Program-made: the position numbers and the translations under genes
The notes under the pieces: model-generated
What the model saw: the letters and a program-made list of their open reading frames with translations, nothing else
What the model was told of the DNA's origin: nothing
Database searches by the model: none
Shown: piece by piece, positions 1 to 64,000 of the stretch
Numbering within the stretch: position 1 is the stretch's first letter
Layout: each line of letters begins with the position of its first letter
DNA from: an uncultured bacterium
GTDB lineage: Bacteria > Myxococcota_A > Polyangia > Polyangiales > Houyiibacteriaceae
Assembly: GCA_938024995.1 (NCBI GenBank)
Contig: CALJDU010000006.1
Location: forward strand, 83,052 to 147,051
Reading direction: 5' to 3'
Length of the DNA stretch: 64,000 nt

Positions 1-594
1 AGCCGGCTCATCTCGATGCCGCGCTCCACCAGCGCAGCGATCACGGTCTGCGCGCGTTGTTCGCCGAGTCGCTGAGGGCGCCGCTCGCCGCGACTAGCGT
101 GCCCTTGGATCTCGACGATGCGGATCTCGGCGTTTGCGACGAGTGCAGCCGCGATCTGGTCGACCACCGAGATCTGTTCCGCCGGCATGGTCGCCTCGTT
201 CCGACCAAAGCGGACCGTCTCCAGGATCCGAAGCTCGACGCGATCGTCGCCCACGCGCTGTTCCGAGTCTCGACAGCCGTCGTCGTCTTCGTGGCCGTTG
301 AACGGTTCTGGCTCGTTCGGGCAGTGGTCGCAAATGTCAGGAATGTGATCCTGATCGTTGTCGGGATCAGGGCAGCCGTCGCCATCTGCGAACCCGTCAC
401 GATCTTCTGCGTGGCATGGACATCGGTCGTCCACGTCGGGCACTCCGTCGTTGTCGAGGTCGCCTGGCTGTGCAGAACGAACATCTGTGTTCGAGGCTTC
501 TTCTTCGGTCGGGTCGCGGTCTCCAGAAACAGACGTCACGTATGAAGGCGCGCCGCACGAGATGACGAAACCCGCGATCATCAAGATGGGGAGC
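1..594 (-). CDS. OmpA-family lipoprotein with thrombospondin type-3 (TSP3) calcium-binding repeats; C-terminus truncated by window edge
   Basis: Minus-strand frame with no stop inside the window, so absent from the ORF track. It translates to a lipoprotein signal (…ALPILMIAGFVISCGAP), repeated DxDxDGxxDxxDxCP motifs (GDLDNDGVPDVDDRCP…DPDNDQDHIPDICDHCP) and an OmpA C-terminal-like segment (RIVEIQGHAS…RAQTVIAALVERGI). A GTG start lies near 591-594, 17 nt downstream of the SDR gene. Confidence 0.55.
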
Positions 595-610
595 GCCGTC
601 TGCCGCGCCT

Positions 611-1879
611 TCACCACGGCACCTCGGCGAAGTCTTTGAGGAGCACGCCAAAGACCGGCCGCCCCGAAACTCCGCGCGCGATCGGATCACAAATGCGCGC
701 GGCCGCGTCGATCGCGTCGAGCGGCGGACGGAAGCCTTGCTCGTGGGCCCGCTGCTTCTGCTCTTCGGGCGCCTCGTGCGACATCCAGCCTGGGTCCACG
801 CTCACCATATAAACGCCACGCTCCGCGTACGCGTTGGCGCTGGTCTTGGTGATCATGTTGAGCGCGGCCTTGGCCATGTTGGTGTGCGGGTGACGCGAGA
901 GCTTGTCGCCGCGCGTGAACTGACCCTCGAGCGCCGCGACGTTGATGATGTAGCGGTCCGGCGCCTGCGTCTTTTGCATCGCCGGCAAGAGTCGACTGCA
1001 GAGCATGAAGGGGACGATCGCGTTGACGACCTGGCACTCGACCATCTCGACCGTGGGGACGTCTTCGAGATCCAGCACCCAACTGTTCACGCGCCCGTGG
1101 TCAATGTTTCGCAGCGCGCAGGCGGAGGTGGGCAGGAGCGCGAGGGAGGAGGCGGGTTGGCTCTTGCGCTCGATCGGGAGCGCGGGCGCGCGCGTCTCGC
1201 CTTCGTCGAGCGCTTCGTAATAGCTCGGTGGGTGCCAGACCGTTTGAGCCGCGTTGTTGATCAGGATGTCGATCGGCGGACCGGACCGCCAGCGCTCGAC
1301 CTGCTCGATGACATCAGGGAGCGCGCGGAAGTCGAGGCCGACGATCGTCAGGCGATCTCGGAACGAGGCGATGTCCTGTTCGACAGCGTAGCGACGCGCC
1401 GCGTCGGTCGGGAAACGCGTGGTCACCGTGACCTCCGCGCCCGCGCGCAAGAGCCGGAGCGCGGTTTGGTATCCGATCTTGATGCGCCCGCCGGTCACGA
1501 TCGCGCGGCGTCCGCTGAGGTCGGCGGTCAGCTCCCGCTTCGCGCTCGAGACGTCGCCGCACGCCCGGCAGAGCAAGTGGTAAAAGTCGTGCACCTGTCG
1601 GTACGGCTGCTTGCAGACGTAGCAGTTCCGCTCGGCGTGGTACCGCGCGTGCTTCGTTTCGCGCCCTTCCGCGATCGCGACCCGTAGCTCGCGATCGCGG
1701 TTCGCCGCGGCGCGCCTTCGCTTTACCTTCCGCTTCTTCTTGGCTTGCTTGCGCAGAAACGCGGCGGCGTTCTCGACTCTGAGGAAGCGAGGGTCGCTCG
1801 GGTCGAGCGCGCGCAGCTTCTCAAGCGTCGCGAGGCACTCCGTGATCTCCTCGTCGCTCGGCTCTGGCGGATGGGGCAC
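611..1879 (-). CDS. Short-chain dehydrogenase/reductase (SDR) family oxidoreductase with N-terminal Cys-rich extension
   Basis: Rossmann motif AIVTGGRIKIGYQTALRLLRAGAEV; SDR-type NNAA motif. N-terminal ~100 aa are basic/coiled with CYVCK…CRACGD (4 Cys). GTG start. Confidence 0.7.
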   Translation of the reverse strand: MPHPPEPSDEEITECLATLEKLRALDPSDPRFLRVENAAAFLRKQAKKKRKVKRRRAAANRDRELRVAIAEGRETKHARYHAERNCYVCKQPYRQVHDFYHLLCRACGDVSSAKRELTADLSGRRAIVTGGRIKIGYQTALRLLRAGAEVTVTTRFPTDAARRYAVEQDIASFRDRLTIVGLDFRALPDVIEQVERWRSGPPIDILINNAAQTVWHPPSYYEALDEGETRAPALPIERKSQPASSLALLPTSACALRNIDHGRVNSWVLDLEDVPTVEMVECQVVNAIVPFMLCSRLLPAMQKTQAPDRYIINVAALEGQFTRGDKLSRHPHTNMAKAALNMITKTSANAYAERGVYMVSVDPGWMSHEAPEEQKQRAHEQGFRPPLDAIDAAARICDPIARGVSGRPVFGVLLKDFAEVPW

Positions 1880-1959
1880 GGAGCATCATCGCACGCGTCC
1901 GGCAACGTGATCATCTTCGCGTTCCGGAGCCGCGCGCGCGAGATCGATATCCTTCCGCG

Positions 1960-2045
1960 CTCAGCCGCGGGTTCCGGAGCACAGCGGAGAACGCGTGGCG
2001 ATGGCGCCGCAGATGCGGGAACCAACAATATCCTCAGGCCTCTTT
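1960..2045. repeat. Dispersed intergenic repeat, element X plus a truncated Y-like end (gcgggttccggagc.cagcggagaac…ggcgatggcgccgcag.tgcg)
   Basis: About 55 of 60 nt identical to 21304-21365; followed by aaccaacaatat, resembling the Y-element terminus. Confidence 0.5.
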
Positions 2046-2783
2046 GACCATCCGAACGAATGTCCGCATCCCGCGCAGCAGTTCGCGATCGTCCGTGAGT
2101 CGCTCGACCGACTTGGTCATCTCGTTGCAGACGCGGTCAACCTTGTGGTCGAAAGAAGCGAGCTGGGCTTGCTGATGTTGGACCTTGCGCGAGAACCCCG
2201 AGAGCTGCTCATCGGTGGTCTTCTTCTGCTGCTCCTGCATGTTCTCGAACGCGGCCTGGCGGGTCATCAAGGTGTCGACCTTGGTGAGGAGCGAGACGAC
2301 ATCTTCGCGGGGATAACGCGCGCGTTGCCGCATCTCGAGCAAGCGGACCTTGATGTGCGCGTAGACAATCGCGCTGGGTCGCAACAAGGTCGCGAGCAAG
2401 AAGAAGCCCGCGAACCAGTAGCCCAAAGACGAGAACGTCGTGACCGCCAGCGCGACCGCCGCGCAGAGCAGGTGACTCCCGAGAGAGAACGCGAGCAGCC
2501 AGCGCGCGGTCTTCTGCGCGTACTTGATGTCGCTCTGGCTGATCTCCATTTCGCGACGCTGGCTCTCGCGCTGATCGCGGTAAAGCCCACGTGCCTCCAT
2601 GTAGAGGTCCCACGGGAAGCGCAGCACGCTGTAGAGCATGACGACCCCAGCGGTCGCGATCGCGATGTCGAGCCAAGCGACGCCGTCGATGACCACGTTG
2701 GACCACTTGAGGATCGCCAGGCCGATCGCGCCGCATAGGAGCAAAGAGCCGAAGCCGAAAAGGGAGTTGTTGGCGCGTTTCAT
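2034..2783 (-). CDS. Hypothetical membrane protein with C-terminal coiled-coil
   Basis: Internal ATG at 2783 (MKRANNSLFGFGSLLLCGAIGLAI…) gives 249 aa with 4-5 TM segments then a Q/E-rich coiled coil. The upstream part of ORF 2034..3116 overlaps the next gene and is low-complexity. Confidence 0.45.
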   Translation of the reverse strand: MKRANNSLFGFGSLLLCGAIGLAILKWSNVVIDGVAWLDIAIATAGVVMLYSVLRFPWDLYMEARGLYRDQRESQRREMEISQSDIKYAQKTARWLLAFSLGSHLLCAAVALAVTTFSSLGYWFAGFFLLATLLRPSAIVYAHIKVRLLEMRQRARYPREDVVSLLTKVDTLMTRQAAFENMQEQQKKTTDEQLSGFSRKVQHQQAQLASFDHKVDRVCNEMTKSVERLTDDRELLRGMRTFVRMVKEA

Positions 2784-2826
2784 GAGGGGAGTGCCTAGGG
2801 TTGGAGAGAGTGGGAAAGGGAGCTGA

Positions 2827-4671
2827 CTACTCAGCGAGCATCTTGGCGACGACCTGCTCGAGCTCTTTCGCGCGGAGGCCCTCGGGCGCGATCGGGGCGC
2901 CGCACGCGACGCCGATCTTGGAGAACGCGCGGCGCGGCATGGCCCGCATCGGCTTCCCGTTCTTGAAGCTGAAGAAGCTGCCCCAGAGCCCCTTGAGGAC
3001 GACGGGGACGACGGGCACCTGGCGACGCGCGAGGATCTTCTCGACGCCGGGCTTGAAGGGGTTGAGCTGACCGTCGCGGGTGAGCTTTCCTTCCGGGAAG
3101 ATGCCGACCAGGTCACCGCTCGCGAGCGCGTGATCGATCTCGTCGAACGCGGCCTCGAGGAGCTCCGGGTCCTCGCGTCGCGACGCGATCGGGATGGCGC
3201 GCGTTACCTTGAAGAAGCTGTTGAGCACCGGCATCGAGAAGAAGTCGTTGCCCATGACGAAGCGGATCTGGCGCTCGGTCAGGCCGCCCAAGATGAAGGC
3301 GTCGACCCAGGAGACGTGGTTGCAGACGATGAGCGCCGCGCCTTCTTCCGGGATCTGATCGAGGCCCTGGACCTCGACGCGGTACATGAAGCGCACGAGG
3401 CGTCGAATCGCGACGTGGATGACCTCGCGGTGCGTGTGGATGAGACAGACGCCCGCGATGATGACGTTGAGCGAGAAGACCACCGCGAGGCGACCCGCGA
3501 CGCTGACCCCCGCCGCGGCGAGCGCGACCGCGAGGACGGTGGAGACGACCATGAAGCCGGCGTTCATGATGTTGTTGGCCGCGACCACGCGGGACTGCGC
3601 GCCTTCCGGAGCGCGGGCCTGCATCAAGGCGTAGAGCGGGACGATGAAGAGACCGCCCGCGGTGCCGACTCCGACCAGGTCGAGGTAAACGCGCCAGAGC
3701 TGATCACTCGTAAAGACCGAGGCCACGTACGCCAAGTCGAACCCGAAGGCGCTCAAGAGGAGCCCCGCGATCGGGACCAGGGCGACCTCGACTTTGCCGT
3801 GTGTCAGACGCTCACAGAGGATCGAGCCGAGGCCGACGCCCAGGCTGAAGACCGCGAGCAACGTGGTGACGCTCTGCTCGCCTGACGCGCCGGTGACCGC
3901 GAGCACCTCCTTGGCGAGCATCGGGAGCTGCCCAAGGAGGAACGCGCCGACGAACCAGAACCAGCTCGCGCCCAAGATGGAGAGGTGAACCGCCCGGTTC
4001 GAGCGACCGATCGCGAGCGCTTTCTGGGTCGCGCGGAACAGGTTGAGGTCAAGCGGAACCGAGCGCGCGGTGAGCGAAGGCGGCGCGTCGGGGATGAGGC
4101 GAGCGCTCGCGAAACCACAGAGCGCGGTGCCCAAAAGCGCGAGGGTCAGGGCGAGCGTCCCGATGGTCGGGAGCGCGATGATCATGCCGCCCGCGATCGT
4201 GCCGACCAGGATCGAGGTGAAGGTGCCGAGCTCGATCAAGGCGTTGCCCGCGACCAGCTCGCCGTCTTCCAGGTGCTGCGGCAAGACGCCGTACTTCACG
4301 GGTCCGAAGAACGCCGACTGGGAGCCCATCAAGAAGAGCGCGCCGAGTAGGAGCGGGACGCTCTCGATGAAGAAGCCGACGGTCGCGAGCGCCATGACGC
4401 CGACCTCCGCGAGCTTGAGGCCGCGGATGAGCTTCGCCTTGTCGACGCGGTCCGCGATCTGTCCCGCGAGCGCCGAGAACAAAAAGAACGGGAGAATGAG
4501 CAGGGCGGTGCACAGGTTGATCAAGAGCGAGAGCGACGCCCCCGACTGTGCCGCGGCACCAAACGTGAGGACGACAATCAGCGCGCTCTTGAGAACGTTG
4601 TCGTTCAGCGCTCCCAGGAACTGGGTGACAAAGAGCGGGGCGAAACGGCGAGTCTGGAGCAGGCGGAGCAT
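2827..4671 (-). CDS. MFS transporter fused to C-terminal lysophospholipid (PlsC-type) acyltransferase domain (LplT/Aas-like)
   Basis: N-terminal ~400 aa with 12 TM helices of MFS type. C-terminus has the HX4D motif (CNHVSWVDAFIL) and FPEGKLTRDG, an acyltransferase motif III. Confidence 0.65.
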   Translation of the reverse strand: MLRLLQTRRFAPLFVTQFLGALNDNVLKSALIVVLTFGAAAQSGASLSLLINLCTALLILPFFLFSALAGQIADRVDKAKLIRGLKLAEVGVMALATVGFFIESVPLLLGALFLMGSQSAFFGPVKYGVLPQHLEDGELVAGNALIELGTFTSILVGTIAGGMIIALPTIGTLALTLALLGTALCGFASARLIPDAPPSLTARSVPLDLNLFRATQKALAIGRSNRAVHLSILGASWFWFVGAFLLGQLPMLAKEVLAVTGASGEQSVTTLLAVFSLGVGLGSILCERLTHGKVEVALVPIAGLLLSAFGFDLAYVASVFTSDQLWRVYLDLVGVGTAGGLFIVPLYALMQARAPEGAQSRVVAANNIMNAGFMVVSTVLAVALAAAGVSVAGRLAVVFSLNVIIAGVCLIHTHREVIHVAIRRLVRFMYRVEVQGLDQIPEEGAALIVCNHVSWVDAFILGGLTERQIRFVMGNDFFSMPVLNSFFKVTRAIPIASRREDPELLEAAFDEIDHALASGDLVGIFPEGKLTRDGQLNPFKPGVEKILARRQVPVVPVVLKGLWGSFFSFKNGKPMRAMPRRAFSKIGVACGAPIAPEGLRAKELEQVVAKMLAE

Positions 4672-4781
4672 GCCCGTCGATATTGCGAATGCCGTGCCTC
4701 GCCGGAATGACTAAGGAATATTTGATTTACAAGGGGCGTCGAGCGTCGGGTGTACAGATCGATGTACGTTTTATGTACGCG

Positions 4782-5249
4782 CTAACGCTTGGCTTGAACG
4801 ATGTGGAAGAGCGCCATTCCAAGCACGGTGCCCGCGAGGACCACGAGCGCCTCTCGCTGAAGCGTGGCCGCGGTGGTGATCACCGGACCTGGGCAGAAGC
4901 CGCCAAGGCCCCAGCCGATTCCAAAGAGCGCGGCGCCGACGATGAGCGGTCGATCGATCACCGTCTTGGTCGGGAGGTGAAGCCGGCTCCGGAACACGGT
5001 CTCCTTCTTCTTCGCGATCGCGCGATAGACCGGCAGGTAGATCGCGATCGCGCCGCCCATGACGAGACCCAGGCTCGGGTCCCAGCTCTCGAGCCCGCGT
5101 GAGAAGTCGAAGAAGCCGATGACCTTGGACGCCTTTGTCATCCCAGCCAGCGCGAGCCCGATGCCAAAGATGCATCCAGACGCGAACACGGCGTACGCCT
5201 TTTGCGAGCGCTCCTTCTTTCGTTTGGACCTCTTCTTCGCCTTGCTCAT
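4782..5249 (-). CDS. YeeE/YedE family sulfur-compound transporter half (DUF395)
   Basis: GGFCPGP hallmark motif; 4 TM helices. Start taken at internal ATG 5249 (MSKAKKRSKR…); its ATGA overlaps the stop of the upstream paralog. Confidence 0.65.
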   Translation of the reverse strand: MSKAKKRSKRKKERSQKAYAVFASGCIFGIGLALAGMTKASKVIGFFDFSRGLESWDPSLGLVMGGAIAIYLPVYRAIAKKKETVFRSRLHLPTKTVIDRPLIVGAALFGIGWGLGGFCPGPVITTAATLQREALVVLAGTVLGMALFHIVQAKR

Positions 5250-5677
5250 GACAGGCCCCACACGGTGAACGCGGCGGTCGCCATGAAGGTGATGACCGCG
5301 ACGAGCGAACGACGAGAGAAGCGACTGAGCCCGCACACCCCATGACCGCTGGTGCACCCGCCGCCCAGCTGGGTACCGACGCCAACGAAGAGCCCGGCCG
5401 CGAAGAGCTGCGTGGTGCTGCGGTCAATGCCGAAGGTGTAGGCGTCGGGGACCATGGCCGAGATGCCGGCGCCCGAGAACACGAGCCCGATGATGAAGAG
5501 CGCGCGCCACGAGCGATCCGCGCTTCGGCCCGCCAAGAGCTGCCCCGTGATCCCGCTGATGCCCGCGATGCGCCCGTTGACGACCAAGAGCACCGCGGCC
5601 GCGAGGCCGATGAGGGCCCCGCCCGCGAGCGAGGCGTAGGGCGTGAAGTTCTCCATGCGCTTACGTTGCGGCACCAA
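5246..5677 (-). CDS. YeeE/YedE family sulfur-compound transporter half (DUF395)
   Basis: GGGCTSGHGVCG hallmark motif; 4 TM helices; 4-nt overlap with the downstream paralog. Confidence 0.65.
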   Translation of the reverse strand: MVPQRKRMENFTPYASLAGGALIGLAAAVLLVVNGRIAGISGITGQLLAGRSADRSWRALFIIGLVFSGAGISAMVPDAYTFGIDRSTTQLFAAGLFVGVGTQLGGGCTSGHGVCGLSRFSRRSLVAVITFMATAAFTVWGLS

Positions 5678-5730
5678 ACCGCCGCCGTCGAGTTCTCGCT
5701 GCGCTACCCTCTGCGGCTCAAGGAGACCAG

Positions 5731-6774
5731 ATGTTCTTTCGCCAACTTTTTGATCGTGACTCCTCGACCTTCACGTACTTGATCGCGGACGAGGAGACCC
5801 AGGAGGCGGCCTTGGTGGACCCGGTTCGGGATCAGATCGACCGTGACCTCTCGTTGATCGAAGAGCTCGGCTTCACGCTCAAGTACACGTTCGAGACCCA
5901 TGTCCACGCGGACCACATCGCGGCGTCCGGGATGCTCCGAAAGCGAGTCGGGAGCGAGTCCGTGATGGGCGCTCACGCGGGCGCGGCCTGTGCCGACCAC
6001 ATGCTGGGTCACGCGGATCGGTTTCAGTTGGGCAGCGTTGAGGTCGAAGCGCGACACACCCCGGGTCACACCAGCGGCTGCGTCAGCTTCGTCATTCCGG
6101 AAGAGCGCCTGGTCTTTACGGGGGACACGCTCTTGGTGCGCGGTTGTGGCCGGACGGACTTTCAGGAAGGCGACGCGGGGACGCTCTACGACTCGGTCCA
6201 TCAGCAGCTCTACTCGCTGCCGGATCACTTCGCGGTTTACCCAGGTCACGACTATCGCGGCCGAAGCGCGACCTCCATCGGAGAAGAGAAGCGCCACAAC
6301 CCGCGGCTCAAGAGCGAGGTGTCGCGCGACGCGTTCATCGAGATCATGGGCAACCTCAACCTCAGCCAGCCGCGCATGATCGCGGTCGCGGTGCCCGCCA
6401 ACCTGATGTGCGGCCTGGATCCCGAGACCACGCCGTGGGCGGTCGTCACGCACTCGGTCGATGGCGTCCCCGAGGTCGACGTCGCGTGGTTGCGAAGTCA
6501 CCGCGCGGAGGCGCTCCTGATCGATGTCCGCGAAGAAGAAGAGATCGTCGGTGAGCTCAAGATCTTGAGCGACGCCGAGCACGTCCCGCTTGGCATGCTG
6601 GGAGACGTCATGCGCAACGCCGACCGGGACGCGCCGGTCGTGATCATTTGCCGAAGCGGGCGCCGATCGGCCCGCGCGGTGGTCGAGCTCGGGGCGGCCG
6701 GGTTCTCGCGTTGTGCATCGCTCGCGGGTGGGATGATCGCTTGGTATGAGTCTCAGCCCGGCAGCTGCGGATAA
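5731..6774 (+). CDS. Persulfide dioxygenase (ETHE1-like MBL fold) fused to C-terminal rhodanese domain
   Basis: HVHADH metal-binding motif and an MBL fold (HxHxDH…H…D…H). C-terminal rhodanese with active-site loop CRSGRRS. Confidence 0.8.
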   Translation: MFFRQLFDRDSSTFTYLIADEETQEAALVDPVRDQIDRDLSLIEELGFTLKYTFETHVHADHIAASGMLRKRVGSESVMGAHAGAACADHMLGHADRFQLGSVEVEARHTPGHTSGCVSFVIPEERLVFTGDTLLVRGCGRTDFQEGDAGTLYDSVHQQLYSLPDHFAVYPGHDYRGRSATSIGEEKRHNPRLKSEVSRDAFIEIMGNLNLSQPRMIAVAVPANLMCGLDPETTPWAVVTHSVDGVPEVDVAWLRSHRAEALLIDVREEEEIVGELKILSDAEHVPLGMLGDVMRNADRDAPVVIICRSGRRSARAVVELGAAGFSRCASLAGGMIAWYESQPGSCG

Positions 6775-6802
6775 GCGCGGGCTGCCTCAGCAGGAGCGTT
6801 TC

Positions 6803-7948
6803 ATGAAGAAGATGAGTCTCTCGATCAGCCTGGCGTGCGCGCTTGGCTGCGGCAGCGCGACCACGCCCCCCACGTCGCGTGACCACGGGCACCACCACGC
6901 GCATGACGAGCATGACGACCACGGCTCACGGGAGGGCAACGCCGACGGACATCATCACGACTTCAGCGACGTCGCCCGTTACTCCGCGCGCTTCGACGCG
7001 CCGCAGCGCGAAGCGTGGCAACGCCCCGACGAGGTCGTCGCCGCGATGAACATCCAGCCGACCATGACCGTCGCGGATATCGGCGCGGGAACGGGCTACT
7101 TCCTCTCGCGCTTGTCGCGGGCCGCCAGCGAAGGTCAGGTGCTCGCGCTCGACGTCGAGCCGGCGATGGTCGCGCATATGCAAACGCGCGCGGCAGAAGA
7201 GTCGCTGGGTAACATCGAGGCGCGCGAGATCGCGCCCGACGATCCGGGGCTCGCGGCGGGGTCGATCGATCGCGTCTTGATCGTGAACACCTGGCACCAC
7301 ATCGGCGCGCGTGAGGCGTACGCGGCGAAGCTCAGGGAAGCGCTCAAGCCGGGCGGGGAGGTGATGATCGTCGACTTCAATCACGACGCGCCCTTCGGTC
7401 CGCCGGCCCATGCGCGTATCCCGCCCGAGCAGGTAATCGCGGAGCTGAGCGCGGGAGGCTTGGTCGCGACCGCGATCACCGAGTCGCTCCCGCATCAGTA
7501 CATCGTGATCGCGCGGAGCGGATTGGCGCTGCGGAACGAGCGATGGACGAGCGAGCGGATCACGACCTCGGGACAGCCGGACGCGGCGACGCTCGCGCGC
7601 GCTCAACAAGCGGGCGTGACGCAGGTGATCTCGTTGCGACGAGAGTCGGAGCCGGGGTTCGCAGAAGAGCAGGCCACCGCGGCGGAGCTTGGGCTCCAGT
7701 TCGTCTCGATCCCGGTTGATGATGTCGCGGGACTGACGCGCGAGAACGCCACCGCCCTTCACGAAGCGCTCTCCGCGCCGGGCCAGGCGCTCGTCCATTG
7801 CGGTTCCGGAAACCGCGCCGGAGCGCTCTTGGCGTTACGCGCGTTCTTGTTTCAGTCCGCGAGCGTCGAGGACGCGGTGGATGCGGGTCGACGGGCGGGG
7901 CTGACGCGCCTCAGCGGTGAAGTGACGGAGATCCTGACCGGCTGGTGA
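6803..7948 (+). CDS. Lipoprotein: His-rich N-terminal region + class I SAM-dependent methyltransferase + C-terminal DUF442/Blh-type phosphatase-like (CX5R) domain
   Basis: Lipobox LACALGC; HGHHHAHDEHDDHG…GHHHDF; SAM motif I VADIGAGTGYF; C-terminal VHCGSGNRAG (CX5R). Internal ATG 6803 chosen because the longer ORF start at 6746 overlaps the upstream gene. Confidence 0.6.
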   Translation: MKKMSLSISLACALGCGSATTPPTSRDHGHHHAHDEHDDHGSREGNADGHHHDFSDVARYSARFDAPQREAWQRPDEVVAAMNIQPTMTVADIGAGTGYFLSRLSRAASEGQVLALDVEPAMVAHMQTRAAEESLGNIEAREIAPDDPGLAAGSIDRVLIVNTWHHIGAREAYAAKLREALKPGGEVMIVDFNHDAPFGPPAHARIPPEQVIAELSAGGLVATAITESLPHQYIVIARSGLALRNERWTSERITTSGQPDAATLARAQQAGVTQVISLRRESEPGFAEEQATAAELGLQFVSIPVDDVAGLTRENATALHEALSAPGQALVHCGSGNRAGALLALRAFLFQSASVEDAVDAGRRAGLTRLSGEVTEILTGW

Positions 7949-9352
7949 TCAGCAAGCGCCGTGGAAACGCTTGGCCGACGCGGGGAAGATCTTGCCGGGG
8001 TTGAGGATCCCGCGCGGATCAAAGACGTCCTTGATGCGCTCTTGAAGACCGATGAGCGCCGGTGACTGCTCCAAGGGGAGGTAGGGCGCCTTCATGATGC
8101 CGATGCCGTGCTCTCCGCTTAATGTGCCGCGGAGCGTGACGACCTCTTCGAAGAGCGAGCGGATCGCTTGGTCGACCCCGGGTCGCTCATCTTCGTGGTT
8201 CCACAGGAAGTTGACGTGGAGGTTGCCGTCGCCCGCGTGTCCATACGTGGGCATGACGATCTCGTGCCGCTCGGCGAGACCGCGACAGCGCGACAACAAC
8301 GCGGCCATCTGGGATCGCGGCACGACCACGTCTTCGCTCAGCTTGTGGTTCGCTTGCTGACGCAAGGTGTAGCTCAGCTCGCGGCGCGCTCTCCACAGCT
8401 GCGCGCGCTCGCTCGGTGACGTGGCGACCAAGACCTCAAGCGCGCCGGCGTCGATCATCGTGTTGCCGCACGTCGCGACGATCTGGTCAAGCTGCTCTGC
8501 TTCTCCGTCGAGCTCGACCAGCAACATCGCGCGCGACCCCTCGGGAACGTCGAGGCCCACCTGCGGTTTGACGATCGAGAGGGCGACGCTGTCGAGGAGC
8601 TCCATGCAGCGCGGGACGATGCGCTTGGTGATGCTCTGCTGGATCGCGCGCGCGACCGTGTCGTGATCGGGCAAGAAGACGAGCAGGGTGGCGACCGCTT
8701 CGGGTTTCGCGATGAGGCGCAGGGTCGCCTCCGTGATCACGCCGAGCGTGCCTTCGCTTCCGACCATCAAAGACGTGAGGTCGTACCCGGTTACGCCTTT
8801 CACGGTTCGGCGCCCGAGCTGGAGGATCGTTCCATCCGCGAGCACGACCTCCATCCCGAGGACATACTCACGCGTCACGCCGTACTTGAAGGCGCGCGGT
8901 CCGCCAGCGTTCGCGGCGAGGTTCCCCCCCAGCGCGCACGCGTCGAGCGAGTTGGGGTCGGGCGGATAGAAGAGACCGCGCGCTTCCACGGACTCGTGCA
9001 GGTGACCGGTGATGCATCCCGGCTCCACGACCGCGAGAAGGTCGCTCTCTTCGATGCCCTTAAGGCGGTTCATCCCGCCGGTCGCTAAGACGATCCCGCC
9101 GGGGACCGGAACCGCGCCGCCCACTCGTCCGGTGCCTCCTGCGCGGGGCGTGACGGGAACCCGATGTTCATGTGCCGCGCGCAACACCGCAGAGACCTCT
9201 TGTGTGGAAGAGACCCGGACGACCGCGGCGGGAAGTTGTGGCGTGGCGTCGCTCTCGTCGCGGCTAAAGCTCTCCAAGATGTCGGTGTCGCGCACCACCG
9301 CGCCGCTTGGACACGCGCGAGCCATCGCGATCAAGGCTTGGTCGAGTGCCAC
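7949..9352 (-). CDS. glcD: FAD-linked oxidase (glycolate oxidase GlcD / D-lactate dehydrogenase family)
   Basis: FAD-binding PCMH domain (RAGGTG…GG) and a C-terminal FAD-oxidase domain ending …GEHGIG…LNPGKI. Confidence 0.75.
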   Translation of the reverse strand: MALDQALIAMARACPSGAVVRDTDILESFSRDESDATPQLPAAVVRVSSTQEVSAVLRAAHEHRVPVTPRAGGTGRVGGAVPVPGGIVLATGGMNRLKGIEESDLLAVVEPGCITGHLHESVEARGLFYPPDPNSLDACALGGNLAANAGGPRAFKYGVTREYVLGMEVVLADGTILQLGRRTVKGVTGYDLTSLMVGSEGTLGVITEATLRLIAKPEAVATLLVFLPDHDTVARAIQQSITKRIVPRCMELLDSVALSIVKPQVGLDVPEGSRAMLLVELDGEAEQLDQIVATCGNTMIDAGALEVLVATSPSERAQLWRARRELSYTLRQQANHKLSEDVVVPRSQMAALLSRCRGLAERHEIVMPTYGHAGDGNLHVNFLWNHEDERPGVDQAIRSLFEEVVTLRGTLSGEHGIGIMKAPYLPLEQSPALIGLQERIKDVFDPRGILNPGKIFPASAKRFHGAC

Positions 9353-9471
9353 GCCCTGAGCCTGGAGGCTTCCCTGCGATCGTCAAGGATCTTCGTGCAA
9401 ACTCGTTAGCCTCAAAGACACTCATTTGGCCGGATGTTTGAGCGCGGGCTTCCGCGGAGTATCCTGTGTCT

Positions 9472-10800
9472 ATGCGACTTAGAGTTTTGCTTGTCGCGCT
9501 GGCGCTCATGGCGTTCGCGTGTGGCGACGATGACACGTCAACCGACACGAACCCCCCGATGGACACGGGCGGCATCGATAGCAACGTCGACACTGGGGGC
9601 CCGGACGTCGTGGATTCGTCGATGGACGTGCCCGACGGTGACCTCCCCGACGTTCTGCCCGACGTGATGATTCCAGATGGCGGCGGCGGAGAGTGTGCGG
9701 AAGGAGAGATCATCTCGTTCTACGAGCTCGCGACCGGGTTCGCTTTTGACCAGCGACGAGTCGACATCTCGGGTCACTCCGGTGGGTTTGAGGTGACGTG
9801 GCGAGCGAACGATGGCGGGGACAACTTGTACGTCGCGCGGATCGCGCGAGAAGAGGGCGCCGAGCCTGTGATCACGCAGGTGACCGACGACTTCTCCATC
9901 TCAGGTTCACCCGCGATTCTCTCCATCGACACGACCAACTCGGTGCTCGCGTGGTTCGACAACTCGTCCGAGAACTTCGAGATCTACGCGCGGCAGCTCT
10001 CCTCTGGCTCCCCGCTCGCGCTTCGACGCATCACGAACACCGCGCTTCGCGAGGACAACCCCACTCTGATTTACAACGGCGCGAACCCGCTGCTCGGTTG
10101 GATTGAGGACTCGGGCGCGTCTCGCCAGATCAAGCTTCAGGAGCTCTCCGCAGCGGGTGCGCCGATGGGCACACCGACGGCGATCACATCGGCTGCAAAC
10201 TCTCCGCAGCGGATCGCGATGGCGCGCGCGGGCGACAACATCGCGGTGGCATGGACCGATACGACGAGCACCGGCACCAACGTCATGACGCAGATCGTGA
10301 CGCCTGAGGGAACTCCGATCGCCACGCCGACCACGATCACGTCCGAGGGGAACGCCTTGGGCGCGGTCGACATCACCGAGACCACCGCGGGCGCTGCCCT
10401 GGCGTACGGCGTCTCGATCGACGGCGTCCGCTCGGAGGTGCGCTTTCGCGTGATCGACGCCGCGGGGGCGACCGCCACGGGCGAGCGAATTTTGACGTTC
10501 GCGCCGGAGGAAGGCTCCGACCCGGGCATCGTTCAGCTCGCGGGTGGCTACGTGGTCGCGTATCGCGCGACGCGTGATGAGGGCCTCGAGTTCCCAGAGC
10601 TTCGGGTCGTCTTCGTCGACTCGGGTGGAGACATCATCGCGACTGACGAGCCCGGCTTCGCGATGAGCGAGCAGGGCGGACCGGTGTCGATCGCGACCTC
10701 AGGTCCGGGCTACGCGATGGCGTGGGCCGATGTGGACGAGTCCGGAACGACGATTCGCGCCGCGATGTTCCGCTGCCTCGTCTTGGGAGACGAAGGATGA
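9472..10800 (+). CDS. Secreted lipoprotein, hypothetical (repeat-rich, beta-propeller-like)
   Basis: Lipoprotein signal MRLRVLLVALALMAFAC|GDDD; D/G-rich linker; repeated ~45-aa units. The stop overlaps the next start (ATGA). Confidence 0.5.
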   Translation: MRLRVLLVALALMAFACGDDDTSTDTNPPMDTGGIDSNVDTGGPDVVDSSMDVPDGDLPDVLPDVMIPDGGGGECAEGEIISFYELATGFAFDQRRVDISGHSGGFEVTWRANDGGDNLYVARIAREEGAEPVITQVTDDFSISGSPAILSIDTTNSVLAWFDNSSENFEIYARQLSSGSPLALRRITNTALREDNPTLIYNGANPLLGWIEDSGASRQIKLQELSAAGAPMGTPTAITSAANSPQRIAMARAGDNIAVAWTDTTSTGTNVMTQIVTPEGTPIATPTTITSEGNALGAVDITETTAGAALAYGVSIDGVRSEVRFRVIDAAGATATGERILTFAPEEGSDPGIVQLAGGYVVAYRATRDEGLEFPELRVVFVDSGGDIIATDEPGFAMSEQGGPVSIATSGPGYAMAWADVDESGTTIRAAMFRCLVLGDEG

Positions 10801-11858
10801 CGCCGCGCATCGCTTTCCTCTGTACGTTGCTGGCCTGTCTCGTGGTTGTCGGCTGTGGCGACGACGACGCCTCACCACCGCCTCCACCCCCGATCGATAC
10901 CGGATCGCCACCGGACACGACCCCCAGTGACAGCGGGGTCGACAGCAACATGGACGCCCCCGATCCGATGGACGGAGATGTCGGAGATGCGGGCGACGCG
11001 GATGTCCCTGACGTGATGCTCGACACGAGCGTTGGGGACGGTGGTGAGCGTGACACGGGGCTTGTCTTTCCGGACGACACCGGGCTCTCGGACGACGTCT
11101 CGACCGATGTCGAGGGCGTGGATGCGTGCTCCACGGTGTTGGATGGCATTGTTTGCCCGGACCTTCCGGAGACGTGTGGACCCGGTCTGACCTGTGTCGA
11201 TGATGGCTGCGGAGGACGGGTCTGCATCCCGTCGTCTCACCGCTGCTCGACGGCAGAGGACTGCCCCGCGGGGAGCATGTGCATGGAGGTCGAGCCGGGC
11301 GCGGAGCCTACGTGCATTCGTGGGTCAGGCTGCGGTGACTCTCGTGATTGTGCGTTCGGCTTTGCGTGCGAAGCGGGAGCCTGCGTGGACCGGCGCGTGG
11401 GTTGCGACGCCCCGCCTGCGACGTGTCCGCAGGGCTACGTGTGCATGGACACCTCAGATTTTGGGACCGACCTCACGTGCGTCCCGGCGCACTACAAGTG
11501 CGACACCGATGTTGCCTGCGATGGGGTCCCGCTCTTCTCGATCTGCGCGGATGTGGATGGAGATGGAAACAATGAGTGTGTGAGTGAGACCGGGTCGTGC
11601 ACGACCTCAGAGATGTGCGGAGACCTCACCTGCATCTACGACACTCGCTTCGGCGGGATGAACTGCTCCAGCAGTGGCCTTTGTGCAGACGCCACCGATT
11701 GTGGCGCAGGTTACAGCTGCGTCGATCTGTGGGGTGACGGTCTCAAACAGTGTGTGGAGGCAGGATCATGCAGCTCCACGGCTGATTGTCCTGCACCTCA
11801 GATCTGTGCAGTGCCGTTCGGCGAAACCACCCCTCGTTGTTGGGGTGAAGGCATCTAG
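10797..11858 (+). CDS. Cysteine-rich secreted lipoprotein (repeated C-x-G-x-x-C modules)
   Basis: Signal MTPRIAFLCTLLACLVVVGC|GDDD; ~40 Cys in tandem modules (…CPAGSMCMEVEPGAEPTC…CGDSRDCAFGFACEAGAC…). Confidence 0.55.
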   Translation: MTPRIAFLCTLLACLVVVGCGDDDASPPPPPPIDTGSPPDTTPSDSGVDSNMDAPDPMDGDVGDAGDADVPDVMLDTSVGDGGERDTGLVFPDDTGLSDDVSTDVEGVDACSTVLDGIVCPDLPETCGPGLTCVDDGCGGRVCIPSSHRCSTAEDCPAGSMCMEVEPGAEPTCIRGSGCGDSRDCAFGFACEAGACVDRRVGCDAPPATCPQGYVCMDTSDFGTDLTCVPAHYKCDTDVACDGVPLFSICADVDGDGNNECVSETGSCTTSEMCGDLTCIYDTRFGGMNCSSSGLCADATDCGAGYSCVDLWGDGLKQCVEAGSCSSTADCPAPQICAVPFGETTPRCWGEGI

Positions 11859-12008
11859 GCCTCGCACTTTTTTCATACACATGAAGTTGATGCACTCGCG
11901 AGAGATAATTTTGTGAATGATTACAACGAGTATGGCTCGGCGTAATCGTTGCATTCTTCCTACGCGGGTGCGTCTGCATCCGTTCGGATTTCGAGATTGG
12001 GTGAGACG

Positions 12009-14621
12009 ATGAAGAGGGTCCTTTTTCTCGCGTTTTCCATGGCGCTTTTGGCGTCATGCACGGAAGGCGGCGATCCTGCGCCAGCTGCGCCGACGCCTGG
12101 AACCGAGTTTCCAGAAGCGCCGCAAGCCATCACTGGAGATGCGGGGTCTTGTGCAGAACCCGCACCAGGGTGTCCATGTTCCGAAGGCGCAGAGCCCGTG
12201 GACTGCTATCTCGATCCGATCGAGGTGGATGGAACGCTGACCTGCAACGCGGGCCAGATGTTCTGCGTGGATGGCACCTGGAGCGAGTGTCGCTCGCTTC
12301 GGTCGTTTGAGATCGAGAGCGAAGCCTCTCTCTCGGACGGTCCGCTCGAGTGCAACCCGTGCAACCCCGACTGCTCCCGTTCCACCGACTACCCCAGCGC
12401 CGACGATCTCACCCCGGAGCGAGCGGATGGAGTCGTCGCGGTACCTGGCGGTATCTCGCTCGAAGGCGAGACGATGACCGAGCTCCTCGACACGGACGGT
12501 GACGGGATTCCAGACGACGCAGACTCGTGTCGCACCACGCCAGGAACACCTGAGTACTTTGGTTGCCCTTCTGGGACCGAGAGCGGTTTCTACCACTCGC
12601 TCCCGTTTGGTGGTCCGGTGGAAGTCGACCCTCTCTCCTTCCCGATCACCGTCACCACGGCAGACGTCTACTTCCTGATGGACACGACCGGTTCGATGGG
12701 TGGTGAGATCTCCAACCTTCAGCGCGGCCTGACCTCCGGCACCTACGTCGCCGGGTGTGGCGGCGGCGTCATTGGCGGTATTGGATGCATCGTTCCCAAC
12801 GCCTGGTTCGGCGCGGCGTTCTTTGACGACTATCCCGTGAGCCCGTACGGCTCGAGCGGTTCTGGTGATGAGGTTTACCGGAACCGCCAGGACCTGACGT
12901 CAGACGCGGCGGCTGCGCAGCGCGCGGTGACCGGCTTGCGTCGTCACTACGGTCGGGACGGACCCGAGAGCAACAGCCAGGCGATCTGGGCAGTAACCAC
13001 GGGTCGCGGTCTCGGTCGTTACCTCACAAACCGAAGCAGCTGTCCGGATGGTCGCTGGGGTTGGCCATGTTTCCGCGCGGACACGATCCCGATCATCGTT
13101 CAGTTCACCGACGCGACCTATCACCAGGGTCCCAGCGGTCAGAACTACAACCCGCGCATCCTCGCGGGTGGCGGGAGTGCTGGAAGCGGTCCGTACGTGG
13201 ATCCCAGCCCGTTCCGATACGTTTACGGCAACCACGACCAGTCACGCGCGGTGTACGCTGGCGACGCGACCCGCGACTGGAACGGCTTTTCGGGCAACAC
13301 CTGCCTTCACAACAACGCCTACAACAACATCTACTGCAACGGGCTCTACTCGCCTGATGTGGTCTTCCGCTTCACCGCAACCAGTACGCGGAACATCTTG
13401 GTCTCGACCAAGGACTCCACCTACAACACCGTCGCGGGCATTCGTGACTACCGGTTCCGTTACCGTAGTTGCAACGACAACGACACGCGCGCCGGCAGCC
13501 TGAACTCGTACATGGACTACCGCGTGTCGGCAGGCACTTGGTACGTCATCGTCGACGGCTATGGCTGGCGTTCCCGCCGCCGCGTCTGCACCACCTACTA
13601 CTGGTGGGGTCGGCCGCGCACGTCGTGTCGCTACACCTACGTCTACAACTCCAGCTGCGGCAACTACAAGGTCGCGATCGGAACCCCTCCCCCGCCTGAG
13701 ACCGATACCGGATCGGGTCCGCTCCCCGTGACCTGGCCCGAGGTGGTTCGCGCGGTTCGTGAGCGCGGCATCAAGATGATCACCGTCGAGTCGAGCGGTG
13801 GTTGGGGCGGCGCGCGACCGGACTCGGTTGCGCTCGCGAACGCGACCGGGTCGACCGACGCGCGCGGAGCTCCCTTCGTGTTCTCGATCAGTTCGTCGGG
13901 GTCGGGCCTCGACCGCGCGGTCATCGACGCGGTCAGCATCCTCGCGAACAACTCTCGCTACGACGTGGCGGCGCGTGGGTCGGACAACCCAGCGACTGAG
14001 ATCGACGAGCGAAACTTCGTCGAGCGCGTCACCGCGGTGAGCTTCCCAGCAGGTCGCTGCACCGGAAAGACGGCGTCAACGTTCCTTCAGTGTCTCCCCG
14101 GCACCTCGGTTCGCTTCGACGTCGCCTTTAGAAACGACTTCGTACGTCCCACGACAACCGCCCAGGTGTTCAACTTCTTCATTGAGGTGACGCTCTCGGG
14201 CATTGTGCAGACGCGCGTCCCGGTCCGAATCGTGGTTCCGCCCGATGTCACGACCTACGAGCCGGGCTCGTTCTCCCGTGTCTACGACGCGAACACGCGG
14301 TGCGAGATTCCGCCGGAACGACCTGACTGGGGGACCTTCACCTACCGGTCCAACACACCGGATGACTCGAAGATTCGCTTCGTCTTCCAGACGGCGAACA
14401 CCGAGGCGGGGCTCGCTGGAGCCGATCCGCTCACCATCGCCGTTCCGCTTGCGGACGATGACGGGAGCTTTGACCTAGGTCAGTTCCTGGTCGACAACGG
14501 CCAGCAAAACTACAGACCGTACGTCAAGATGACAGCGTTCCTCGATCCTTCCTCGAGCCGAACCGCGGCCCCAACACTCACTGGGTTTGAGCAGACGTTT
14601 GTCTGCGCTGACGCGGAGTAA
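12009..14621 (+). CDS. Large secreted lipoprotein with von Willebrand factor A (VWA) domain
   Basis: Signal MKRVLFLAFSMALLASC; MIDAS motif in VYFLMDTTGSMGGEI; Cys-rich N-terminal region; ~870 aa. Confidence 0.6.
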   Translation: MKRVLFLAFSMALLASCTEGGDPAPAAPTPGTEFPEAPQAITGDAGSCAEPAPGCPCSEGAEPVDCYLDPIEVDGTLTCNAGQMFCVDGTWSECRSLRSFEIESEASLSDGPLECNPCNPDCSRSTDYPSADDLTPERADGVVAVPGGISLEGETMTELLDTDGDGIPDDADSCRTTPGTPEYFGCPSGTESGFYHSLPFGGPVEVDPLSFPITVTTADVYFLMDTTGSMGGEISNLQRGLTSGTYVAGCGGGVIGGIGCIVPNAWFGAAFFDDYPVSPYGSSGSGDEVYRNRQDLTSDAAAAQRAVTGLRRHYGRDGPESNSQAIWAVTTGRGLGRYLTNRSSCPDGRWGWPCFRADTIPIIVQFTDATYHQGPSGQNYNPRILAGGGSAGSGPYVDPSPFRYVYGNHDQSRAVYAGDATRDWNGFSGNTCLHNNAYNNIYCNGLYSPDVVFRFTATSTRNILVSTKDSTYNTVAGIRDYRFRYRSCNDNDTRAGSLNSYMDYRVSAGTWYVIVDGYGWRSRRRVCTTYYWWGRPRTSCRYTYVYNSSCGNYKVAIGTPPPPETDTGSGPLPVTWPEVVRAVRERGIKMITVESSGGWGGARPDSVALANATGSTDARGAPFVFSISSSGSGLDRAVIDAVSILANNSRYDVAARGSDNPATEIDERNFVERVTAVSFPAGRCTGKTASTFLQCLPGTSVRFDVAFRNDFVRPTTTAQVFNFFIEVTLSGIVQTRVPVRIVVPPDVTTYEPGSFSRVYDANTRCEIPPERPDWGTFTYRSNTPDDSKIRFVFQTANTEAGLAGADPLTIAVPLADDDGSFDLGQFLVDNGQQNYRPYVKMTAFLDPSSSRTAAPTLTGFEQTFVCADAE

Positions 14622-14654
14622 CCACTGAAGCGATCGCTCCTGTTCTTCGCCGTC

Positions 14655-16388
14655 GTGCTCCTCGTTGGGTGCGGCGGCGATGACGTTTCGGATACGTCAT
14701 CGGACACTGGTGATTCCGGAATGGACGCGCAAGTTCCGGATACGAGCGACGCGACAGACGCCACGACTGACGCCGTGCTGGCGGACGCCTCCGACACGGC
14801 GGTGTTTGATGGCGAGCCGCCAACCTTCGACGCCGCGGGGACCTGGTTCGAGGAGCGCGGTGACCTCGGCTTTCGTCGCCGCGCCAAAGACGGCTTCGCC
14901 TCGCTCGGCGATCGCATGTCGGGTGGCGTGTGCGTCATCGACGCGGATGGTCGACCTCCGCTCGATCTCTTCTTCGCGCTGCGTCCATGGGAAGACGACG
15001 ATGGAGCTCATGGCGCGAAGCTCTTCACCGCCGACGGCCCCTTCGACTACCGGCCCGCATCACCTGCGCTCTTCGGTGCGCTGGACACCATCACGGACGC
15101 GATCGGATGCCTGGCGTTCGACGCCGACGGTGACGGTGACGACGACCTCTTGGTCACCGAGTACGGCGGCCTTCGCTTCTTCGAGCGCGGAGCGTCTGGA
15201 TTCGTGGCGCGGCCTGACGCGTTTAGCCTCCCCGCCGATCCCCAAGCGGTCTACGCGAGCGCAGCGGCCGGCGACCTCGACCAGGACGGCGATCTCGACC
15301 TCGCGATCGCGGGCTTCTATCGCTGGGACGAGGAGCGCTTCATCGGCGTGGAGTGCAGCAGTATCGGTTGCTCCAACGAGCTCGTCTTACTCGAACCGTT
15401 GCCGAACCTCCTGCTGATCCGCGGGCCCGACGGTCGCTACACCTCGCGCCCCGATCTCGCGCCAGACATGACGCGGGAAGAGCCGACTCTGGTCGTGATG
15501 ATCGCGGACCTGGACGTCGACGGGCTCCCTGACATCTACGTCGGCAATGACCTCGGCACCACGTACGAGGATCGCCCGCTCAGTCGCGATGAGGACGGCA
15601 TCTTTCGCGACGTGTCGATCCAGATCGGGCTGGCGTTTAACGAGGCGCGCCGCGGGGTCGACACGATGGCGGCGACCCGAGGCGACATCGACGGCAACGG
15701 TCGCCTCGACCTGGTCTCGACGAGCTTCGAGGGCGACCGGACCGCGGTCTTCCTCTGCGGCGATGATGGCTATTGTGAAGACCGCGACATCGGGACCTCG
15801 ATCACCGAGCGATCGTTTCGCTGGGGCGCGGCGCTAGCGGACTTCGATCGTGACGGCTTCATCGATCTCTTCGAGGCCAGCGGGAACATCCTGAGCGAAG
15901 CGGAGATCTCGCTTGGCCGTGCGCTCGGTCCGCAATACCAACGGCCCAACGTCTACCAAAACCAAGCCGGTTCGTTGGTCCCGGTGACCATCAGCGGAGA
16001 CATCGCGACGCCTCGCGCGGCCCGCGGGATCACCGTCGCGGACCTCGATGACGATGGCGACCCGGACGTGGTCCTCGCGCCTTCGGAAGGTGCGCCCGTG
16101 ATGTTCGAGAACGTGCGCGCTCCCGCCGGACACTGGCTCCGCGTGGTCCTCGACGCGCCACCGCCGAACACTCGCGCGGTCGGGGCGATGGTACGGGTCG
16201 TGACGCCGCGGCAGACCTACCTCCGTGAGCAGAGCGCGGGAGAGGGCTATTTGGGTAACTTCGACTCGCGGATCCTGTTCGGGATCACCGACCCCGAACC
16301 CGTTACGGTCATTGTGCGCTGGCCAAACGGCGAGGAGACGATCGCGCGCGACATCGCGGTCGATCAAGAAGTAACGTTGTCCCCATGA
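14655..16388 (+). CDS. CRTAC1-family protein: FG-GAP/VCBS repeats + C-terminal ASPIC/UnbV domain (lipoprotein)
   Basis: GDLDQDGDLDLAIAG, DIDGNGRLDLVST and DDDGDPDVVLA are FG-GAP Ca-binding repeats. C-terminal VGAMVRVV…REQSAGEGYLGNFDSRILFGI is an ASPIC/UnbV signature. The true start may be an upstream CTG at 14625, giving LKRSLLFFAVVLLVGC as the lipoprotein signal. Confidence 0.7.
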   Translation: MLLVGCGGDDVSDTSSDTGDSGMDAQVPDTSDATDATTDAVLADASDTAVFDGEPPTFDAAGTWFEERGDLGFRRRAKDGFASLGDRMSGGVCVIDADGRPPLDLFFALRPWEDDDGAHGAKLFTADGPFDYRPASPALFGALDTITDAIGCLAFDADGDGDDDLLVTEYGGLRFFERGASGFVARPDAFSLPADPQAVYASAAAGDLDQDGDLDLAIAGFYRWDEERFIGVECSSIGCSNELVLLEPLPNLLLIRGPDGRYTSRPDLAPDMTREEPTLVVMIADLDVDGLPDIYVGNDLGTTYEDRPLSRDEDGIFRDVSIQIGLAFNEARRGVDTMAATRGDIDGNGRLDLVSTSFEGDRTAVFLCGDDGYCEDRDIGTSITERSFRWGAALADFDRDGFIDLFEASGNILSEAEISLGRALGPQYQRPNVYQNQAGSLVPVTISGDIATPRAARGITVADLDDDGDPDVVLAPSEGAPVMFENVRAPAGHWLRVVLDAPPPNTRAVGAMVRVVTPRQTYLREQSAGEGYLGNFDSRILFGITDPEPVTVIVRWPNGEETIARDIAVDQEVTLSP

Positions 16389-18091
16389 ACGCCAAGTCAT
16401 CACTCACGAGCGCGCTGGTCGCGTTCGCGCTCCTGACGGGGTGCGGAGATGACGACACTGGAGGCGTCTCGGACTCCGGCACGTTGGACACGGGAAGCGA
16501 CGTGATGACCGACACCGGCGAGGTCGACACCGGCCCCGTCGATCCGACCTGGTTCAACGAGGTCGGCGCGGACATCGGCGTCGACATTGAGTTCGTGAAC
16601 ACCTACGACACCTTGACGCGACGGATGCTCGCGGGGGTGTGCGTAATCGATGTCGACGGAGAGGCGCCCCTCGATCTCTTCTACGCGCTCGGCGACAAGA
16701 CCGGCGACAACCTCTCGCGCCTCTACGTTGGTCAGGGCGAGATGCGCTTCGCGGACGAGACGAGCGAGCGGATGGGCGAGCTGCCGATCGCGGGCGGTTG
16801 CCTCGCTTTCGACATCGATGGAGACCGCGACGACGACCTGATCCTCACGGGCCTCGGTTTGGTCACCGCGTACATCAACGACGGCGGAACCTTCACGCGT
16901 CGGGACGACCTCTTTGACGTGGAGGTCGATGAGTTCGACATGATGACCTCCGCGGCGGCCGGAGATCTCGACGGCGATGAAGATCTCGACCTCGTCGTGT
17001 CCGGCTTTATGAACCGAAGAGAGGCGCTCACGGTCGGCGGCACGTGTGGGTTCGTTCCGTGCGCGGTTGAGATCGCGCCCGAGACCGAGATCCGAAACTA
17101 CGTCTTCGCGTGGAACGGAGCGCGCTACGAGGACGTGACCGAGACCCTTGTGCCGGGGATGATGACGCCGGCCGCGACGCACACCGTCATGATCACGGAC
17201 ATCGGCGACGACGGGATCCAGAACATCTGGCAGGGCAACGACTTCGGCCACATCACGTTCAACGCGGTCTACGGTTATCGTGATGGGGTCTATGAAGATT
17301 TCTCGGAGCTCCACGGGATGATCTTCAACCGGCTGGAGTCGGGCCAGGACACAATGGGGTTCACCCAAGGCGACGTGAACAACGACGGCATCATGGACTT
17401 CGCGTCGACGGACTTCGAGCGTCGCGCGTCTGGGATCTACGTCTGTGATGAGGACCTCCACTGCGCCGACGCCTCGCGCAACATCGGCACCGAAGAGCTG
17501 GCCGACAGCTTTCGCTGGGGGAACGCGTTTGTGGATCTCGATCTCGACGGGTGGGTCGATCTGGTCGAGGCGACGGGTCAGATTTACTCCATCCTCGAGA
17601 CGAACGCGCTTGGGTTTAGCAGCCTCGCGCTGCAGCGACCGAACATCATGCGGAACCACCGCGGCACCTTTGAGCCCGCGGACCCGGTCGAAGGTGAAGC
17701 CCACGGAGAGGTGTACGCGACCCGCGGGATCAGCGTGACGGACCTCGATGACGATGGGCTGCCCGATGTCCTCTTCGCCCCCGTCTTCGGGCGCGCCCCG
17801 GTCTTTCACAACATCCGCGCGACCGATGGGCACTACCTGCGCGTGGTCCTCGAGGGGCGCGCTCCGAACACCGGCGCGGTCGGCGCCAAGGTGACCCTGC
17901 GCGGCGAGACGCAGACCTTGATCCGTCGCCGCCTGGCCGGCGAGGGCTACCTCGGGAACTTCGATCCGCGCATCTTTTTCGGCACCGTGGATGAGGGGCC
18001 CTACGAGGTCATCGTGAAGTGGCCGGACGGAACCACCACGACCCGAAGCGACGTCCCCGCGGACAGCGAAGCGGTCTTTCGCCAAGAGTGA
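16385..18091 (+). CDS. CRTAC1-family protein paralog (FG-GAP repeats + ASPIC/UnbV), lipoprotein
   Basis: Signal …ALVAFALLTGC|GDDD; same architecture as the upstream gene (VGAKVTL…LAGEGYLGNFDPRIFFG). ATGA overlap implies translational coupling. Confidence 0.7.
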   Translation: MNAKSSLTSALVAFALLTGCGDDDTGGVSDSGTLDTGSDVMTDTGEVDTGPVDPTWFNEVGADIGVDIEFVNTYDTLTRRMLAGVCVIDVDGEAPLDLFYALGDKTGDNLSRLYVGQGEMRFADETSERMGELPIAGGCLAFDIDGDRDDDLILTGLGLVTAYINDGGTFTRRDDLFDVEVDEFDMMTSAAAGDLDGDEDLDLVVSGFMNRREALTVGGTCGFVPCAVEIAPETEIRNYVFAWNGARYEDVTETLVPGMMTPAATHTVMITDIGDDGIQNIWQGNDFGHITFNAVYGYRDGVYEDFSELHGMIFNRLESGQDTMGFTQGDVNNDGIMDFASTDFERRASGIYVCDEDLHCADASRNIGTEELADSFRWGNAFVDLDLDGWVDLVEATGQIYSILETNALGFSSLALQRPNIMRNHRGTFEPADPVEGEAHGEVYATRGISVTDLDDDGLPDVLFAPVFGRAPVFHNIRATDGHYLRVVLEGRAPNTGAVGAKVTLRGETQTLIRRRLAGEGYLGNFDPRIFFGTVDEGPYEVIVKWPDGTTTTRSDVPADSEAVFRQE

Positions 18092-18146
18092 GTCGTTCGC
18101 CCGCTTCGTTTGACTTGCGTCCGCGCGCCCCTACCATCTCCGGCCG

Positions 18147-19112
18147 GTGAGCGTCGTACGAAAGTGGTGGTGGACTCTTCCTCTTCTCGCCGTCGTGATC
18201 GAGCTCATCGGGCATGTAAACGTTCGCGCGCGCGTCCCTTCCGATGCCCACTGGACCGCCGCGTCGGACTACATCCGCGCGAACTTCGACGAGGACGACA
18301 CGATCGGGGTCGCGCCGGCCTGGGCGGATCCCACGCTGCGCTATCACCTCGGCGATCTCATCCCGCTCTCGCACGCGGCCCGTTCTGACCTCGCGAGCGC
18401 GGACCGCTTCTGGGTCGTGTCTCTTCGCGGTCAGATCTCGCGCTACACGCCTCATCGTGACGGCGAGCCGGTTACGCCGGATCACATCGAGCGCTTCGGC
18501 CCCGTGTCGGTCCTTCGCTATGACCTCGGCGCGTCGCCGGTCATTTTTGATCTGACCTCGCACGTTGATGAGGCCACCGTTTCCATCACGGAGAACGATG
18601 AAGAGAAGCCGTGTCGATGGAGCGTCGCTCGAGAGCGCGGACGGGGCGGTCTCTCCACCAACACGATCCTCCCGAAGGGGCGCTTCCGCTGCGACCCGCG
18701 TCGCGATTGGTTGGCGGTCGCCGAGACCGCGATCGAGGATCTGGATCTGCAGCCGCGTCACTGCGTGTGGCAACACCCTCCGAACCGAGACGGCTTGGTC
18801 CGGACGGTCTACGAGGACGTCCCGCTCGGTGAGCGCATCGTGCTCTACACCGGCATCTACTACGAACACGAACGCACGCGGGAGCGACCTCCGTACTCCG
18901 TGCGCGTTCTGGTCGACGGTTCCGAGGTCGGGCGGCTCGATCATGAAGACGGGGACGGCTGGGCGCGCATCGAGCTCCCCACGCAGCTGCACGGGACCCG
19001 CAAAGAGCGCGGCGATATCGCGGTCGAGGTTTTCGCGGAGGTGAACCCGCACTTCAAGTCGGCGTGTTGGTCGGCGACGGTTCGCGGCCCTCGGCGCGAG
19101 GTCGGCGAGTGA
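18147..19112 (+). CDS. Hypothetical membrane-anchored (signal-anchor) protein
   Basis: N-terminal TM segment WWWTLPLLAVVIELIG; no recognisable motifs; its stop overlaps the GTG start of the next gene (GTGA). Confidence 0.4.
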   Translation: MSVVRKWWWTLPLLAVVIELIGHVNVRARVPSDAHWTAASDYIRANFDEDDTIGVAPAWADPTLRYHLGDLIPLSHAARSDLASADRFWVVSLRGQISRYTPHRDGEPVTPDHIERFGPVSVLRYDLGASPVIFDLTSHVDEATVSITENDEEKPCRWSVARERGRGGLSTNTILPKGRFRCDPRRDWLAVAETAIEDLDLQPRHCVWQHPPNRDGLVRTVYEDVPLGERIVLYTGIYYEHERTRERPPYSVRVLVDGSEVGRLDHEDGDGWARIELPTQLHGTRKERGDIAVEVFAEVNPHFKSACWSATVRGPRREVGE

Positions 19113-20827
19113 GCCAAGAAGTGACCCGATCGCGCGGCGTGATCACTGGCTGGCGCGATCATCTCATCGGGCTCGTGCTCGCGACCGCATACGTCGCGCT
19201 CTTGCTCGGGACGTCGACCGCGATCGGCATGTCGCGCGACGAGGGTTTCTACGTCACGGCCACGCACGCTTATGCGCGGTGGTTCGAGAAGCTCGCGGAG
19301 GACCCGACCGAGGCGCTCACCGATGACGCGATCGACCACGGCTGGACCTACAATCATGAGCACCCAGCGCTCATCAAGACGCTCTTCGCGTGGTCGTATC
19401 TCGCGAACAAGCACTTCGACATCTTCGACAAAGAGTCGATGGCGTATCGCTTCCCGGGAATGCTCAGCGCGGGCTTACTGCTCTGGCTGATCTACATCTT
19501 CGGCGCGCGCGTCTTCGGACGAGAAGCAGGGCTCTTCGCTGCGCTGGCGTACGGCTTGATGCCGAGGCCCTTTTATCACGCGCACCTCGACTGCTTTGAC
19601 GTGCCCATCGTCCTGATGCTGACGTGGGTCACGTATTGCTATTGGCGCTCGCTGACCCGGAGACGCTGGGCGGTGATGCTCGGGATCGCGTTTGGCGCGG
19701 CCCTCGCGACCAAGCACAACAGCTGGGTGATGCCGGGGATCTTCTTGATTCACTTCATCTGGATGCGACGAGGGCAGCGACGCTTCCCACAGGCGGCGCG
19801 GCTCGACGGAGCGCCTTGGTGGCTCCTCGCGATGGTCATCATCGGGCCGGTGCTCTTCCTGCTCTCGTGGCCGTGGCTCTACCACGACACGATGCTCCGG
19901 ATCGGCGCCTACGTCCGCTTCCACGTCGGCCACGTCTACTACAACATGGCGTACTTCGGTCATAACTACTTCCAGCCGCCGTTCCCGGTCGCCTTCCCCT
20001 TCGTGCTGACCCTCTTCACGGTGCCGCTCACGACGCTCGTGCTCTGCGTGCTCGCGCTTGTGTTCCGCGCCCGGACGTACGCGCCTCGTTTCCTTTCGCG
20101 CTTCGTCAGCGGGGCGACCCCCGACCGCGAACACACCGACGTGCTCTTGGTCGGCGTGTTGCTCGCTCCGCTCGTCATCATCGCGCTCCCGAGCTCACCG
20201 ATCTTCGGCGGGACCAAGCACTGGATCACCGGCTACCCGTTCCTCGCGATGTACGCCGGCTACGCGGTGACCCGCGTCGTCGATCGTCTCAAGACGTTCG
20301 AGTTCGGTCGCTTCATCCCGCGCTTCGCGGTCTCCGCGGTCTTGCTCCTTCCTTCGCTGGTCGAGAGCGAGCACAGCCACCCGTACGGGCTCTCGCACTA
20401 CACTTTCGCGGCCGGTGGTGTTCCCGGCGCCGCGGACTACGGGATGAACCGACAGTTCTGGGGCTTCACGACCGGGAGCGTGGTCGGCTTTCTCAACGAG
20501 CGCTTGAAGGACGGCGGGAGCGTCTACATTTGCGACACGGTCGGCGAGGCCTGGAACATGTTGCAGAAGGATGGACGGCTCGCGCAGAACATCCGCGTCA
20601 GCTGGGACATCACGCGCGCCGACCTTGTCCTCGTTCATCACGAGCACCACTTCGCCGAGGTCGACATTCAGACGTGGGTCGCCCACGGCGTGACGCAGCC
20701 GGTTCATGTTCTCGAGTACGACGGCGTCCCGCTCGTCACGATTTATGAGAACCCGCGTTCCAAGACCCAACGTGAGCAGCGGCGGCAGCGGCTTCAGCGC
20801 GCGGCCGAAGCGACGACGACCAAGTAG
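19109..20827 (+). CDS. GT-C fold membrane glycosyltransferase, PMT/ArnT-like (GT39/GT83-type dolichyl-phosphate-mannose-protein mannosyltransferase family)
   Basis: 10+ TM helices; first periplasmic loop GMSRDEGFY carries a DE motif; overall layout of the PMT_2 family. Putative GTG start at 19109. Confidence 0.55.
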   Translation: MSQEVTRSRGVITGWRDHLIGLVLATAYVALLLGTSTAIGMSRDEGFYVTATHAYARWFEKLAEDPTEALTDDAIDHGWTYNHEHPALIKTLFAWSYLANKHFDIFDKESMAYRFPGMLSAGLLLWLIYIFGARVFGREAGLFAALAYGLMPRPFYHAHLDCFDVPIVLMLTWVTYCYWRSLTRRRWAVMLGIAFGAALATKHNSWVMPGIFLIHFIWMRRGQRRFPQAARLDGAPWWLLAMVIIGPVLFLLSWPWLYHDTMLRIGAYVRFHVGHVYYNMAYFGHNYFQPPFPVAFPFVLTLFTVPLTTLVLCVLALVFRARTYAPRFLSRFVSGATPDREHTDVLLVGVLLAPLVIIALPSSPIFGGTKHWITGYPFLAMYAGYAVTRVVDRLKTFEFGRFIPRFAVSAVLLLPSLVESEHSHPYGLSHYTFAAGGVPGAADYGMNRQFWGFTTGSVVGFLNERLKDGGSVYICDTVGEAWNMLQKDGRLAQNIRVSWDITRADLVLVHHEHHFAEVDIQTWVAHGVTQPVHVLEYDGVPLVTIYENPRSKTQREQRRQRLQRAAEATTTK

Positions 20828-20845
20828 TAACGAAGTAGCGCGGAC

Positions 20846-21268
20846 ATGAAGACCTCAATGAAGACCCGCGTGAGCGCGTACGGGCTCGTGATCCGCGATG
20901 AGCAGATCTTACTGACGCAGCTCGCGGACTTTTGTTACCGGCCGGGTCATTGGACCTTGCCAGGTGGCGGCATGAAGCACGGCGAGCTGCCCGAGGAGAC
21001 GCTCGCCCGCGAGTTCAAAGAAGAGACCGGGCTCGACGCGCGGAACCTCTCGCTCTTTCATGTGCACGCTTTTTCGGAGAGCGAGCGTGGCCTCTTCATG
21101 GGCGTACAGATCGTTTATCGCGCGGAGGCGGAAGGCGAGCCTCAGGTGCTCGAGGTCGGCGGGAGCACCGCCGCGGTTCGCTGGGTCCCGCTCGCCGCGC
21201 TCTCGACGCTTCCGCGCGTTCCCGGGCTCGACATCGTGCTGGGCAAGTTGGGTCAGCTCCCTTCTTGA
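20846..21268 (+). CDS. NUDIX hydrolase
   Basis: Nudix box GGGMKHGELPEETLAREFKEETG. Confidence 0.8.
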   Translation: MKTSMKTRVSAYGLVIRDEQILLTQLADFCYRPGHWTLPGGGMKHGELPEETLAREFKEETGLDARNLSLFHVHAFSESERGLFMGVQIVYRAEAEGEPQVLEVGGSTAAVRWVPLAALSTLPRVPGLDIVLGKLGQLPS

Positions 21269-21295
21269 ACGTCGCTGTTAGATCATTTCCGCACA

Positions 21296-21480
21296 GGCGC
21301 TCAGGCGCGGGTTCCGGAGCGGAGCGGAGAACTCGCGGCGATGGCGCCGCAGGTGCGTAAACAAAGAATATTGGTTCCGAGCAGGCGCGTAGGCGCGAGG
21401 TCCGGAGCGAAGCGAAGACCGAGCGGCGTCAGCGCCGGCGGCGCGGAACAGAGAAATATCTCCTTTGACGAATTCGAGTT
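21296..21480. repeat. Composite intergenic repeat: element X (21304-21365) + MITE-like element Y (~21377-21470)
   Basis: The X part matches 1966-2025. The Y part is ~95% identical to the reverse complement of 46990-47100 and is flanked by aatatt…aaatat imperfect inverted ends. Confidence 0.55.
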
Positions 21481-21531
21481 GGGGCCCGAAGTTATCCCTC
21501 CGCGCTCGCGAAAGTTGAAAGGACAGCTGAC

Positions 21532-22089
21532 ATGCTTGTAGAGACCCCCGACGCCAAGATGGGCAGCCACGCGCCCTCGTTTTCCCTTCCGGACCTCGAC
21601 GGAGAGACCGTCACGCTCAAGAGCGCGCTCGGGACGCACGGGCTCGTTGTCGCGTTCATCTGCAATCACTGTCCCTACGTGAAAGCGATCGCCGACGAGC
21701 TGGCCGCGGACGCCGCGGCGCTCAAAGCGCTCGGCGTGAACACGGTCGCGATCATGTCGAACGACTACGAGACCTATCGCGCGGACAGCCCAGAGAACAT
21801 GAAGCGCTTCGCCGCTGCGCACAGCTTCGGCTTTCCCTACTTGCTCGATCAGACCCAAGCCGTGGCGCGCGCGTATGGCGCGGTCTGCACGCCTGACTTC
21901 TTTGGCTACGATCGCGAAGGGAAGCTCCGCTATCGCGGCCGGCTCGACAACGGAACGGTCAAGCGCCCCGCGGATCGAGAGCCAGAGCTCCTCAACGCGA
22001 TGCGACAGGTCGCCGAAACGGGGACCGGACCAAGCGAACAGCGCTACAGCATCGGCTGCTCGATCAAGTGGCGCGGCGACGCCTACTGA
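21532..22089 (+). CDS. Thioredoxin-fold protein (AhpC/TSA/redoxin-like thiol-disulfide oxidoreductase)
   Basis: CNHCPY (CxxC) in a thioredoxin-like fold; LVVAFICNHCPYVKA. Confidence 0.6.
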   Translation: MLVETPDAKMGSHAPSFSLPDLDGETVTLKSALGTHGLVVAFICNHCPYVKAIADELAADAAALKALGVNTVAIMSNDYETYRADSPENMKRFAAAHSFGFPYLLDQTQAVARAYGAVCTPDFFGYDREGKLRYRGRLDNGTVKRPADREPELLNAMRQVAETGTGPSEQRYSIGCSIKWRGDAY

Positions 22090-22099
22090 GAACAGCTCG

Positions 22100-22660
22100 T
22101 CAGCGATCGGGCGGAACGAAGCGCGCACCGATGCGGTAGGGCATCTCAAAGGAGGGCCCGCGGCAGGTCCCGCCGAGACAGGTCCCGGTCGTGCAGTTCG
22201 CGGGCGCCCGAGAGTCAAAGCGGACCGTGATCTCTTCGCGCGCGGAGAGCCGAGGGCCGACGAACACGTTGGGCACGCTCGCCTCGATGACTCCATCTTG
22301 CGCGACCGGGTCGCCGTTGCTCTCGCCGTCGTCTAAGAGCGTCGTGAGGTTGACGATCGACACGATCGGCTCACCCATCTCATCGATCATCCCGGTCTCC
22401 GAGATCGCGCGAACGATGATCTCGTGGGGGAAGGGCGCGGCGTCGCACTTGTCGAAGGTGACGCGGAAGTCGACCGCGGCCATGGGGTTGTCCAGCTCAA
22501 CGGCTTCTGGCGAGATGGTCGCGCCGGTGATCACCGAGTACTCGTAAGGCAGGCAGTTTGGGATGAGCTCTCCCGCGCAGCTCTCCTCAAGATCGCTCCC
22601 TGTGCACGCGGTGGTCAACATCGCGAGCGCGATCGCGGCGAGCAAAGTGGGCTTGGTCAT
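22100..22660 (-). CDS. Hypothetical lipoprotein
   Basis: Signal MTKPTLLAAIALAMLTTAC|TG; 6 Cys; no known motif. Confidence 0.5.
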   Translation of the reverse strand: MTKPTLLAAIALAMLTTACTGSDLEESCAGELIPNCLPYEYSVITGATISPEAVELDNPMAAVDFRVTFDKCDAAPFPHEIIVRAISETGMIDEMGEPIVSIVNLTTLLDDGESNGDPVAQDGVIEASVPNVFVGPRLSAREEITVRFDSRAPANCTTGTCLGGTCRGPSFEMPYRIGARFVPPDR

Positions 22661-22672
22661 CGAGTAGTCCGA

Positions 22673-23452
22673 CTAGGCAGTTTTGTCTTGGCGCGAACGA
22701 ACGCGACGTCGAACGGAGCGCCCCATGCTGAGGATCGCCTCGGCGATCCCGATCGCGACGTAGCTCGTGAGGAGCCAGACCAGCGCCACAGAGGCGTGGA
22801 AGCGGTATGCGATGAAGATGCTCGAGCCGATCGCGAGCGCGACGAAGCTGACCGAGCGCCAAGACATCTTGAGGTCCTTGAACGAGCGGAAGCGGATGGT
22901 GCTCACCATGAAGAAGGAGAGCGCGACCAAGACCGCCATCATGACCACCGGCGAGCCCTCGAGCTTTCCGGTCAAGGTGTTGGCGACCACGATCGAGATG
23001 AGGATGCCGGCGGCGGCCGGGATCGGGAGCCCCAGGATGTACTTGCCCGGCGTCTTGGGAGCGCCCGAGTCGGAGGTCGCGAGCACGTTGAAACGCGCGA
23101 GTCGAATCGTGCCGCAAGCGATGTAGGCGAACGAAGCGAGGAGGCCGACCGTGCCGAGCTCGTGCAGCGACCAGCGGAACACCAGCACTGCGGGCGCGAC
23201 CCCGAAACTGATGACATCGGCGAGCGAGTCGAGCTGAACGCCGATCGCGCTCTGGGTCTTGGTCAAGCGGGCGACGCGGCCGTCCACAGCATCGAAGAAC
23301 ATCGCGAAGATGATCAGCAGAGACGCCCGATAGAAATCGTCATCTGTCGCCTGCGTGGTGCACGTCAGGATCGCGTAGAACCCACAAAGCACGCTCGAGA
23401 GCGTGAAGAGGTTCGGTAGGATGAAGAGACTCTTCTTGAGGTCGACCTTCAT
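22673..23452 (-). CDS. pssA: CDP-diacylglycerol--serine O-phosphatidyltransferase (CDP-alcohol phosphatidyltransferase family)
   Basis: DAVDGRVAR…G…DSLADVISFG is the CDP-OH transferase motif. Start at internal ATG 23452; the rest of ORF 22673..24559 is antisense to the next gene. Confidence 0.75.
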   Translation of the reverse strand: MKVDLKKSLFILPNLFTLSSVLCGFYAILTCTTQATDDDFYRASLLIIFAMFFDAVDGRVARLTKTQSAIGVQLDSLADVISFGVAPAVLVFRWSLHELGTVGLLASFAYIACGTIRLARFNVLATSDSGAPKTPGKYILGLPIPAAAGILISIVVANTLTGKLEGSPVVMMAVLVALSFFMVSTIRFRSFKDLKMSWRSVSFVALAIGSSIFIAYRFHASVALVWLLTSYVAIGIAEAILSMGRSVRRRVRSRQDKTA

Positions 23453-23566
23453 CCGGGCACACCGCCGCGTACGCTGGCCGTCATGGCCGCAATCTACGAG
23501 ATGTCGCGCACACTGTCGAGTGGGCCGATTGGACGAACGCGCGCATTTCGTTAGGGTCAGCGCGCA

Positions 23567-25873
23567 ATGGATTCTGTCGACGAGCTGCCGACACTGCTCC
23601 TTATTGGACGCGGTGACCCCATCACATCGGCGCTTGAGCCCGCGCTGGTGCGTCACAACGTCGTCGTAGAGAAGTGCGAGGTGAAGGACGCGGCGACCGT
23701 CGCGCTGACCGCCGCGCCCGATTTGATCGTCTTGCTCGGCGACGCGGTCACGAATCACGCCTCGGTCGTGTCGAAGCTCGGCGCCAGTTCGATGACATCG
23801 GGTCTCCCGACCGCGCTCGTCGCGGGAGAGGTCTCGCTTGAGGTCCAGCTGCAAGCGCTCCGCGCGGGTCTCGCGATCGTCCCGCGCCTCGCGAGCGTAG
23901 ACGCGTTGGCGAGTCGCCTCTCCGAGCTCGCTCGCGATGCGTCCTGGCATGGCGAGGGCGTCGGCGGGGAGGTCTCGCTTCGAGAGGTCGTCGACCTTGT
24001 TCAAGACGCGCTCAACGTGAAGAGCGACAGCGCGCGGGTCTCGCTTCGTCCTGATGTCGACGACACGATCCGCGACTTCGTGACCCGGCTCAAACCGTTG
24101 GTGGACACCTCGCCGAACCAAGAGCTCACCGTGACGTCGGAGCTCGCCACGGTCTCCCCGCACGTCGCGACCCTTGATGGTCTCCGCGTCATGCTGGTGA
24201 CGAGCGACGCCGCGCTCGCCGACGAGGGCGCGGCTGAGCTCCGGGCGCGCGGCGCGACGGTCGTTGTCGTGAGTCACGAGGGACGCGGTTTGTCGCGCGC
24301 GCGCGCGTTGAACCCCTCGCTCATCGTGCTCGACGAGCACGACCTCTCCGAGTCGGACGAGCTGCTGAAGAAGGTGCGCCGCGACCTCACGTTGCGCTGG
24401 GCTTCGATCGTCGTGATCGACCTCAAGGTGATGCTCCCAGACGGTCAGGTGCCGCGGGTCGAGCTCCTGACCGGCCGGCTCGCGCCGATGTTCAAGTACG
24501 AGGAGAAGCTCGACCGGCTCGCGAAAGAGGAGACGCGTTTCGAGGTGCAGCTGGAGCACACCGGTCCGGCGCGGCTCCTACGCTCCCTCGCGTCGTCGCG
24601 GAAGACGTTTCACGTCGAGGTGAAGGCGGACCCCGCGACGGTCGAAGTGGACCTGGCGCAGGGCGTGATCGTCGCGGCCCGCGCGGAGCTACAGAACGAC
24701 ACCAAGCCGCTCGACGGTCCCAACGCGGTCGCCGCGTTGATGATGCTCGCGAAGGGCACGGTCACCGTCACGGAGCGCGCGCGGCCCAAGGCCGCGAACC
24801 TCTTGATGGCGGTGGACGACGCGGTCGTCGCGGTTGATTCCGCGAGCAAGGATCGCCCGATCGATCTTCCTTCGGATCCGCCGCGGGGTCTGGTCTCGCT
24901 TCCCTCGGTCCCGACGACCGACTACGCGCGCCTCGCGGCCGAGGTGCAAAAGCGGCGCGAGAGCACGCCCTCGCCCGCGCCTGCTCCCGCGAGCTCGCCC
25001 ACCCAAGATGCGCTCGAATCGGAGCTCCCGTTGGTTCCGCCGCAGGAACCCACGCTCGAGGCGGAAGAAGATCCCTCATCGGTTCAGTCGCTCTTGATCG
25101 CGGTCGCCGCGACGCTCCTCCTGAGCGCTGGCATCGGCGCGTTCGCGCTCTCGGGGCGCGCCGAAGAACCCGTCCCCGTGACCCCGGTTGTCGCGACGAC
25201 GGGAGAGCCGATCGTGAACGAAGAGGTTCAAGACGATGGGCCGTCCGAACCGATCGCGCGAAACGATGAGCCGACCGAGCGTGACTCGACGACGGCGATG
25301 GCCGGCGCGGCCGCGGGGACTGCGCCCGTCGCGATGGAGGCGACGGAACCGGCCGCGGGGACCGCGCCTGTCGCGATGGGGACGACGGAACCGGTCGCGA
25401 CCAACGCGGATGTGGGCATGGGCACCGGCGCGGCCGACACTAGAGCTGAAGACACTGCAGCCGCAGAGGCCGGCGCAGAGGCTGGCGCCGATACTGGCGC
25501 GTCAGACATGGGAACGGCGGCCCCAAGTCGCGCCGAGGAGCTCGCTCAGCTCTTGGACGAGGCGAGCCAGCTGCGTGGCCGACGGATGTTCGCCGCCGCC
25601 TCCAGTCGACTGGATCGCGCGCGTCGACTCTCACCTCGCAGCGGCAAGGTGCTGACCGCGTCGGCGCGCCTCGACATCGCCCGCGGGCGCGGGAGCGACG
25701 CGGTTCGCTGGACCCGAGAGCTCACGCAGCGCTACCCGCGCGCGGCGAACTACGTGCTCCACGGCGACGCGCTCAAGGCTGCAGGTCAAACCGAGGGCGC
25801 CCGACGCGCGTGGGAGCACGCGCTTCGCCTCAACGGCAACCACCGCGGCGCGCAGCGACGACTCGGCCGATAG
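23567..25873 (+). CDS. Multidomain regulatory protein: receiver-like domains, DUF4388/PATAN-like domain, TM segment, low-complexity A/T/G/E-rich linker, C-terminal TPR
   Basis: Two CheY-like segments (…LIVLDEHD…), a DUF4388-like block (TVEVDLAQGVIVAARAELQNDTKPLDGPNAVAALMML), a TM helix (LLIAVAATLLLSAGIGAFAL) and C-terminal TPR-like helices. Confidence 0.45.
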   Translation: MDSVDELPTLLLIGRGDPITSALEPALVRHNVVVEKCEVKDAATVALTAAPDLIVLLGDAVTNHASVVSKLGASSMTSGLPTALVAGEVSLEVQLQALRAGLAIVPRLASVDALASRLSELARDASWHGEGVGGEVSLREVVDLVQDALNVKSDSARVSLRPDVDDTIRDFVTRLKPLVDTSPNQELTVTSELATVSPHVATLDGLRVMLVTSDAALADEGAAELRARGATVVVVSHEGRGLSRARALNPSLIVLDEHDLSESDELLKKVRRDLTLRWASIVVIDLKVMLPDGQVPRVELLTGRLAPMFKYEEKLDRLAKEETRFEVQLEHTGPARLLRSLASSRKTFHVEVKADPATVEVDLAQGVIVAARAELQNDTKPLDGPNAVAALMMLAKGTVTVTERARPKAANLLMAVDDAVVAVDSASKDRPIDLPSDPPRGLVSLPSVPTTDYARLAAEVQKRRESTPSPAPAPASSPTQDALESELPLVPPQEPTLEAEEDPSSVQSLLIAVAATLLLSAGIGAFALSGRAEEPVPVTPVVATTGEPIVNEEVQDDGPSEPIARNDEPTERDSTTAMAGAAAGTAPVAMEATEPAAGTAPVAMGTTEPVATNADVGMGTGAADTRAEDTAAAEAGAEAGADTGASDMGTAAPSRAEELAQLLDEASQLRGRRMFAAASSRLDRARRLSPRSGKVLTASARLDIARGRGSDAVRWTRELTQRYPRAANYVLHGDALKAAGQTEGARRAWEHALRLNGNHRGAQRRLGR

Positions 25874-25879
25874 AGAACG

Positions 25880-26548
25880 CTACTCTTCGAGGTTGACCCA
25901 GTGGGCGTTCCCTTCGGGGGACCACTCCTTCTTCCAGATCGGGACCGTCTCTTTGATGCGATCGATCGCTGCGCGACACGCCGCGAATGCTTCCGCGCGA
26001 TGCGCTGAACTGGCCGCGACGACCACCGCGAGATCGCCGACCGCGAGTTGACCTACGCGATGCACCGCCGCGATCCGCGCGTCCGGAAAGTCTCGCGTGA
26101 CCGTACCGATCACGCGTTCCAGCTCCTTCGTCGCCAGGGTCGGGTGCGCTTCGTAGTCGAGCCGCCCGACCGCTTCCCCGTCGGCGTGATCGCGGACCAC
26201 GCCTGTGAAGATCGCGATGCCGCCCGCGCTTGGATGGGCGACCGCGGCGAAGGCCTCGTCGAGCGAGAGCGGCGTGTCCCGGATCGCGAGGAGCATCACG
26301 CGTTCGCTCGCGCCGCCGGCGACTGGCGGCAGGACATCCACTTCGTCACCCGGACGGATCTCCGCCGCGCCGCTGGTCACCTCGCCGTTGATCGCGAGCT
26401 TCATCCGGTCAAGGTAGCTCGCGAGTCCGGGGTGACGCGTGGCGATCACTTTCCGCAGCTCCGGCTCCGCGATCGCAGCGCTGAGGGACAGCTCTTCTTT
26501 CGCTCGTCCTGCGAGTTCTCGGGCCGCTGCCCAGTAGCGAATGATCAT
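25880..26548 (-). CDS. moaDE: Molybdopterin synthase MoaD-MoaE fusion protein
   Basis: N-terminal MoaD-like ubiquitin fold (MIIRYWAAARELAG…AINGE) and C-terminal MoaE (GGIAIFTGVVRD…PIWKKE). The longer ORF to 26686 would overlap the next gene. Confidence 0.65.
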   Translation of the reverse strand: MIIRYWAAARELAGRAKEELSLSAAIAEPELRKVIATRHPGLASYLDRMKLAINGEVTSGAAEIRPGDEVDVLPPVAGGASERVMLLAIRDTPLSLDEAFAAVAHPSAGGIAIFTGVVRDHADGEAVGRLDYEAHPTLATKELERVIGTVTRDFPDARIAAVHRVGQLAVGDLAVVVAASSAHRAEAFAACRAAIDRIKETVPIWKKEWSPEGNAHWVNLEE

Positions 26549-26604
26549 CGGCGCGATTGTGTCAGAAACGACCTCGTGCGCTAGCGCTCTCGCGGACCAC
26601 GTCT

Positions 26605-27801
26605 CTAGTGCATGCATCGCTGATGGCAGGTCACCGGGAGCTCGTTTTGGAAAAGCGAGGGGCCGCTTGGGTCGGGAAGCGCGCACAGGTCCGCCTCAAA
26701 CGCGCCCGCGCGATCATCGCCCGCGATCGGTCGCGCCGCGCCTTCGACGCAGAGCGCTTCGGCCTGCCCTCCAAGTGAACGTCGCGTGAGCAAGAGCTCC
26801 TGAAGCTCGGGCGGTGCGCTTCGCCAGCTCAAGTAGGGATCGAAGACCTGGGCGCCGCGCGGAACGAGAACGTGGTTCCAGCACGCGCGATCCGCTCGCA
26901 AGTTGCTCAGCATCGCGCCCGCGTGGTGGAACTGGAGACCAAGGTAGGGAGTCGCGCCGTTAAGCAACCAGAGCGCCAGCCAGATCGCCGGCAACACGCG
27001 GTTCGTTTTCGGGAAGCGCGAGGTCGCGTTGAAGAGGGCGGGGAGCGCGACCGCGACGAACCCGAAGGCGAGCCACAAGAGGAACTCCTTAAACTGCCAC
27101 AGGGGGTACGGGACCCAGTGGTCTTGAAAGTAGAGCGTCGCGCTGAGCACGCCGAGTGAACCACCGATCGCGAGGGCGAGTCGCCATCGCTCCTTCGCGC
27201 GCTTCACGAGTCGCGTGAACAGGTCCGCGTCCACGAACGCGATCCAGCCCGGTGCCATCACGTAAGCGAACGACGGCGCGAAGATGATCGTGAGCGGGAT
27301 GTGCATCACCAGGGCCCACGCCAGGCCCACGATAGGACGAACACGAAGCGCGACCAGCAGGCCGAGCTCTGCGGCTAAGAAGAGCGGCGGCCACAGCTCC
27401 ATCGCCGGCTCGAACGCCAGCCAGGGCAAGCTCCAGTTCCGCGCGAGGATCTGCATCCCGCCGGTCGCGCAGCTGAGCTCCGGGTTGAGGAAGTCCGCGT
27501 TGAGCTTGTGAAACGCCGCGATGAGGTACGCGCCTGCGGTGAGCGCGCGGAGGCACGCGGGGAAGGTCTGCCCCAAACGCGCGCGGCGACGCTTCGAAGG
27601 GAGCGCGCAGGAGAGCCCCGCGAGCGCGACCGCCAACATGAACGCGGACTGGGTGAGCTGGTCGCCGAGCAACAAGAGCGGCCAGGCGAGACCCACCGCG
27701 CACGCGAGGAAGGAGAGCGCCGCGAACTGCAGCGGCGCGAAGGCGAGACCCGCGGCGCCGGCGAAGAGCACGAGGTTGGCCGGCACCCAGGAGATCTGCA
27801 T
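26605..27801 (-). CDS. Polytopic integral membrane protein, hypothetical (HTTM-like?)
   Basis: About 10 TM helices; internal ATG 27801 chosen (MQISWVPANLVLFAGAAG…); no diagnostic catalytic motif identified. Confidence 0.4.
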   Translation of the reverse strand: MQISWVPANLVLFAGAAGLAFAPLQFAALSFLACAVGLAWPLLLLGDQLTQSAFMLAVALAGLSCALPSKRRRARLGQTFPACLRALTAGAYLIAAFHKLNADFLNPELSCATGGMQILARNWSLPWLAFEPAMELWPPLFLAAELGLLVALRVRPIVGLAWALVMHIPLTIIFAPSFAYVMAPGWIAFVDADLFTRLVKRAKERWRLALAIGGSLGVLSATLYFQDHWVPYPLWQFKEFLLWLAFGFVAVALPALFNATSRFPKTNRVLPAIWLALWLLNGATPYLGLQFHHAGAMLSNLRADRACWNHVLVPRGAQVFDPYLSWRSAPPELQELLLTRRSLGGQAEALCVEGAARPIAGDDRAGAFEADLCALPDPSGPSLFQNELPVTCHQRCMH

Positions 27802-27912
27802 GGCGTCGGGAAGGGTGAGGTGTGCGACCGCTCCGATCGCGTACGCGCGCGTGCACAACCGGTAGTGCGCCGTCGAAGGGGCGCGCGGTTCCGGCGATGG
27901 GTCCACGTCTCG

Positions 27913-29139
27913 GTGTACCATCGACCGGTGCGGACGTTCTTCACGATTGCGGGGTGCGTCGGCGTCATCTTGACGTTGTCCTTTGTCGCGATCCGCGTGA
28001 CGAGCCATCAAGACGGCGAACGTGACGTGTTTGGCGAGCCGCAGACGGCCGCGCAGGTGGCGCTGATTCGACCGCGTCACGAGCTGGTCGCGGCGCGGCT
28101 CGCGGCCGGTGACTCGACCTCCTTTGAGCTCTGCATCGGGGCCCCCTTGGTTTCCCCGTTGACGGTCGAGGTTTGGCATCGAGGCGACGCGGCCCGGGTG
28201 ACGACCGAAGTGATCGAAGGGGATCGCCTCGCGTCACTCAACGGGTTGGTGAACGCGCAACCGGAGGGAGCATGCGAAGCGCTGGCGCCGCTCGAGCTTC
28301 GGATGCCAGGGGAGTACGCGCTCGCGGTCACATGGGCCGATGACCCCGAGACCCCTCCGCCCGAAGCGCTCGCGGATGTTCCGCTCCGTGGTCATGTGAT
28401 CGGGCTGCGAGCGATCTCGTCGCTCGAGAAAGGGTCAGTCGTGCTCGCTCTCGTCCTGACGCTACTCGCGCTCATGGCGCAGCTGTTGAAGACGACGGCG
28501 TCCGGCTTGCCGCAGGAGCTTCGCAAAGCGAAGCGATCACCTTGGGTGACGGTCGCGCTTGCGCTCGGTTCCTTGCTCGGCGTCATGATCGCGACCGCCT
28601 TCCTCCCGATGCGCGGTGCGGTCGCCGGGCTGACCAGTGGAGCGCTCCTCGCCGGGGCACAGATCGTGGCGGTTCTCTTCTTGAGCGAGAGCCGGGAACA
28701 GCTCGCGCTGAAGCGTTCGCGATGGATCTACGTCGCGCCCGTGATCGGTGTGACCGTCTTCGTTGCAGGTCGCCTGGTCGCGAGCCTCATCCCCGCGACT
28801 GGCGTGGCACCCATCACGACGCTGGTGTCCTGGCCGAGCGGCATGCTCGCGGTGGCCGCGATCGCGGTGGTGGTGCCCGTGGTGGAAGAGCTCTTCTTTC
28901 GCGGCTTGCTCTACGGCGCGCTCTCCGAAAAGAGTGAAGCGCTCGCGATCGGGGGCACCATCGTCGCGTTCAGCGCGGCGCACCTCCCGCAGCAGTGGGG
29001 CGCATGGGGGGCCTGCGCAGCGGTGATGTTGACCGGAGTGGTGCTGACGCTCCTGCGTCGGGTCACAGGCTCCACAGTGGTGTGCGCGGTCGCTCATCTC
29101 GCGCACAACGCGGTCATCACATGGTTCGCGCTTCGTTAA
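27913..29139 (+). CDS. CPBP family intramembrane glutamic endopeptidase (CAAX protease-like)
   Basis: EELFFRG motif 1 and a downstream H…N motif (AHLAHN) in a TM context; putative GTG start. Confidence 0.6.
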   Translation: MYHRPVRTFFTIAGCVGVILTLSFVAIRVTSHQDGERDVFGEPQTAAQVALIRPRHELVAARLAAGDSTSFELCIGAPLVSPLTVEVWHRGDAARVTTEVIEGDRLASLNGLVNAQPEGACEALAPLELRMPGEYALAVTWADDPETPPPEALADVPLRGHVIGLRAISSLEKGSVVLALVLTLLALMAQLLKTTASGLPQELRKAKRSPWVTVALALGSLLGVMIATAFLPMRGAVAGLTSGALLAGAQIVAVLFLSESREQLALKRSRWIYVAPVIGVTVFVAGRLVASLIPATGVAPITTLVSWPSGMLAVAAIAVVVPVVEELFFRGLLYGALSEKSEALAIGGTIVAFSAAHLPQQWGAWGACAAVMLTGVVLTLLRRVTGSTVVCAVAHLAHNAVITWFALR

Positions 29140-29148
29140 CTCTTGGAG

Positions 29149-29450
29149 GGTCTTTTTCGAGCTTTTTCGAGACCCTCTCTCCCTTCGGTCGATTCACCCA
29201 AACGTTCGCTGCGCTCAAGTCTCGCTCCCGTGAGTTCGCCGAAGGTCTCTTGTTCGGCGCGGGTTTCGCGAACTCCCGTGAGCTCGGTTCCGAAGACTTT
29301 GTCTTCGGGGGTTCTTGCCGAGGTCGTTGGTTGGCGCTGGGGTCTTTTTCGAGACCCTCTCTCCCTTCGGTCGATTCACCCAAACGTTCGCTGCGCTCAA
29401 GTCTCGCTCCCGTGAGTTCGCCGAAGGTCTCCTGTTCGGCGCGAAGATCG
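29149..29450. repeat. Two direct copies (~105 bp, ~97% identical) of a hairpin + conserved-tail repeat (ggtctttttcgagaccc…cacccaaacgttcgctgcgctcaag)
   Basis: Copy 1 ~29149-29270, copy 2 ~29340-29450. Palindrome ggtctcgaaaaagacc; the tail is related to the tRNA-array repeat family. Confidence 0.6.
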
Positions 29451-29491
29451 GGGTTCTGGCTGATCGAGGATGTTTCTGACAGAGTCTGCCC

Positions 29492-30277
29492 ATGCTTTGG
29501 ATCTGCAGGGTGCGCTTCCTTCACGTGCTCGCGTGTGCACTTTTGGTGAGCGTGATGGTTGCTGGCTGCGCCTACCCGCGCCGCGGTACCGCGCTGTCGA
29601 CCGTTCGTGACTCCGCGGGCCTGAGCTCGCCCAGCGATGTGGTTCGCATTCGCTTCCTCTCGGCCCAGATCTCGCCTCGCGAGCGAAGCGGCCTGGAGTG
29701 GGACAGCGATGGAACCGGGCCGGACACGATCATTCGCATCTACCGCGACGACACCTTGATCTATGAGAGCGAGCCATACCCGAACTCGATCGCGCCTGAG
29801 TTTGGTTTCACCAGCGGCAACCTGAGCCTGCCCGCGAGCTCCGTGGTTCGGATCGAGCTCTGGGATGATGACGGGCTCACGGCGGCGACGATCGGCACCT
29901 GGCGCGGACGCGGGCTTCCGCAGAATGCCTTGCCGGGCGCAGACGCGGCGTTGATGCTCGAGGGGCGCTCCCAGTTGATGTTCCGCGTCGTTCACCCACA
30001 AGCGTTCCGCGGCGTCGGCATTGAAGAGTATGAGTACCGCGGCGAGTCGTTGAAGGTCCTCAGTGTCATTCGACGCTCCCCGGCGGGTCGCGCTGGCGTC
30101 GAAGTGGGCGATGAGATCGTCTCGGTGGGGACTCAAAAGATCGACGACCTCGATGAGGTGCGCGCAGCGAGCGCCATCTCCATGGCCGGCTCGCGACCCA
30201 CGACGATCACCGTTCAGCGGGGAACCGAACGCGAGGTTCTTGAGCTCGACGGCGGTTACACATGGACCGCGGACTGA
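29492..30277 (+). CDS. Lipoprotein with C-terminal PDZ domain
   Basis: Signal LLVSVMVAGC|AYP; PDZ-like GVEVGDEIVSVGTQKIDDLDEV. Confidence 0.5.
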   Translation: MLWICRVRFLHVLACALLVSVMVAGCAYPRRGTALSTVRDSAGLSSPSDVVRIRFLSAQISPRERSGLEWDSDGTGPDTIIRIYRDDTLIYESEPYPNSIAPEFGFTSGNLSLPASSVVRIELWDDDGLTAATIGTWRGRGLPQNALPGADAALMLEGRSQLMFRVVHPQAFRGVGIEEYEYRGESLKVLSVIRRSPAGRAGVEVGDEIVSVGTQKIDDLDEVRAASAISMAGSRPTTITVQRGTEREVLELDGGYTWTAD

Positions 30278-30849
30278 TCGCGGCTGGAGCGCTCTTCGGG
30301 GCGCTCCTCTTCGCGATCCCGAACACCGCTCTGGCGGACGCGCAGATCTCGGCGCGCCTGGTGACCGGGCTGGGGAGCTCGCTGGGGTCCCTTGATCGCG
30401 AGCTGTTGATCGATACGGGTCTCCGCTCGGAGGTGATGTTCGGCGCGCCGGGCGATGAGCACTTCCGTGTTGGCCCCGCGCTCGACATTCGGACGGCCGA
30501 CTTTCACACCCTCGAAGGGTCGCTTGGAGCCGCCGTGTTGCTCCCGATTGTTCGCGGGTTCCCGATCGTGCTGAGCGCCTCGGCGGGCTACGCGTTTCGG
30601 CGCGATCCGCAGGCGAGCGGCGCCATTTTCGTCGGCACGCTAGCGTGGGGCTACCGCAGCTACGACTTCCACGGTACCTATGGTCTTGCGTTTCAGGTGT
30701 ACTGCTCTGCGCGAGTTCATCTGAATGAGCCGAGCCGCTATGAAGTGACCGCAGGCATTGAACTGGATCTCGAGATCCTGGTTGGCGTTCCGTACGCCTT
30801 CTTTCGCTCGCTCGCCCGACGCGGGCGCCCCGAAGAACCCAACGAGTAG
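30262..30849 (+). CDS. Secreted hypothetical protein (possible small beta-barrel)
   Basis: Signal peptide ending ALA|DAQ; alternating hydrophobic pattern; C-terminal …YAFF. Confidence 0.4.
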   Translation: MDRGLIAAGALFGALLFAIPNTALADAQISARLVTGLGSSLGSLDRELLIDTGLRSEVMFGAPGDEHFRVGPALDIRTADFHTLEGSLGAAVLLPIVRGFPIVLSASAGYAFRRDPQASGAIFVGTLAWGYRSYDFHGTYGLAFQVYCSARVHLNEPSRYEVTAGIELDLEILVGVPYAFFRSLARRGRPEEPNE

Positions 30850-31456
30850 ACCTGCTCTCGTTCGCGCGTCGCGTAGCGAAAATGCTCGTGTGTGCGACGC
30901 GAACACTCTGTTTTTGAGGAGAATCGCGTCGGCACGCGGGTTGCTTTGTCCTGGGTCGCCGTCCTGCTCAAGGCACCCTCGAGCCCGCTCAGTGAATTGG
31001 TGGTGGGTGTACCTGGGACAGCACCGGACTGTTAATCCGATAACAATGGTTACTTCTTTAGGTAAGAAGCGAGGTTCGAAACCTCTTTGACTCCTCTGGG
31101 GTCGCATTTGGTCTTTCACACCGAAAACACAAATCGCTTGGTGGGTCTCTCGTCGAGTCGGTCAGGAGCGCTTGGGTTCGCCTTCGCCGTTCTCTCCGGC
31201 GCTGTCGTTACGCACCTGCAGCGGGACACGCGTTGATTTCGGTCTTCGCGCGGCCGCGAGTGTTTGGGATCAAGAGGTCCGAAAACATCTCGCCGCTCGT
31301 CCCGCTCCGTGCGTCCTGACAAGGCGAGGGACCACCCGAGCACAATCTCTTGCTGACGACCCCTCGTCTTCGGCGAATCGCTCAGCTCGTTCTCATCGTC
31401 GCGATCGCGTTACCGGTCGCCGGGGCGTTCCTGCGTCCATCACCAGGAGGTGAATC

Positions 31457-32545
31457 ATGTTGTTCAAGAACTACGACATCAACGACGACCAGTTTGGGGT
31501 GCTGACGCAGAAGGGTCGCGCGACGCGTTTCCTTTCGCCGGGACGCCACGTGGTCTGGTTCCCGGACGCGGCGACCAACGTTCAGAAGATCGACGCCGAC
31601 CGTGGTTACACCATCGCGCGTCCTGAGGTGGAGGCGCTCCTGCCGAGCGGGATCGCCGAGGTCCTCGAGGTCGGGCGCAGCGAGGTCGCGCTGATCTCGA
31701 TCGACGGGATCCCATCCGCGGTGTTGCGCCCGGGTCGCTACTTCCTTTGGAAGACGCGCGCGAACGTGACCGCGGACCTGGTCTCGACGTCAACGGTGCG
31801 GGCCAATCTATCGCCTCCGTTTCGTGTCCTCGCGCAAGCGGCTCGCGTGACGACGTCGGTCGCGGTGCAGTCATACCAGAGCGCGTTGGTCTACGTGGAC
31901 GGGGAGCACGTCGACACCGTCGCGGCGGGTATCCACAGCTTCTTCACGGTGGACACGCAGGTGCGCTTTCATCTCGTGGATCTCCGGCTCGCGGAGTTCT
32001 CGGTCGCGTCCCAAGAGGTCATGACAGCGGACAAGGTGACGCTGCGCGTGAACCTGCAGGGGCGCTACCGGGTCGTGGATCCGGTCGCGAGCGTGCATCA
32101 GGCGACCTCGCGTGAAGACACGATCTACGTGGCGGTTCAGCTCGCGGCGCGTCGCTACATCGCGGGTCACACCGTCGACCAGCTCCTCGAGGGGCGCGAC
32201 GAGGTGAGCCGCGTGATGCGGGCCGAGCTGGCGCCGCTCGCGAAGGAGCTCGGGCTCGAGATCGCCGACGTGGACGTCAAGGACATCATCTTGCCCGGCG
32301 AGATGAAGACGATCCTGAACCAGGTGATCGAGGCGCAAAAGCGCGCGGAGGCCCACGCGATCGCGCGTCGCGAGGAGACCGCGGCCACGCGTTCGCTCGC
32401 GAACACCGCGCGCGTTCTCGAGAACAACCCGATGCTGATGAAGCTGAAGGAGCTCGAGGCGCTCAAGGAGATCGCGGAGACCGTGGGCGAGGTGAAGCTC
32501 GTTGCGGGTCAGGACCTGCTGGCCAAGTTGAGCTTGTCGAGCTGA
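31457..32545 (+). CDS. SPFH/Band 7 (stomatin/HflC-like) domain protein
   Basis: Central SPFH region; C-terminal DVDVKDIILPGEMKTILNQVIEAQKRAEA coiled-coil typical of band 7 proteins. A strong RBS (aggagg) precedes the ATG. Confidence 0.6.
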   Translation: MLFKNYDINDDQFGVLTQKGRATRFLSPGRHVVWFPDAATNVQKIDADRGYTIARPEVEALLPSGIAEVLEVGRSEVALISIDGIPSAVLRPGRYFLWKTRANVTADLVSTSTVRANLSPPFRVLAQAARVTTSVAVQSYQSALVYVDGEHVDTVAAGIHSFFTVDTQVRFHLVDLRLAEFSVASQEVMTADKVTLRVNLQGRYRVVDPVASVHQATSREDTIYVAVQLAARRYIAGHTVDQLLEGRDEVSRVMRAELAPLAKELGLEIADVDVKDIILPGEMKTILNQVIEAQKRAEAHAIARREETAATRSLANTARVLENNPMLMKLKELEALKEIAETVGEVKLVAGQDLLAKLSLSS

Positions 32546-32669
32546 CGTCCGCGAGCGCTGAGCCAAAGAAGGAAAGAGAGCAAAGGGCCGATCGCGTTTG
32601 CGGTCTCCCTGTTCTCGTTGTCCGCTCTTTCTCTTTGTCGCGATCACGAAAACTGCGAACCTGGTTGGG

Positions 32670-33026
32670 ATGGAGACCGAACCGCTCATCTCGCGATTGG
32701 CGAGCGCGCAGCTCGCGGCATACAACGACGCGGACCTCGATCGTTTCTGTGCGTGCTACGCGGCCGACGTGGTCGTGCTGTCCGAGAGCGGCGATGTTGA
32801 GGTGACCGGGATCAGCGCGTTCCGCGAACGTTACGCAGCGCTGTTTGCGCGCGGGGCGACCGCGTTCGGCGCGAGCGTGGATCAACGCGTGATCAGCGGG
32901 CGTCACATCGTCGAGCGCGAGCAGTATTTCCGCGTGGACAACGCTGGCTCACGCATCGAAGGCGAGGTCCTCGTCCGCTACACCGAAAGAGACGGCAAAA
33001 TCGCGGTCGCCCAGTTCTTTTCCTAG
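32670..33026 (+). CDS. NTF2-like/SnoaL-like small protein
   Basis: 118 aa from ATG 32670; pattern …AAYNDADLDRFCACYAADVVV… is typical of the SnoaL_2/DUF4440 cone-shaped fold. Confidence 0.45.
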   Translation: METEPLISRLASAQLAAYNDADLDRFCACYAADVVVLSESGDVEVTGISAFRERYAALFARGATAFGASVDQRVISGRHIVEREQYFRVDNAGSRIEGEVLVRYTERDGKIAVAQFFS

Positions 33027-33177
33027 GCGTCGAGTTGTAGGCAAGTGTGCGAAAAGGTGGGGACAGTGCGCCCCATTTGAGCCAAATCGTCGCGTTTTCC
33101 GTTGTTCATGGTCTCAATAACATTAGCGTTATTGGTATTGGCGAGTTGGCTCGCCATTTGCTCTATTGGTGAGCGGC

Positions 33178-34323
33178 ATGGAACGGAACCCTCGATACAG
33201 ACTTATCTGCCTCTTGCTCGCGATCACTTGGATCGCGGCGGGCTGCATTGGAGACATCAGCCACGAGACGGCGAGCGATCGTCCCTATGACCCGGAGCCG
33301 GACATCGACGTGATGGAGGATCCGGATCCGATGGCAGACCCGGACCCGGACCCCGACCCCGAGCCAACGCCCGACCCGGATCCGGATCCGATGCCTGACC
33401 CCGATCCTGACCCCGAGCCCGAGCCTGATCCCGAGCCGACGCCCGATCCCGAGCCGATGCCGGATCCAGATCCGATGCCGGATCCAGATCCGATGCCCGA
33501 TCCGGACCCGACGCGTGAGTGTTACACAGAGGAGCTCCACCCCGAGGCGGACATCTCCGACATCGTCGCGCGCTACGGAGGCGCCGATTGGAAAGACGAG
33601 CTCATCCAGGCGGTCTCACGACGCCACCCAGCGAGCGGTTTCCTGCTCGAGGCACAGCGTGATGACAGCTACTTCACGACGTTCTCCGATCCGAGCAACT
33701 GGACGAACATGGTCGAGTGGCTCGACACGCTCGTTCACGAGCAGACGCACCTCTTCGACGCCTATCACGCGATCGCCCGCGGCGAGTACCACAGCATCTA
33801 CGTTCGTGAGGACGCGATTCACTACTTGGACTCGTCTATCGATGGCTTCCCGCGTCGCGAGATCCTCTCGATGGTCCGCGTTCACCCCAGCGGCCAGTAC
33901 GCGACGACGTACCTGACCGGCTACCAAGGGGATCGCGGTTTCATCCCGATGCTCGACGAGACCGCGTCGTACATCAACGAGCTCGCGACGCTCTCGGTGA
34001 TGGGTGAGTACTACCCAATGCACGGCGTCTCGCTCCGCGATGGCTCAGTCGCGTTTCTCTACTTCCTCCAGCTCTACCTGAAGCGCGCGCGCGAAGCGCA
34101 TCCGGAGTTTTACGATCGCATCCGCCGCAACGCGACGGTTCAGGAGATCGTGAAGACGCACTGGCTCCGCACGCACTTCTTCTTGGAGTACGCCGACCGC
34201 TTCCCGCGGCTCGGGATCAGCGATGGTGACTATCGTGAAGCCATGTACTGGCCGGAGAACCTGATGGAGATCGAGATGTTCCTCGGGCGTCGGGTCGGCG
34301 ACTCCAACTGCTTTCTCGACTGA
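33178..34323 (+). CDS. Lipoprotein with Pro-Asp repeat linker and C-terminal HExxH (zincin-like) domain
   Basis: Signal LICLLLAITWIAAGC; ~90-aa (P-D/E-P) repeat; HEQTHLFD matches HExxH. Confidence 0.5.
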   Translation: MERNPRYRLICLLLAITWIAAGCIGDISHETASDRPYDPEPDIDVMEDPDPMADPDPDPDPEPTPDPDPDPMPDPDPDPEPEPDPEPTPDPEPMPDPDPMPDPDPMPDPDPTRECYTEELHPEADISDIVARYGGADWKDELIQAVSRRHPASGFLLEAQRDDSYFTTFSDPSNWTNMVEWLDTLVHEQTHLFDAYHAIARGEYHSIYVREDAIHYLDSSIDGFPRREILSMVRVHPSGQYATTYLTGYQGDRGFIPMLDETASYINELATLSVMGEYYPMHGVSLRDGSVAFLYFLQLYLKRAREAHPEFYDRIRRNATVQEIVKTHWLRTHFFLEYADRFPRLGISDGDYREAMYWPENLMEIEMFLGRRVGDSNCFLD

Positions 34324-34375
34324 CCGGACTTGCCCAGCTCAAGGTCTGCACTCACGCACGAGACATGACGCTCTC

Positions 34376-34576
34376 GTGGTGCTTCGACAGGACGACAACG
34401 GAAACGTTTTTGAGGTGAAGCGGTTCGCCGACGAGTCCGCCGCGAACGAAGTCGCGGTCGCGATGGAGGCGAAGGGTCACAAGCAGATCTACTGGGTCGA
34501 GCGACTCGCAGATCATGCGCGGAAGAAAGATCACCTGAACGATCTCGAGACAGGCGCACAGATCTCCCGGTTTTGA
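34376..34576 (+). CDS. Small hypothetical protein (66 aa)
   Basis: GTG-start ORF; hydrophilic; opposite-strand alternatives are low-complexity. Weak call. Confidence 0.25.
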   Translation: MVLRQDDNGNVFEVKRFADESAANEVAVAMEAKGHKQIYWVERLADHARKKDHLNDLETGAQISRF

Positions 34577-34893
34577 GCTTCCAAGTGCGCAGACTTCGTA
34601 CGCGAGGGTTGACACTTCTCACACAGGCCCCATCCTTTAAATAGGGGATGACCGACCGCGACGAAAAAGGGCTGCTTGAGAAGGCCAAAGACGCGGTCCA
34701 GGGAATGGTCGACTCCATCGTCGAGACCGTCGCGGAGGTGCTCGCACCCGAGCCGCAGCTCATCCCGATCCCGGTTCGCCCCCGTCGTCCGAGGCGCCGC
34801 CGAACGCGACGTCGGTACTGACCGCGGTCTCGACGACCACGTCTCGACGACCACGTCTCGACGACCCGACTCGATTTCGCGCATCCTCCCGGC

Positions 34894-36213
34894 ATGCGCG
34901 TTTTTCTTTGGTCGGTAGGTCTGTGCTTCCTCAGCGTCGCGTGCGGCGATGACGATCGTCCGCGCGACGCGATGCCGTCGGACACGGGTTCCGATGCGGC
35001 CGACACCAACACGGCCGACACCGACACGGCCGACACCAACACGGACACGGAGGTTGCTGACGCGGACGCGGGAACGGCCGGATGCCGAGAGAGCTTGATC
35101 GCGAACATGACGTTCCCGGCGGCCCCTGGATTTCGTCGCACGCAGGTTCAGCCTGACTTCGCGTTTGATGGCGAGAAGTTCTGGGTGTCGCTCACGGTCG
35201 ACGAAGGCGAAGAGTCCTCCAAGCTGGATGTCTACGGTGTGCACGTACGGTGCGACGGCAGCACCGGCGAGCCGTTCCCGGTCGGGACCACGACGGAAGG
35301 AAATGACGGGGACGCCGCGGTCGCGATCGGCAACGACCGCGCGATGTTCGCGTGGCAGCTCGATGACGGAACCGGTGGCTCGGGCAACCTCGATATTCGC
35401 GTCCGCGCGTTCGCGCTCGACGGCACACCCCAAGGTGACGACGTCCTGGTGGAGACCACGTTGGATGGCGCGCCGTTCACCGGCTCGATGTGGATGGCGG
35501 AGATCGCGCCGACGGCGGACGGCTTCGTCGTGGTCGGGAGCCGCGCGGTCGAGTCCCGAAGCGCCTTCAATGTGTTCGCCTACAATGTGGGTCTCGATGG
35601 CGGCGCGGTCGGCGAGACGATTGACGTGATGCCCGCGATGGACAACCAGCTCGAGCCCTCGGTCGCGGTGAGCAGCGCGGGAGACGTTCACCTCGCTTGG
35701 AACGCGCAGCTCGACCCGAACGACGAAGCGCGTCACCTCGCGATCGGCGACTCCGAAGCGCGCCCGATCGTTGCCGACGTCTTGCTCTCCGGCGCGGCCG
35801 ACATCGCGATCGATCCTGCGCACCCAGAGCGACGGCTCGTCGCGGTTCAGGCGGGAGGCTCGAGCGATGCCGACATTCACATCGTCGATGTGGCTTCTGC
35901 CGCGCAGAACAGCGATTCGGTGGGCGCGCTTGGTCGACTGGACATCGCGCCTCAGATCGCGGCCATCGAAGATGGCGGCGCGGTCGTGTTCCTGCGCAAC
36001 GTCCGTGGCATCCGCAACGAGCTCTTCGTCGCGTTCTACGACTACGACGGGTCCACACTCACGATCGATGCGCCGATCCAGGTTGAAACGGTCGAGCCCG
36101 TCGCGACGTACGTTCCAGGTATCACGCACATGTTCGACGACACGTACGCCATCGTCTGGAGCGAAGGGATATCCCCCGGCTTCAAGGTCATGACGCGAAT
36201 CGTGGAGCGCTGA
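34894..36213 (+). CDS. Secreted lipoprotein, hypothetical (repeat-rich; loosely resembles the 9472-10800 protein)
   Basis: Signal MRVFLWSVGLCFLSVAC|GDDD; TD-rich linker (ADTNTADTDTADTNTDTE); repeated beta-strand-like units. Confidence 0.5.
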   Translation: MRVFLWSVGLCFLSVACGDDDRPRDAMPSDTGSDAADTNTADTDTADTNTDTEVADADAGTAGCRESLIANMTFPAAPGFRRTQVQPDFAFDGEKFWVSLTVDEGEESSKLDVYGVHVRCDGSTGEPFPVGTTTEGNDGDAAVAIGNDRAMFAWQLDDGTGGSGNLDIRVRAFALDGTPQGDDVLVETTLDGAPFTGSMWMAEIAPTADGFVVVGSRAVESRSAFNVFAYNVGLDGGAVGETIDVMPAMDNQLEPSVAVSSAGDVHLAWNAQLDPNDEARHLAIGDSEARPIVADVLLSGAADIAIDPAHPERRLVAVQAGGSSDADIHIVDVASAAQNSDSVGALGRLDIAPQIAAIEDGGAVVFLRNVRGIRNELFVAFYDYDGSTLTIDAPIQVETVEPVATYVPGITHMFDDTYAIVWSEGISPGFKVMTRIVER

Positions 36214-36223
36214 ACTCGGGCGG

Positions 36224-37102
36224 CTAGCGGAGGAAGCTCTCGAGGTCGCTGACGGACTCGAGGATCTTCGCTCGGGTCCCCTTGAAGCGGAGCGCGCCGC
36301 GTCCGCCAAATACAAGGTCGACGCCCACCGGGAGCTCTCGCGCGATCATCTCGACCTGCGTCTTGTTCTGTTCTGACTCGTTCACCAACGAGAGCATCAC
36401 GACGTTCGCGTTGGACTCGATCGCGGCGTAGAGGATCTCTTCGGCGGGGAGGTCGGCGCCGAGGTAGATGAGCTCCCAGCCGTGCGCTGCGGCGAGGAGA
36501 CCTACTGTCAAGATCCCGAACTCGTGTCGCTCGCCGCTCGGCGTCGCGACCACCACGCGTCGCGCGTTGCTCTTCGGATACGTGCGGGTCAACGAGATAA
36601 CGAGGCTGCGAATGCAAGTACACGCGATGTGCTGATGCACGATCCGCATGGCGCCGGCTTCCCACATTTCGCCGACGCGCTTGAGGATCGGGTTCACGAC
36701 CTGATCGATCAGCTCGTGGGGTCCAAGCGAGATCGAGGCGCGCCCGAGGATCTGCTCCGCGCCGCCCACGTCGAAGTTGAGGATCGAGTCGACGAATTCA
36801 TCCACGAGCTGCGGGGGCTCGGCACGTCGAAACGGCTTGGAACTCACCCGCTCCATCCGCTCCAGCTCCGGGGTCTGAAGCGTGGCGATGGTGCCGATGG
36901 AGTGGCCCCGATCCGTTAGGCGCTTCAGGAGAGCGAGACGCTCCACGTTCTCATCGTCGTAGAGACGACCGCCAGCGGGCGTACGGTCAGGAACAACAGC
37001 TGCGTAGCGCTTCTCCCACATCCGCAGGGTGTGAGTGGAAAGCCCCGTAAGTCGCGCGACCATGCCGACGCGGTACCGAGCGCTCTGCGCAGATGTTGTC
37101 AT
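36224..37102 (-). CDS. MerR-family transcriptional regulator with C-terminal cobalamin-binding domain (CarH/LitR-like)
   Basis: N-terminal MerR HTH (YRVGMVARLTGLSTHTLRMWEKRY). C-terminal B12-binding Rossmann segment VVVATPSGERHEFGILTVGLLAAAHGWELIYLGADLP (E/DxHxxG…G). Confidence 0.65.
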   Translation of the reverse strand: MTTSAQSARYRVGMVARLTGLSTHTLRMWEKRYAAVVPDRTPAGGRLYDDENVERLALLKRLTDRGHSIGTIATLQTPELERMERVSSKPFRRAEPPQLVDEFVDSILNFDVGGAEQILGRASISLGPHELIDQVVNPILKRVGEMWEAGAMRIVHQHIACTCIRSLVISLTRTYPKSNARRVVVATPSGERHEFGILTVGLLAAAHGWELIYLGADLPAEEILYAAIESNANVVMLSLVNESEQNKTQVEMIARELPVGVDLVFGGRGALRFKGTRAKILESVSDLESFLR

Positions 37103-37224
37103 ACTTAATGTCTAAGTTGAACTAGGGTTTGAGTCAACGCTGTGTCAGTTTTTTGAGTTTAAACCTTGACGCCCGTAGCACTTATGCCTAACTAAAATGC
37201 AACCATGCTTATACAGGAGTGTAA

Positions 37225-38625
37225 ATGCGTCTAAGTTTGATTCTAGGTTTGGCTCTCTCTCTCATGACCGTCGGCTGTGGCGACGATGATACGGGTGTTG
37301 AAGACACCGGTTCACCCGATGCGGGTGACACGGGTGGCGAAGACACTGGTGGGGGTGGTTCCGCGATGGTCCGCCTGCTTCATCTCTCGCCCGATGCGCC
37401 CGCGGTCGACATCTTCCTGAACGGCGAGCGAAGCCCGCTCACCGGTCTCGCGTTCCCGAACGGCACGCCGTACGCCGAGCTTCCCGCCGGCTCCTACGAC
37501 GTCGACATCGTCCCCGCGGGTGGCGAGATCGGCGACAGCGTCTTGACCGTTCAGGACCTCGCGCTCGAAGCCGACACCATGTACTCGGCCGCCGCCATCG
37601 GCACCGTTGCGGGTGACCCGGCTCTCGCGGCGCTCCCGATCGTTGACTCGGCCGCTGACCTCGACGCTGCGAACATCCGCGTTCGCGCGATTCACGCCGC
37701 GGCTGCGGTGGGCCAGGTCGACATCTGGAACATCACCGATCCCGCCGCGCCTGCTGCGCTCTACGAAGACGTCGACTTCGGCGTCGCCGGAGACGCGCTC
37801 GACGTACCGGCCGGTGCCTACACGATCGGTCTCGACGTCGACGACGACGCCACCCCCGACGTGATCTTCGAGCTCCCCGAGCTCGCGGGCGGCACGGTCG
37901 TCAATCTCTACGCTGTCAACGACATGGAGGGCAACGTCTTCATCCAGGCGGCGCTTCCGGACGGCACCTACGCGCGCATCGACCCGACCGAGGCCGGCTC
38001 CGCGATGGTCCGCCTCCTTCACATCGCGAACGACGCGCCCGCGGTCGACATCTTCATCAACGGTGAGCGCAGCCCGGTCACCGGTTTTGAGTTCGGCGAG
38101 ACCACGCCGTACGTAGAGCTCGACGCCGGCGCCTACGAGATCGACATCGTTCCGGCTGGCCTCGAGCTCGCTGACAGCGTGTTCAACATCCCGTCCCTCG
38201 CGCTCGAAGCGAACACCTCCTACTCCGCGGCGGCCATCGGTACGCTCGCGGGCGACCCGGCGTTCTCGGTTCTCCCGATCGTCGACAGCGGCGCCGACCT
38301 CGCGGACGGCAACATCCGGGTCCGCGCGATCCACGCGGCCTCCTCCGTCGGCCAGGTCGACATCTGGAACATCACCGACACCCCCGCGCCGCTCTACGAA
38401 GACGTGGATTTCGGCGTCGCGGGTGACGCGCTCGACGTGCCCGCGGGCGCCTACACCATCGGCTTCGATGTCGACGACGACGCGACCCCCGACGTGACCT
38501 TCGCGCTCCCGGATCTCCCGGCGGGCACGGTGGTCAACCTCTACGCCGCGAACGAGATGGACGGCACCGTCTTCCTCATCGCTGCGCTTCCCGACGGCAC
38601 CTCCGCGCGCATCGACGCGGAGTAA
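37225..38625 (+). CDS. Lipoprotein with two tandem DUF4397-like domains
   Basis: Signal LALSLMTVGC|GDDD; two ~205-aa repeats, each starting GSAMVRLLH(L/I)(S/A)(P/N)DAPAVDIF(L/I)NGERSP…. Confidence 0.55.
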   Translation: MRLSLILGLALSLMTVGCGDDDTGVEDTGSPDAGDTGGEDTGGGGSAMVRLLHLSPDAPAVDIFLNGERSPLTGLAFPNGTPYAELPAGSYDVDIVPAGGEIGDSVLTVQDLALEADTMYSAAAIGTVAGDPALAALPIVDSAADLDAANIRVRAIHAAAAVGQVDIWNITDPAAPAALYEDVDFGVAGDALDVPAGAYTIGLDVDDDATPDVIFELPELAGGTVVNLYAVNDMEGNVFIQAALPDGTYARIDPTEAGSAMVRLLHIANDAPAVDIFINGERSPVTGFEFGETTPYVELDAGAYEIDIVPAGLELADSVFNIPSLALEANTSYSAAAIGTLAGDPAFSVLPIVDSGADLADGNIRVRAIHAASSVGQVDIWNITDTPAPLYEDVDFGVAGDALDVPAGAYTIGFDVDDDATPDVTFALPDLPAGTVVNLYAANEMDGTVFLIAALPDGTSARIDAE

Positions 38626-38677
38626 CAAAGGCTCTGCAGCTCCCGCTGCGAGATTCCAATTCTCCTCTGCCGCGCCG

Positions 38678-39979
38678 GTGTCCTCACACCGGCGCGGCAT
38701 CTTTTTAAGCGTCACCGTGTTAGTCCGGCTCGTGGCGCGCGCGATCGTCAAAGCAAAGGGCTACCGAAAGCAGAACGCGGAGCTCACGTACCGCGCGAAC
38801 CAGAACCTGGAGCGGCACGGGTGGCTCCGCCTCACACCGGCGTACTCACGACGCCTGGTCGACGCGATCGTCAGCGAGCTTCCGGACGATGCGCGCGTGC
38901 TTGACCCGTTCTCGGGGACCGCGACCACCACGCTGACCGCGGCGCAGCGTGGTCTCGACGCGCTCTCGACCGATATCAACCCGTTCTTGGTGTGGCTCGG
39001 GAACGCGAAGCTGGCGACCTACACGCGACGCCAGCTCTCCTCCGCCGCGAAAAAGATCGATGCGATCTGTGAGCAAGCAAGTGACCCCGACGCGGGGAAA
39101 ATCGCGCGGCCGCCGATCTTCAATATCGAGCGCTGGTGGAGCGTCACGGCGATCGACGAGTTGTGCGCTCTCGCGTTCGCGCTGGGGACGCGCCCGAACA
39201 AGCGCCTCACCGCGCACCGACTTTTGTGGATCGCGTTCTGTCGCGTGGCGATTGAGTCCAGCCGCGCATCGTTTGGTCATCAGTCCATGTCCGTGTCCAA
39301 GAAGGGCGCTTCCCCAAACGAAACGGTTTCCCCCATCGCGCGGTTCCGAGAGCGGGCGACCGCGGTGCTGCAGAGCGCGGCCTCCGCGCCGAGCGGGAAC
39401 GGCGAGGTCCGGCTCGGTGACGCGCGCACCCTCGACGCGATCGACCCCGCGACCGACGCGCCCTTTAACGCGGTCGTGACCTCGCCGCCGTACGCGAACC
39501 GAATGTCCTACATCCGCGAGCTCCGTCCGTACATGTACTGGACCGGTTTCTTGAACGAGGCGCGGGAAGCGGGTGAGCTCGACTGGCAAGCGATCGGCGG
39601 GACCTGGGGGGTCGCCACTTCTCGTCTCAAGGACTGGGAACGAGACGGAGAGATCGCGTTGCCTCGTGGCCTGGTCCGCGCCGCGAACAAGATCGGTCGC
39701 GGTGATCACAAGAACGCCGAGATCATGAAGCGGTACGTCGCGCGTTACTTCGAAGACGCGGCGCGACACCTGCACGCGCTCAAGCCCCACCTCGCGCCTG
39801 GCGCGGAGCTTCACTACATCGTCGGGAATTCCAAATTCTACGATGTCGTCGTGAGCACCGAGAAGATCTACGCCGAGTTGATGGAGCAGGCCGGCTTTCG
39901 CGACGTCACCATCCGCGTCATTCGGAAACGCAACAGCAAGAAAGAGCTCTTCGAGTACGACGTGATCGCGCGTCGCTGA
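38678..39979 (+). CDS. DNA methyltransferase (N6-adenine/N4-cytosine amino-MTase, PF01555-like; motif I N-terminal, motif IV C-terminal)
   Basis: LDPFSGTATT (motif I, FxGxG type) and VVTSPPYANR (motif IV, S/DPPY). No adjacent restriction endonuclease, so it appears to be an orphan. Confidence 0.6.
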   Translation: MSSHRRGIFLSVTVLVRLVARAIVKAKGYRKQNAELTYRANQNLERHGWLRLTPAYSRRLVDAIVSELPDDARVLDPFSGTATTTLTAAQRGLDALSTDINPFLVWLGNAKLATYTRRQLSSAAKKIDAICEQASDPDAGKIARPPIFNIERWWSVTAIDELCALAFALGTRPNKRLTAHRLLWIAFCRVAIESSRASFGHQSMSVSKKGASPNETVSPIARFRERATAVLQSAASAPSGNGEVRLGDARTLDAIDPATDAPFNAVVTSPPYANRMSYIRELRPYMYWTGFLNEAREAGELDWQAIGGTWGVATSRLKDWERDGEIALPRGLVRAANKIGRGDHKNAEIMKRYVARYFEDAARHLHALKPHLAPGAELHYIVGNSKFYDVVVSTEKIYAELMEQAGFRDVTIRVIRKRNSKKELFEYDVIARR

Positions 39980-39994
39980 GACGCCCGTGACGCG

Positions 39995-41257
39995 TCACTC
40001 GGTGAGGGTGGTCGGCACGCAGATCTCGACCTCGTCACGCGGACCTTCTGCGCCTTCTCCGCCGAACACAAAAAGGACCCCTGAGAAAAGCGCGACTCCG
40101 CGCGCGTCGCGTCTTGGGTGGACCAGCTCGAACGCCGGTGTGATGTCGCCCGTCTCGACCACCTCGTCGACCGTCCGCGAGCCGTCGCCGCCCACGATGT
40201 AGCGACCGGCGACCGCAGCGCCCTCTCGCGGGAGGTACGCCATGCCTTCTTCTACGCACGCGCCGGGACAGTCGCGAAAGCGGAGCGCGCGGCCCGACTC
40301 TTGGTCGACATAGGTGACGCCGCTCGCGCGCGAGAACACCGCTCCAGAACCCGCGATGACTTCTTCGCGCAGGCTCTCGAGCGCGCCGCCGGCCGCGACC
40401 GTCTCGATGCCGCCGCCGCCGCCGAGCACCAGCGCGCTTCTCCCAAGCCAGGCGATCGCCGGCTCCGCGCGCTCGCTCATCAGCGCGACGGATTCGATGG
40501 AGCCGCGAGCGTCGATGAAGTGCGCCTGCGCGCCGTCGACCAGAACCGCGCCAGAGCCTCCCCGCGAGACGATCGCGCGGCTATCGCTCAAGAGGTCAAC
40601 CGGCGGCTCTCTCATGTCGAGGTTCGCGAGGTCGAACATCGTGACGCCGCGGAGCGCGCTCGTGATCAGCACTCGCGAGGCGGAGAGGGTGACCGCGCGG
40701 GCATCTCCGAAGGGCTCCGCGTCAGGCAAGGCATCGGTGGCGGCGCGGAGGAGATCAAAGAACTCGATCGCGCCGGATGGACCGTCTCGGTCGCTCCCGC
40801 CGGCGAGGAGCACAAAGGAGTCGGCGCGCGCGGCGCCGATGCTGTGCCGCGGAAAGGCGAGCTCTGCGCCGCGGAGGACGGCGCAAGATCCAGGCGCCGC
40901 GACCACGATGCGCGCGAGTCCACCGCTCACTGCGGGGATGAAGGAAGGGGACGCGCCGTGTGAGAGGAGCTCGTCTTCCGCGAAGAAGCGCACGCTGAGT
41001 CGAGTCTCTCGGGTTAACGAAGCGACCTCGATAGGGAGATCGAAGAGCCCGTCGGTGACGTCGCCTTCGACGACGAAGGGGTCACGATCCTCTTGCGCGA
41101 TTCGGATCTCGACGCGATCCGCTTCGGTCGCGGGGTTGTCGCCAAGCGCGTTGATGATCTCGATCACGACGGTCGGCGCCGCGGGAGGATCGTCGCAGCC
41201 GAGGGCTCCGCACAGCAGAACGAAGACGAACGCGAGCGCTCTTTGCGTGCTTCGCAT
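39995..41257 (-). CDS. Hypothetical secreted lipoprotein
   Basis: Start at internal ATG (MRSTQRALAFVFVLLCGALGC|DDP); Gly/Ala-rich; no motif. Confidence 0.5.
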   Translation of the reverse strand: MRSTQRALAFVFVLLCGALGCDDPPAAPTVVIEIINALGDNPATEADRVEIRIAQEDRDPFVVEGDVTDGLFDLPIEVASLTRETRLSVRFFAEDELLSHGASPSFIPAVSGGLARIVVAAPGSCAVLRGAELAFPRHSIGAARADSFVLLAGGSDRDGPSGAIEFFDLLRAATDALPDAEPFGDARAVTLSASRVLITSALRGVTMFDLANLDMREPPVDLLSDSRAIVSRGGSGAVLVDGAQAHFIDARGSIESVALMSERAEPAIAWLGRSALVLGGGGGIETVAAGGALESLREEVIAGSGAVFSRASGVTYVDQESGRALRFRDCPGACVEEGMAYLPREGAAVAGRYIVGGDGSRTVDEVVETGDITPAFELVHPRRDARGVALFSGVLFVFGGEGAEGPRDEVEICVPTTLTE

Positions 41258-41322
41258 GCCGTCGGTGTAGCACGTCGAGTAGATGTTCACGCGCCGGTCC
41301 GCTCGCCTGATAGAACGCCTGC

Positions 41323-42567
41323 GTGCACGTCCGTTTCCTCAATGAACAGAGCGAGGCCGCGCAGATCGCCGCTTCCCTCTCGCGCCGGGACGGTTTCGCT
41401 TGGTTGGACGGCGACGGGAGCGCGGCCGGGCGGTACTCCTTCCTCGCCTGTGATCCCGTCGAGCTCCTGAGCGCGTCTTCGCTCGACTCGCTCACGGCGC
41501 TCTCGCGGTTTGCGCGTCCGCGCCCGTCGACCGCTTGCGGCCACGTGCCCCGTTGGATCGGCTACCTCACCTACGACGCGGCTTCTCCGTTGCCGGGGCG
41601 GGTGGAGCCCGCGCTTTGGTTTGGTCGATACGACGCGGTGCTCGCTTTCGATCATCAAGAACGTGAACTGATCTTGGTCGCCGATGATCGCGCCGCGGCG
41701 GATCGTCTGCTCGAAAAAGCGATGGCGCCAGCACCGCCAGCGCCACCGCCTCGCGTAACGAACCTCGTAAGCGCTCCGTCCGCTGAGCACATCGACGCCG
41801 TCGAACAAGCGCTGGCGCACATCGCCGCCGGCGACATCTATCAGGTGAACCTCGCTCGTCGCTGGCGCGCTGACTTCGAGGGCGATCCGCTTTCGCTTTT
41901 CGTCGCCATGAAGCGCGCGAGCCCGGTTCCCTTTGGGATGTTCCTCGCGACGCCAGACCTCACGTTGTGCGCGCGAACCATGGAGCGGTTCCTCTCGTGG
42001 GATGAAGGTCGGCTTTGCTCGAGCCCGATCAAAGGGACGATCCCGCGGTCCGGGCGAGACGAAGCGGAAGCGACGGCGTTGCGAAGCGATGACAAGGAGC
42101 GCGCCGAGCACGCGATGATCGTGGATCTCGTACGGAACGACCTGAGCAGGGTCGCGGAGCTGGGCACCGTTCAAGTGGAGGGCCTGATGGCGGTCGAGCC
42201 GTACGCGAAGCTCTCACACTTGGTCACGACCGTTTCATGCCGCCCTCGCGTGGACACGCGTCTCGTGGATGTGGTGCGCGCGACGTTCCCGCCTGGCAGC
42301 GTCACCGGGGCGCCCAAGATCAGAGCCTTGGAGATCATCGCGGCGCTTGAGCCTGCTCCGCGCGGGGTCTACTGCGGCGCGGTAGGTCACGTGAATCGCG
42401 ACGGCGCGCTGCGGCTCGCGGTCGCGATTCGAACCGCGGTGCTGCGAGGGCGGGAACTCGTCTATCACGCCGGCGGAGGGCTGGTATCCGCAAGCGACCC
42501 GCAGCGCGAACTCGCTGAAACGGAGCTGAAGGCGCGGGTCTTCCTGGACGCGATCGAGAGCTTTTGA
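41323..42567 (+). CDS. pabB: Chorismate-binding enzyme, aminodeoxychorismate synthase component I (PabB)-like
   Basis: Chorismate-utilising C-terminal domain: …SSPIKGT…, …PPGSVTGAPKIRA…, …VYCGAVG…. Confidence 0.7.
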   Translation: MHVRFLNEQSEAAQIAASLSRRDGFAWLDGDGSAAGRYSFLACDPVELLSASSLDSLTALSRFARPRPSTACGHVPRWIGYLTYDAASPLPGRVEPALWFGRYDAVLAFDHQERELILVADDRAAADRLLEKAMAPAPPAPPPRVTNLVSAPSAEHIDAVEQALAHIAAGDIYQVNLARRWRADFEGDPLSLFVAMKRASPVPFGMFLATPDLTLCARTMERFLSWDEGRLCSSPIKGTIPRSGRDEAEATALRSDDKERAEHAMIVDLVRNDLSRVAELGTVQVEGLMAVEPYAKLSHLVTTVSCRPRVDTRLVDVVRATFPPGSVTGAPKIRALEIIAALEPAPRGVYCGAVGHVNRDGALRLAVAIRTAVLRGRELVYHAGGGLVSASDPQRELAETELKARVFLDAIESF

Positions 42568-42671
42568 GGGCAAGTAGCTCTGCATTTGCTGTCGAAGCAT
42601 CGCGCGAGAAACTAGATTAGAATTTAAAAGCCTGCGTTTCTGAGAAAAGATCAGAAACTTTGCTGATTCAG

Positions 42672-42699
42672 TTGACACGCGGGGAGGGCGGCGTTAAAT
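42672..42699 (+). promoter_or_regulatory. Sigma70-like promoter candidate (TTGACA-16 nt-TTAAAT) inside an AT-rich block at the left edge of the tRNA island
   Basis: ttgacacgcggggagggcggcgttaaat; the only strongly AT-rich patch (42600-42670) in a 68% GC context. Confidence 0.3.
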
Positions 42700-43594
42700 C
42701 AGAGACACGATGGTTCGCACCACTCAAACACAAAGTCCCAACACGAGGCGCTATGCGTCCGTAACGGCGACGAATGAGTGCCCTGAGGCCCTTCGACTCT
42801 CGTTCAAATCAATCAGATCCATGTTTTCCCCTTCGTTTATGTCGACCACGAGTCATCACGTTCCGAGCGAGCGTGAGGTTGCGCGTCAGGCCCTGGCCTG
42901 CGCGGACGCGGCTTGGGTGTTGGCCCAAACGTCCCCTGTTCAGAAGCCGAGCGTTCTTCGCGGTCTTGACCTCGACACCCACGGCATTTGTGATGGAGGA
43001 GAAAACTAGGCGGTTGCAGAAAAGACTCATGAAGTCCTTTCTCAAGCTGCCTCCCCCGAGGTGGCTTTTTTTGTGTTCGTCGTCTTCGGGCCATGTTCAC
43101 CACGCCTGACCGCTTGACCGCCTCTCCAGACCGATTTCAACAGCCTTCACCTCCACCACCCATCCTCAAGGACTCCGCCTTCCAGAGCGTCCCCCATGAA
43201 CTCCTCGCAGCCCTCGCAACCTCCAGATCTCATCGGCGCTCTGCCTGCTTCGCGCGGCTTGGGTCCAGATCGAGGACCGCTTTCAGCGTCGCTTTGGTGT
43301 CGGATCGTGGGCGTGAGGGCCACGAAGCGTATTTTGCGCGGTGGACAAACGGTGAATATGGATGTGACAAACAAAGAAGAGAGTCATATCAAACGATATA
43401 AAATGTCATTTGGAGACGTGAAAGTGCTCCAAAGCATCGAGAGCCACATGTCTGAGCCTTTCAGCCGCCTCGGCGGTACCGCAGCGCGCATCGCGTGTCT
43501 TCGCGGACAGGGAACGCTCCGCTCGGGTTAGCTACGAGGTCGCACCGCGATCCACGAGCCGCCCGAGCATTCGAGGCGGCTCTTTTTGTTCTCA

Positions 43595-43673
43595 ACGAGC
43601 GGAGCCGTTGGTGCGGCACGCGGGTTGTAACCCCGCCGGCTCTGTCCAAGGAGGTTCGATTCCTTCCCGCTCG
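43595..43673 (+). tRNA. tRNA-Tyr (anticodon GUA), class II with long variable arm
   Basis: Acceptor cgagcgg/ccgctcg perfect; anticodon arm gcggg-TTGTAAC-cccgc; 13-nt variable arm; T-arm ggagg-TTCGATT-ccttc; short D-loop. Confidence 0.5.
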
Positions 43674-43678
43674 ACTGG

Positions 43679-43836
43679 GTTTTGGGAGGGTCTGTTCGGA
43701 CCCTCCCTCCAAATAGCCAAGTGATTTGGAGCCTCCCTCCTACGTTCGCTTCGCTCAGTTTTTGGAGGGTCTGTTCGGACCCTCCCTCCAAATAACCAAG
43801 TGATTTGGAGCCTCCCTCCTACGTTCGCTTCGCTCA
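43679..43836. repeat. Two tandem 79-bp copies of array repeat family (hairpin ggagggtc-tgttcg-gaccctcc + tail ttggagcctccctcctacgttcgcttcgctcag)
   Basis: Directly visible; copies 43679-43757 and 43758-43836 are ~97% identical. Confidence 0.8.
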
Positions 43837-43941
43837 TCGCTCCTTCGTCGCTCTTGTTCGTGCTCGCGTGCGTTCGTTTCCTCGTCACTCGCTTCGCTCG
43901 TTTTCGCCAACCCAACCCAACCCAACCTCAACACACAACAC

Positions 43942-44013
43942 GGGGCATTAGCTCAAAGGCTAGAGCAGCCGGCTCTTAACCGGTCGATCAGGGTTCGAGT
44001 CCCTGATGCCCTA
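43942..44013 (+). tRNA. tRNA-Lys (anticodon CUU)
   Basis: Canonical cloverleaf: ggggcat / gctc-aaaggct-gagc / gccgg-CTCTTAA-ccggt / caggg-TTCGAGT-ccctg / atgccct. Confidence 0.75.
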
Positions 44014-44167
44014 CCGCGCTCACGCGATCTCCGGATCGCCGCGGCGCCACGGCCGAGGTGCGCGCTTCGCGAGCCTCACGACCCTCGGGTCACCGTTGTT
44101 CTCGTTCTTTTGAAAACTCATGGATCGGTCGCCATCGGGCGCTCGATCTCATCTGAAGCACACACGT

Positions 44168-44240
44168 TCCGGATTGGTCCATTTGGTGAGGGCGCACGGC
44201 TCTGAACCGTGAGGGCGGGGTTCAAATCCCTGATCCGGAT
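44168..44240 (+). tRNA. tRNA-Gln (anticodon CUG)
   Basis: U1-A72 acceptor (tccggat/atccgga); D stem gtcc/gggc; anticodon arm cacgg-CTCTGAA-ccgtg; T-arm cgggg-TTCAAAT-ccctg. Confidence 0.6.
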
Positions 44241-44572
44241 CTGGTGTTCGCCTCGGTCATGCACGGGCTGCGTATTCGCGCTTGTCATCGACCAAGGCTG
44301 TGCCGCGGGACTCGTCCCGTTTTCAACCTGCTCGTCTCTCGGAGGAGAGGCGGGTGGAGCAGGTCGCTCCCCAAGGGAACGTCCTGGTGCTTCAGAGCTC
44401 CTTGAAAATCTGGGGACGCAGGGCGGTGTAGCGCCTGCCCTGCTCAAGTTCATTCGGTCTCGTGCCGCGTGGAGAGTTCACGCTCTTCGCGCGGCACGTC
44501 AGACCGGTATTCGTCGGGCCACCGTCCCCATCGATCGCTTCACCGTGATCGATGGGAGGGCCCGGCGCGTAT

Positions 44573-44647
44573 TCCGCTGAAGCTCATTGGAAGAGCACCC
44601 GGCTGTTAACCGGAGGGGTGCAGGTTCGAGTCCTGCCGGCGGAGCCA
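44573..44647 (+). tRNA. tRNA-Asn (anticodon GUU)
   Basis: tccgctg…cggcgga-G-CCA; loop CTGTTAA; T-arm gcagg-TTCGAGT-cctgc; CCA encoded. Confidence 0.75.
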
Positions 44648-44650
44648 AAT

Positions 44651-44723
44651 GTTTGGGTGGCGTAGCTGGTGCGCGCGCTTGGTTGAAGCCCAGGAGGAGC
44701 TGGTTCGATCCCGGCCCCAAACA
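44651..44723 (+). tRNA. tRNA-Phe (anticodon GAA)
   Basis: gtttggg/cccaaac acceptor; D gcgt/gcgc; anticodon arm cttgg-TTGAAGC-ccagg; T gctgg-TTCGATC-ccggc. Confidence 0.7.
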
Positions 44724-44761
44724 CCGGTCGATGGCTGTCATGCAGCCAGCGACCAAAGCAA

Positions 44762-44837
44762 CCGCTTGTCGTCTAACGGTTTAGGACGCTCGTCTGATAC
44801 ACGGGCAATGGAAGTTCGATTCTTCCCAAGCGGACCA
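44762..44837 (+). tRNA. tRNA-Ile (anticodon GAU)
   Basis: ccgcttg/caagcgg acceptor; anticodon arm ctcgt-CTGATAC-acggg; T ggaag-TTCGATT-cttcc; CCA encoded. Confidence 0.6.
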
Positions 44838-44902
44838 TGTTCTGTTCGACGGAACGAAAAACGCGCCGCCGAGGCGACGCGTTCTACGCTCTTCCGAGCC
44901 GC

Positions 44903-45955
44903 CTACCAGCGCACGAAGCGCGAGATGCGGCGCACGCGGGAGTGGCTGGAGCCATCCGAGTCGAGCGAGAGCTCGGCGAGTGTGGTGGAGTTTACGTGCG
45001 GGCCCACCGAGCTGTCGGAGACCGGGCTGTTTGCGTCGGCGCCGAGGTTGTAGGACCAGCATGCGCTGTAGTGCTGAGTCACGCTTGCGTACGCGGTCGA
45101 GCAGTTCGTGGTCGGGGAAGTGTCGTCGTCGCGGTCGAACGAGGACCAGCCCGCGTTCACCTGCGAGTTGAAGACGCCCATCGAGCCCGAGACGAACGTC
45201 GCAGAGATGCGCATTCGAACGGGATCGAACGCGCTCATGTCCGCGCGGACCGCGATTCGCTCAACGCCTCGTCGGTCTTCGAACACATCCATGAGGTCTC
45301 CTGTCGCGGCGATCTCGTAGAGCGAGCCATCGTAGAAGTTGGAGTTGATGCTGGGGCGACCGCGTCGCTCGAGGCGATTGCCGTAGGGGATGCGCCAGAA
45401 CTGAAGGGTGTTCGTTCCGAGGAGCGAGTTGTAGAGAAGCGCCCAACCACCACCGTCGAGCTCTTGCTCGCAGTACACCTCGACGACTTCCGAGCCAAGC
45501 ATCAGCCAGGTCGGACCCGATCGCGTCAAGCCTGCGTCACGCGCGGCCGCACAGCTCGCGGCGGGGTTGTCCATCGTCAATCCAGGGAGCGCGGGACCGG
45601 CTGCACCCGGTGCGCCGTCCATTCCTGGAGTTCCGGCGGCACCTGGTTCACCCGGCGCACCATCCGCTCCGTTCGTTCCGTTGATGCCGTCGGTGCCGTT
45701 CATCCCGGGCATGCCGGGGGCGCCCGATTCGCCGTTACAGATGGCGACGATCTGCTCGCCCGCTTGTATCTCGGCACCACCGTTCGCGCATCGCGGATCA
45801 CCCATGGGGATCGGCGTGACGCTCGGTGCGGGACCTGGCGTACCCATCGTGCCCATCTCGCCCATCGCGCCCATCTCTCCAGGCGGACCTTCTGTGCCTG
45901 TGCAGGCAACCAACAGTGTGAGCGCCGCGAGGGCAACCAGCTTCAAGTTGTTCAT
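44903..45955 (-). CDS. Lipoprotein with collagen-like Gly-X-Y triple-helix repeats and C-terminal fibrinogen-related (FReD) domain (ficolin-like architecture)
   Basis: Signal MNNLKLVALAALTLLVAC|TG. Two interrupted GXY runs: GPPGEMGAMGEMGTMGTPGPAPS … GESGAPGMPGMNGTDGINGTNGADGAPGEPGAAGTPGMDGAPGAAGP (about 18 GXY triplets in total), then …YCEQELDGGGWALLYN…FWRIPYG…NCSTAYASVTQHYSACWSYNLGADANSP resembling the fibrinogen C-terminal domain. Start at internal ATG 45955. Confidence 0.6.
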   Translation of the reverse strand: MNNLKLVALAALTLLVACTGTEGPPGEMGAMGEMGTMGTPGPAPSVTPIPMGDPRCANGGAEIQAGEQIVAICNGESGAPGMPGMNGTDGINGTNGADGAPGEPGAAGTPGMDGAPGAAGPALPGLTMDNPAASCAAARDAGLTRSGPTWLMLGSEVVEVYCEQELDGGGWALLYNSLLGTNTLQFWRIPYGNRLERRGRPSINSNFYDGSLYEIAATGDLMDVFEDRRGVERIAVRADMSAFDPVRMRISATFVSGSMGVFNSQVNAGWSSFDRDDDTSPTTNCSTAYASVTQHYSACWSYNLGADANSPVSDSSVGPHVNSTTLAELSLDSDGSSHSRVRRISRFVRW

Positions 45956-46039
45956 GTCTAACGATCTCCGAAAACCGGGGATCGAAGCGTCCTCCAAATA
46001 GGTCACGTTGGTTCGATTTGACCTGCTCTGTACAGATTT

Positions 46040-46111
46040 GCTCTCGATGCTCGATGGACGAGCAACCGTCTTCTAAACGGCTCGCTGCGGGTTCGACTCC
46101 TGCCGAGAGCG
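46040..46111 (+). tRNA. tRNA-Arg (anticodon UCU)
   Basis: gctctcg/cgagagc; D gctc/gagc; loop CTTCTAA; T gcggg-TTCGACT-cctgc. Confidence 0.7.
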
Positions 46112-46115
46112 CCGG

Positions 46116-46189
46116 ACCTTCGTGGCTCAAAGGAAGAGCGCGCGTTTCCTAAACGCGTGATGAGAGTTCGAGTCTCTCCGAAGGTGCCA
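46116..46189 (+). tRNA. tRNA-Arg (anticodon CCU)
   Basis: accttcg/cgaaggt; D gctc/gagc; anticodon arm cgcgt-TTCCTAA-acgcg; T gagag-TTCGAGT-ctctc; CCA encoded. Confidence 0.75.
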
Positions 46190-46262
46190 ACGATCTGGTG
46201 GCTCTACGCGCAGCGCTATCGCTTCGCTCACGGGCTTGCTTGCAAGCTCATCAAGTTCTTTA

Positions 46263-46335
46263 CGCCGGGCTCTGGGAAAGCTGGTTGGTTTCCAAATCCG
46301 ACTGCAGGCGAGGTTCAACTCCTCGACTGTGTTTT
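46263..46335 (+). pseudogene. tRNA-Trp-like pseudogene (CCA anticodon loop, degraded acceptor/D-arm)
   Basis: Near-identical to the 46467-46541 copy but with a broken acceptor 3' strand and a T·T in the anticodon stem. Confidence 0.3.
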
Positions 46336-46412
46336 TTGGAGGGTCTGTTCGGACCCTCCCTCCCAACGAACAAGTAGTTGGGAGCCTCCCTCCTACGTTC
46401 GCTTCGCTCAGT
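46333..46412. repeat. Array repeat family copy (hairpin + tail)
   Basis: ttggagggtctgttcggaccctccctcccaacgaacaagtagttgggagcctccctcctacgttcgcttcgctcag. Confidence 0.8.
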
Positions 46413-46466
46413 CGGATTCGCTTCGCTCATGGCTTGCTTGCACGCAGCCGTCAGCACCTTTTACGC

Positions 46467-46541
46467 CGGGCTCTGGGAAAGCTGGTTGGACTCCAAATCC
46501 GACTGCAGGCGAGGTTCAACTCCTCGACGGCGTGCCGCGCT
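46467..46541 (+). pseudogene. tRNA-Trp-like element (anticodon CCA), non-canonical D-arm; possible pseudogene
   Basis: Acceptor acgccgg/acggcgt (6/7 bp); anticodon arm ttgga-CTCCAAA-tccga; T cgagg-TTCAACT-cctcg; no foldable D stem. Confidence 0.3.
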
Positions 46542-46567
46542 CAGATGAGCGTTCCTTTGCAGTGATG

Positions 46568-46636
46568 AGTGGTTCTGGGGAGGGTTCATACCCCTCCCTT
46601 CGTCAGTTCGATTCTGACCGCTGCATCTGAGTTTCT
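46568..46636 (+). pseudogene. tRNA-Met-like element (anticodon CAU) with truncated D-arm
   Basis: Acceptor tgcagtg/cgctgca; 7-bp anticodon helix with loop TTCATAC; T gtcag-TTCGATT-ctgac; 5' half is 4 nt short. Confidence 0.3.
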
Positions 46637-46710
46637 TGGAGGGTCTATCCGACCCTCCCTCCCAACGAGCAAGTAGTTGGGAGCCTCCCTCTTTTGTTCG
46701 CTTCGCTCAG
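46632..46710. repeat. Array repeat family copy
   Basis: ttggagggtctatccgaccctccctcccaacgagcaagtagttgggagcctccctcttttgttcgcttcgctcag. Confidence 0.8.
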
Positions 46711-46847
46711 CGGGTTCGCTTCGCTCACGTCGTGCTCGCTGGCGTCAGCTCGCGAGCAGGAGAGCAAAAAACTGTCGGTCGTTCGTCGACCATGGCGGCA
46801 CGGCGGGCCGTCGCGTGCATCGGTGCGAAAGCAACGGTGCGCGCTTT

Positions 46848-46919
46848 GCCTTTCAAGCGTAGATGGCGACGCCCTCCGCTCGTAACGGGGAGAGCTGGGT
46901 TCAAGTCCCAGGAAAGGCT
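46848..46919 (+). tRNA. tRNA-Thr (anticodon CGU)
   Basis: gcctttc/gaaaggc; D gcgt/acgc; anticodon arm ctccg-CTCGTAA-cgggg; T ctggg-TTCAAGT-cccag. Confidence 0.7.
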
Positions 46920-46926
46920 CTGAGTA

Positions 46927-47003
46927 TTTTGGAGGGGCTGTCCGCCCCTCCCTCCCAACGAACAAGTAGTTGGGAGCCTCCCACCCATGTTCGCTTCGCT
47001 CAA
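46927..47003. repeat. Array repeat family copy (ggagggg-ctgtccg-cccctcc variant)
   Basis: Followed directly by MITE-like element Y (46990-47100). Confidence 0.8.
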
Positions 47004-47110
47004 TATTCTTTGTTCCGCGCCGCCGGCGCTGACGCCGCTCGGTCTTCGCTTCGCTCCGGACCTCGCGCCTACGCGCCTGCTCGGAACCAATATCGTTCGC
47101 TTCGCGAACT
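46985..47110. repeat. MITE-like element Y (reverse-complement copy of 21377-21470)
   Basis: ~95% identity over ~95 bp to the rc of the 21.4-kb copy; imperfect inverted termini. Confidence 0.55.
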
Positions 47111-47254
47111 CGGCGGCGTACTTCTGGAGGGGCTGCCGGCCTTCACCACCACGCGAACTCGCCGCCGTCTTTCGCGTTGCGGTTTTGCTTTGCGGTTTTG
47201 CTTTGCGGTTGCGTCGCATGTCGCCTCAAGCGTTCGTTGCTCTTGCCTCTCAAG

Positions 47255-47325
47255 CGTAGATAGCGACGCGCTTGGCTTGTAACTGAGAGAGCTGGGCGCA
47301 CGTCCCAGGAGAGGCTCTGTTTGTG
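47255..47325 (+). pseudogene. Degenerate duplicate of tRNA-Thr(CGU) (T-loop and anticodon arm mutated)
   Basis: caagcgtagatagcgacgc…agctgggcgcacgtcccagg aligns to 46851-46919, but the T-loop is cgcacgt and the anticodon arm is lost. Confidence 0.3.
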
Positions 47326-47354
47326 TTCGCGTTGCCGCTCGCGGCAACGCTTTT

Positions 47355-47425
47355 GCGGGTGTCGTCTAACGGTAAGACACCGGTCTTCCAAACCGTGAAT
47401 GAGGGTTCGATCCCCTTCTCCCGCT
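47355..47425 (+). tRNA. tRNA-Gly (anticodon UCC)
   Basis: gcgggtg…ctcccgc-T-CC; loop CTTCCAA; T gaggg-TTCGATC-ccctt; close to canonical bacterial Gly-UCC. Confidence 0.65.
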
Positions 47426-47590
47426 CCGATCGCGCCGGGCTTAGCAACTCGGCAGGTGTTCGTGACTCGTTGACTCGCTGAGTTTTTGCGTCTGCGATCA
47501 CTGGGAGCTCTGTTCCTCGCACGGGCGGCGTGCGGGCTTGTGCAGAGTCTCTCTCCTTCGCGCATCCAGCTCACGTTGCGATGCGCCCAT

Positions 47591-47667
47591 GACGCGTTGG
47601 TCTAGTTGGCAAGGACGTCTGATTCTCAATCAGAAGGTCACGGGTTCGATCCCCGTACGCGTCACCA
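47591..47667 (+). tRNA. tRNA-Glu (anticodon CUC)
   Basis: gacgcgt/acgcgtc; D gtc-tagttggcaa-gga (Glu-type D-arm); anticodon arm tctga-TTCTCAA-tcaga; CCA encoded. Confidence 0.75.
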
Positions 47668-47672
47668 AACAT

Positions 47673-47745
47673 ACTGCGTTGCGCATCTGGGATGCGGCTC
47701 GGTTGTCTCCCGAGTGAGACGGGTTCGATTCCCGTACGCAGTGCC
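47673..47745 (+). tRNA. tRNA-Asp (anticodon GUC), copy 1
   Basis: actgcgt/acgcagt; D cgca/tgcg; anticodon arm ctcgg-TTGTCTC-ccgag (U37 unusual); T acggg-TTCGATT-cccgt. Confidence 0.55.
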
Positions 47746-47771
47746 GCGTGAGAGCGCTGTTCGAGATACTT

Positions 47772-47845
47772 GCTGCGTTGTGCATCTGGGATGCAGACCC
47801 ACTGTCTATGGGTTGAGACGGGTTCAATTCCCGTACGTAGCGCCA
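47772..47845 (+). tRNA. tRNA-Asp (anticodon GUC), copy 2 (diverged paralog)
   Basis: gctgcgt/acgtagc; D tgca/tgca; anticodon arm accca-CTGTCTA-tgggt; T-loop TTCAATT; CCA encoded. Confidence 0.55.
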
Positions 47846-47873
47846 CCACGTTCGCAACACGCGAGCAGGGTCT

Positions 47874-47947
47874 ACGGCGATGGTCCAACGGAAAGATCCA
47901 TGGTTGCCAGCCACGAGATAGGGGTTCGATTCCCCTTCGCCGTACCA
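47874..47947 (+). tRNA. tRNA-Gly (anticodon GCC), odd D-arm
   Basis: acggcga/tcgccgt; anticodon arm catgg-TTGCCAG-ccacg; T agggg-TTCGATT-cccct; CCA encoded. Confidence 0.5.
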
Positions 47948-47951
47948 AACG

Positions 47952-48027
47952 TTTTGGAGGGTCAGTCGGACCCTCCCTCCCAACGGCTCTAGTTGGAAGC
48001 CACCCTCCTACGTTCGCTTCGCTCAGA
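47952..48027. repeat. Array repeat family copy
   Basis: ttggagggtcagtcggaccctccctcccaacggctctagttggaagccaccctcctacgttcgcttcgctcag. Confidence 0.8.
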
Positions 48028-48095
48028 GGATTCGCTTCGCTCATCTGCTTGCTCGCAGGGAGCGTGTCACGCGAAGCGTTCGCTGGAGGTTTCTT

Positions 48096-48182
48096 GGAAG
48101 GAGAATCGGCTAGGAGCCGGACTGGATTGCTAATCCATGTGTGCGTCTGTTGGCGCATGGGGATCGAGACCTCTTCCTTCCT
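48096..48182 (+). tRNA. tRNA-Ser-like (anticodon GCU), class II, non-canonical D-hairpin and T-loop
   Basis: Acceptor ggaagga/tccttcc perfect; 5-bp D hairpin cggct-agg-agccg; anticodon arm tgga-TTGCTAA-tcca; variable-arm hairpin tgcg/cgca; T-loop ATCGAGA lacks TΨC. Confidence 0.35.
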
Positions 48183-48187
48183 CCTTT

Positions 48188-48346
48188 TTATTGGAGGGTC
48201 TGTTCGGACCCTCCCTCCAAGTAAGTAAATGACTTGGAGCCTCCCTCCCACGTTCGCTTCGCTCTGTTTTTTGGAGGGTCAATCGGACCCTCCCTCCAAG
48301 TAAGTAAATGACTTGGAGCCTCCCTCCCACGTTCGCTTCGCTCTGA
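48188..48346. repeat. Two tandem copies of array repeat family
   Basis: 48188-48266 and 48268-48346; hairpin loops tgttcg vs aatcg. Confidence 0.8.
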
Positions 48347-48417
48347 CTCGCTCCGCTCGTCTTTGCGTGCTCGCGTGCATGGCAACGTTCGTTCTGGCCT
48401 CGCGAGAGGCAACACTT

Positions 48418-48490
48418 GGTGGTCTCGCACAGGTGTGTCCGCGCGGATGTGACCCGCGTCGGCAACGGGTTCAAGTCCCGCCGATCACCC
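48418..48490 (+). tRNA. tRNA-His-like (anticodon GUG), copy 1; lacks canonical G-1
   Basis: ggtggtc/gatcacc-C; anticodon arm cgcgg-ATGTGAC-ccgcg perfect; T (a)cggg-TTCAAGT-cccg; short D-loop. Confidence 0.4.
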
Positions 48491-48536
48491 CACTGTTCAC
48501 AGTTCACAACTGCTCTCCGAATTTCGGTGAGCACCC

Positions 48537-48607
48537 GGGCCTGTATTTCAACGGGAGAATGCTTGTTTCGCACGCAGGCGATGAGGGTTCGATTCCCTCC
48601 TGGTCCA
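48537..48607 (+). tRNA. tRNA-Ala (anticodon CGC) with G3·U70
   Basis: gggcctg/ctggtcc gives G3·U70 (the Ala identity pair) and U6·U67; D gttc/gaat-like; loop TTCGCAC; T gaggg-TTCGATT-ccctc. Confidence 0.6.
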
Positions 48608-48650
48608 CTGTCGCTTCGTCGCTCGCGTCGAAGCGAAGTTCGTTTCACTT

Positions 48651-48724
48651 GGTGGTCGCGCACAGGTGTGTCCGCGCGGATGTGACCCGCGTCGGCGTTC
48701 GGGTTCAAGTCCCGCCGATCACCC
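48651..48724 (+). tRNA. tRNA-His-like (anticodon GUG), copy 2
   Basis: Same structure as 48418-48490 with point differences; no CCA. Confidence 0.35.
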
Positions 48725-48863
48725 CGGGCTCTTCGGAGTCAACCTCAGGCTGAGGGCTCAGTAGGGAGCTTCCCGATTTGGACTCGGGCGGTGCAGGTGC
48801 AACTCCTGTCAGCTTGACCGGTGCGCCGCGTCTTCGTTCGACGAGATGCGGTGCGCTTGATCC

Positions 48864-48936
48864 TGGGCATGTAGTTCAACGGGAGAATGTCTGTCTTGCA
48901 CACAGCGGATGAGGGTTCGATCCCCTCCTTGTCCAC
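48864..48936 (+). tRNA. tRNA-Ala (anticodon UGC) with G3·U70
   Basis: gggcatg/cttgtcc; compensatory C5-G68 to A5-U68 change versus the CGC paralog; loop CTTGCAC; T gaggg-TTCGATC-ccctc. Confidence 0.6.
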
Positions 48937-49129
48937 CGGTTTTCTAGGGTCTTTTTTCGAAGACCCTCTCCGCTTCGCGGATTCACCCAAAACGTTCGCT
49001 TCGCTCTCTGCGCGCCCGCGTTAGCCAAAAGTCGTCCGCTCTGGTCGCAGCGCTCCCGGCGCTCCAGACGTTTTGGCGTCGCGGAGCTTGCTGTCTCAAT
49101 CTGTTGGGTCGTCTTCGAAAGACCCGTTT

Positions 49130-49200
49130 GCCCTTGCAGCACGATGGTCGTGCACTCCTCCGGTACAGGAGCGGAACGGGTTCGATTCCCGTCGAGGGCT
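49130..49200 (+). tRNA. tRNA-Thr (anticodon GGU)
   Basis: gcccttg/cgagggc; D gcac/gtgc; anticodon arm ctcct-CCGGTAC-aggag; T acggg-TTCGATT-cccgt. Confidence 0.65.
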
Positions 49201-49205
49201 CCGTG

Positions 49206-49284
49206 TTTTTTGGAGGGGCTGTCCGCCCCTCCCTCCAAACGAGCAAGTAGTTTGGAGCCTCCCTCCCATGTTCGCTTCGCTCAG
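49206..49284. repeat. Array repeat family copy (start of 240-bp tandem unit)
   Basis: ttggaggggctgtccgcccctccctccaaacgagcaagtagtttggagcctccctcccatgttcgcttcgctcag. Confidence 0.8.
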
Positions 49285-49366
49285 TATCGTTCGCTTCGCG
49301 AACTCGGATCCGTCTTTCGGGTTGCCTGGTTCGCCGGGCTGCAGGGGCAGAGCGTTCTCTGCTCTC

Positions 49367-49438
49367 GCGGGGTTTGTAGTCTGGGACTGCGCCACTCTTA
49401 CAAAGTGATTCAGCAGGGTTCGATTCCCTGACTCCGCA
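49367..49438 (+). tRNA. tRNA-Val (anticodon UAC), copy 1
   Basis: gcggggt/actccgc; D gtag/ctgc; anticodon arm ccact-CTTACAA-agtga; T caggg-TTCGATT-ccctg. Confidence 0.7.
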
Positions 49439-49602
49439 CCGCTGTGCTTTTGGAGGGGCTGTCCGCCCCTCCCTCCAAACGAGCAAGTAGTTTGGAGCCT
49501 CCCTCCCGTGTTCGCTCAGTATCGTTCGCTTCGCGAACTCGGCTCCGTCTTTCGGGTTGCCTGGTTCGCTGGGCTGCAGGGGGCAGAGCGTTCTTCGACT
49601 TC

Positions 49603-49674
49603 GCGGGGTTTGTAGTCTGGGACTGCGCCACTCTTACAAAGTGATTCAGCAGGGTTCGATTCCCTGACCCCGCA
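49603..49674 (+). tRNA. tRNA-Val (anticodon UAC), copy 2 (tandem duplicate)
   Basis: Identical to copy 1 except acceptor accccgc (perfect pairing); part of a ~240-bp tandem repeat. Confidence 0.7.
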
Positions 49675-49863
49675 CCGCTGTGTTTTTGGAGGGGCTGTCC
49701 GCCCTCCAAACGACTCTAGTTTGGAGCCTCCCTCCCATGTTCGCTTCGCTCAGTATCGTTCGCTTCGCGAACTCGGCTCCGTCTTTCGGGTTACCGGGTT
49801 CGACGGCCGCGCGGGAGCAGAGCGCTCCTCGACTTCGTCCTTCGTCGCTCTCTTCGTCTTCTT

Positions 49864-49938
49864 CTGGGCCTGTAGCTAAGCGGGAAAGCAGCCGGCTTTT
49901 AACCGGCAGATCGTGAGTTCAAATCTCACCGGGCCTAC
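49864..49938 (+). tRNA. tRNA-Lys (anticodon UUU)
   Basis: gggcctg/cgggcct; anticodon arm gccgg-CTTTTAA-ccggc; T gtgag-TTCAAAT-ctcac; CCA encoded. Confidence 0.7.
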
Positions 49939-49944
49939 CAATAA

Positions 49945-50020
49945 ATACTCTCGAAGCTCAACTGGATGAGCGCTCGGCTACGGACTGAGAGGGTGCAGGT
50001 TCGACTCCTGCCGAGAGTGC
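49945..50020 (+). tRNA. tRNA-Arg (anticodon ACG)
   Basis: actctcg/cgagagt; D gctc/gagc; anticodon arm ctcgg-CTACGGA-ctgag; T gcagg-TTCGACT-cctgc; CCA encoded. Confidence 0.8.
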
Positions 50021-50093
50021 CATGTCTCTTTACCCAAGTAAGCGGAGCAAGCAAGAAGGCGAGTCACGCGAAGACGTCAGCCCAGTTCGCGAA

Positions 50094-50180
50094 GCGAACG
50101 ATACTGAGCGAAGCGAACATGGGAGGGAGGCTCCAAACCATTTACTTGTTTGGAGGGAGGGGCGGACAGCCCCTCCAGAA
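50094..50180. repeat. Array repeat family copy, inverted orientation
   Basis: gagcgaagcgaacatgggagggaggctccaaacc…ggagggaggggcggacagcccctccag. Confidence 0.75.
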
Positions 50181-50186
50181 AGCATT

Positions 50187-50259
50187 GTGCTGGAGTACAG
50201 GCGCGACCGTCTCGGCTGCAACCCGATATGTGTGAGTTCAATTCTCACCCAGCACTCCA
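50187..50259 (+). tRNA. tRNA-Cys (anticodon GCA)
   Basis: gtgctgg/ccagcac-T-CCA; loop CTGCAAC; T gtgag-TTCAATT-ctcac; compact D region. Confidence 0.55.
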
Positions 50260-50260
50260 A

Positions 50261-50334
50261 GCTCCCATAGTGAAACGGAATCACGCTGGTCTCCGAAACC
50301 GGTAGTCCAAGTTCGAGCCTTGGTGGGAGTGCCA
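50261..50334 (+). tRNA. tRNA-Arg (anticodon CCG)
   Basis: gctccca/tgggagt; D gtga/tcac; anticodon arm ctggt-CTCCGAA-accgg; T ccaag-TTCGAGC-cttgg; CCA encoded. Confidence 0.7.
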
Positions 50335-50351
50335 ATCACGCAGTGAATTAA

Positions 50352-50421
50352 CGCTATGCGCCGCGGCCGGCAGACGCCTCTCATACGGGCGAGCTCGAAG
50401 GTTCAACTCCCTCCATAGCGA
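50352..50421 (+). tRNA. tRNA-Met (anticodon CAU), weak D-arm
   Basis: cgctatg/catagcg perfect; anticodon arm cgcct-CTCATAC-gggcg; T-loop TTCAACT. Confidence 0.45.
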
Positions 50422-50453
50422 CTGGGTCTCCGGACCTTAACATCCGAGTGTAG

Positions 50454-50530
50454 CTCAGCCTGGAAGAGCACACCGTTCGGGACGGTGAGGTCGCAGGTTC
50501 GGATCCTGTCACTCGGACCATTCTATCCGC
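50454..50530 (+). tRNA. tRNA-Pro (anticodon CGG)
   Basis: Fully canonical: ccgagtg / gctc-agcctggaa-gagc / caccg-TTCGGGA-cggtg / gcagg-TTCGGAT-cctgt / cactcgg-A-CCA. Confidence 0.85.
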
Positions 50531-50565
50531 GTCGCAAACATCACTGGCGTCGCGAGCACGTCGAT

Positions 50566-50660
50566 GAGCGAAGCGAATCCGCTGAGCGAAGCGAACATGG
50601 GAGGGAGGCTCCCAACTACTTGCTCGTTGGGAGGGAGGGGCGGACAGCCCCTCCAAAAAG
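50566..50660. repeat. Array repeat family copy, inverted orientation
   Basis: gagcgaagcgaatccgctgagcgaagcgaacatgggagggaggctcccaactacttgctcgttgggagggaggggcggacagcccctccaa. Confidence 0.75.
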
Positions 50661-50665
50661 CACAG

Positions 50666-50741
50666 CAGGGTGAAGTCTTGTCGGGAAGACGCTCGTCTGG
50701 GAGGCGAGAGGTTGCTGGTTCAACTCCAGCCACCCTGACCA
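50666..50741 (+). tRNA. tRNA-Pro (anticodon GGG)
   Basis: cagggtg/caccctg; anticodon arm ctcgt-CTGGGAG-gcgag; T gctgg-TTCAACT-ccagc; CCA encoded. Confidence 0.8.
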
Positions 50742-50746
50742 ATTTG

Positions 50747-50820
50747 GTTTCCATAGTGAAAAGGAATCACACGAGCTTGCGGAGCTCGCATTCTAGGTTC
50801 GAGTCCTAGTGGAAACGCCA
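50747..50820 (+). tRNA. tRNA-Arg (anticodon GCG)
   Basis: gtttcca/tggaaac; D gtga/tcac (same D-arm as Arg-CCG); anticodon arm cgagc-TTGCGGA-gctcg; T ctagg-TTCGAGT-cctag; CCA encoded. Confidence 0.7.
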
Positions 50821-50881
50821 ATCGAGCCTGCTCGAGTCGACGCACGCTTGGAGAGAGCCGGCGAGCATGAGAGCAAGCTGC

Positions 50882-51050
50882 TCGCTGATGCGGACTAGGG
50901 ACGCGCAAAGCGCGAACCGAAGGGAGCATCAATCACGCGGCGCGATGGGGGTGAATGCCGAAGGCAGAGGGGGGAACGCCCTGCAAGCGGTCGTGGTGAT
51001 GCGGACAAGGTACGCGCAAAGCGCGAACCGAAGGGAGCATCGCGCACTGC
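50882..51050. repeat. Two direct ~50-bp repeats (gatgcggac.agg.acgcgcaaagcgcgaaccgaagggagcatc) separated by ~70 bp
   Basis: 50882-50931 and 50999-51049 differ at about 3 positions. Confidence 0.6.
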
Positions 51051-51124
51051 CGCGCGCAGCAGAGCGAAGCGAACGGCGGGAAGCGCGAAGCGCTGGGGTC
51101 TGCGACTCAGACCCCATAGATTTA

Positions 51125-51205
51125 GCCTAGGTGGCGGAACGGTTTACGCAGCGGTCTCAGACTCCGTGCCCTCAAGGGATGCAGGTTCGACTCCTGTCCT
51201 AGGTA
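51125..51205 (+). tRNA. tRNA-Leu (anticodon CAG), class II
   Basis: gcctagg/cctaggt; 3-bp D stem gcg/cgc; loop CTCAGAC; variable-arm hairpin ccc-tcaa-ggg; T gcagg-TTCGACT-cctgt; A73. Confidence 0.6.
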
Positions 51206-51337
51206 CCGCGCTCAGCGATGAGCGTTACACGATCGAAATGGTTCGGTCGTGGTCAGTCGCGCTCGGATCCTCTCCGAGCCGATGCTGTTCGCGTTTGCGA
51301 GCGGCGCCATTTGGCGCGCGCGTGACCACGTGCGCGC

Positions 51338-51880
51338 ATGAAACGCGCAAACCGCGCGAGGAGGTGGCCCATGCGCACGCTCGTACTGGACCAAGGTTAC
51401 CAACCGCACCGCATCGTCTCCTGGGAGAAGGCGGTCACCATGCTCTACGTCGGAAAGGCCGACCTCGTGGAGCACTACGACGACGAGATCCGCTCGACCA
51501 GCATGACGATGTTCATGCCGGCGGTCGTTCGGCTCACCCGCGGGCTCAAGTACCGCAAGAAGTCGATCAAGTTCTCGCGGCTCAACGTCATGATGCGTGA
51601 CGGATTCTCCTGCCAGTACTGCGGCACCGAGATGAAGATGCGCGACCTCACGTACGACCACGTCCTGCCGCGCGCGCGCGGAGGGAAGACCACGTGGACG
51701 AACATCGTGACCGCGTGCCGTGACTGCAACGAGCAGAAGGCCGACCGCACTCCGAAGGAGGCAGGGATGCCCCTTCTGAAGAAGCCCATCAAGCCGCTCT
51801 GGCTGCCGACAGGATCGTTTCACGTAGACGACCTCCGGCTCCCCGAGACCTGGCGGAACTGGGTGTCGTGGGCTGCCTAA
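51338..51880 (+). CDS. HNH endonuclease
   Basis: HNH motif YDHVLPRARGGKTTWTNIVTACRDCNEQK (His-Asn-His plus a Cys zinc finger); sits inside the tRNA array. Confidence 0.75.
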   Translation: MKRANRARRWPMRTLVLDQGYQPHRIVSWEKAVTMLYVGKADLVEHYDDEIRSTSMTMFMPAVVRLTRGLKYRKKSIKFSRLNVMMRDGFSCQYCGTEMKMRDLTYDHVLPRARGGKTTWTNIVTACRDCNEQKADRTPKEAGMPLLKKPIKPLWLPTGSFHVDDLRLPETWRNWVSWAA

Positions 51881-51928
51881 AGCAGCACTTGTTCTCGCTC
51901 GCTTGAGCTTGTCTCGAGCGAGCATCCA

Positions 51929-52002
51929 CACCACTGTGGCCCAACTGGAAGAGGCGTCTGACTAAGGATCAGAAGGTTGTGAGTTCGAATCTCACCAGTG
52001 GT
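51929..52002 (+). tRNA. Class-I-length tRNA with Leu anticodon AAG and A73 (unusual)
   Basis: accactg/cagtggt; D gcc(c)/ggc; perfect anticodon arm tctga-CTAAGGA-tcaga; 5-nt variable loop; T gtgag-TTCGAAT-ctcac. Confidence 0.5.
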
Positions 52003-52006
52003 ACCG

Positions 52007-52079
52007 AACCATCGTGGCCCAACGGAAGAGGCACCTGTTTCAAACTCAGGGTGTTGTGAGTTCGACTCTCACCGATGGT
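52007..52079 (+). tRNA. Class-I-length tRNA with Leu anticodon CAA and A73 (paralog of previous)
   Basis: accatcg/cgatggt; same D-arm; anticodon arm cctgt-TTCAAAC-tcagg (U·U closing pair); T gtgag-TTCGACT-ctcac. Confidence 0.45.
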
Positions 52080-52087
52080 ACCGATTA

Positions 52088-52400
52088 CTTGGGGGGATTT
52101 TTCGATCCCCCTCTCTCCCGTTGGTCGACTCACCCCAAACGTTCGCTCCGCTCTGGCTGCGCGCGAAGTGCGCGCCGCTCCTCGACCGGTCGCTTTGCTC
52201 CCCATCTCGTTGCGTCACCACGTCGCTTGCTCTTGTTTCCTAAGGGGATTTTTCGAGACCCTTCTCGGCTTCGCCGATTCATCCCAAACGTTCGCTTCGC
52301 TCTGCTGCGCACACAAATGCGCGACGCTCTCTTCGGTCAGCGCTTTGCGCTTCCCTTGTCGTGTCACCAATTGTGTTTGCTTCATGCTTGCTCGCTCGTC
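52088..52400. repeat. Two ~150-bp direct repeats of hairpin + conserved tail (ggggattttcgatcccc… / ggggatttttcgagaccc… …ccaaacgttcgct(c/t)cgctctg(g)ctgcgc)
   Basis: 52088-52240 and 52245-52400 share ~70% identity, including the palindromic head and acgttcgcttcgctc tail. Confidence 0.6.
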
Positions 52401-52515
52401 TCTGCACCTTTGGTGCGTTCGACTTGCTTTGCGGCTCCGAAACTACGCGTCGCATTCCGCGGCGCTTCGCGTTCGTGTTCTTTCTGTTGCCGCGGGTGGA
52501 CGCGAACGTGAATCT

Positions 52516-52599
52516 CGAAGGTAATTTGATCTGGAGATCAACGCCGCCTTGAAAGCGGAGGGAGCCGAGAGGCTTGGAGTTCAATTCTTCTACCTTCGG
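52516..52599 (+). tRNA. tRNA-Ser (anticodon UGA), class II with unusual 5-bp D-hairpin
   Basis: cgaaggt/accttcg perfect; D hairpin tgatc-tgga-gatca; anticodon arm ccgc-CTTGAAA-gcgg; variable hairpin gcc-gaga-ggc; T-loop TTCAATT. Confidence 0.45.
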
Positions 52600-52604
52600 C
52601 AAGT

Positions 52605-52688
52605 GGAAGAGGATCTGATCCGGGATCAGGGCCGAGTGGAAATCGGTGCGCGCCTTCTCGGCGTGGGGTTCGACTCCTCTCTCTTCCT
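52605..52688 (+). tRNA. tRNA-Ser (anticodon GGA), class II with unusual D-hairpin
   Basis: ggaagag/ctcttcc perfect; D hairpin ctgat-ccggg-atcag; anticodon arm ccga-GTGGAAA-tcgg; 6-bp variable hairpin cgcgcc/ggcgtg; T gggg-TTCGACT-cctc. Confidence 0.45.
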
Positions 52689-52859
52689 CCCTTCCCAACA
52701 ACAACCGTCGCGAGCCCTCGCGCGGCAGCCACCGCGGAGCGAGCGTTCAAACACCAAAGCGAAGCGACGTGTTTGGACTGTCGCGGAGCGGGCGAACGAA
52801 TGTGAGCGTGGGTGAATGCGCGAAGCGCAGAGGGGCGCAATCGCCCCTTCAAACAACAT

Positions 52860-52947
52860 CGAAGACAAACTGATCTGGGATCAGGCCTGCCTCGAAAACA
52901 GTGCGCGCCTTGATCGGCGTGAGGTTCGATTCCTCTGTCTTCGGCCA
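52860..52947 (+). tRNA. tRNA-Ser (anticodon CGA), class II with unusual D-hairpin
   Basis: cgaagac/gtcttcg-G-CCA; D hairpin ctgatc-tggg-gatcag; anticodon stem ctg(c)/(a)cag with compensatory C-G to U-A change versus the GGA paralog; loop CTCGAAA; T gagg-TTCGATT-cctc. Confidence 0.45.
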
Positions 52948-53060
52948 CTGCCCGCGGAGCTCGGCAACGAGACCTGCAAGAGCTCCTCCCGTCACTCGCG
53001 GTTCACCGGCACCTCATCAGGTCCGGTCGCTTCGCACCCACGCGCTCATCTGCGCTCTTT

Positions 53061-53137
53061 GTCCTTGTCGTCTAATGGTTCAGGATTTTCCGGCTTTCAA
53101 CCGGTGGATGCGGGTTCGAATCCCGCCGGGGACGCCA
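53061..53137 (+). tRNA. tRNA-Glu (anticodon UUC)
   Basis: gtccttg…cggggac-G-CCA; D gtct-aatggttc-agga; loop CTTTCAA; T gcggg-TTCGAAT-cccgc; closely matches the E. coli Glu pattern. Confidence 0.8.
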
Positions 53138-53188
53138 TTCTCATCGCGCCATCGCGCATCACTTTTCACCGCTCACCTTGAGGTCGTC

Positions 53189-54589
53189 ATGGAATCGCTC
53201 GTCCACGCCGCGCCGACTGAGGTGCGCAAACGAAATGAACACACGTCCCCAGAGTCGCGCGTCGCGCTTTACGCGGCGATCGGCAGCCCGCGTTCCATTC
53301 TCAGAGCGCGACCCACAACGGAAGAGCGACGGATCGAAGACGCGGAAGTGGTCTCGGCCGCCGCGCGTGTGTCCCCCAAGTTCCTCGCTGCCCACGCGCT
53401 CGCCTCGCGCGCGCTCGGGGAGTCTTCCCGTGCGCCCGCGCTCTTGTGCGCGCTCCTCTCTCATCGGGATCCGGCTCTCCTCGCGGAGGTCTTCCCATGC
53501 GTCATCAATACGCCCGCGCTCGTGCGTCGCTTCGTCGGCGTTGTGCGCTCGGGCGTGAGCGGTCGTCGCTCGCTCGGGAGCGCGCCGAAACGCTTGATCG
53601 CGCGTTGGCTGCGATCGCTGTCAGACGACGCGGTGCTGACGAACGGCGCGAAGCTGCGCGACGTGATCCGCTTGTCTCATCCGCGACCTCGGTCCCGTGC
53701 CCGTGCGGCGCTGTATCGGCTTCTGCTCTCACGTCCATACGATGCCCATCGCTTGCCGAGATTGGCGAGCATGTGGGTCGCGTCCCAGAGCGGTGGCGAT
53801 ATCGACGAGCTCCCGCTCTCGCTCTGTCGCGTTAAGAAGGTCGGGATCCGCGCTCCGAGCGAGTATCTCCCTGCAGTCGCGCGAGCGTCTGCGCATGAGC
53901 TCGTGACGTCGCTCGATTGGCTGCGCGGGTTCGCCGACGACGCGCTCGTGGCCGCGGTCGCGACGCGACTTCGTGAGGCACGGGCCGAAGATGTGCGTCC
54001 CTACGCGCTGCTCCGTCTCCTTCGCGCGACGAGCTCACCCCGCGAGTGGGTGGACGCTGGGTTTTCACTTCTCGATCGCGCGAGTGAACGATCGAGCGAG
54101 GTTCGCGGGACGCTCGTCGTGGACACGAGCGCTTCGATGACCGCGCCCCTCTTCGCTACGCGAGGTGAGCGTCGAGATCCGATCGATGGACTGGATGTCG
54201 CGGCGCTCCTCATGACGACCCTCCGGGGACCTCATTTGCACGTGGTCGACTTCGCGGGTCGCCCGCTCTCGTCCGAGGGCGGCGTCCAAGATGTTCGCGG
54301 TCGTCTGGGGAATCTCCTCAGCTCGCCGCGTTCTGTCTCAAGCGCGATCGAGCAGCGGAGCGGAGAAATGATCGTGGTCACCGACGACGTCGGCTCGGAG
54401 CGCGCCTTGGCGCGTCTTGGTCAACGTCATGGCGCCGCGCTCAGCGTCGTCGACCTGTGCCCGACGAGCGTGGGTCAAGTGGCCGTCCGCTCCACCCGTT
54501 TCGCGGGTTTCAACGACATCTCGCTTCAGGTCCTGATGGACCGCGCCCAGCAAAAGACCTCTGTCCAGGAGGCCCGCTGGGCGTCTTAA
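53189..54589 (+). CDS. rsr: Ro60/TROVE-domain protein with C-terminal vWA domain (Rsr, Ro sixty-related RNA-binding protein)
   Basis: Recalled TROVE-like motifs: GRRSLGSAPKRLIARWL resembles GWGRGLR.AVA.WY, and NGAKLRDVIRLSHPRP resembles GWSHRDLLRLAHPKP. C-terminal MIDAS motif in LVVDTSASMTAP. Start ATG 53189 (an alternative TTG at 53177); the longer ORF 52901.. overlaps the tRNAs. Confidence 0.65.
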   Translation: MESLVHAAPTEVRKRNEHTSPESRVALYAAIGSPRSILRARPTTEERRIEDAEVVSAAARVSPKFLAAHALASRALGESSRAPALLCALLSHRDPALLAEVFPCVINTPALVRRFVGVVRSGVSGRRSLGSAPKRLIARWLRSLSDDAVLTNGAKLRDVIRLSHPRPRSRARAALYRLLLSRPYDAHRLPRLASMWVASQSGGDIDELPLSLCRVKKVGIRAPSEYLPAVARASAHELVTSLDWLRGFADDALVAAVATRLREARAEDVRPYALLRLLRATSSPREWVDAGFSLLDRASERSSEVRGTLVVDTSASMTAPLFATRGERRDPIDGLDVAALLMTTLRGPHLHVVDFAGRPLSSEGGVQDVRGRLGNLLSSPRSVSSAIEQRSGEMIVVTDDVGSERALARLGQRHGAALSVVDLCPTSVGQVAVRSTRFAGFNDISLQVLMDRAQQKTSVQEARWAS

Positions 54590-54706
54590 ACACCTCACGT
54601 CTCTTTTCCGTCGCGCCGCCCGCGATGGCTTGGATCCGCGTGAGTCACTTGAGAGCACTCCTGGATGGCGTTGAGATCGCGCCCGTGCTAATCCCGTCCC
54701 CGATTT

Positions 54707-54780
54707 TCCGGAGTCGTCTAATGGCAGGACAGCGGACTTTGAATCCGTGAATGGTGGTTCGAATCCACCCTCTGGAACCA
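54707..54780 (+). tRNA. tRNA-Gln (anticodon UUG)
   Basis: U1-A72 acceptor tccggag/ctctgga-A-CCA; anticodon arm gcgga-CTTTGAA-tccgt; T ggtgg-TTCGAAT-ccacc. Confidence 0.8.
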
Positions 54781-54918
54781 AACCCAGCGCGAACCTCGCG
54801 CTGGGTCTTTTAATGGCGTGGTGTCTTCTCATGGCGTGCTTGGGCCAGCGTCCGCTTTGGCGGAGAGATTCGCTTCGTGAATCGCGACGTGTAGACTTAG
54901 CGCAGGAGGCTCTCTTTC

Positions 54919-55716
54919 ATGCGCTACGCGATCTCGCTTTGCTTTGCTCTTTCGTTGTTCACTGTTGGCTGTGGCGACGATGACCCACCGCCGCCGCCGC
55001 CGCCGACCGACACAGGTGGTGACACCAGCCTTCCTGACACTGGACCGGGTCCCGATACCGGTCCGGGAATGGACACCGGCATGGGCATGGACTCCGGCAT
55101 GGACACCGGTTCGGGCATGGACACCGGTCCGGGCATGGACACAGGCACGGGCGACACGGATCTTCCTGATCCGCCCGACGGTGGAACAACCGTCGCGCTC
55201 GAGTTCTCGGATGCGTGCGACGCCTTCGCTTCGTGCGAGAGCGACATCGTCGGGACGTGGACCTACACCAGCGCGTGTGCGCCGCTCGCTGTAAGTGTTC
55301 CTTCCATGTTCGATGTCTGCGCCGATCCGGAGACGGGCGAGGTGGCCTATGAAGTGCGGACGCGGAGCGGGAGCGTGAGCGGGTTCGTGATGGCGAGCGC
55401 GACCGAGATCACGCGGATGGTTTCGGTCGAGACGCAGCTCGAGATCTTCATCCCGGACAGCTGCATCATGGGTGTGGAGTGCTCGTTCATCGAGACGATG
55501 TCAGGGTACAGCTGTCCTGCCGTTGCCGGCGGTTGCCTCTGCACGGTCGAACAGACCGACGTCGTGAACGAGAGCGAGGCGTACACGATCTCCGGGACGA
55601 CCGTCATGATGGCCGGCGGCGACACCTTTGAGGTGTGCGTCGATGGAGACAACCTGACGTACGTGAACACGACGCTGTCGGCAGGCGACACCGCCATCTA
55701 CAACATGACTCGCTAA
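54919..55716 (+). CDS. Secreted lipoprotein, hypothetical (DTG/MDTG repeat linker, Cys-rich C-terminal domain)
   Basis: Signal ISLCFALSLFTVGC|GDDD; PPPPPPP; (G)MDTG × 8; 10 Cys. Confidence 0.5.
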   Translation: MRYAISLCFALSLFTVGCGDDDPPPPPPPTDTGGDTSLPDTGPGPDTGPGMDTGMGMDSGMDTGSGMDTGPGMDTGTGDTDLPDPPDGGTTVALEFSDACDAFASCESDIVGTWTYTSACAPLAVSVPSMFDVCADPETGEVAYEVRTRSGSVSGFVMASATEITRMVSVETQLEIFIPDSCIMGVECSFIETMSGYSCPAVAGGCLCTVEQTDVVNESEAYTISGTTVMMAGGDTFEVCVDGDNLTYVNTTLSAGDTAIYNMTR

Positions 55717-55736
55717 CGCGACGTCTCGCGGAACGA

Positions 55737-55770
55737 AAAAAGCCAGGCGGTGACGCCTGGCTTTTTTTGG
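55737..55770. terminator. Bidirectional rho-independent terminator hairpin
   Basis: aaaaagccaggcg-gtga-cgcctggcttttttt: 9-bp GC stem flanked by an A-run and a T-run, between convergent genes. Confidence 0.65.
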
Positions 55771-55811
55771 ACCGCAACTTGAGTCGAAGCGGCCGACGCA
55801 GAACGCAGAGC

Positions 55812-56120
55812 TCAGAACGCCGACGTCTGCTCCGCGGCGGCCTTCGCTTCATGGTCCGCGGCGCAGCGGGGGCACGCGACAGCTTCCTTCGCGATCTCGT
55901 AACCGGCGCCGCCGGGATCGTCGAAGTGCTTGGCCTTGCGGCCAATGCGGAGCTTGTTGGCCTTGGGTCGGCTCGGGTATTCGGTCGGACGGGTCTCAGT
56001 GGTGACGCGGACCGAAGGGGTCCGGGCCGGCATGACCATGTCGCAAAGTTCACAGCGGTACATTCGAAAAGATTCCTCCAGGAAGGGCGGTGGTCTAACA
56101 GCCTCGTCCCATGTGGGCAA
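55812..56120 (-). CDS. Zinc-ribbon small protein (FmdB-family-like putative regulator)
   Basis: YRCELCD…ACPRCAAD gives CxxC…CxxC. The functional start is probably internal at MYRCEL, giving ~83 aa. Confidence 0.4.
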   Translation of the reverse strand: MPTWDEAVRPPPFLEESFRMYRCELCDMVMPARTPSVRVTTETRPTEYPSRPKANKLRIGRKAKHFDDPGGAGYEIAKEAVACPRCAADHEAKAAAEQTSAF

Positions 56121-56181
56121 GCGACGGGCTGCAATGGTTTGAGCTGGCCCTGCGCGCGGCTCGGCGGGGCGCCAAAGGCCG

Positions 56182-56676
56182 TTAGCGGCCCTGTGTAAGT
56201 ACCTTCATGCGGCGCGCCTGAACATGCGTCAATGCCACAGCGAGCGCATCGGTGGCGTCTTCGCCTGGGAGTTCCCGTAGCCCAAGCATCGCCGCCACGA
56301 TTCGCGCGACCTGTGCTTTGTCCGCGCGCCCTCGTCCTGTCACGGTCTTCTTGACGAGGGCCGGCGGGTACTCGTGGACCGGGAGACCCGCACGGGCCGC
56401 GATCAACAGCGCGACCCCACGTGCGTGACCGAGCTTGATCGCCGCGTTTGCGTACTTCGCGAAGAAGATCTGCTCGACCGCGACCTCCGTCGGCTGGTGA
56501 AGCGCGATCGCTTCGGTCAGCCCGCGGTCGATGTTGAGGAGGCGCTCCGGAAGCGGCTTCTTGGTCCCCGCTTTCACGACCCCTGCGGCGATGACCTTAC
56601 AGCGCGGCCCGTGCGGCTCCACGATTCCCCAACCGGTGAGTCGAGAGCCAGGGTCAATTCCGAGGACGCGCGCCAC
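56182..56676 (-). CDS. ruvC: Crossover junction endodeoxyribonuclease RuvC
   Basis: MARVLGIDPGSRLTGWGIVE… is the RuvC N-terminus with the catalytic Asp. Full-length 164 aa with a conserved C-terminal …DALAVALTH. Confidence 0.85.
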   Translation of the reverse strand: MARVLGIDPGSRLTGWGIVEPHGPRCKVIAAGVVKAGTKKPLPERLLNIDRGLTEAIALHQPTEVAVEQIFFAKYANAAIKLGHARGVALLIAARAGLPVHEYPPALVKKTVTGRGRADKAQVARIVAAMLGLRELPGEDATDALAVALTHVQARRMKVLTQGR

Positions 56677-56763
56677 GGGTCAACCTATCAGGTCAGGACA
56701 GGTTTGGAGCCGCTGGAACGCGAGGCGGGAACTTCTCGCTCCGGGCCGCGTCTATAGTGTCTT

Positions 56764-58767
56764 GTGCCGTCCCGCGCGCCGTTCCGCGTCCCCGTCCTGC
56801 CGCTCATCGTGGTGATCGCCGCTGCGCTCTTGCTCGGCTTGGTCGTCCACCGATTGCGAGACAAGCGCGGCGCGGCGTCGCTCACGGTTCGTGTCCTGGG
56901 ATGCTCACCGCGTTGCCAGGAAGGCCTCGGTCGTCGACTTCGCTTTCAGCTGGAGCAGGTCGGCTTCGCGGTGAGCCTTTCGTCGTTCCCTTCGGAGGAG
57001 CACGCGAGCTGGGTCGCGCGCGAGACCCAAGAGGACCACTTCCTCACGCTCTCCGTGACCGAGTCGAGCCGACGCGAGAGCGTGCTCGAGGGCAGGGCGT
57101 CGCGTGGAGTGCGGCTGACCTCGTCGCTCCGCGCGCGTACCGGTGAGCTCCTCCACACCAGCACGCTGGAGGTGCAAGAAGAGTCGGCGGACGAAGACGC
57201 CGCGCTCTTCAACGGCGGACTGAAGATCATCGACGCGACCAGCGCGGAGCTCAGCGCGGCGCTCCTTGTCCGCGAACCCGTTCAGCGGTTCGTCGACACC
57301 GTTCCGCGTGCCCAAGACATCTTTCGCCACGATCGGATCGCGCGCGCACGACAAGCGCTTGAGGCGAGGCGCGACGCGATGGCGGCGTTTGCGACGTCGT
57401 GCGAAGCCGCGCGGACGGCGGCGGAAGGAGACGCGCGATGCGTCACCGCGGCCTGTGGCGAGGAGTACCTGCTCGGCGTCCTCGCCAATGGCGACGCGGT
57501 GGTCCAGGTCGATCCCGCCGCGGCGATTTTTCCGATCGGGTCCGCGAACGATGTGGGTCGCCTCGACCTCCCAGAGCGCATCGAGGTCGTGTCTCCCGAT
57601 GGCGCGCGACGAACCGTGAGCGTCGCCGGTCGCTATGCACCCTACGGCGGTGTCTCTCGGGACGGTCGTTTCGCGACCGTGATCGAGCGCGCGGAGAACC
57701 GAAGCGCGCTCGTGATGCTGGACCTGTCGAGCGGAGCGCGTTGGGAGGTGCTCCACGTCGACGCGCCTGCTCGGATCATGCGCCCTCAGCCGTCGCCCGA
57801 CGGAAGCACGATCGCGTTCGTCTTTCGTGAGTTCACGCGGGACGACGACCGCGTGATGATCGTCTCCGCGCGCGGCGGTACGCCCACGGAGCCGGTTCCC
57901 TTTGGACGAGCCGCGCGGTTCGTGGAGGTGGCGGGCGAGACGCTCTTGGCGGTGAGCGTTCCAGAAGAGATGAGCGAGGGCGGAAGAGGTTCGCGCGCGC
58001 GCGACCTGGACCTCTCCGATGTGGTGGACGATCTCGAAGACACGGTCGCGAGCGAGACCCTGCCGAAGCGGGCGCACCTCACGATCGTTCGCCTCTTGCC
58101 TACGCTCGAAGTGGTCGCGCGGATCGGCGGTGTGAACGTCGATGCGCGCGCGCTCGCCGGAGCCAAAGAGCAGAGCTTGTTCTTCACGACCGGAGATCGC
58201 GCTTCGTGTGGGGTTGGCCGTTTTGATCTCGTCCGCCGCGCGACCACGCTTCGGACCGCGCCCTGTCTTGGCTACCCCACGCTGGTGGGTGAGCAGCTTG
58301 TCGCGATGGTCGCGTCGATGGAGGATGGATCGACCGGCGCTCCCAATGAGGTCGTCCTGGAAGAAGAAGAGAACCGCGAACGTCCCGACGCTGCGCCCGA
58401 CGCGAGCTCACGCGATGGTGACGCGGGACCCGACGCAGGCGACGCGGATGACGACACGTTGAACGAAAGCTCGACCGCGCGCGGATCGTCGGTCGAGCTC
58501 GCCTCGTTCCCGCTGACGCTCTTGTTCGAGCGTATGGACGCGTCTCACACAGCGCGAGAACGCGTTGTGGAGAGCGACGCGCAGAACGTGAACGAGACTG
58601 AGACGATCTCGCTCTACGCTGTGACGGACAACGATGTGCTTGAGCGTTTTCCAAAAGCGCATCCCGATGGAGATCTCCGCGCCGTCTGGCATGAACGCGT
58701 CGCGCCGCCTCGTTTCGCGCGCCACCCCATGGTGTCGGTCTGCCTCACGACGGTTGCCGAGGACTGA
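56764..58767 (+). CDS. Hypothetical membrane-anchored protein with beta-propeller-like (TolB/WD40-like) middle region and acidic C-terminal segment
   Basis: N-terminal TM helix VLPLIVVIAAALLLGLVV; …PDGSTIAFV…SARGG… resembles TolB-type repeats; no catalytic motif. Confidence 0.4.
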   Translation: MPSRAPFRVPVLPLIVVIAAALLLGLVVHRLRDKRGAASLTVRVLGCSPRCQEGLGRRLRFQLEQVGFAVSLSSFPSEEHASWVARETQEDHFLTLSVTESSRRESVLEGRASRGVRLTSSLRARTGELLHTSTLEVQEESADEDAALFNGGLKIIDATSAELSAALLVREPVQRFVDTVPRAQDIFRHDRIARARQALEARRDAMAAFATSCEAARTAAEGDARCVTAACGEEYLLGVLANGDAVVQVDPAAAIFPIGSANDVGRLDLPERIEVVSPDGARRTVSVAGRYAPYGGVSRDGRFATVIERAENRSALVMLDLSSGARWEVLHVDAPARIMRPQPSPDGSTIAFVFREFTRDDDRVMIVSARGGTPTEPVPFGRAARFVEVAGETLLAVSVPEEMSEGGRGSRARDLDLSDVVDDLEDTVASETLPKRAHLTIVRLLPTLEVVARIGGVNVDARALAGAKEQSLFFTTGDRASCGVGRFDLVRRATTLRTAPCLGYPTLVGEQLVAMVASMEDGSTGAPNEVVLEEEENRERPDAAPDASSRDGDAGPDAGDADDDTLNESSTARGSSVELASFPLTLLFERMDASHTARERVVESDAQNVNETETISLYAVTDNDVLERFPKAHPDGDLRAVWHERVAPPRFARHPMVSVCLTTVAED

Positions 58768-58782
58768 AAACAACCTCACATC

Positions 58783-59784
58783 GTGACGGTGCGTAGGTAT
58801 GTCGGCATCGCGCTCTACGCTTTCGTCTTCGCGTCGCTCACGCTCGGCTTCCCGCTTTGGATCTCCTTTGCGTTGATTCGCGACGTGATCCGCTCCGCAC
58901 GTTTCGCGAGCGCGCGGGTGCTCTGCTTTGCGTGGGTGTACTTCGGCGCGGAGCTTCTCGGCGTGATCGCCGCGGGCTGGATCTGGGTGACCACGTCTCC
59001 GCGGGACGAGGAGGGCTTCCAAGAGCAGAACCTCGCGTTGCAGGCATGGTGGGCAGATCTTCTGTTGCGAACGGTGAAGCGCACCCTCGGCATCGACTTC
59101 GTGGTGGAGTCGAGCGACTTGAGCGGGCCGCTCCTCGTTTTCATGCGGCACTCGAGCATCATCGACACGCTGCTCCCAGGCGCCTTCGTTTCCCGAGCCG
59201 GCGGGATTCGTCTTCGCTACGTCTTGAAACGTGAGCTGTTGGTCGACCCATGTCTCGAGATCGTGGGGAAACGGCTCCCCAACTACTTCGTCGACCGGAG
59301 CGGTGAGACGCGTGAGGAGCTCGCCGGGATCGCGGCGCTCGCGACCGACCTGGGGGAGCGCGACGGCGTCGTGATTTATCCCGAAGGCACCCGGTTCTCG
59401 TTCGCGAAACGGAAGCGCGCGCTCGCTGCCATCAAGAAAAAGTCGCCGCAGCTGCTCTCCCGCGCAGAGGCGATGACCTCGGTGCTCCCGCCGCGCTTGG
59501 GAGGGCCGCTCACGCTTTTGGGATCGTCGTCGGCAGATGTTGTGATCTGCGCTCATCGAGGTCTCGAGGGCTTTGAGCAGGTCCGCGACATGCTGAGCGG
59601 CTCCTTGGTGGGCTCCACGGTTTGGGTGCGGTTTTCTCGGTTTTCGCGGGCCGAGATTCCAGCTGAGAGCGAAGACCAGGTGGATTGGCTCTTCGCGCGC
59701 TGGGCAGAGGTGGACCAGTTTTGCCGCGATGATTCCGCAACGGAGCGCACGTCAGCGCAAGATGATGAAAGCAGCGCAAGATGA
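58783..59784 (+). CDS. Lysophospholipid acyltransferase (PlsC/LPLAT family)
   Basis: HX4D motif MRHSSIIDTL and motif III VIYPEGTRF; N-terminal TM helices. Confidence 0.65.
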   Translation: MTVRRYVGIALYAFVFASLTLGFPLWISFALIRDVIRSARFASARVLCFAWVYFGAELLGVIAAGWIWVTTSPRDEEGFQEQNLALQAWWADLLLRTVKRTLGIDFVVESSDLSGPLLVFMRHSSIIDTLLPGAFVSRAGGIRLRYVLKRELLVDPCLEIVGKRLPNYFVDRSGETREELAGIAALATDLGERDGVVIYPEGTRFSFAKRKRALAAIKKKSPQLLSRAEAMTSVLPPRLGGPLTLLGSSSADVVICAHRGLEGFEQVRDMLSGSLVGSTVWVRFSRFSRAEIPAESEDQVDWLFARWAEVDQFCRDDSATERTSAQDDESSAR

Positions 59785-60029
59785 TGAAAGCATTGCGTAA
59801 ACGCGAAGTGGGCGGACACTGGCCGCTCAGCCGGAATTAGCGCTCCAATTTTCTTTCTGATGAATCGTCTACGATCCTCATGGGTTAGCGATGGAGGGAT
59901 CAATCGCGATGGACTCATTTGGGCCAGCCTGCTAGCTTCGCCGTCCTCGAAACCCCCGCGTCCCATCGTTCCTTTGAGCGATTTTTTGGCTGAATCGGTG
60001 CTTTTCGAGTGACTGTCTAAGGCTCCATC

Positions 60030-60062
60030 CACACCTGTGGATAACTTGTGGACCCAACCCTG
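60030..60062 (+). promoter_or_regulatory. DnaA box cluster upstream of dnaA (autoregulatory/oriC-proximal)
   Basis: ccatccacacc, ctgtggataac (exact rc of TTATCCACA) and ttgtggac within 33 bp. Confidence 0.55.
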
Positions 60063-60073
60063 CTCCGTCCTTT

Positions 60074-61504
60074 TTGAGGCTAAATTTGATGGAAATCCCG
60101 ATGGACACCGTGTGGAAAACTGCTCTGACGTCGCTGCGCGGAAAGCTCTCTTCGGAGAACTTCGGCACTTGGCTTGCGCCGATCGTCTTTGATGGGCTGT
60201 CCGATCGCACCCTGTCCCTTCGAATCCCAAATCGCTTCTATCAAGACTGGATCACCAATCATTACCAAGACTTGCTCTTCGAGTCGCTCAAGGCAGAGCT
60301 GCCGGAAGGCGAGGCGCCGACCAAGATCGCGTGGACGGTGGACGAGGCGCTCCAAGAGAAGGTGAAAGATCGTGCTGCCGACCTGAAGCGCTCTGAGCAG
60401 AGAAACGATGTTCAGGTCGCCGCCGCTCCGGTTGCGGCTGTCGCGTCACGCAAGGAGTCGCCCCTCACGCGCCCCTTCGCGGACCTCAACCCCAAGTACC
60501 GCTTTGACAACTTCGTCGTGGGGCCAAGCAACCAGCTCGCGCACGCGGCCAGCAAGGCGGTTGGTTCAGCGCCGGGTCGTCGCTACAACCCGCTCTTCAT
60601 CTATGGTGGCGTGGGTCTTGGCAAGACCCACCTGATGAACGCCATGGGTCACGAGATGCTTCGCTCCAACCCGGACGCCTGCATCCTCTACCTCTCCGCG
60701 GAGCGGTTCACGAACGAGTTCATCTGGTCTCTGCAGAACCACTGCATCGATGAGTTCCGCAAGCAGTACCGCGAGAACTGCGACCTCCTCTTGATGGACG
60801 ACATTCAGTTCTTGGCCGGTCGCGATCAGACGCAGGAAGAGTTCTTCCACACGTTCAACGCGCTCTACCACCAGGACCGCCAGATCGTCGTGACCTCGGA
60901 TGTCTACCCGCACGAGATCTCGAAGATGGAAGAGCGGCTCATCAGTCGCTTCCAGTCCGGCATGGTCGCCGACATCCAGCCGCCAGAGCTCGACACCCGC
61001 GTCGCGATTCTTCAGAAGAAGGCGGAGGTGGAAGACATCAACCTGCCCGGCGACGTCGCGCACTACCTCGCGCAGGTCGTGAAGAGCAACGTTCGCGAGC
61101 TCGAGGGCACGCTGCTGCGTCTCGCGGTGAAAGCCGATCTCTTGGCGCGCCCGATCGACCTCAACCTCGCGCGCGAGTCGATGCGCGCGGTCTTGCCTCC
61201 GCCCGACCAAGCGATGTCGGTCGAGGACATTCAGCGCGCGGTCTGCCACTACTTCAACCTCAAGCTGAGCGACATCAAATCGAAGCGCCGGCACCGCAAC
61301 ATCAGCTACCCGCGGCAGGTCGCGATGTACATCGCGCGTGAGCGTCTCGGCACCAGCTACCCCGAGCTGGGCGAGCGCTTCGGCGGCAAGGATCACACGA
61401 CCGTGATCAGCGCGGTCCGGAAGATCTCAGGGCTCCTCGAGCACGAAGACGAGAGCACCGGGACCGCGATCGAAGCGATCGAGCGCAAGCTCGGCCTCGC
61501 CTGA
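60074..61504 (+). CDS. dnaA: Chromosomal replication initiator protein DnaA
   Basis: AAA+ Walker A GGVGLGKTHL, Walker B LLMDDIQF, sensor motifs, and C-terminal DNA-binding helix …YPRQVAMYIARE…GGKDHTTV. The functional start is likely internal (MDTVWK…). Confidence 0.9.
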   Translation: MRLNLMEIPMDTVWKTALTSLRGKLSSENFGTWLAPIVFDGLSDRTLSLRIPNRFYQDWITNHYQDLLFESLKAELPEGEAPTKIAWTVDEALQEKVKDRAADLKRSEQRNDVQVAAAPVAAVASRKESPLTRPFADLNPKYRFDNFVVGPSNQLAHAASKAVGSAPGRRYNPLFIYGGVGLGKTHLMNAMGHEMLRSNPDACILYLSAERFTNEFIWSLQNHCIDEFRKQYRENCDLLLMDDIQFLAGRDQTQEEFFHTFNALYHQDRQIVVTSDVYPHEISKMEERLISRFQSGMVADIQPPELDTRVAILQKKAEVEDINLPGDVAHYLAQVVKSNVRELEGTLLRLAVKADLLARPIDLNLARESMRAVLPPPDQAMSVEDIQRAVCHYFNLKLSDIKSKRRHRNISYPRQVAMYIARERLGTSYPELGERFGGKDHTTVISAVRKISGLLEHEDESTGTAIEAIERKLGLA

Positions 61505-61522
61505 TCACCTTCGGCCTACCCG

Positions 61523-62263
61523 TCAGCGTCGAGAACGTTGTTGGAGCCGAAGCTCCGGCGTCTTGCCGTTAAGCCGCACGTCATAGAAGCGCGACTTGTT
61601 GAAGAACTTCGAGTGCGTCGAGCGGACGTCGAGCTGACGAAAGAAGCGTCCCGCCGGATGCCGAAGGATGGAACGCAAGTAGTGCATGCGCGTGTCCCAT
61701 GGGCTTGAGGGCTCGACCGCCTCAAACCCGGCTCCGTCCGGGTACGAACCGCTCTCGAACGTCTTCATCGACGCCAAGAACCCATAGCGCCACGTGTAGC
61801 CAGAGCGGAAGGCGTTTCGGTAGCTCCACAACGGGCGAATGAACGAGAGCGGTTGGTCGTGCGCCAAACGCTCGAACTCTTCGGCGTCCGCTTTGCGTTT
61901 CGTCAGGGTCGCCTGGATGCCCGCGCGGATAACCGGCGCGCGTGGATCGCCGGCCTCTTCCAGCCAGTCCGCGTAGACCTCGTACAGCTCTGCGCGCTCC
62001 GGGTCGGCGGCGATCTGCTGCACGAGCGTCTCGTTTTCGGCGTGACTCGCGAGCAGGTAGCCCTTGCGCATGAGGTGGTGAACGCGGCGCTGGAAGTGGA
62101 CCGCCGGCGGAGAGGCTGGCTCGGTCGGGAGCTCGTCGATGCGCTCGCTGAGCGCGTGCCCAAGACGTCCATAGCGCTGAACCAAAACACCTCGGCGCAA
62201 CCTGATGTCGATGACAGAGCACCCACGCCGAAGCTCAACGTGTTGGTGGTGCTCGCTGGTCAT
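61523..62263 (-). CDS. TIGR02996 (repeat-companion core) domain protein, paralog 1
   Basis: YEVYADWLEEAGDPRAPVIRAGIQAT signature; start at internal ATG 62263 (MTSEHHQ…), which overlaps the stop of the upstream paralog. Confidence 0.5.
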   Translation of the reverse strand: MTSEHHQHVELRRGCSVIDIRLRRGVLVQRYGRLGHALSERIDELPTEPASPPAVHFQRRVHHLMRKGYLLASHAENETLVQQIAADPERAELYEVYADWLEEAGDPRAPVIRAGIQATLTKRKADAEEFERLAHDQPLSFIRPLWSYRNAFRSGYTWRYGFLASMKTFESGSYPDGAGFEAVEPSSPWDTRMHYLRSILRHPAGRFFRQLDVRSTHSKFFNKSRFYDVRLNGKTPELRLQQRSRR

Positions 62264-62982
62264 GCGCGCTTCCTCAGCTCGATCACGCCGTCGTTCTTCC
62301 GCACGTCGTAAGTGAACGCTTCGGTCGAGCGACGCGCGCTCACGTGGAGCGTGCGCAAGAAGCGTCCCGCGGGATGCGAGAGCGTGATCCGCAAGCGCTG
62401 CAGAACCGCTCGTCGTACCCAACCGTATTCGTGCTTCACGGGCCCGAACGTGTGGTCGTTGTCGAGCGGAGCGTGGACTGTGGTCGAGATCTCCGCGATG
62501 AACCCAAAGCGCCAAACCGCGTCGAGCCGGAGCCGCCGTCCGTCGCACCACTCCGGATGGGTAAAGGCGAAGCGCTGCGTGAAAACGAGCCGCTCGAATG
62601 CGTCCGCGTCCGACGCTCGCTGCGTCTGCGTGGCCTTGATCCCCGCGCGGATCACGATCGCGCGCGGGTCGCCTTCCTGCTCGAGCCAGTCCGCGTAGAC
62701 CTCGTACGGCTCGACGTTCTCAGGGTCCTCCGCGATTTGAACGAGCAGCGCGTCGTTGTCGACCTGGTGGAGGGCGTAGCCTTTGCGCATGAGGTGACGG
62801 ACGCGCGTCCCGAGGTGATCGAAGTCGCCGGAGACTCGCGTCGTGGATTCGCGAAGCGCGTGGCCCACACGTCCAAAGCGATGCGTCAGCTGATCCGCGT
62901 GCCTCTCGACGATCAGCGCAGACTCGCCGCGCCGAAGCGCGACGTGCTCATCGTCAGGTCCTGTGTGGTCGCCGCGCGTCAT
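62260..62982 (-). CDS. TIGR02996 (repeat-companion core) domain protein, paralog 2
   Basis: YEVYADWLEQEGDPRAIVIRAGIKAT; ~45% identical to paralog 1 over the whole length. Confidence 0.5.
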   Translation of the reverse strand: MTRGDHTGPDDEHVALRRGESALIVERHADQLTHRFGRVGHALRESTTRVSGDFDHLGTRVRHLMRKGYALHQVDNDALLVQIAEDPENVEPYEVYADWLEQEGDPRAIVIRAGIKATQTQRASDADAFERLVFTQRFAFTHPEWCDGRRLRLDAVWRFGFIAEISTTVHAPLDNDHTFGPVKHEYGWVRRAVLQRLRITLSHPAGRFLRTLHVSARRSTEAFTYDVRKNDGVIELRKRA

Positions 62983-63037
62983 CGCCGGTTGAACGTTCGC
63001 ACGCGTTCGATCGACGTCAACGTTCGCGCGTCGCGTT

Positions 63038-63982
63038 CTAACGGATCGCCGCGAGGACTTGGGGGAGGCGCGCGAGGAGGTCCTCGCTGAGGAACGGGGG
63101 CTCGCCCGCGATGAGCTCGGCGTCTTCGATCTGGTAGGCGCTTCGCGCGCCGAGGACCGCGGTGGCGATCATGTCGTTGGCCAACACGAAGCGCATCGCG
63201 GCGGTGGTCATACTGTGGACGTCGCCGCGCACGAGGAAGCGGAGCTGGTTGACCTCGCGGACGCGGATGCGAAGCGCGTCACGGTTCCAGCGGTGCGAGC
63301 GATGGTCGTCCTCTTGAAAGCGCCGGGTCGCGGGCCAACGACCGGCGAGCAAACCGTGGAAGAGCGGGCTCCGCGCGATGACGCTGCAGCCTGCCTCTTT
63401 GAGCTCAAAGGAGAGGTCGTGGACCGCGTCGTGGTTGAGCAAGTTGTACGGGAGGCAGACCGCGTCGAGCTTCGCGTCGATCACCGCGCGCGCTTCATCG
63501 ACCGAGGCCACGCTCGCTCCGGCCGCGCCGATCTTCCCGTCGCGCTTGAGGGTCTCGAACGCTTCGCGATAGCCGTCCTGCTGGAGCTCATCTTCCGTCG
63601 GACCGTGAAGCAAGAAGACTTCGATGCGCTCACGATGAAGCCGACGCAGCGACGCCTCGCACTCTTCGATCAGCTCGTCCTTCTTGAACCCCCGACGCAC
63701 CTTCGCGCCGTCGACGGAGACGCCCGCGCGCGAAATGATCTGAACCTCTTCCGCTTCATCCTCGAGCTCGCGCAAAACGCGACCGACCACCTCTTCACTT
63801 CGGCCATGACCCCAGAGCGGCGCGACATCGATCGTGGTGACTCCGGTTCGGATCGCCGCGCGGACGACCCGCTCAAACCGCTCGTCTTCCACCACCCCGT
63901 ACGCATTGGCCGCGAGCCCGAAGGTCCCGAGCGAGACCTCACTAAGCTCAACCTTGGTGTTCCCCACGGGACGAGTGCGCAT
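63038..63982 (-). CDS. Aldo/keto reductase family oxidoreductase
   Basis: AKR fold motifs: …IDVAPLWGHGRSEE…, …LLHGP…, …KIGAAGASV…; ~314 aa. Confidence 0.75.
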   Translation of the reverse strand: MRTRPVGNTKVELSEVSLGTFGLAANAYGVVEDERFERVVRAAIRTGVTTIDVAPLWGHGRSEEVVGRVLRELEDEAEEVQIISRAGVSVDGAKVRRGFKKDELIEECEASLRRLHRERIEVFLLHGPTEDELQQDGYREAFETLKRDGKIGAAGASVASVDEARAVIDAKLDAVCLPYNLLNHDAVHDLSFELKEAGCSVIARSPLFHGLLAGRWPATRRFQEDDHRSHRWNRDALRIRVREVNQLRFLVRGDVHSMTTAAMRFVLANDMIATAVLGARSAYQIEDAELIAGEPPFLSEDLLARLPQVLAAIR

Positions 63983-64000
63983 GACCCTGTTGTAGACGCG

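Follow-up and report, generated by a model that had tools for sequence, protein, structure and literature searches.

Are the short repeats in the intergenic spacers of this DNA two different mobile elements, one element in two forms, or not mobile at all? A preliminary description of the 64-kb stretch that we analyzed (the window) had reported two MITE-like elements, X and Y, and had taken them to link the chromosomal backbone to a genomic island through a shared repeat. Its picture of small, dispersed, noncoding repeats with the appearance of insertions was confirmed, but the separation into two elements was not: X and Y align over their whole length and are two subtypes of one ∼90-base noncoding, hairpin-forming repeat family.

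Copies of the repeat and their surroundings

An HMM and a covariance model alike detected exactly four copies in the 64 kb, with E values of 2e-20 to 2e-25 (nhmmer) and 1e-23 to 3e-33 (covariance model). A degenerate 30-nt core pattern matched four times in the window, compared to no match in 100 shuffles. The intervals originally given for X (1966-2025 and 21304-21365) and Y (21377-21470 and 46990-47100, the second inverted) are close to real repeats, but those for X cover only the middle of the element. What had been noted at 2.0 kb as a truncated Y-like end following X is the right terminus of X itself. At 21.3 kb, where X and Y had been described as juxtaposed, the two do adjoin, but as two members of one family in a head-to-tail tandem (c2 and c3) with one ATAT common to both.

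Table 1. Positions of the repeat copies, of an isolated core match, and of empty paralogous sites in the window
Feature	Coordinates	Strand	Details
c1, X-type	1947..2031	+	ATAT 1947-1950, body 1951-2027 (77 nt), ATAT 2028-2031
c2, X-type	21280..21371	+	AGAT 21280-21283, body 21284-21367, ATAT 21368-21371
c3, Y-type	21368..21459	+	ATAT 21368-21371, body 21372-21455, ATAT 21456-21459
c4, Y-type	47003..47093	-	ATAT 47003-47006, body 47007-47089, ATAT 47090-47093
Isolated 10-mer GTTCCGGAGC, identical to the element core	1921..1930	+	Ends 17 nt left of c1
Empty paralogous site CTCA-GTAT-CGTTCG	49280..49293	+	Read directly from sequence
Further empty paralogous sites	49515-49528, 49750-49763; inverted at 50095-50108		Read directly from sequence

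The element body measures 77-84 nt in all copies, with the left arm of c1 being 7 nt shorter than those of the others. The X-type pair shares 87% identity and the Y-type pair, in opposite orientations and 25.6 kb apart, 95%; X and Y copies are ∼68% identical and alignable end to end. Conservation peaks in the center (TCCGGAGCnnAGCGrAGAmC) and is lowest at the termini, which differ both between and within subtypes. The Y copies have a stop in the frame that the X copies leave open, and thus no frame is conserved across subtypes; apart from one spurious 50-aa ORF, searches with the translated element retrieved no protein homologues. The isolated 10-mer GTTCCGGAGC gave no HMM or covariance-model match; it may have been left by another copy or may match by chance.

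As initially proposed, all four copies are intergenic, i.e., placed between genes or tRNAs. c1 begins 3 nt past the stop of a 249-aa gene and 67 nt separate it from the next start; its 154-nt spacer is flanked by two minus-strand genes, and c1 is therefore antisense to their transcription. c2 begins 12 nt past the NUDIX stop (21268) and is followed by c3, whose end lies 72 nt from the peroxiredoxin start codon (21532). c4 sits between tRNA-Thr (46848-46920) and tRNA-Gly (47355-47427), within one unit of the spacer repeat of a tRNA array. Relative to local transcription, c4 is antisense like c1, and c2 and c3 are sense. The flanks of the four copies are mutually unrelated.

Hairpin fold and insertion sites

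Each copy folds as one long imperfect hairpin, which both strands are able to form. Secondary-structure prediction, suggested as a check in the preliminary description, gave MFE folds with the same long stem in all four copies, with modest folding z-scores against shuffles (-1.0 to -1.9). In the consensus structure, 98.8% of cells are paired over 21 pairs, compared to 28 to 54% in register-shifted controls, and variable columns are rarer among paired (11/42) than among unpaired (26/42) positions (p=0.002). Compensatory changes occur in 3 pairs of the consensus stem; they support it weakly, since only two independent lineages contribute. The structure itself was built from the sequences on which it is assessed. 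The ends are imperfect inverted repeats (5'-TKGTTCCG on the left, CGGAAC-N4-6-A-3' on the right), and their terminal pairing (helix 1) holds in 95.5% of cells. Moreover, each arm carries its own small palindrome (GCGC-N4-GCGC and GCGGCG-N4-CGCCGC). Rfam 15 returned no match at the gathering threshold; a search of the loci at E<=10 gave two matches of 13-14 bits, which is chance level. Promoter and terminator scans of the element revealed no signature.

Precise insertion is shown directly at the tRNA-array site by comparison of filled and empty sites. The filled site of c4 reads GCTCA-ATAT-[83 nt]-ATAT-CGTTCG with the right flank CGTTCGCTTCGCGAAC, while four paralogous empty units with this same right flank read GCTCA-GTAT-CGTTCG. 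This comparison yielded the target-site duplication that had been proposed for checking, of 2-4 bp and with one mismatch: its length is ambiguous (TA, TAT, or ATAT) next to the G/A mismatch, and the one-base discrepancy of the empty sites, GTAT instead of ATAT, counts against the mobile-element reading. ATAT is also palindromic, so that part of it could be element terminus. The tetranucleotide is rare, with 21 occurrences in 64 kb, 6 of them bracketing the copies; the left flank of c2, AGAT, differs from it by one mismatch. The c2/c3 tandem has a single ATAT at the junction and another at its distal end; insertion of one copy into the target duplication of the other would produce this arrangement. 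The aatatt/aaatat ends of the preliminary description are indeed inverted, but are best read as the duplicated 2-4 bp target (TA/TAT/ATAT) beside the imperfect terminal inverted repeat TKGTTCCG. At the second locus, the NUDIX-to-peroxiredoxin spacer comprises 263 nt here and 56 nt, without the element, in a relative whose peroxiredoxin is 85% identical; the divergence of that spacer prevents alignment, and insertion here thus cannot be distinguished from loss there.

A probable mobile element and its alternatives

We consider it likely, on balance, that the copies form a single family of nonautonomous miniature mobile elements with an ∼84-nt body, moved in trans and inserted at TA sites with duplication. 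The family is best read as MITE- or REPIN-like, restricted to its lineage, and with a target duplication of 2-4 bp. Such an element would itself encode nothing; its hairpin arms bear the terminal inverted repeats, which are short and imperfect. Its transposase would be encoded at another place in the genome and would move it in trans into a TA-containing site (TAT/ATAT), presumably duplicating 2-4 bp. Copies would be tolerated right after stop codons, in tRNA spacers, and ∼70 nt ahead of a following gene. As to a cut-and-paste or copy mechanism, the enzyme class, and any effect on neighboring genes, we can only infer. Small size and absent coding capacity are those of a MITE. Four copies with unrelated flanks lie in the 64 kb, and one is implied on another contig. 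DDE-type MITEs are usually most conserved at their termini; the reversed pattern here counts against the MITE reading. A Pfam scan of 40 window ORFs revealed no transposase, integrase, or RAYT in the 64 kb.

The additional copy was indicated by a single-frame search of the translated element against 1.84 billion representatives, in which 21 residues of a 50-aa database protein (P0121) were identical to the translated X element. P0121 lies on a contig of 147,508 nt and the window on one of 289,398 nt, which would imply a fifth X-type copy on another contig. Two concatenated multi-frame translated queries retrieved no copy among the 8000 candidates listed, which low-complexity sequences may have filled. 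Scans with a degenerate 28-30-nt core pattern that matches all four window copies revealed no full-length copy in 185,579 species-representative genomes, JGI metagenomes, and IMG/VR, only motif-level chance matches, none of which was a full element by nhmmer. BLASTN in distant mode against phages and plasmids gave no match. A doublet motif, TTCGCTTCGCTCA-N3-8-TTCGCTTCGC, was rejected as a candidate: in viral contigs it marked only unrelated tandem or iteron-like repeats, on phage contigs of 33-54% GC without tRNAs. Contigs obtained by exact-protein look-ups fell almost wholly within the window, with one extending 755 nt beyond its right end, and the look-up of a 422-aa SDR protein (first residue V or M) returned no record. 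Literature searches on the sequencing-run accessions and on MITEs in myxobacteria found nothing relevant.

That the copies reflect a local segmental duplication, which together with the lack of any further copy would have refuted the preliminary description in its own terms, or an assembly artifact is extremely improbable. Two assemblies from the same sample do disagree inside c3, with a 17-nt deletion in L001, and the Logan contig L002 begins exactly at its end. However, c2 and c3 are present in an independent ENA assembly and c1 in an independent Logan assembly, and the copies are nonidentical (68-95% identity). Segmental duplication was ruled out because the flanks of all four copies are unrelated and because P0121 points to a further copy on another contig.

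A REPIN/REP-like or IS200/IS605-derived (PATE-like) origin, i.e., a single-stranded hairpin moved by a single-copy HUH tyrosine transposase (RAYT/TnpA), deserves some weight, although we regard it as rather unlikely. The element would then insert 3' of a short sequence, for instance (A/G)TAT, and the right ATAT would be a cleavage site belonging to the element and not a target duplication. A single hairpin takes up the whole element, its pairing is preserved by compensatory changes across the two independent lineages, and the arm palindromes permit the "clover" alternative fold discussed for REPINs; weak terminal inverted repeats and extragenic copies, located right after stop codons and partly in tandem, point the same way. 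Nevertheless, conservation is central here and not at the ends as in REPINs, no Y1 transposase is present in the window, and no GTAG-type REP head motif was noticed at the ends. Target duplication also explains more simply how the filled and empty sites differ and why the tandem has only one ATAT at its junction.

Alternatively, the repeat could be a nonmobile structured module that acts in cis or binds a protein, for instance, an mRNA 3'-end stabilizer, a decoy hairpin, or the putative site of a factor that also recognizes GAGCGAAGCGAA in the tRNA-array spacers. Recombination or gene conversion would have spread it, and selection would have kept its conserved center. The greater conservation of center and apex over the ends and the constrained stem columns agree with such a module. 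So does the fact that two of the loci place the repeat alike, directly behind a stop codon and with ∼70 nt left to the following start. In addition, the Y-type apex carries the 12-mer GAGCGAAGCGAA, which is found ∼20 times among the array spacer repeats; with one mismatch allowed, it matches 29 times in the window versus 1.4 times expected. Still, we judge this explanation improbable. Relative to local transcription, some copies are sense and others antisense; the insertion within the tRNA spacer is sharply bounded and accompanied by a short duplication; the searches described above gave neither an Rfam match nor a promoter or terminator; and the close relative lacks the element in its orthologous spacer. 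Even more speculative, and in our view very unlikely, is that one sequence-specific factor, e.g., an HNH endonuclease encoded in the array at 51338-51880, could recognize the element apex GAGCGRAGCGRA and the array 12-mer alike. If so, a single system, distinct from an ordinary transposase-driven MITE, would have produced both X/Y and the ∼105-nt array spacer units, and it would seed or remodel tRNA arrays beside the replication origin. The repeat would pose a new mechanistic question only if a function were shown for the motif that it has in common with the array spacers.

Implications and comparison with known systems

The proposed link between backbone and island did not stand. No island was demonstrated: the window contains no integrase or transposase, the tRNA array is ∼5 kb from dnaA, and its GC content is only 3-5 points below that of the rest of the window. 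The "link" thus reduces to the same repeat having landed in the tRNA array. The occurrence of the repeat both in the array and elsewhere on the chromosome shows that the two have exchanged repeats, which argues against a very recent arrival of the array. Overall, the repeat is genuine, though as miniature mobile elements go it is rather ordinary. With it, a poorly sampled Myxococcota-like lineage, represented here by an uncultured bacterium, gains a small palindromic mobile repeat, and the insertion inside the tRNA array is unusually clean. In practice the repeat is useful as a strain marker; the two source-sample assemblies disagree inside one copy.

Like REPINs, the element is ∼70-110 nt long and extragenic, forms a long hairpin with compensatory changes and an alternative two-hairpin fold, and occurs occasionally in tandem clusters (PMC3116915). 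Compensatory changes are reported to be common in REPINs, whose REP 16-mer ends are most and whose spacer is least conserved (PMC3116915); here, in contrast, the ends are variable and the center is conserved. Also unlike REPINs, the element shows an apparent 2-4 bp duplication at its insertion site, and the window has no RAYT. Small size, subterminal hairpins in both arms, and a short fixed left-flank sequence are found in PATEs, which derive from IS200/IS605, as in the element; unlike PATEs, it has an identical tetranucleotide on both sides and empty-site evidence, resembling a duplication. Correia/NEMIS of Neisseria and the pneumococcal RUP are MITEs with a TA-type target duplication. They differ from the element, whose terminal inverted repeats are short and poorly conserved, whose center is conserved, and whose host is GC-rich and Myxococcota-like; we know of no sequence similarity between them, and their IS630- or IS5-like transposases have no counterpart in the window. 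In other respects they resemble it: Correia/NEMIS and RUP are noncoding, ∼100 nt long, and fold as whole-element hairpins by means of their inverted ends, and, like the element described here, they are intergenic near gene ends, have a short TA-containing duplication, and form subtypes within a genome. They are cotranscribed with neighboring genes in either orientation, as the element may be.

One repeat family with two subtypes

Two small repeats in the window, X and Y, had been described preliminarily as separate elements. A window-wide repeat scan found the X stretches (1957-2031 and 21297-21371) to be 87% identical and grouped the Y stretch at 21385-21459 with them in one direct-repeat family, D15. 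With 68% identity between Y and X across 75 nt, they constitute two subtypes of one family rather than two elements. The Y copy at 21.4 kb was 95% complementary to 47006-47102 across 97 nt (family I2). Alignment, a profile HMM and a covariance model (searched with filters off) alike yielded exactly four full-length copies in the window, c1 to c4, with nothing further credible, and a degenerate 30-nt core pattern matched all four but none of 100 shuffles; the repeats are therefore real. What had been taken for a truncated Y-like end following X at 2.0 kb is the right terminus of X itself. The reported juxtaposition of X and Y holds as adjacency, but not as a meeting of two distinct elements, since c2 and c3 both belong to the family and stand head to tail in tandem. 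The core 10-mer GTTCCGGAGC occurs again at 1921-1930, its end 17 nt left of c1, and could be a remnant of a further copy or a small local duplication.

Coordinates of the element copies and of features in and beside the tRNA array
Feature	Position	Strand or orientation	Details
c1	1947-2031	+	X-type; four-way alignment, profile HMM, covariance model
c2	21280-21371	+	X-type; same three methods
c3	21368-21459	+	Y-type; same three methods
c4	47003-47093	-	Y-type; same three methods
tRNA array	43596-54780	all +	34 genes; tRNA annotation
Collagen/fibrinogen-like ORF	44903-46006	-	within array
HNH endonuclease ORF	51338-51880		within array
tRNA-Sec-like	52515-52599		Rfam match, 53.3 bits vs gathering score 47; no ARAGORN call
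ORF with weak PHROG match	52901-54589		phage "RNA-binding protein"; within array
ruvC-like	56182-56676		just right of array
dnaA	60074-61504		three DnaA domains, E=1e-67; just right of array
~105-nt spacer repeat	46927-47002	direct	example
~105-nt spacer repeat	49208-49307	direct	example
~105-nt spacer repeat	50081-50184	inverted	ends 76 nt ahead of next tRNA
~105-nt spacer repeat	50565-50665	inverted	hairpin end directly against next tRNA

Each copy has a body of 77-84 nt with ATAT at both sides, except for c2, which has AGAT on the left; of the 21 ATAT occurrences in this 64%-GC window, 6 bracket copies. The left end reads T(G/C)(G/C/A)TTCCG, and the right end CGGAAC or a degenerate form, followed by an A-rich tail. 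In reverse complement, the right end of c1 (ATATTGTTGGTTCC) corresponds to the left end of the Y type (ATATTGGTTCC), indicating a short, imperfect terminal inverted repeat. Conservation was highest in the central block TCCGGAGCnnAGCGrAGAmC, not at the termini. Folding predictions gave one and the same long imperfect hairpin for all four copies (-34 to -39 kcal/mol; modest z-scores of -1.0 to -1.9), with a small palindrome inside each arm. The consensus structure comprises 21 pairs, with 98.8% of cells paired versus 28-54% when the register was slid, compensatory changes between X and Y types at 3 pairs, and variable columns at 11 of 42 paired versus 26 of 42 unpaired positions (Fisher p=0.002), statistics that represent two independent lineages only and a structure derived from the same sequences it is tested on. 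No reading frame common to both subtypes was conserved among the four copies, no promoter- or terminator-like signal was found in the element, and an Rfam search returned no family for it.

An ENA assembly of the same sample (contig L001, 180-181) lacks 17 nt of c3 (window 21421-21437), a GAGCGGCGTCAGCGCCG-like stretch corresponding to the small palindrome of the right arm. Position 1 of Logan contig L002 is exactly the end of this gap, which reflects either variation within the population or a tangling of the assembly graph by the repeat.

Insertion sites and genomic setting

Copy c4, located between tRNA-Thr and tRNA-Gly of the array, interrupts one unit of a different, ~105-nt repeat that makes up the array spacers. 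The filled unit reads ...GTTCGCTTCGCTCA-ATAT-(83 nt)-ATAT-CGTTCGCTTCGCGAACTCGG, versus ...GTTCGCT(TCGCT)CA-GTAT-CGTTCGCTTCGCGAACTCGG in the unfilled paralogous units at 49.28, 49.52 and 49.75 kb and, inverted, at 50.10 kb. Comparison with these four units indicates a precise 87-nt gain with a 2-4 bp duplication (TA, TAT or ATAT), consistent with the mobile repeats that the preliminary description had envisaged. One G/A difference beside the duplication is unsurprising because the paralogous units are only 62-84% identical. The c2/c3 tandem, located between a NUDIX gene (stop 21268) and a peroxiredoxin-like gene (start 21532), has one ATAT where the two copies join and one at the far end, the pattern that would be expected from one copy inserting into the other's target duplication. 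In the nearest database relative (sister sample ERZ6863577/ERR9287619; peroxiredoxin 85% identical), the gene order upstream-gene/NUDIX/peroxiredoxin is kept and the NUDIX-peroxiredoxin spacer is element-free, with 56 nt versus 263 nt in the window; its divergence precludes alignment, and whether the element was gained or lost does not follow from this locus alone. The window's peroxiredoxin has its best named relative in a Polyangiales MAG (65% identity). Together with window genes for FG-GAP/ASPIC proteins and a CarH-like MerR/B12 regulator, this points tentatively to Myxococcota as the source lineage.

Copy c1 occupies a 154-nt spacer with two minus-strand genes either side, starting 3 nt past the stop codon of one (249 aa) and ending 67 nt short of where the other, an SDR-like gene, starts. 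Both orientations relative to local transcription occur (sense, c2 and c3; antisense, c1 and c4), which argues for a DNA-level element and against a strand-specific RNA gene.

The tRNA array and other repeats of the window

The element had been proposed to link the chromosomal backbone with an island. A chromosomal repeat does occur in the array as well (c4), but the island itself was not borne out: searches of the region revealed neither an integrase nor a transposase, and its GC content (59-63% in 2-kb windows) compares with 64% overall. The array lies ~5 kb from dnaA with ruvC between, a position that makes it probably close to the chromosomal replication origin; a mobile origin of the array is possible. 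The listed start of the ORF with the PHROG match overlaps two tRNAs, so its true start must be downstream.

The second, unrelated ~105-nt family fills array spacers from 43650 to 50665, with at least nine direct copies, several beginning 5-8 nt past a tRNA 3' end, and two inverted ones. Its units consist of a GGAGGGGC-TGTCC-GCCCCTCC hairpin, a CTCCCAAC/GTTGGGAG hairpin and tandem GTTCGCTTCGC motifs, and are terminator-like on neither strand. The 12-mer GAGCGAAGCGAA at the Y-type hairpin apex (21405-21416 and 47045-47056) recurs ~20 times in array spacer repeats (43745-52302); with one mismatch allowed, 29 matches were found in the window versus 1.4 expected. X-type copies carry GAGCGGAGCGGA or GAGCACAGCGGA at this position. 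The likeness is confined to 12-13 nt, and a viral-contig scan for the doublet motif returned unrelated repeats only. The two may have converged on a simple pentamer repeat, or they may have a binding site in common; the more exotic reading is considered very unlikely.

Further repeats comprised family D11 (61869-62766), a ~635-nt internal duplication in a DUF4397 protein gene (37225-38625; families D4 and D7, 76-83% identical) and two coding low-complexity tandem repeats, one Asp-Pro-rich with an 18-nt period (33300-33539, in the 385-aa ORF 33166-34323), the other Gly/Met/Asp/Thr-rich with 18- and 30-nt periods (55036-55152, in ORF 54919-55716).

Distribution, origin and comparison with known elements

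Exact-pattern scans of species-representative genomes, JGI metagenomes and viral contigs returned core-motif matches only, none a full element, and BLASTN against phages and plasmids gave no match to it. The family thus looks lineage-restricted, the searched DNA collections evidently lacking the source genome. When the translated c2-c3 region was searched against 1.84 billion representative proteins, the one match was a 50-aa database "protein" (P0121; E=3.7e-4) in which 21 residues coincide exactly with the translation of the X element (FRTGAQARVPERSGELAAMAP) between different flanks. As it lies on a 147,508-nt contig other than the window's own metagenome-assembled contig of 289,398 nt (ENA ERZ6863655/Logan ERR9287624), there is at least one further copy, the fifth, outside the window; two repeats of the search with multi-frame queries gave no match. 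The sequence GCTCAGCCAAGCGTGTCCTCCGGAGCGAAGCGAAGAAC on two metagenome contigs (FWWM01001124, L004, 7827-7865; FWPU01001210, L005, 765-803) resembles the left-central part of the element. The likeness runs slightly past the pattern that found it (nhmmer E=4e-4, after selection), includes neither terminal parts nor a hairpin partner, and is probably a chance match.

We conclude that the copies form one MITE/REPIN-like family with direct insertion evidence, and that the preliminary interpretation was partly right. Local segmental duplication, its own alternative to dispersed insertion, is ruled out by the unrelated flanks of all four copies; with c1, c2 and c3 also contained in independent assemblies, artefact or duplication together retain next to no probability. 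A non-mobile structured or protein-binding module would account for the conserved centre, but fits poorly with two orientations, sharp insertion boundaries and absence from the relative's spacer, and we consider it unlikely. The sequence data favor, with reasonable though not high confidence, a non-autonomous miniature element, functionally a MITE, that would be moved in trans and would insert at a TA-containing site with duplication of 2-4 bp. The main rival is a hairpin element resembling REPINs or IS200/IS605 that would be mobilised in single-stranded form; it is distinctly less probable, a duplication being the better fit to the empty-site and tandem-junction data.

Against a textbook DDE-type MITE count the weakly conserved termini and strongly conserved centre, and the lack of any transposase in a Pfam scan of 40 ORFs of the window. 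The full-length hairpin, compensatory changes and small palindrome in each arm resemble REPINs, but in REPINs it is the ends that are conserved and the spacer that varies (PMC3116915), the opposite of the conservation pattern seen here.

Follow-up and report, generated by a model that had tools for sequence, protein, structure and literature searches.

A sulfide-detoxification locus with an exported methyltransferase-DUF442 lipoprotein that may act on sulfur

Positions 4782–7948 of a 64,000-nucleotide stretch of DNA from an uncultured bacterium (the whole stretch being referred to here as the window) are best explained as a known type of sulfide/persulfide-handling module joined by an exported, two-domain lipoprotein that itself acts on sulfur, a reading to which we would give a probability of about 40%. 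The dioxygenase and YedE genes of the module are already known, textbook sulfide-detoxification genes. What sets the locus apart is the added lipoprotein, a rare fusion which joins two widespread, uncharacterised exported families that seem to have been fused repeatedly; its link to sulfur is plausible. The layout described in the first-pass annotation, with split YeeE/YedE halves divergent from a persulfide dioxygenase (PDO)-rhodanese fusion and the lipoprotein adjoining, was confirmed, and all four genes were recovered at the coordinates given below, each with strong homologues.

The two genes on the minus strand encode half-size membrane proteins of the YedE/YeeE family. One (4782–5249; 155 aa, with the same call from independent gene calling) is of the DUF6691 type, with matches to PF20398 (E 2.5e-35, 122 bits) and PF04143 (E 8e-6) and a GGFCPG motif. 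The other (5246–5677) is a Sulf_transp C-terminal half that matches profile positions 177–308 of PF04143 (E 4.2e-9; 36.8 bits against a cut-off of 27) and carries the motif GGGCTSGHGVCG; its start is either TTG 5677 or ATG 5656, the latter being the independent call (136 aa). With PF04143 and PF20398 scoring above cut-off and conserved Cys motifs in place, the pair belongs to the split form of YeeE/YedE. Both halves have the Sulf_transp family and Cys-containing motifs in common with the YeeE/YedE transporter (TsuA), but here two half-size genes, one for DUF6691 and one for the C-terminal half, take the place of one, and the Sulf_transp half reached only 28.1 bits with the TsuA thiosulfate transporter model (NF052577; cut-off 400).

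This pair is divergent from the plus-strand PDO-rhodanese gene (5731–6774), which is preceded by AGGAG and whose product contains Lactamase_B and Rhodanese Pfam domains and no signal peptide. Both similarity and motifs place it with the PRF type: it aligns over its full length (residues 2–339) with BpPRF of Burkholderia phytofirmans (5ve3, E 1.2e-103), it matches ETHE1 (4chl, E 1.8e-69), and it has an HVHADH metal motif (HxHxDH) and a CRSGRRS rhodanese loop with the catalytic Cys. BpPRF (PDB 5ve3/5ve4) has the same two domains and the same loop, and nothing material differs between the two. The 53-bp divergent intergenic region (5678–5730) presumably bears promoters, and its block CGTCGAGT.C.TCG.TG is kept in the related locus L001. 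Neither a σ70 consensus nor an inverted repeat was found in this region, and the locus as a whole yielded neither a promoter consensus nor a terminator or a palindrome that could be an operator. Queries within the window likewise detected no homologues of SQR, TusA, DsrE, TauE or ArsR and no sulfide-sensing regulator. Related loci also carry YedE halves, with SulP and ArsR in some of them.

The lipoprotein gene (6803–7948, plus strand) follows the PDO gene after 29 bp that include a Shine-Dalgarno sequence, and in L001 the corresponding two genes overlap by 4 nt. Its most likely start is ATG 6803, with AGGAG 8 nt upstream, which is preferred to 6746; the product of 381 aa was likewise obtained by independent gene calling. 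Pfam matches and modelling bear out the earlier description of this product as a His-rich region followed by a class I methyltransferase and a DUF442-fold domain. Read by eye, the N-terminus (6803–6850; MKKMSLSISLACALG up to the lipobox Cys C16) has the makings of a lipoprotein signal peptide, namely an MKK N-region, the hydrophobic stretch SLSISLACALG and the lipobox Cys. The whole fusion is thus predicted from its sequence to be exported, extracytoplasmic and lipid-anchored. The 39 residues after Cys16 (6851–6967) form a disordered tail (pLDDT <60) with 10 His and 8 Asp/Glu. An AlphaFold model of the entire fusion (pLDDT 90.6, pTM 0.84) has residues 1–50 disordered and the methyltransferase and DUF442 domains confidently packed across a 5-residue linker. 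Residues 17–332 are Cys-free, leaving Cys333 as the sole cysteine of the mature protein. These N-terminal features are widespread among relatives: a hydrophobic N-terminus occurs in 109/119, a lipobox-like motif in 71/119 and at least five His in 117/119 (median 9). Signal peptides are present in most relatives of both halves, and fusions of family members to the periplasmic domains MbnP, META and M15 also speak for export.

The domain at 6968–7516 (plus strand) has a class I (Rossmann-type) methyltransferase fold. Methyltransf_25 (PF13649) matches aa 90–185 with E 1.2e-15 (58.4 bits against a cut-off of 27), and the fold, a DIGAGTG motif I at 7076–7096 and the strand-2 acidic residue D117 together assign the domain to the SAM-dependent enzymes of this class. 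Motif I and D117 are both invariant, the SAM motifs are kept in at least 116 of 120 relatives, and an alignment of 20 sequences contains about a dozen further invariant residues beyond motif I and the ribose-binding acidic residue; TWHH, GPP..R and LP.QY are among the family-invariant elements. The closest solved structure is 3dh0 of Aquifex aeolicus (Foldseek TM 0.90, rmsd 1.8 Å; family profile E 2.6e-31), an uncharacterised SAM-dependent methyltransferase. It has the FD.P.R and GPP motifs in common with the fusion but lacks the family-invariant W72/Q73 and WHH, and the alignment gives it no His-rich tail. No curated methyltransferase family reached its cut-off and no Mdd model appeared among the best 25 of 41 NCBIfam matches. 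An identity as ArsM was rejected, with 29.9 bits against a cut-off of 263 and no As(III)-binding cysteines in the domain. By description and shared fold, the domain can be likened to MddM2 and MddH, small class I enzymes of the UbiE family that S-methylate H2S and methanethiol. MddM2 bears a Sec signal peptide and its N-terminus is unstructured (PMC12904073), mddH is located among metal-resistance genes (PMC12904073, PMC11445057), and MddH and TMT1A/B are class I thiol S-methyltransferases (PMC11445057). The likeness has its limits in that MddH is cytosolic and metal-independent, and neither MddH nor MddM2 is fused to a sulfurtransferase.

The C-terminal domain (7529–7945, plus strand) is of the DUF442 type, with a PTP fold. 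Over aa 248–348, PTP-SAK scored 31.1 bits (cut-off 27) and BLH_phosphatase/DUF442 (PF04273) 26.4 bits, which is marginally above its gathering cut-off of 26.1; a related fusion, P0254, has a DUF442 score of 39.3 bits. Modelled alone (pLDDT 96.6), the domain found its best PDB fold matches in DUF442 proteins solved by structural genomics, 3gxh and 3gxg of Shewanella and 2f46 (Neisseria NMA1982), with TM 0.74–0.76. Identity to these proteins is 21–23%, and they are unfused. The loop H-C333-G-S-G-N-R (7796–7816) is C-X4-R, as in 3gxg and 2f46, in place of the C-X5-R given by the first-pass annotation. It aligns gap-free with the DUF442 loops HCLANYR and YCRTGTR, whereas HCKHGNNR of the phosphatase TpbA requires a one-residue insertion. 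A classical protein tyrosine or dual-specificity phosphatase was set aside as an identity, the H-C-X5-R-(S/T) P-loop having no match in the H-C-G-S-G-N-R-A found here. Domain scan and fold search therefore uphold a C-terminal DUF442/PTP-like domain, one whose PTP-like fold lies nearest to solved DUF442 proteins and which has a C-X4-R loop.

The more specific sulfur families were a poorer match. The TIGR01244 sulfur transferase model gave 33.3 bits (cut-off 85.85) and the Blh model NF040641 gave 40.9 bits (cut-off 625), and the lipoprotein has no ETHE1 domain. The closest relatives of the C-terminal domain (45–58% identity) are exported stand-alone proteins whose best Pfam match is PTP-NADK, and none of three contexts examined around such relatives contained PDO or other sulfur genes. 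This tells against the earlier view that the DUF442 domain had been taken from its usual ETHE1 partner; the two halves of the lipoprotein fall in separate families of exported stand-alone proteins, neither of them Blh-type DUF442. With Blh (DUF442-ETHE1; Xylella/Agrobacterium) and DUF442-SQR (Cupriavidus pinatubonensis) the domain does share the DUF442 fold and a Cys in a C-X4-R-type loop, but here it is exported and is fused to a methyltransferase fold rather than to ETHE1 or SQR. In those two fusions DUF442 is an experimentally proven sulfurtransferase that works with PDO or SQR (PMC5823870, PMC9163753).

Methyltransferase-DUF442 fusions were found in 8 proteins, which form 4 groups. In both domains, the nearest neighbours of each group are stand-alone proteins, and on these sequence relationships the fusion of the two exported families seems to be recurrent, having arisen several times independently. 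When co-occurrence was checked, conserved linkage of the fusion to PDO was largely unsupported: only a syntenic, 72%-identical relative shares it, and no PDO adjoins the fusion in the other three groups with readable contigs, all of which are short. A fused metallo-beta-lactamase domain in P0340 was considered as a PDO and rejected, since it resembles AHL lactonases. Stand-alone relatives of the methyltransferase were surveyed through genome and metagenome scans in 160 loci (1.28 Mb), which held no further fusions and no stand-alone DUF442 gene adjoining a stand-alone methyltransferase gene. YedE-type genes occurred in 5/160 and PDO in 3/160 of these loci, figures that can be called an enrichment near the relatives if a background of about 1–2 such genes per genome is presumed. 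At L026, DsrE-like, TusA, SQR-like, two YedE halves, PDO and TauE are divergent from and adjacent to the methyltransferase, as are YedE halves at L057; L173 is a further locus with genes of the YedE type or PDO. This minority linkage came out only from targeted searches. Clustering of 291 neighbours from about 60 loci revealed no dominant operon partner, with no family in more than 6 loci. The proposed sulfur connection has a measure of independent support: stand-alone relatives in several lineages lie beside YedE, PDO or SQR-like/TusA/DsrE genes, and one exported protein, P0291, is a rhodanese-methyltransferase-methyltransferase fusion, but about 95% of the stand-alone members have no sulfur-related neighbours.

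Under the preferred, sulfur-acting reading, a split YedE/YeeE-type membrane channel is divergent from a cytoplasmic PDO-rhodanese of the BpPRF type, and this myxobacterial lineage has added one gene to the operon, for an exported, lipid-anchored, two-domain protein. By analogy with DUF442 in Blh and in the SQR fusion, and with the periplasmic rhodanese PspE, the DUF442 domain may be a periplasmic sulfurtransferase or persulfide carrier. Sulfane sulfur (thiosulfate, polysulfide or selenium analogues) could then be picked up near the YedE-type channel, and the attached methyltransferase fold would act on the same species, most likely by methylating persulfide or sulfide, which would give a product of the methanethiol type, with the His-rich tail perhaps holding a thiophilic metal. 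Sec export delivers a protein unfolded and without cofactor, and to our knowledge there is no SAM pool in the periplasm, both of which cast doubt on a fusion active on sulfur. Searching the literature, we came upon nothing on periplasmic methyltransferases or on DUF6691. It is decidedly doubtful that the exported, His-rich methyltransferase-fold family as a whole consists of true extracytoplasmic methyltransferases which, together with DUF442 or rhodanese, methylate sulfane sulfur or selenium. Were this so, persulfide or polysulfide could be turned into methanethiol-type volatiles in the periplasm, where SAM or another methyl donor would have to be present.

The lipoprotein could instead be a periplasmic metal-handling protein, with a metal or metallophore bound or modified by the tail and the conserved HH/Arg/Tyr site; its place after PDO would then be an accident of lineage, the two genes being functionally uncoupled. 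A metal role for the tail, already suggested by the first-pass annotation, is plausible given the near-universal His-rich region of the family; some members are also fused to periplasmic domains that include the copper-binding MbnP (others being META and M15) or have Cys/His repeats such as HKCDPAKCKHH. Moreover, one member lies in a feoB-feoC-methyltransferase operon near methanobactin genes, two of the fusion groups adjoin frataxin and ExbBD, and PDO linkage is confined to one fusion clade. The HH motif also coincides in position, by approximate offset, with the HHD motif through which CysG binds metal (PMC11408123). We nevertheless regard a purely metal-handling protein as somewhat unlikely, in view of the tight spacing or overlap with the PDO gene in two genomes, the recurrent fusions to Cys-loop domains of the sulfurtransferase type (both DUF442 and rhodanese), and the stand-alone members that repeatedly adjoin YedE, PDO or SQR-like genes. 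As for the HH motif, LHH at that position is common in ordinary methyltransferases.

It is also conceivable, if unlikely, that the methyltransferase fold is a ligand-binding or scaffold module that has kept its nucleotide pocket, and that only DUF442 is catalytic, as a sulfurtransferase for the YedE channel. Export to a compartment with no known SAM, the complete active loop of DUF442 and the great diversity of fusion partners, which suggests a general-purpose module, would all fit such an arrangement. It accords less well with the strict conservation of motif I and the ribose-binding acidic residue and with the dozen or so other invariant residues, a pattern typical of an active enzyme; MddM2, too, is an active superfamily enzyme with a signal peptide (PMC12904073). 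That the C-terminal domain is instead a periplasmic phosphatase for proteins or small molecules, like TpbA, with the fusion acting on a phosphorylated envelope component and having nothing to do with sulfur, is improbable. The tyrosine phosphatase TpbA, which is periplasmic, does occur among the fold matches alongside other PTPs, PTP-SAK is the top Pfam match from the PTP clan and the stand-alone relatives favour PTP-NADK; however, the loop is one residue shorter than C-X5-R and aligns without gaps only to DUF442 structures, and the DUF442 domains assayed so far are sulfurtransferases (PMC5823870). Least credible, to the point of being very nearly dismissed, is the model first put forward if taken literally, as a cytoplasm-coupled step in which the fusion S-methylates thiols or sulfide alongside PDO. 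A shared operon and the existence of class I thiol S-methyltransferases (MddH, TMT1A/B; PMC11445057) speak for it. Coupling of S-methylation to persulfide handling is not supported, since the lipoprotein has a predicted signal peptide, both of its parent families are exported, the PDO lacks a signal peptide, and the periplasm offers no SAM pool that we know of; the domain also lacks a match at cut-off to any curated methyltransferase family among the best 25 of 41 NCBIfam matches.

The significance of the lipoprotein is that one of its fused families retains an entire SAM-binding site in a compartment not known to have a SAM pool. Should the methyltransferase fold prove active, it would represent extracytoplasmic methylation chemistry, and it could in addition be a source, new to biology, of the volatile methylated compounds of sulfur or selenium that matter for sulfur cycling and climate-active gases. 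If inactive, it would define a large set of pseudo-enzyme-like periplasmic modules tied to metal and sulfur handling. Either way, a function would be gained for hundreds of clusters, each of many sequences, that are labelled only "class I SAM-dependent methyltransferase". The family comprises at least 356 clusters at 50% identity, and its members occur in Myxococcota, Acidobacteriota, Proteobacteria, Bdellovibrionota and Cyanobacteria.

Four well-supported genes make up the sulfur cluster, two on the minus strand and two on the plus strand. The minus-strand pair encodes half-size membrane proteins of the YedE/YeeE family, one at 4782–5249 (PF20398 DUF6691, E 2.5e-35) and the other at 5246–5677 (C-terminal half of PF04143, E 4e-9), and the cysteine motifs GGFCPG and GGGCTSGHGVCG are present in the translated halves. 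A 53-bp gap separates these from the plus-strand gene at 5731–6774, which encodes a persulfide dioxygenase (PDO) with metallo-beta-lactamase and rhodanese domains in Pfam. Its product aligns over the full length with the solved BpPRF (5ve3, E 1.2e-103), also matches human ETHE1 (E 1.8e-69), and has kept the HVHADH motif and the CRSGRRS loop; no signal peptide could be read from its translation. The fourth gene, at 6803–7948 on the plus strand, starts 29 bases after the PDO gene behind an AGGAG sequence and encodes a 381-aa lipoprotein in which a methyltransferase fold is fused to a DUF442 fold. The genes flanking the cluster, an MFS-acyltransferase and a convergent FAD-linked oxidase, are both unrelated to it. 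With small corrections, this gene content and architecture are as the first-pass annotation had described them, and the combination of a PDO-rhodanese with a split YedE is a module of an already known kind.

The lipoprotein begins, as read from the sequence, with MKKMSLSISLACALG followed directly by cysteine, a lipobox, and the next 39 residues include 10 His and 8 Asp or Glu. Residues 56–238 form a class I methyltransferase fold (PF13649, E 1.2e-15) whose best PDB match is an uncharacterised Aquifex protein (3dh0, TM 0.90), with both SAM motif I (DIGAGTG) and D117, the acidic residue that binds ribose, present. Residues 243–381 match two Pfam families, PTP-SAK with 31.1 bits (cut-off 27) and BLH_phosphatase/DUF442 with 26.4 (cut-off 26.1), and Cys333 is the sole cysteine of the mature protein besides that of the lipobox. 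In the AlphaFold model (pLDDT 90.6), 50 residues are disordered and the pTM of the whole protein is still 0.84, which suggests that the two domains, joined by a linker of about 5 residues, may be packed in a fixed arrangement. When the C-terminal domain was modeled alone (pLDDT 96.6), its best fold matches were the DUF442 structures 3gxh, 3gxg and 2f46, in keeping with the earlier assignment, and the periplasmic TpbA and other phosphatases ranked below them. The active loop, HCGSGNR, aligns gap-free with 3gxg (HCLANYR) and 2f46 (YCRTGTR), whereas a one-residue insertion is needed for TpbA (HCKHGNNR). Because it is C-X4-R, and gap-free only with the DUF442 structures, the loop is by alignment of the DUF442 type and not of the phosphatase type, and the "CX5R" first assigned to it was slightly wrong.

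Both halves have parent families of exported proteins. The methyltransferase half shares 50–66% identity with stand-alone proteins about 240 aa long, which are very numerous: of 1.84 billion cluster representatives, searched exhaustively, 356 match at E 1e-30 or better. A hydrophobic N-terminus is present in 109 of 119 close relatives and a lipobox-like motif in 71, and 117 carry at least five His ahead of the conserved domain (median 9). SAM motifs are retained in at least 116 of 120 relatives, and the alignment contains many further invariant residues (H52, F54, R69, W72, Q73, a T-W-H-H motif, R170, Y173, G-P-P, R205, Q232 and Y233); against every curated NCBIfam model, this domain scores below the cut-off. 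The C-terminal half is closest (45–58% identity) to stand-alone proteins of 170–215 aa that share the loop HC[GA]SGNR[AV]G and have either a signal peptide or a lipobox, and the earlier proposal that it was borrowed from Blh therefore did not hold. Elsewhere, the methyltransferase family is fused to periplasmic copper-binding MbnP (E 1.9e-40) and to META and M15 peptidase domains. The lipobox, the exported relatives of both halves, and these fusions to periplasmic domains independently support the prediction that the lipoprotein is extracytoplasmic. That the SAM site is intact in a family of exported proteins is a paradox, and it is here that the chief interest of the protein lies.

Eight methyltransferase-DUF442 proteins were found, in four groups (P0001 and P0002; P0003, P0004 and P0254; P0005 and P0006; and P0277), and 160 further loci from genomes and metagenomes held stand-alone forms only. 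Each group has stand-alone proteins, and not other fusions, as its nearest neighbours in both domains, which suggests, by a nearest-neighbour comparison short of a full phylogeny, that the fusion arose several times. Among the other fusions, only P0002 (72% identity) adjoins a PDO gene, the two genes overlapping by 4 nt, and since both flanks of its locus are syntenic with the window, it constitutes the same evolutionary observation. The remaining groups, on short contigs, adjoin NUDIX, frataxin and ExbBD, Tll0287-like or isochorismatase genes, and the conserved linkage of fusion and PDO that had been anticipated was not borne out. What the cluster contains is a rare and apparently recurrent fusion of two uncharacterised exported families, added to a standard PRF operon.

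Unbiased clustering of neighbouring genes gave no dominant partner for the stand-alone methyltransferases. A targeted search of the same 160 loci (1.28 Mb) revealed Pfam-confirmed YedE-type genes in five and PDO genes in three. In an alphaproteobacterial MAG (L026), a set comprising DsrE-like, TusA, SQR-like flavoprotein, two Sulf_transp halves, PDO and TauE lies adjacent to the methyltransferase gene and divergent from it, while in L173 the methyltransferase gene lies two genes beyond a set made up of SulP, DUF6691, a Sulf_transp half, ArsR, PDO and Trx2. YedE halves are directly adjacent and divergent in a Burkholderiales locus (L057), and two Sulf_transp halves lie 1.4 kb upstream in Polyangiaceae (L015). 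Since chance would account for less than one locus, on our assumption of 1–2 such genes per 5-Mb genome, the enrichment is probably real; it is confined to some 4% of the loci, from about four lineages. In addition, the exported P0291 (535 aa) has a signal peptide and a rhodanese domain (loop YCSCPREE) that weakly resembles the rhodanese-related "LYCAU" selenoproteins, followed by a tandem pair of domains from the methyltransferase family; that family has therefore also been fused to a second type of Cys-loop sulfurtransferase, one of unrelated structure. Three contexts of stand-alone exported DUF442 relatives contained no sulfur genes. In two related metagenome contigs (L097:3636–4900 and L105:2703–3125), a Trx2-type zinc-ribbon thioredoxin gene is directly upstream of a family member, and in L097 its stop abuts the start of the methyltransferase-family gene.

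Work with the DUF442 domains of Blh and of Cupriavidus SQR has shown experimentally that they are sulfurtransferases (PMC5823870, PMC9163753), and sulfide/thiol S-methyltransferases occur in the methyltransferase superfamily, including MddH and the Sec signal peptide-bearing MddM2 (PMC11445057, PMC12904073). Given these sulfurtransferase precedents and the known kind of module, the most economical reading is that the lipoprotein would serve as a periplasmic sulfurtransferase or persulfide carrier through its single free Cys333, acting beside the YedE-type channel, and that the PDO-rhodanese would operate in the cytoplasm. The strict conservation of the cofactor site, together with the repeated fusion to sulfurtransferase-type domains, suggests that the methyltransferase fold could then act on the same sulfur (or selenium) species, for which methylation would be the obvious candidate. 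We give this two-step model a probability of roughly 0.4, a figure held down because a SAM pool is not known to exist outside the cytoplasm and because Sec export delivers proteins unfolded.

It is also conceivable, though rather unlikely, that the lipoprotein handles metal and adjoins the PDO gene by accident. A metal link is indicated by a feoB-feoC-methyltransferase operon near methanobactin genes (one family member), by the MbnP fusion, and by a DinB_2 fusion with three 'HKCDPAKCKHHEAGEH' repeats. Whether the methyltransferase fold is instead a non-catalytic module must be set beside its conserved cofactor site, and we regard this as doubtful. A phosphatase role for the C-terminal domain is improbable, its loop being C-X4-R. 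Least credible is the coupling of S-methylation directly to cytoplasmic persulfide oxidation, as a literal reading of the first-pass annotation would have it, considering that the lipoprotein is predicted to be exported and the PDO is not; of that interpretation, the architecture and a plausible link to sulfur and metal survive, and the Blh origin, PDO linkage and cytoplasmic coupling do not.

Several family members occur in other settings. On a Methylosinus plasmid (L175), FeoB precedes the family member and an amino-acid permease follows. The MbnP fusion (L046:5863–7449, from an Acidobacteriota MAG) has a His-rich exported methyltransferase domain and a C-terminal MbnP domain (PF20243). P0261 (510 aa) consists of a signal peptide, the DinB_2 domain, the three Cys/His repeats, which look like a metal-binding cassette, and the methyltransferase domain. 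In a single 642-aa ORF (L036:4669–6597), the methyltransferase domain is joined to a membrane protein that bears a pair of "Gate" (nucleoside-recognition) domains; FeoB also carries Gate domains.

Elsewhere in the window, 34 plus-strand tRNA genes form a dense array over about 11 kb (43596–54780) at a GC content of 0.58–0.60 against about 0.65 elsewhere. Asp-GTC and Val-TAC are duplicated, Arg, Pro and Leu isoacceptors are numerous, and the array is interrupted by long ORF regions at 44837–46006 (overlapping ORFs on both strands) and 52901–54589. Many predicted lipoproteins starting "...ACGDDD" and rich in Asp, Thr and Cys are encoded at 9466–18091, 34894–38625 and 54919–55716, none with a Pfam match. 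Taken with the closest relatives, which come from Polyangiaceae and Sandaracinus MAGs, these lipoproteins suggest that the source genome belongs to Myxococcota. The window may lie near a replication origin; the ORFs at 60089–61504 and 56182–56676 are presumably DnaA- and RuvC-like, as recognised from their N-terminal sequences alone.
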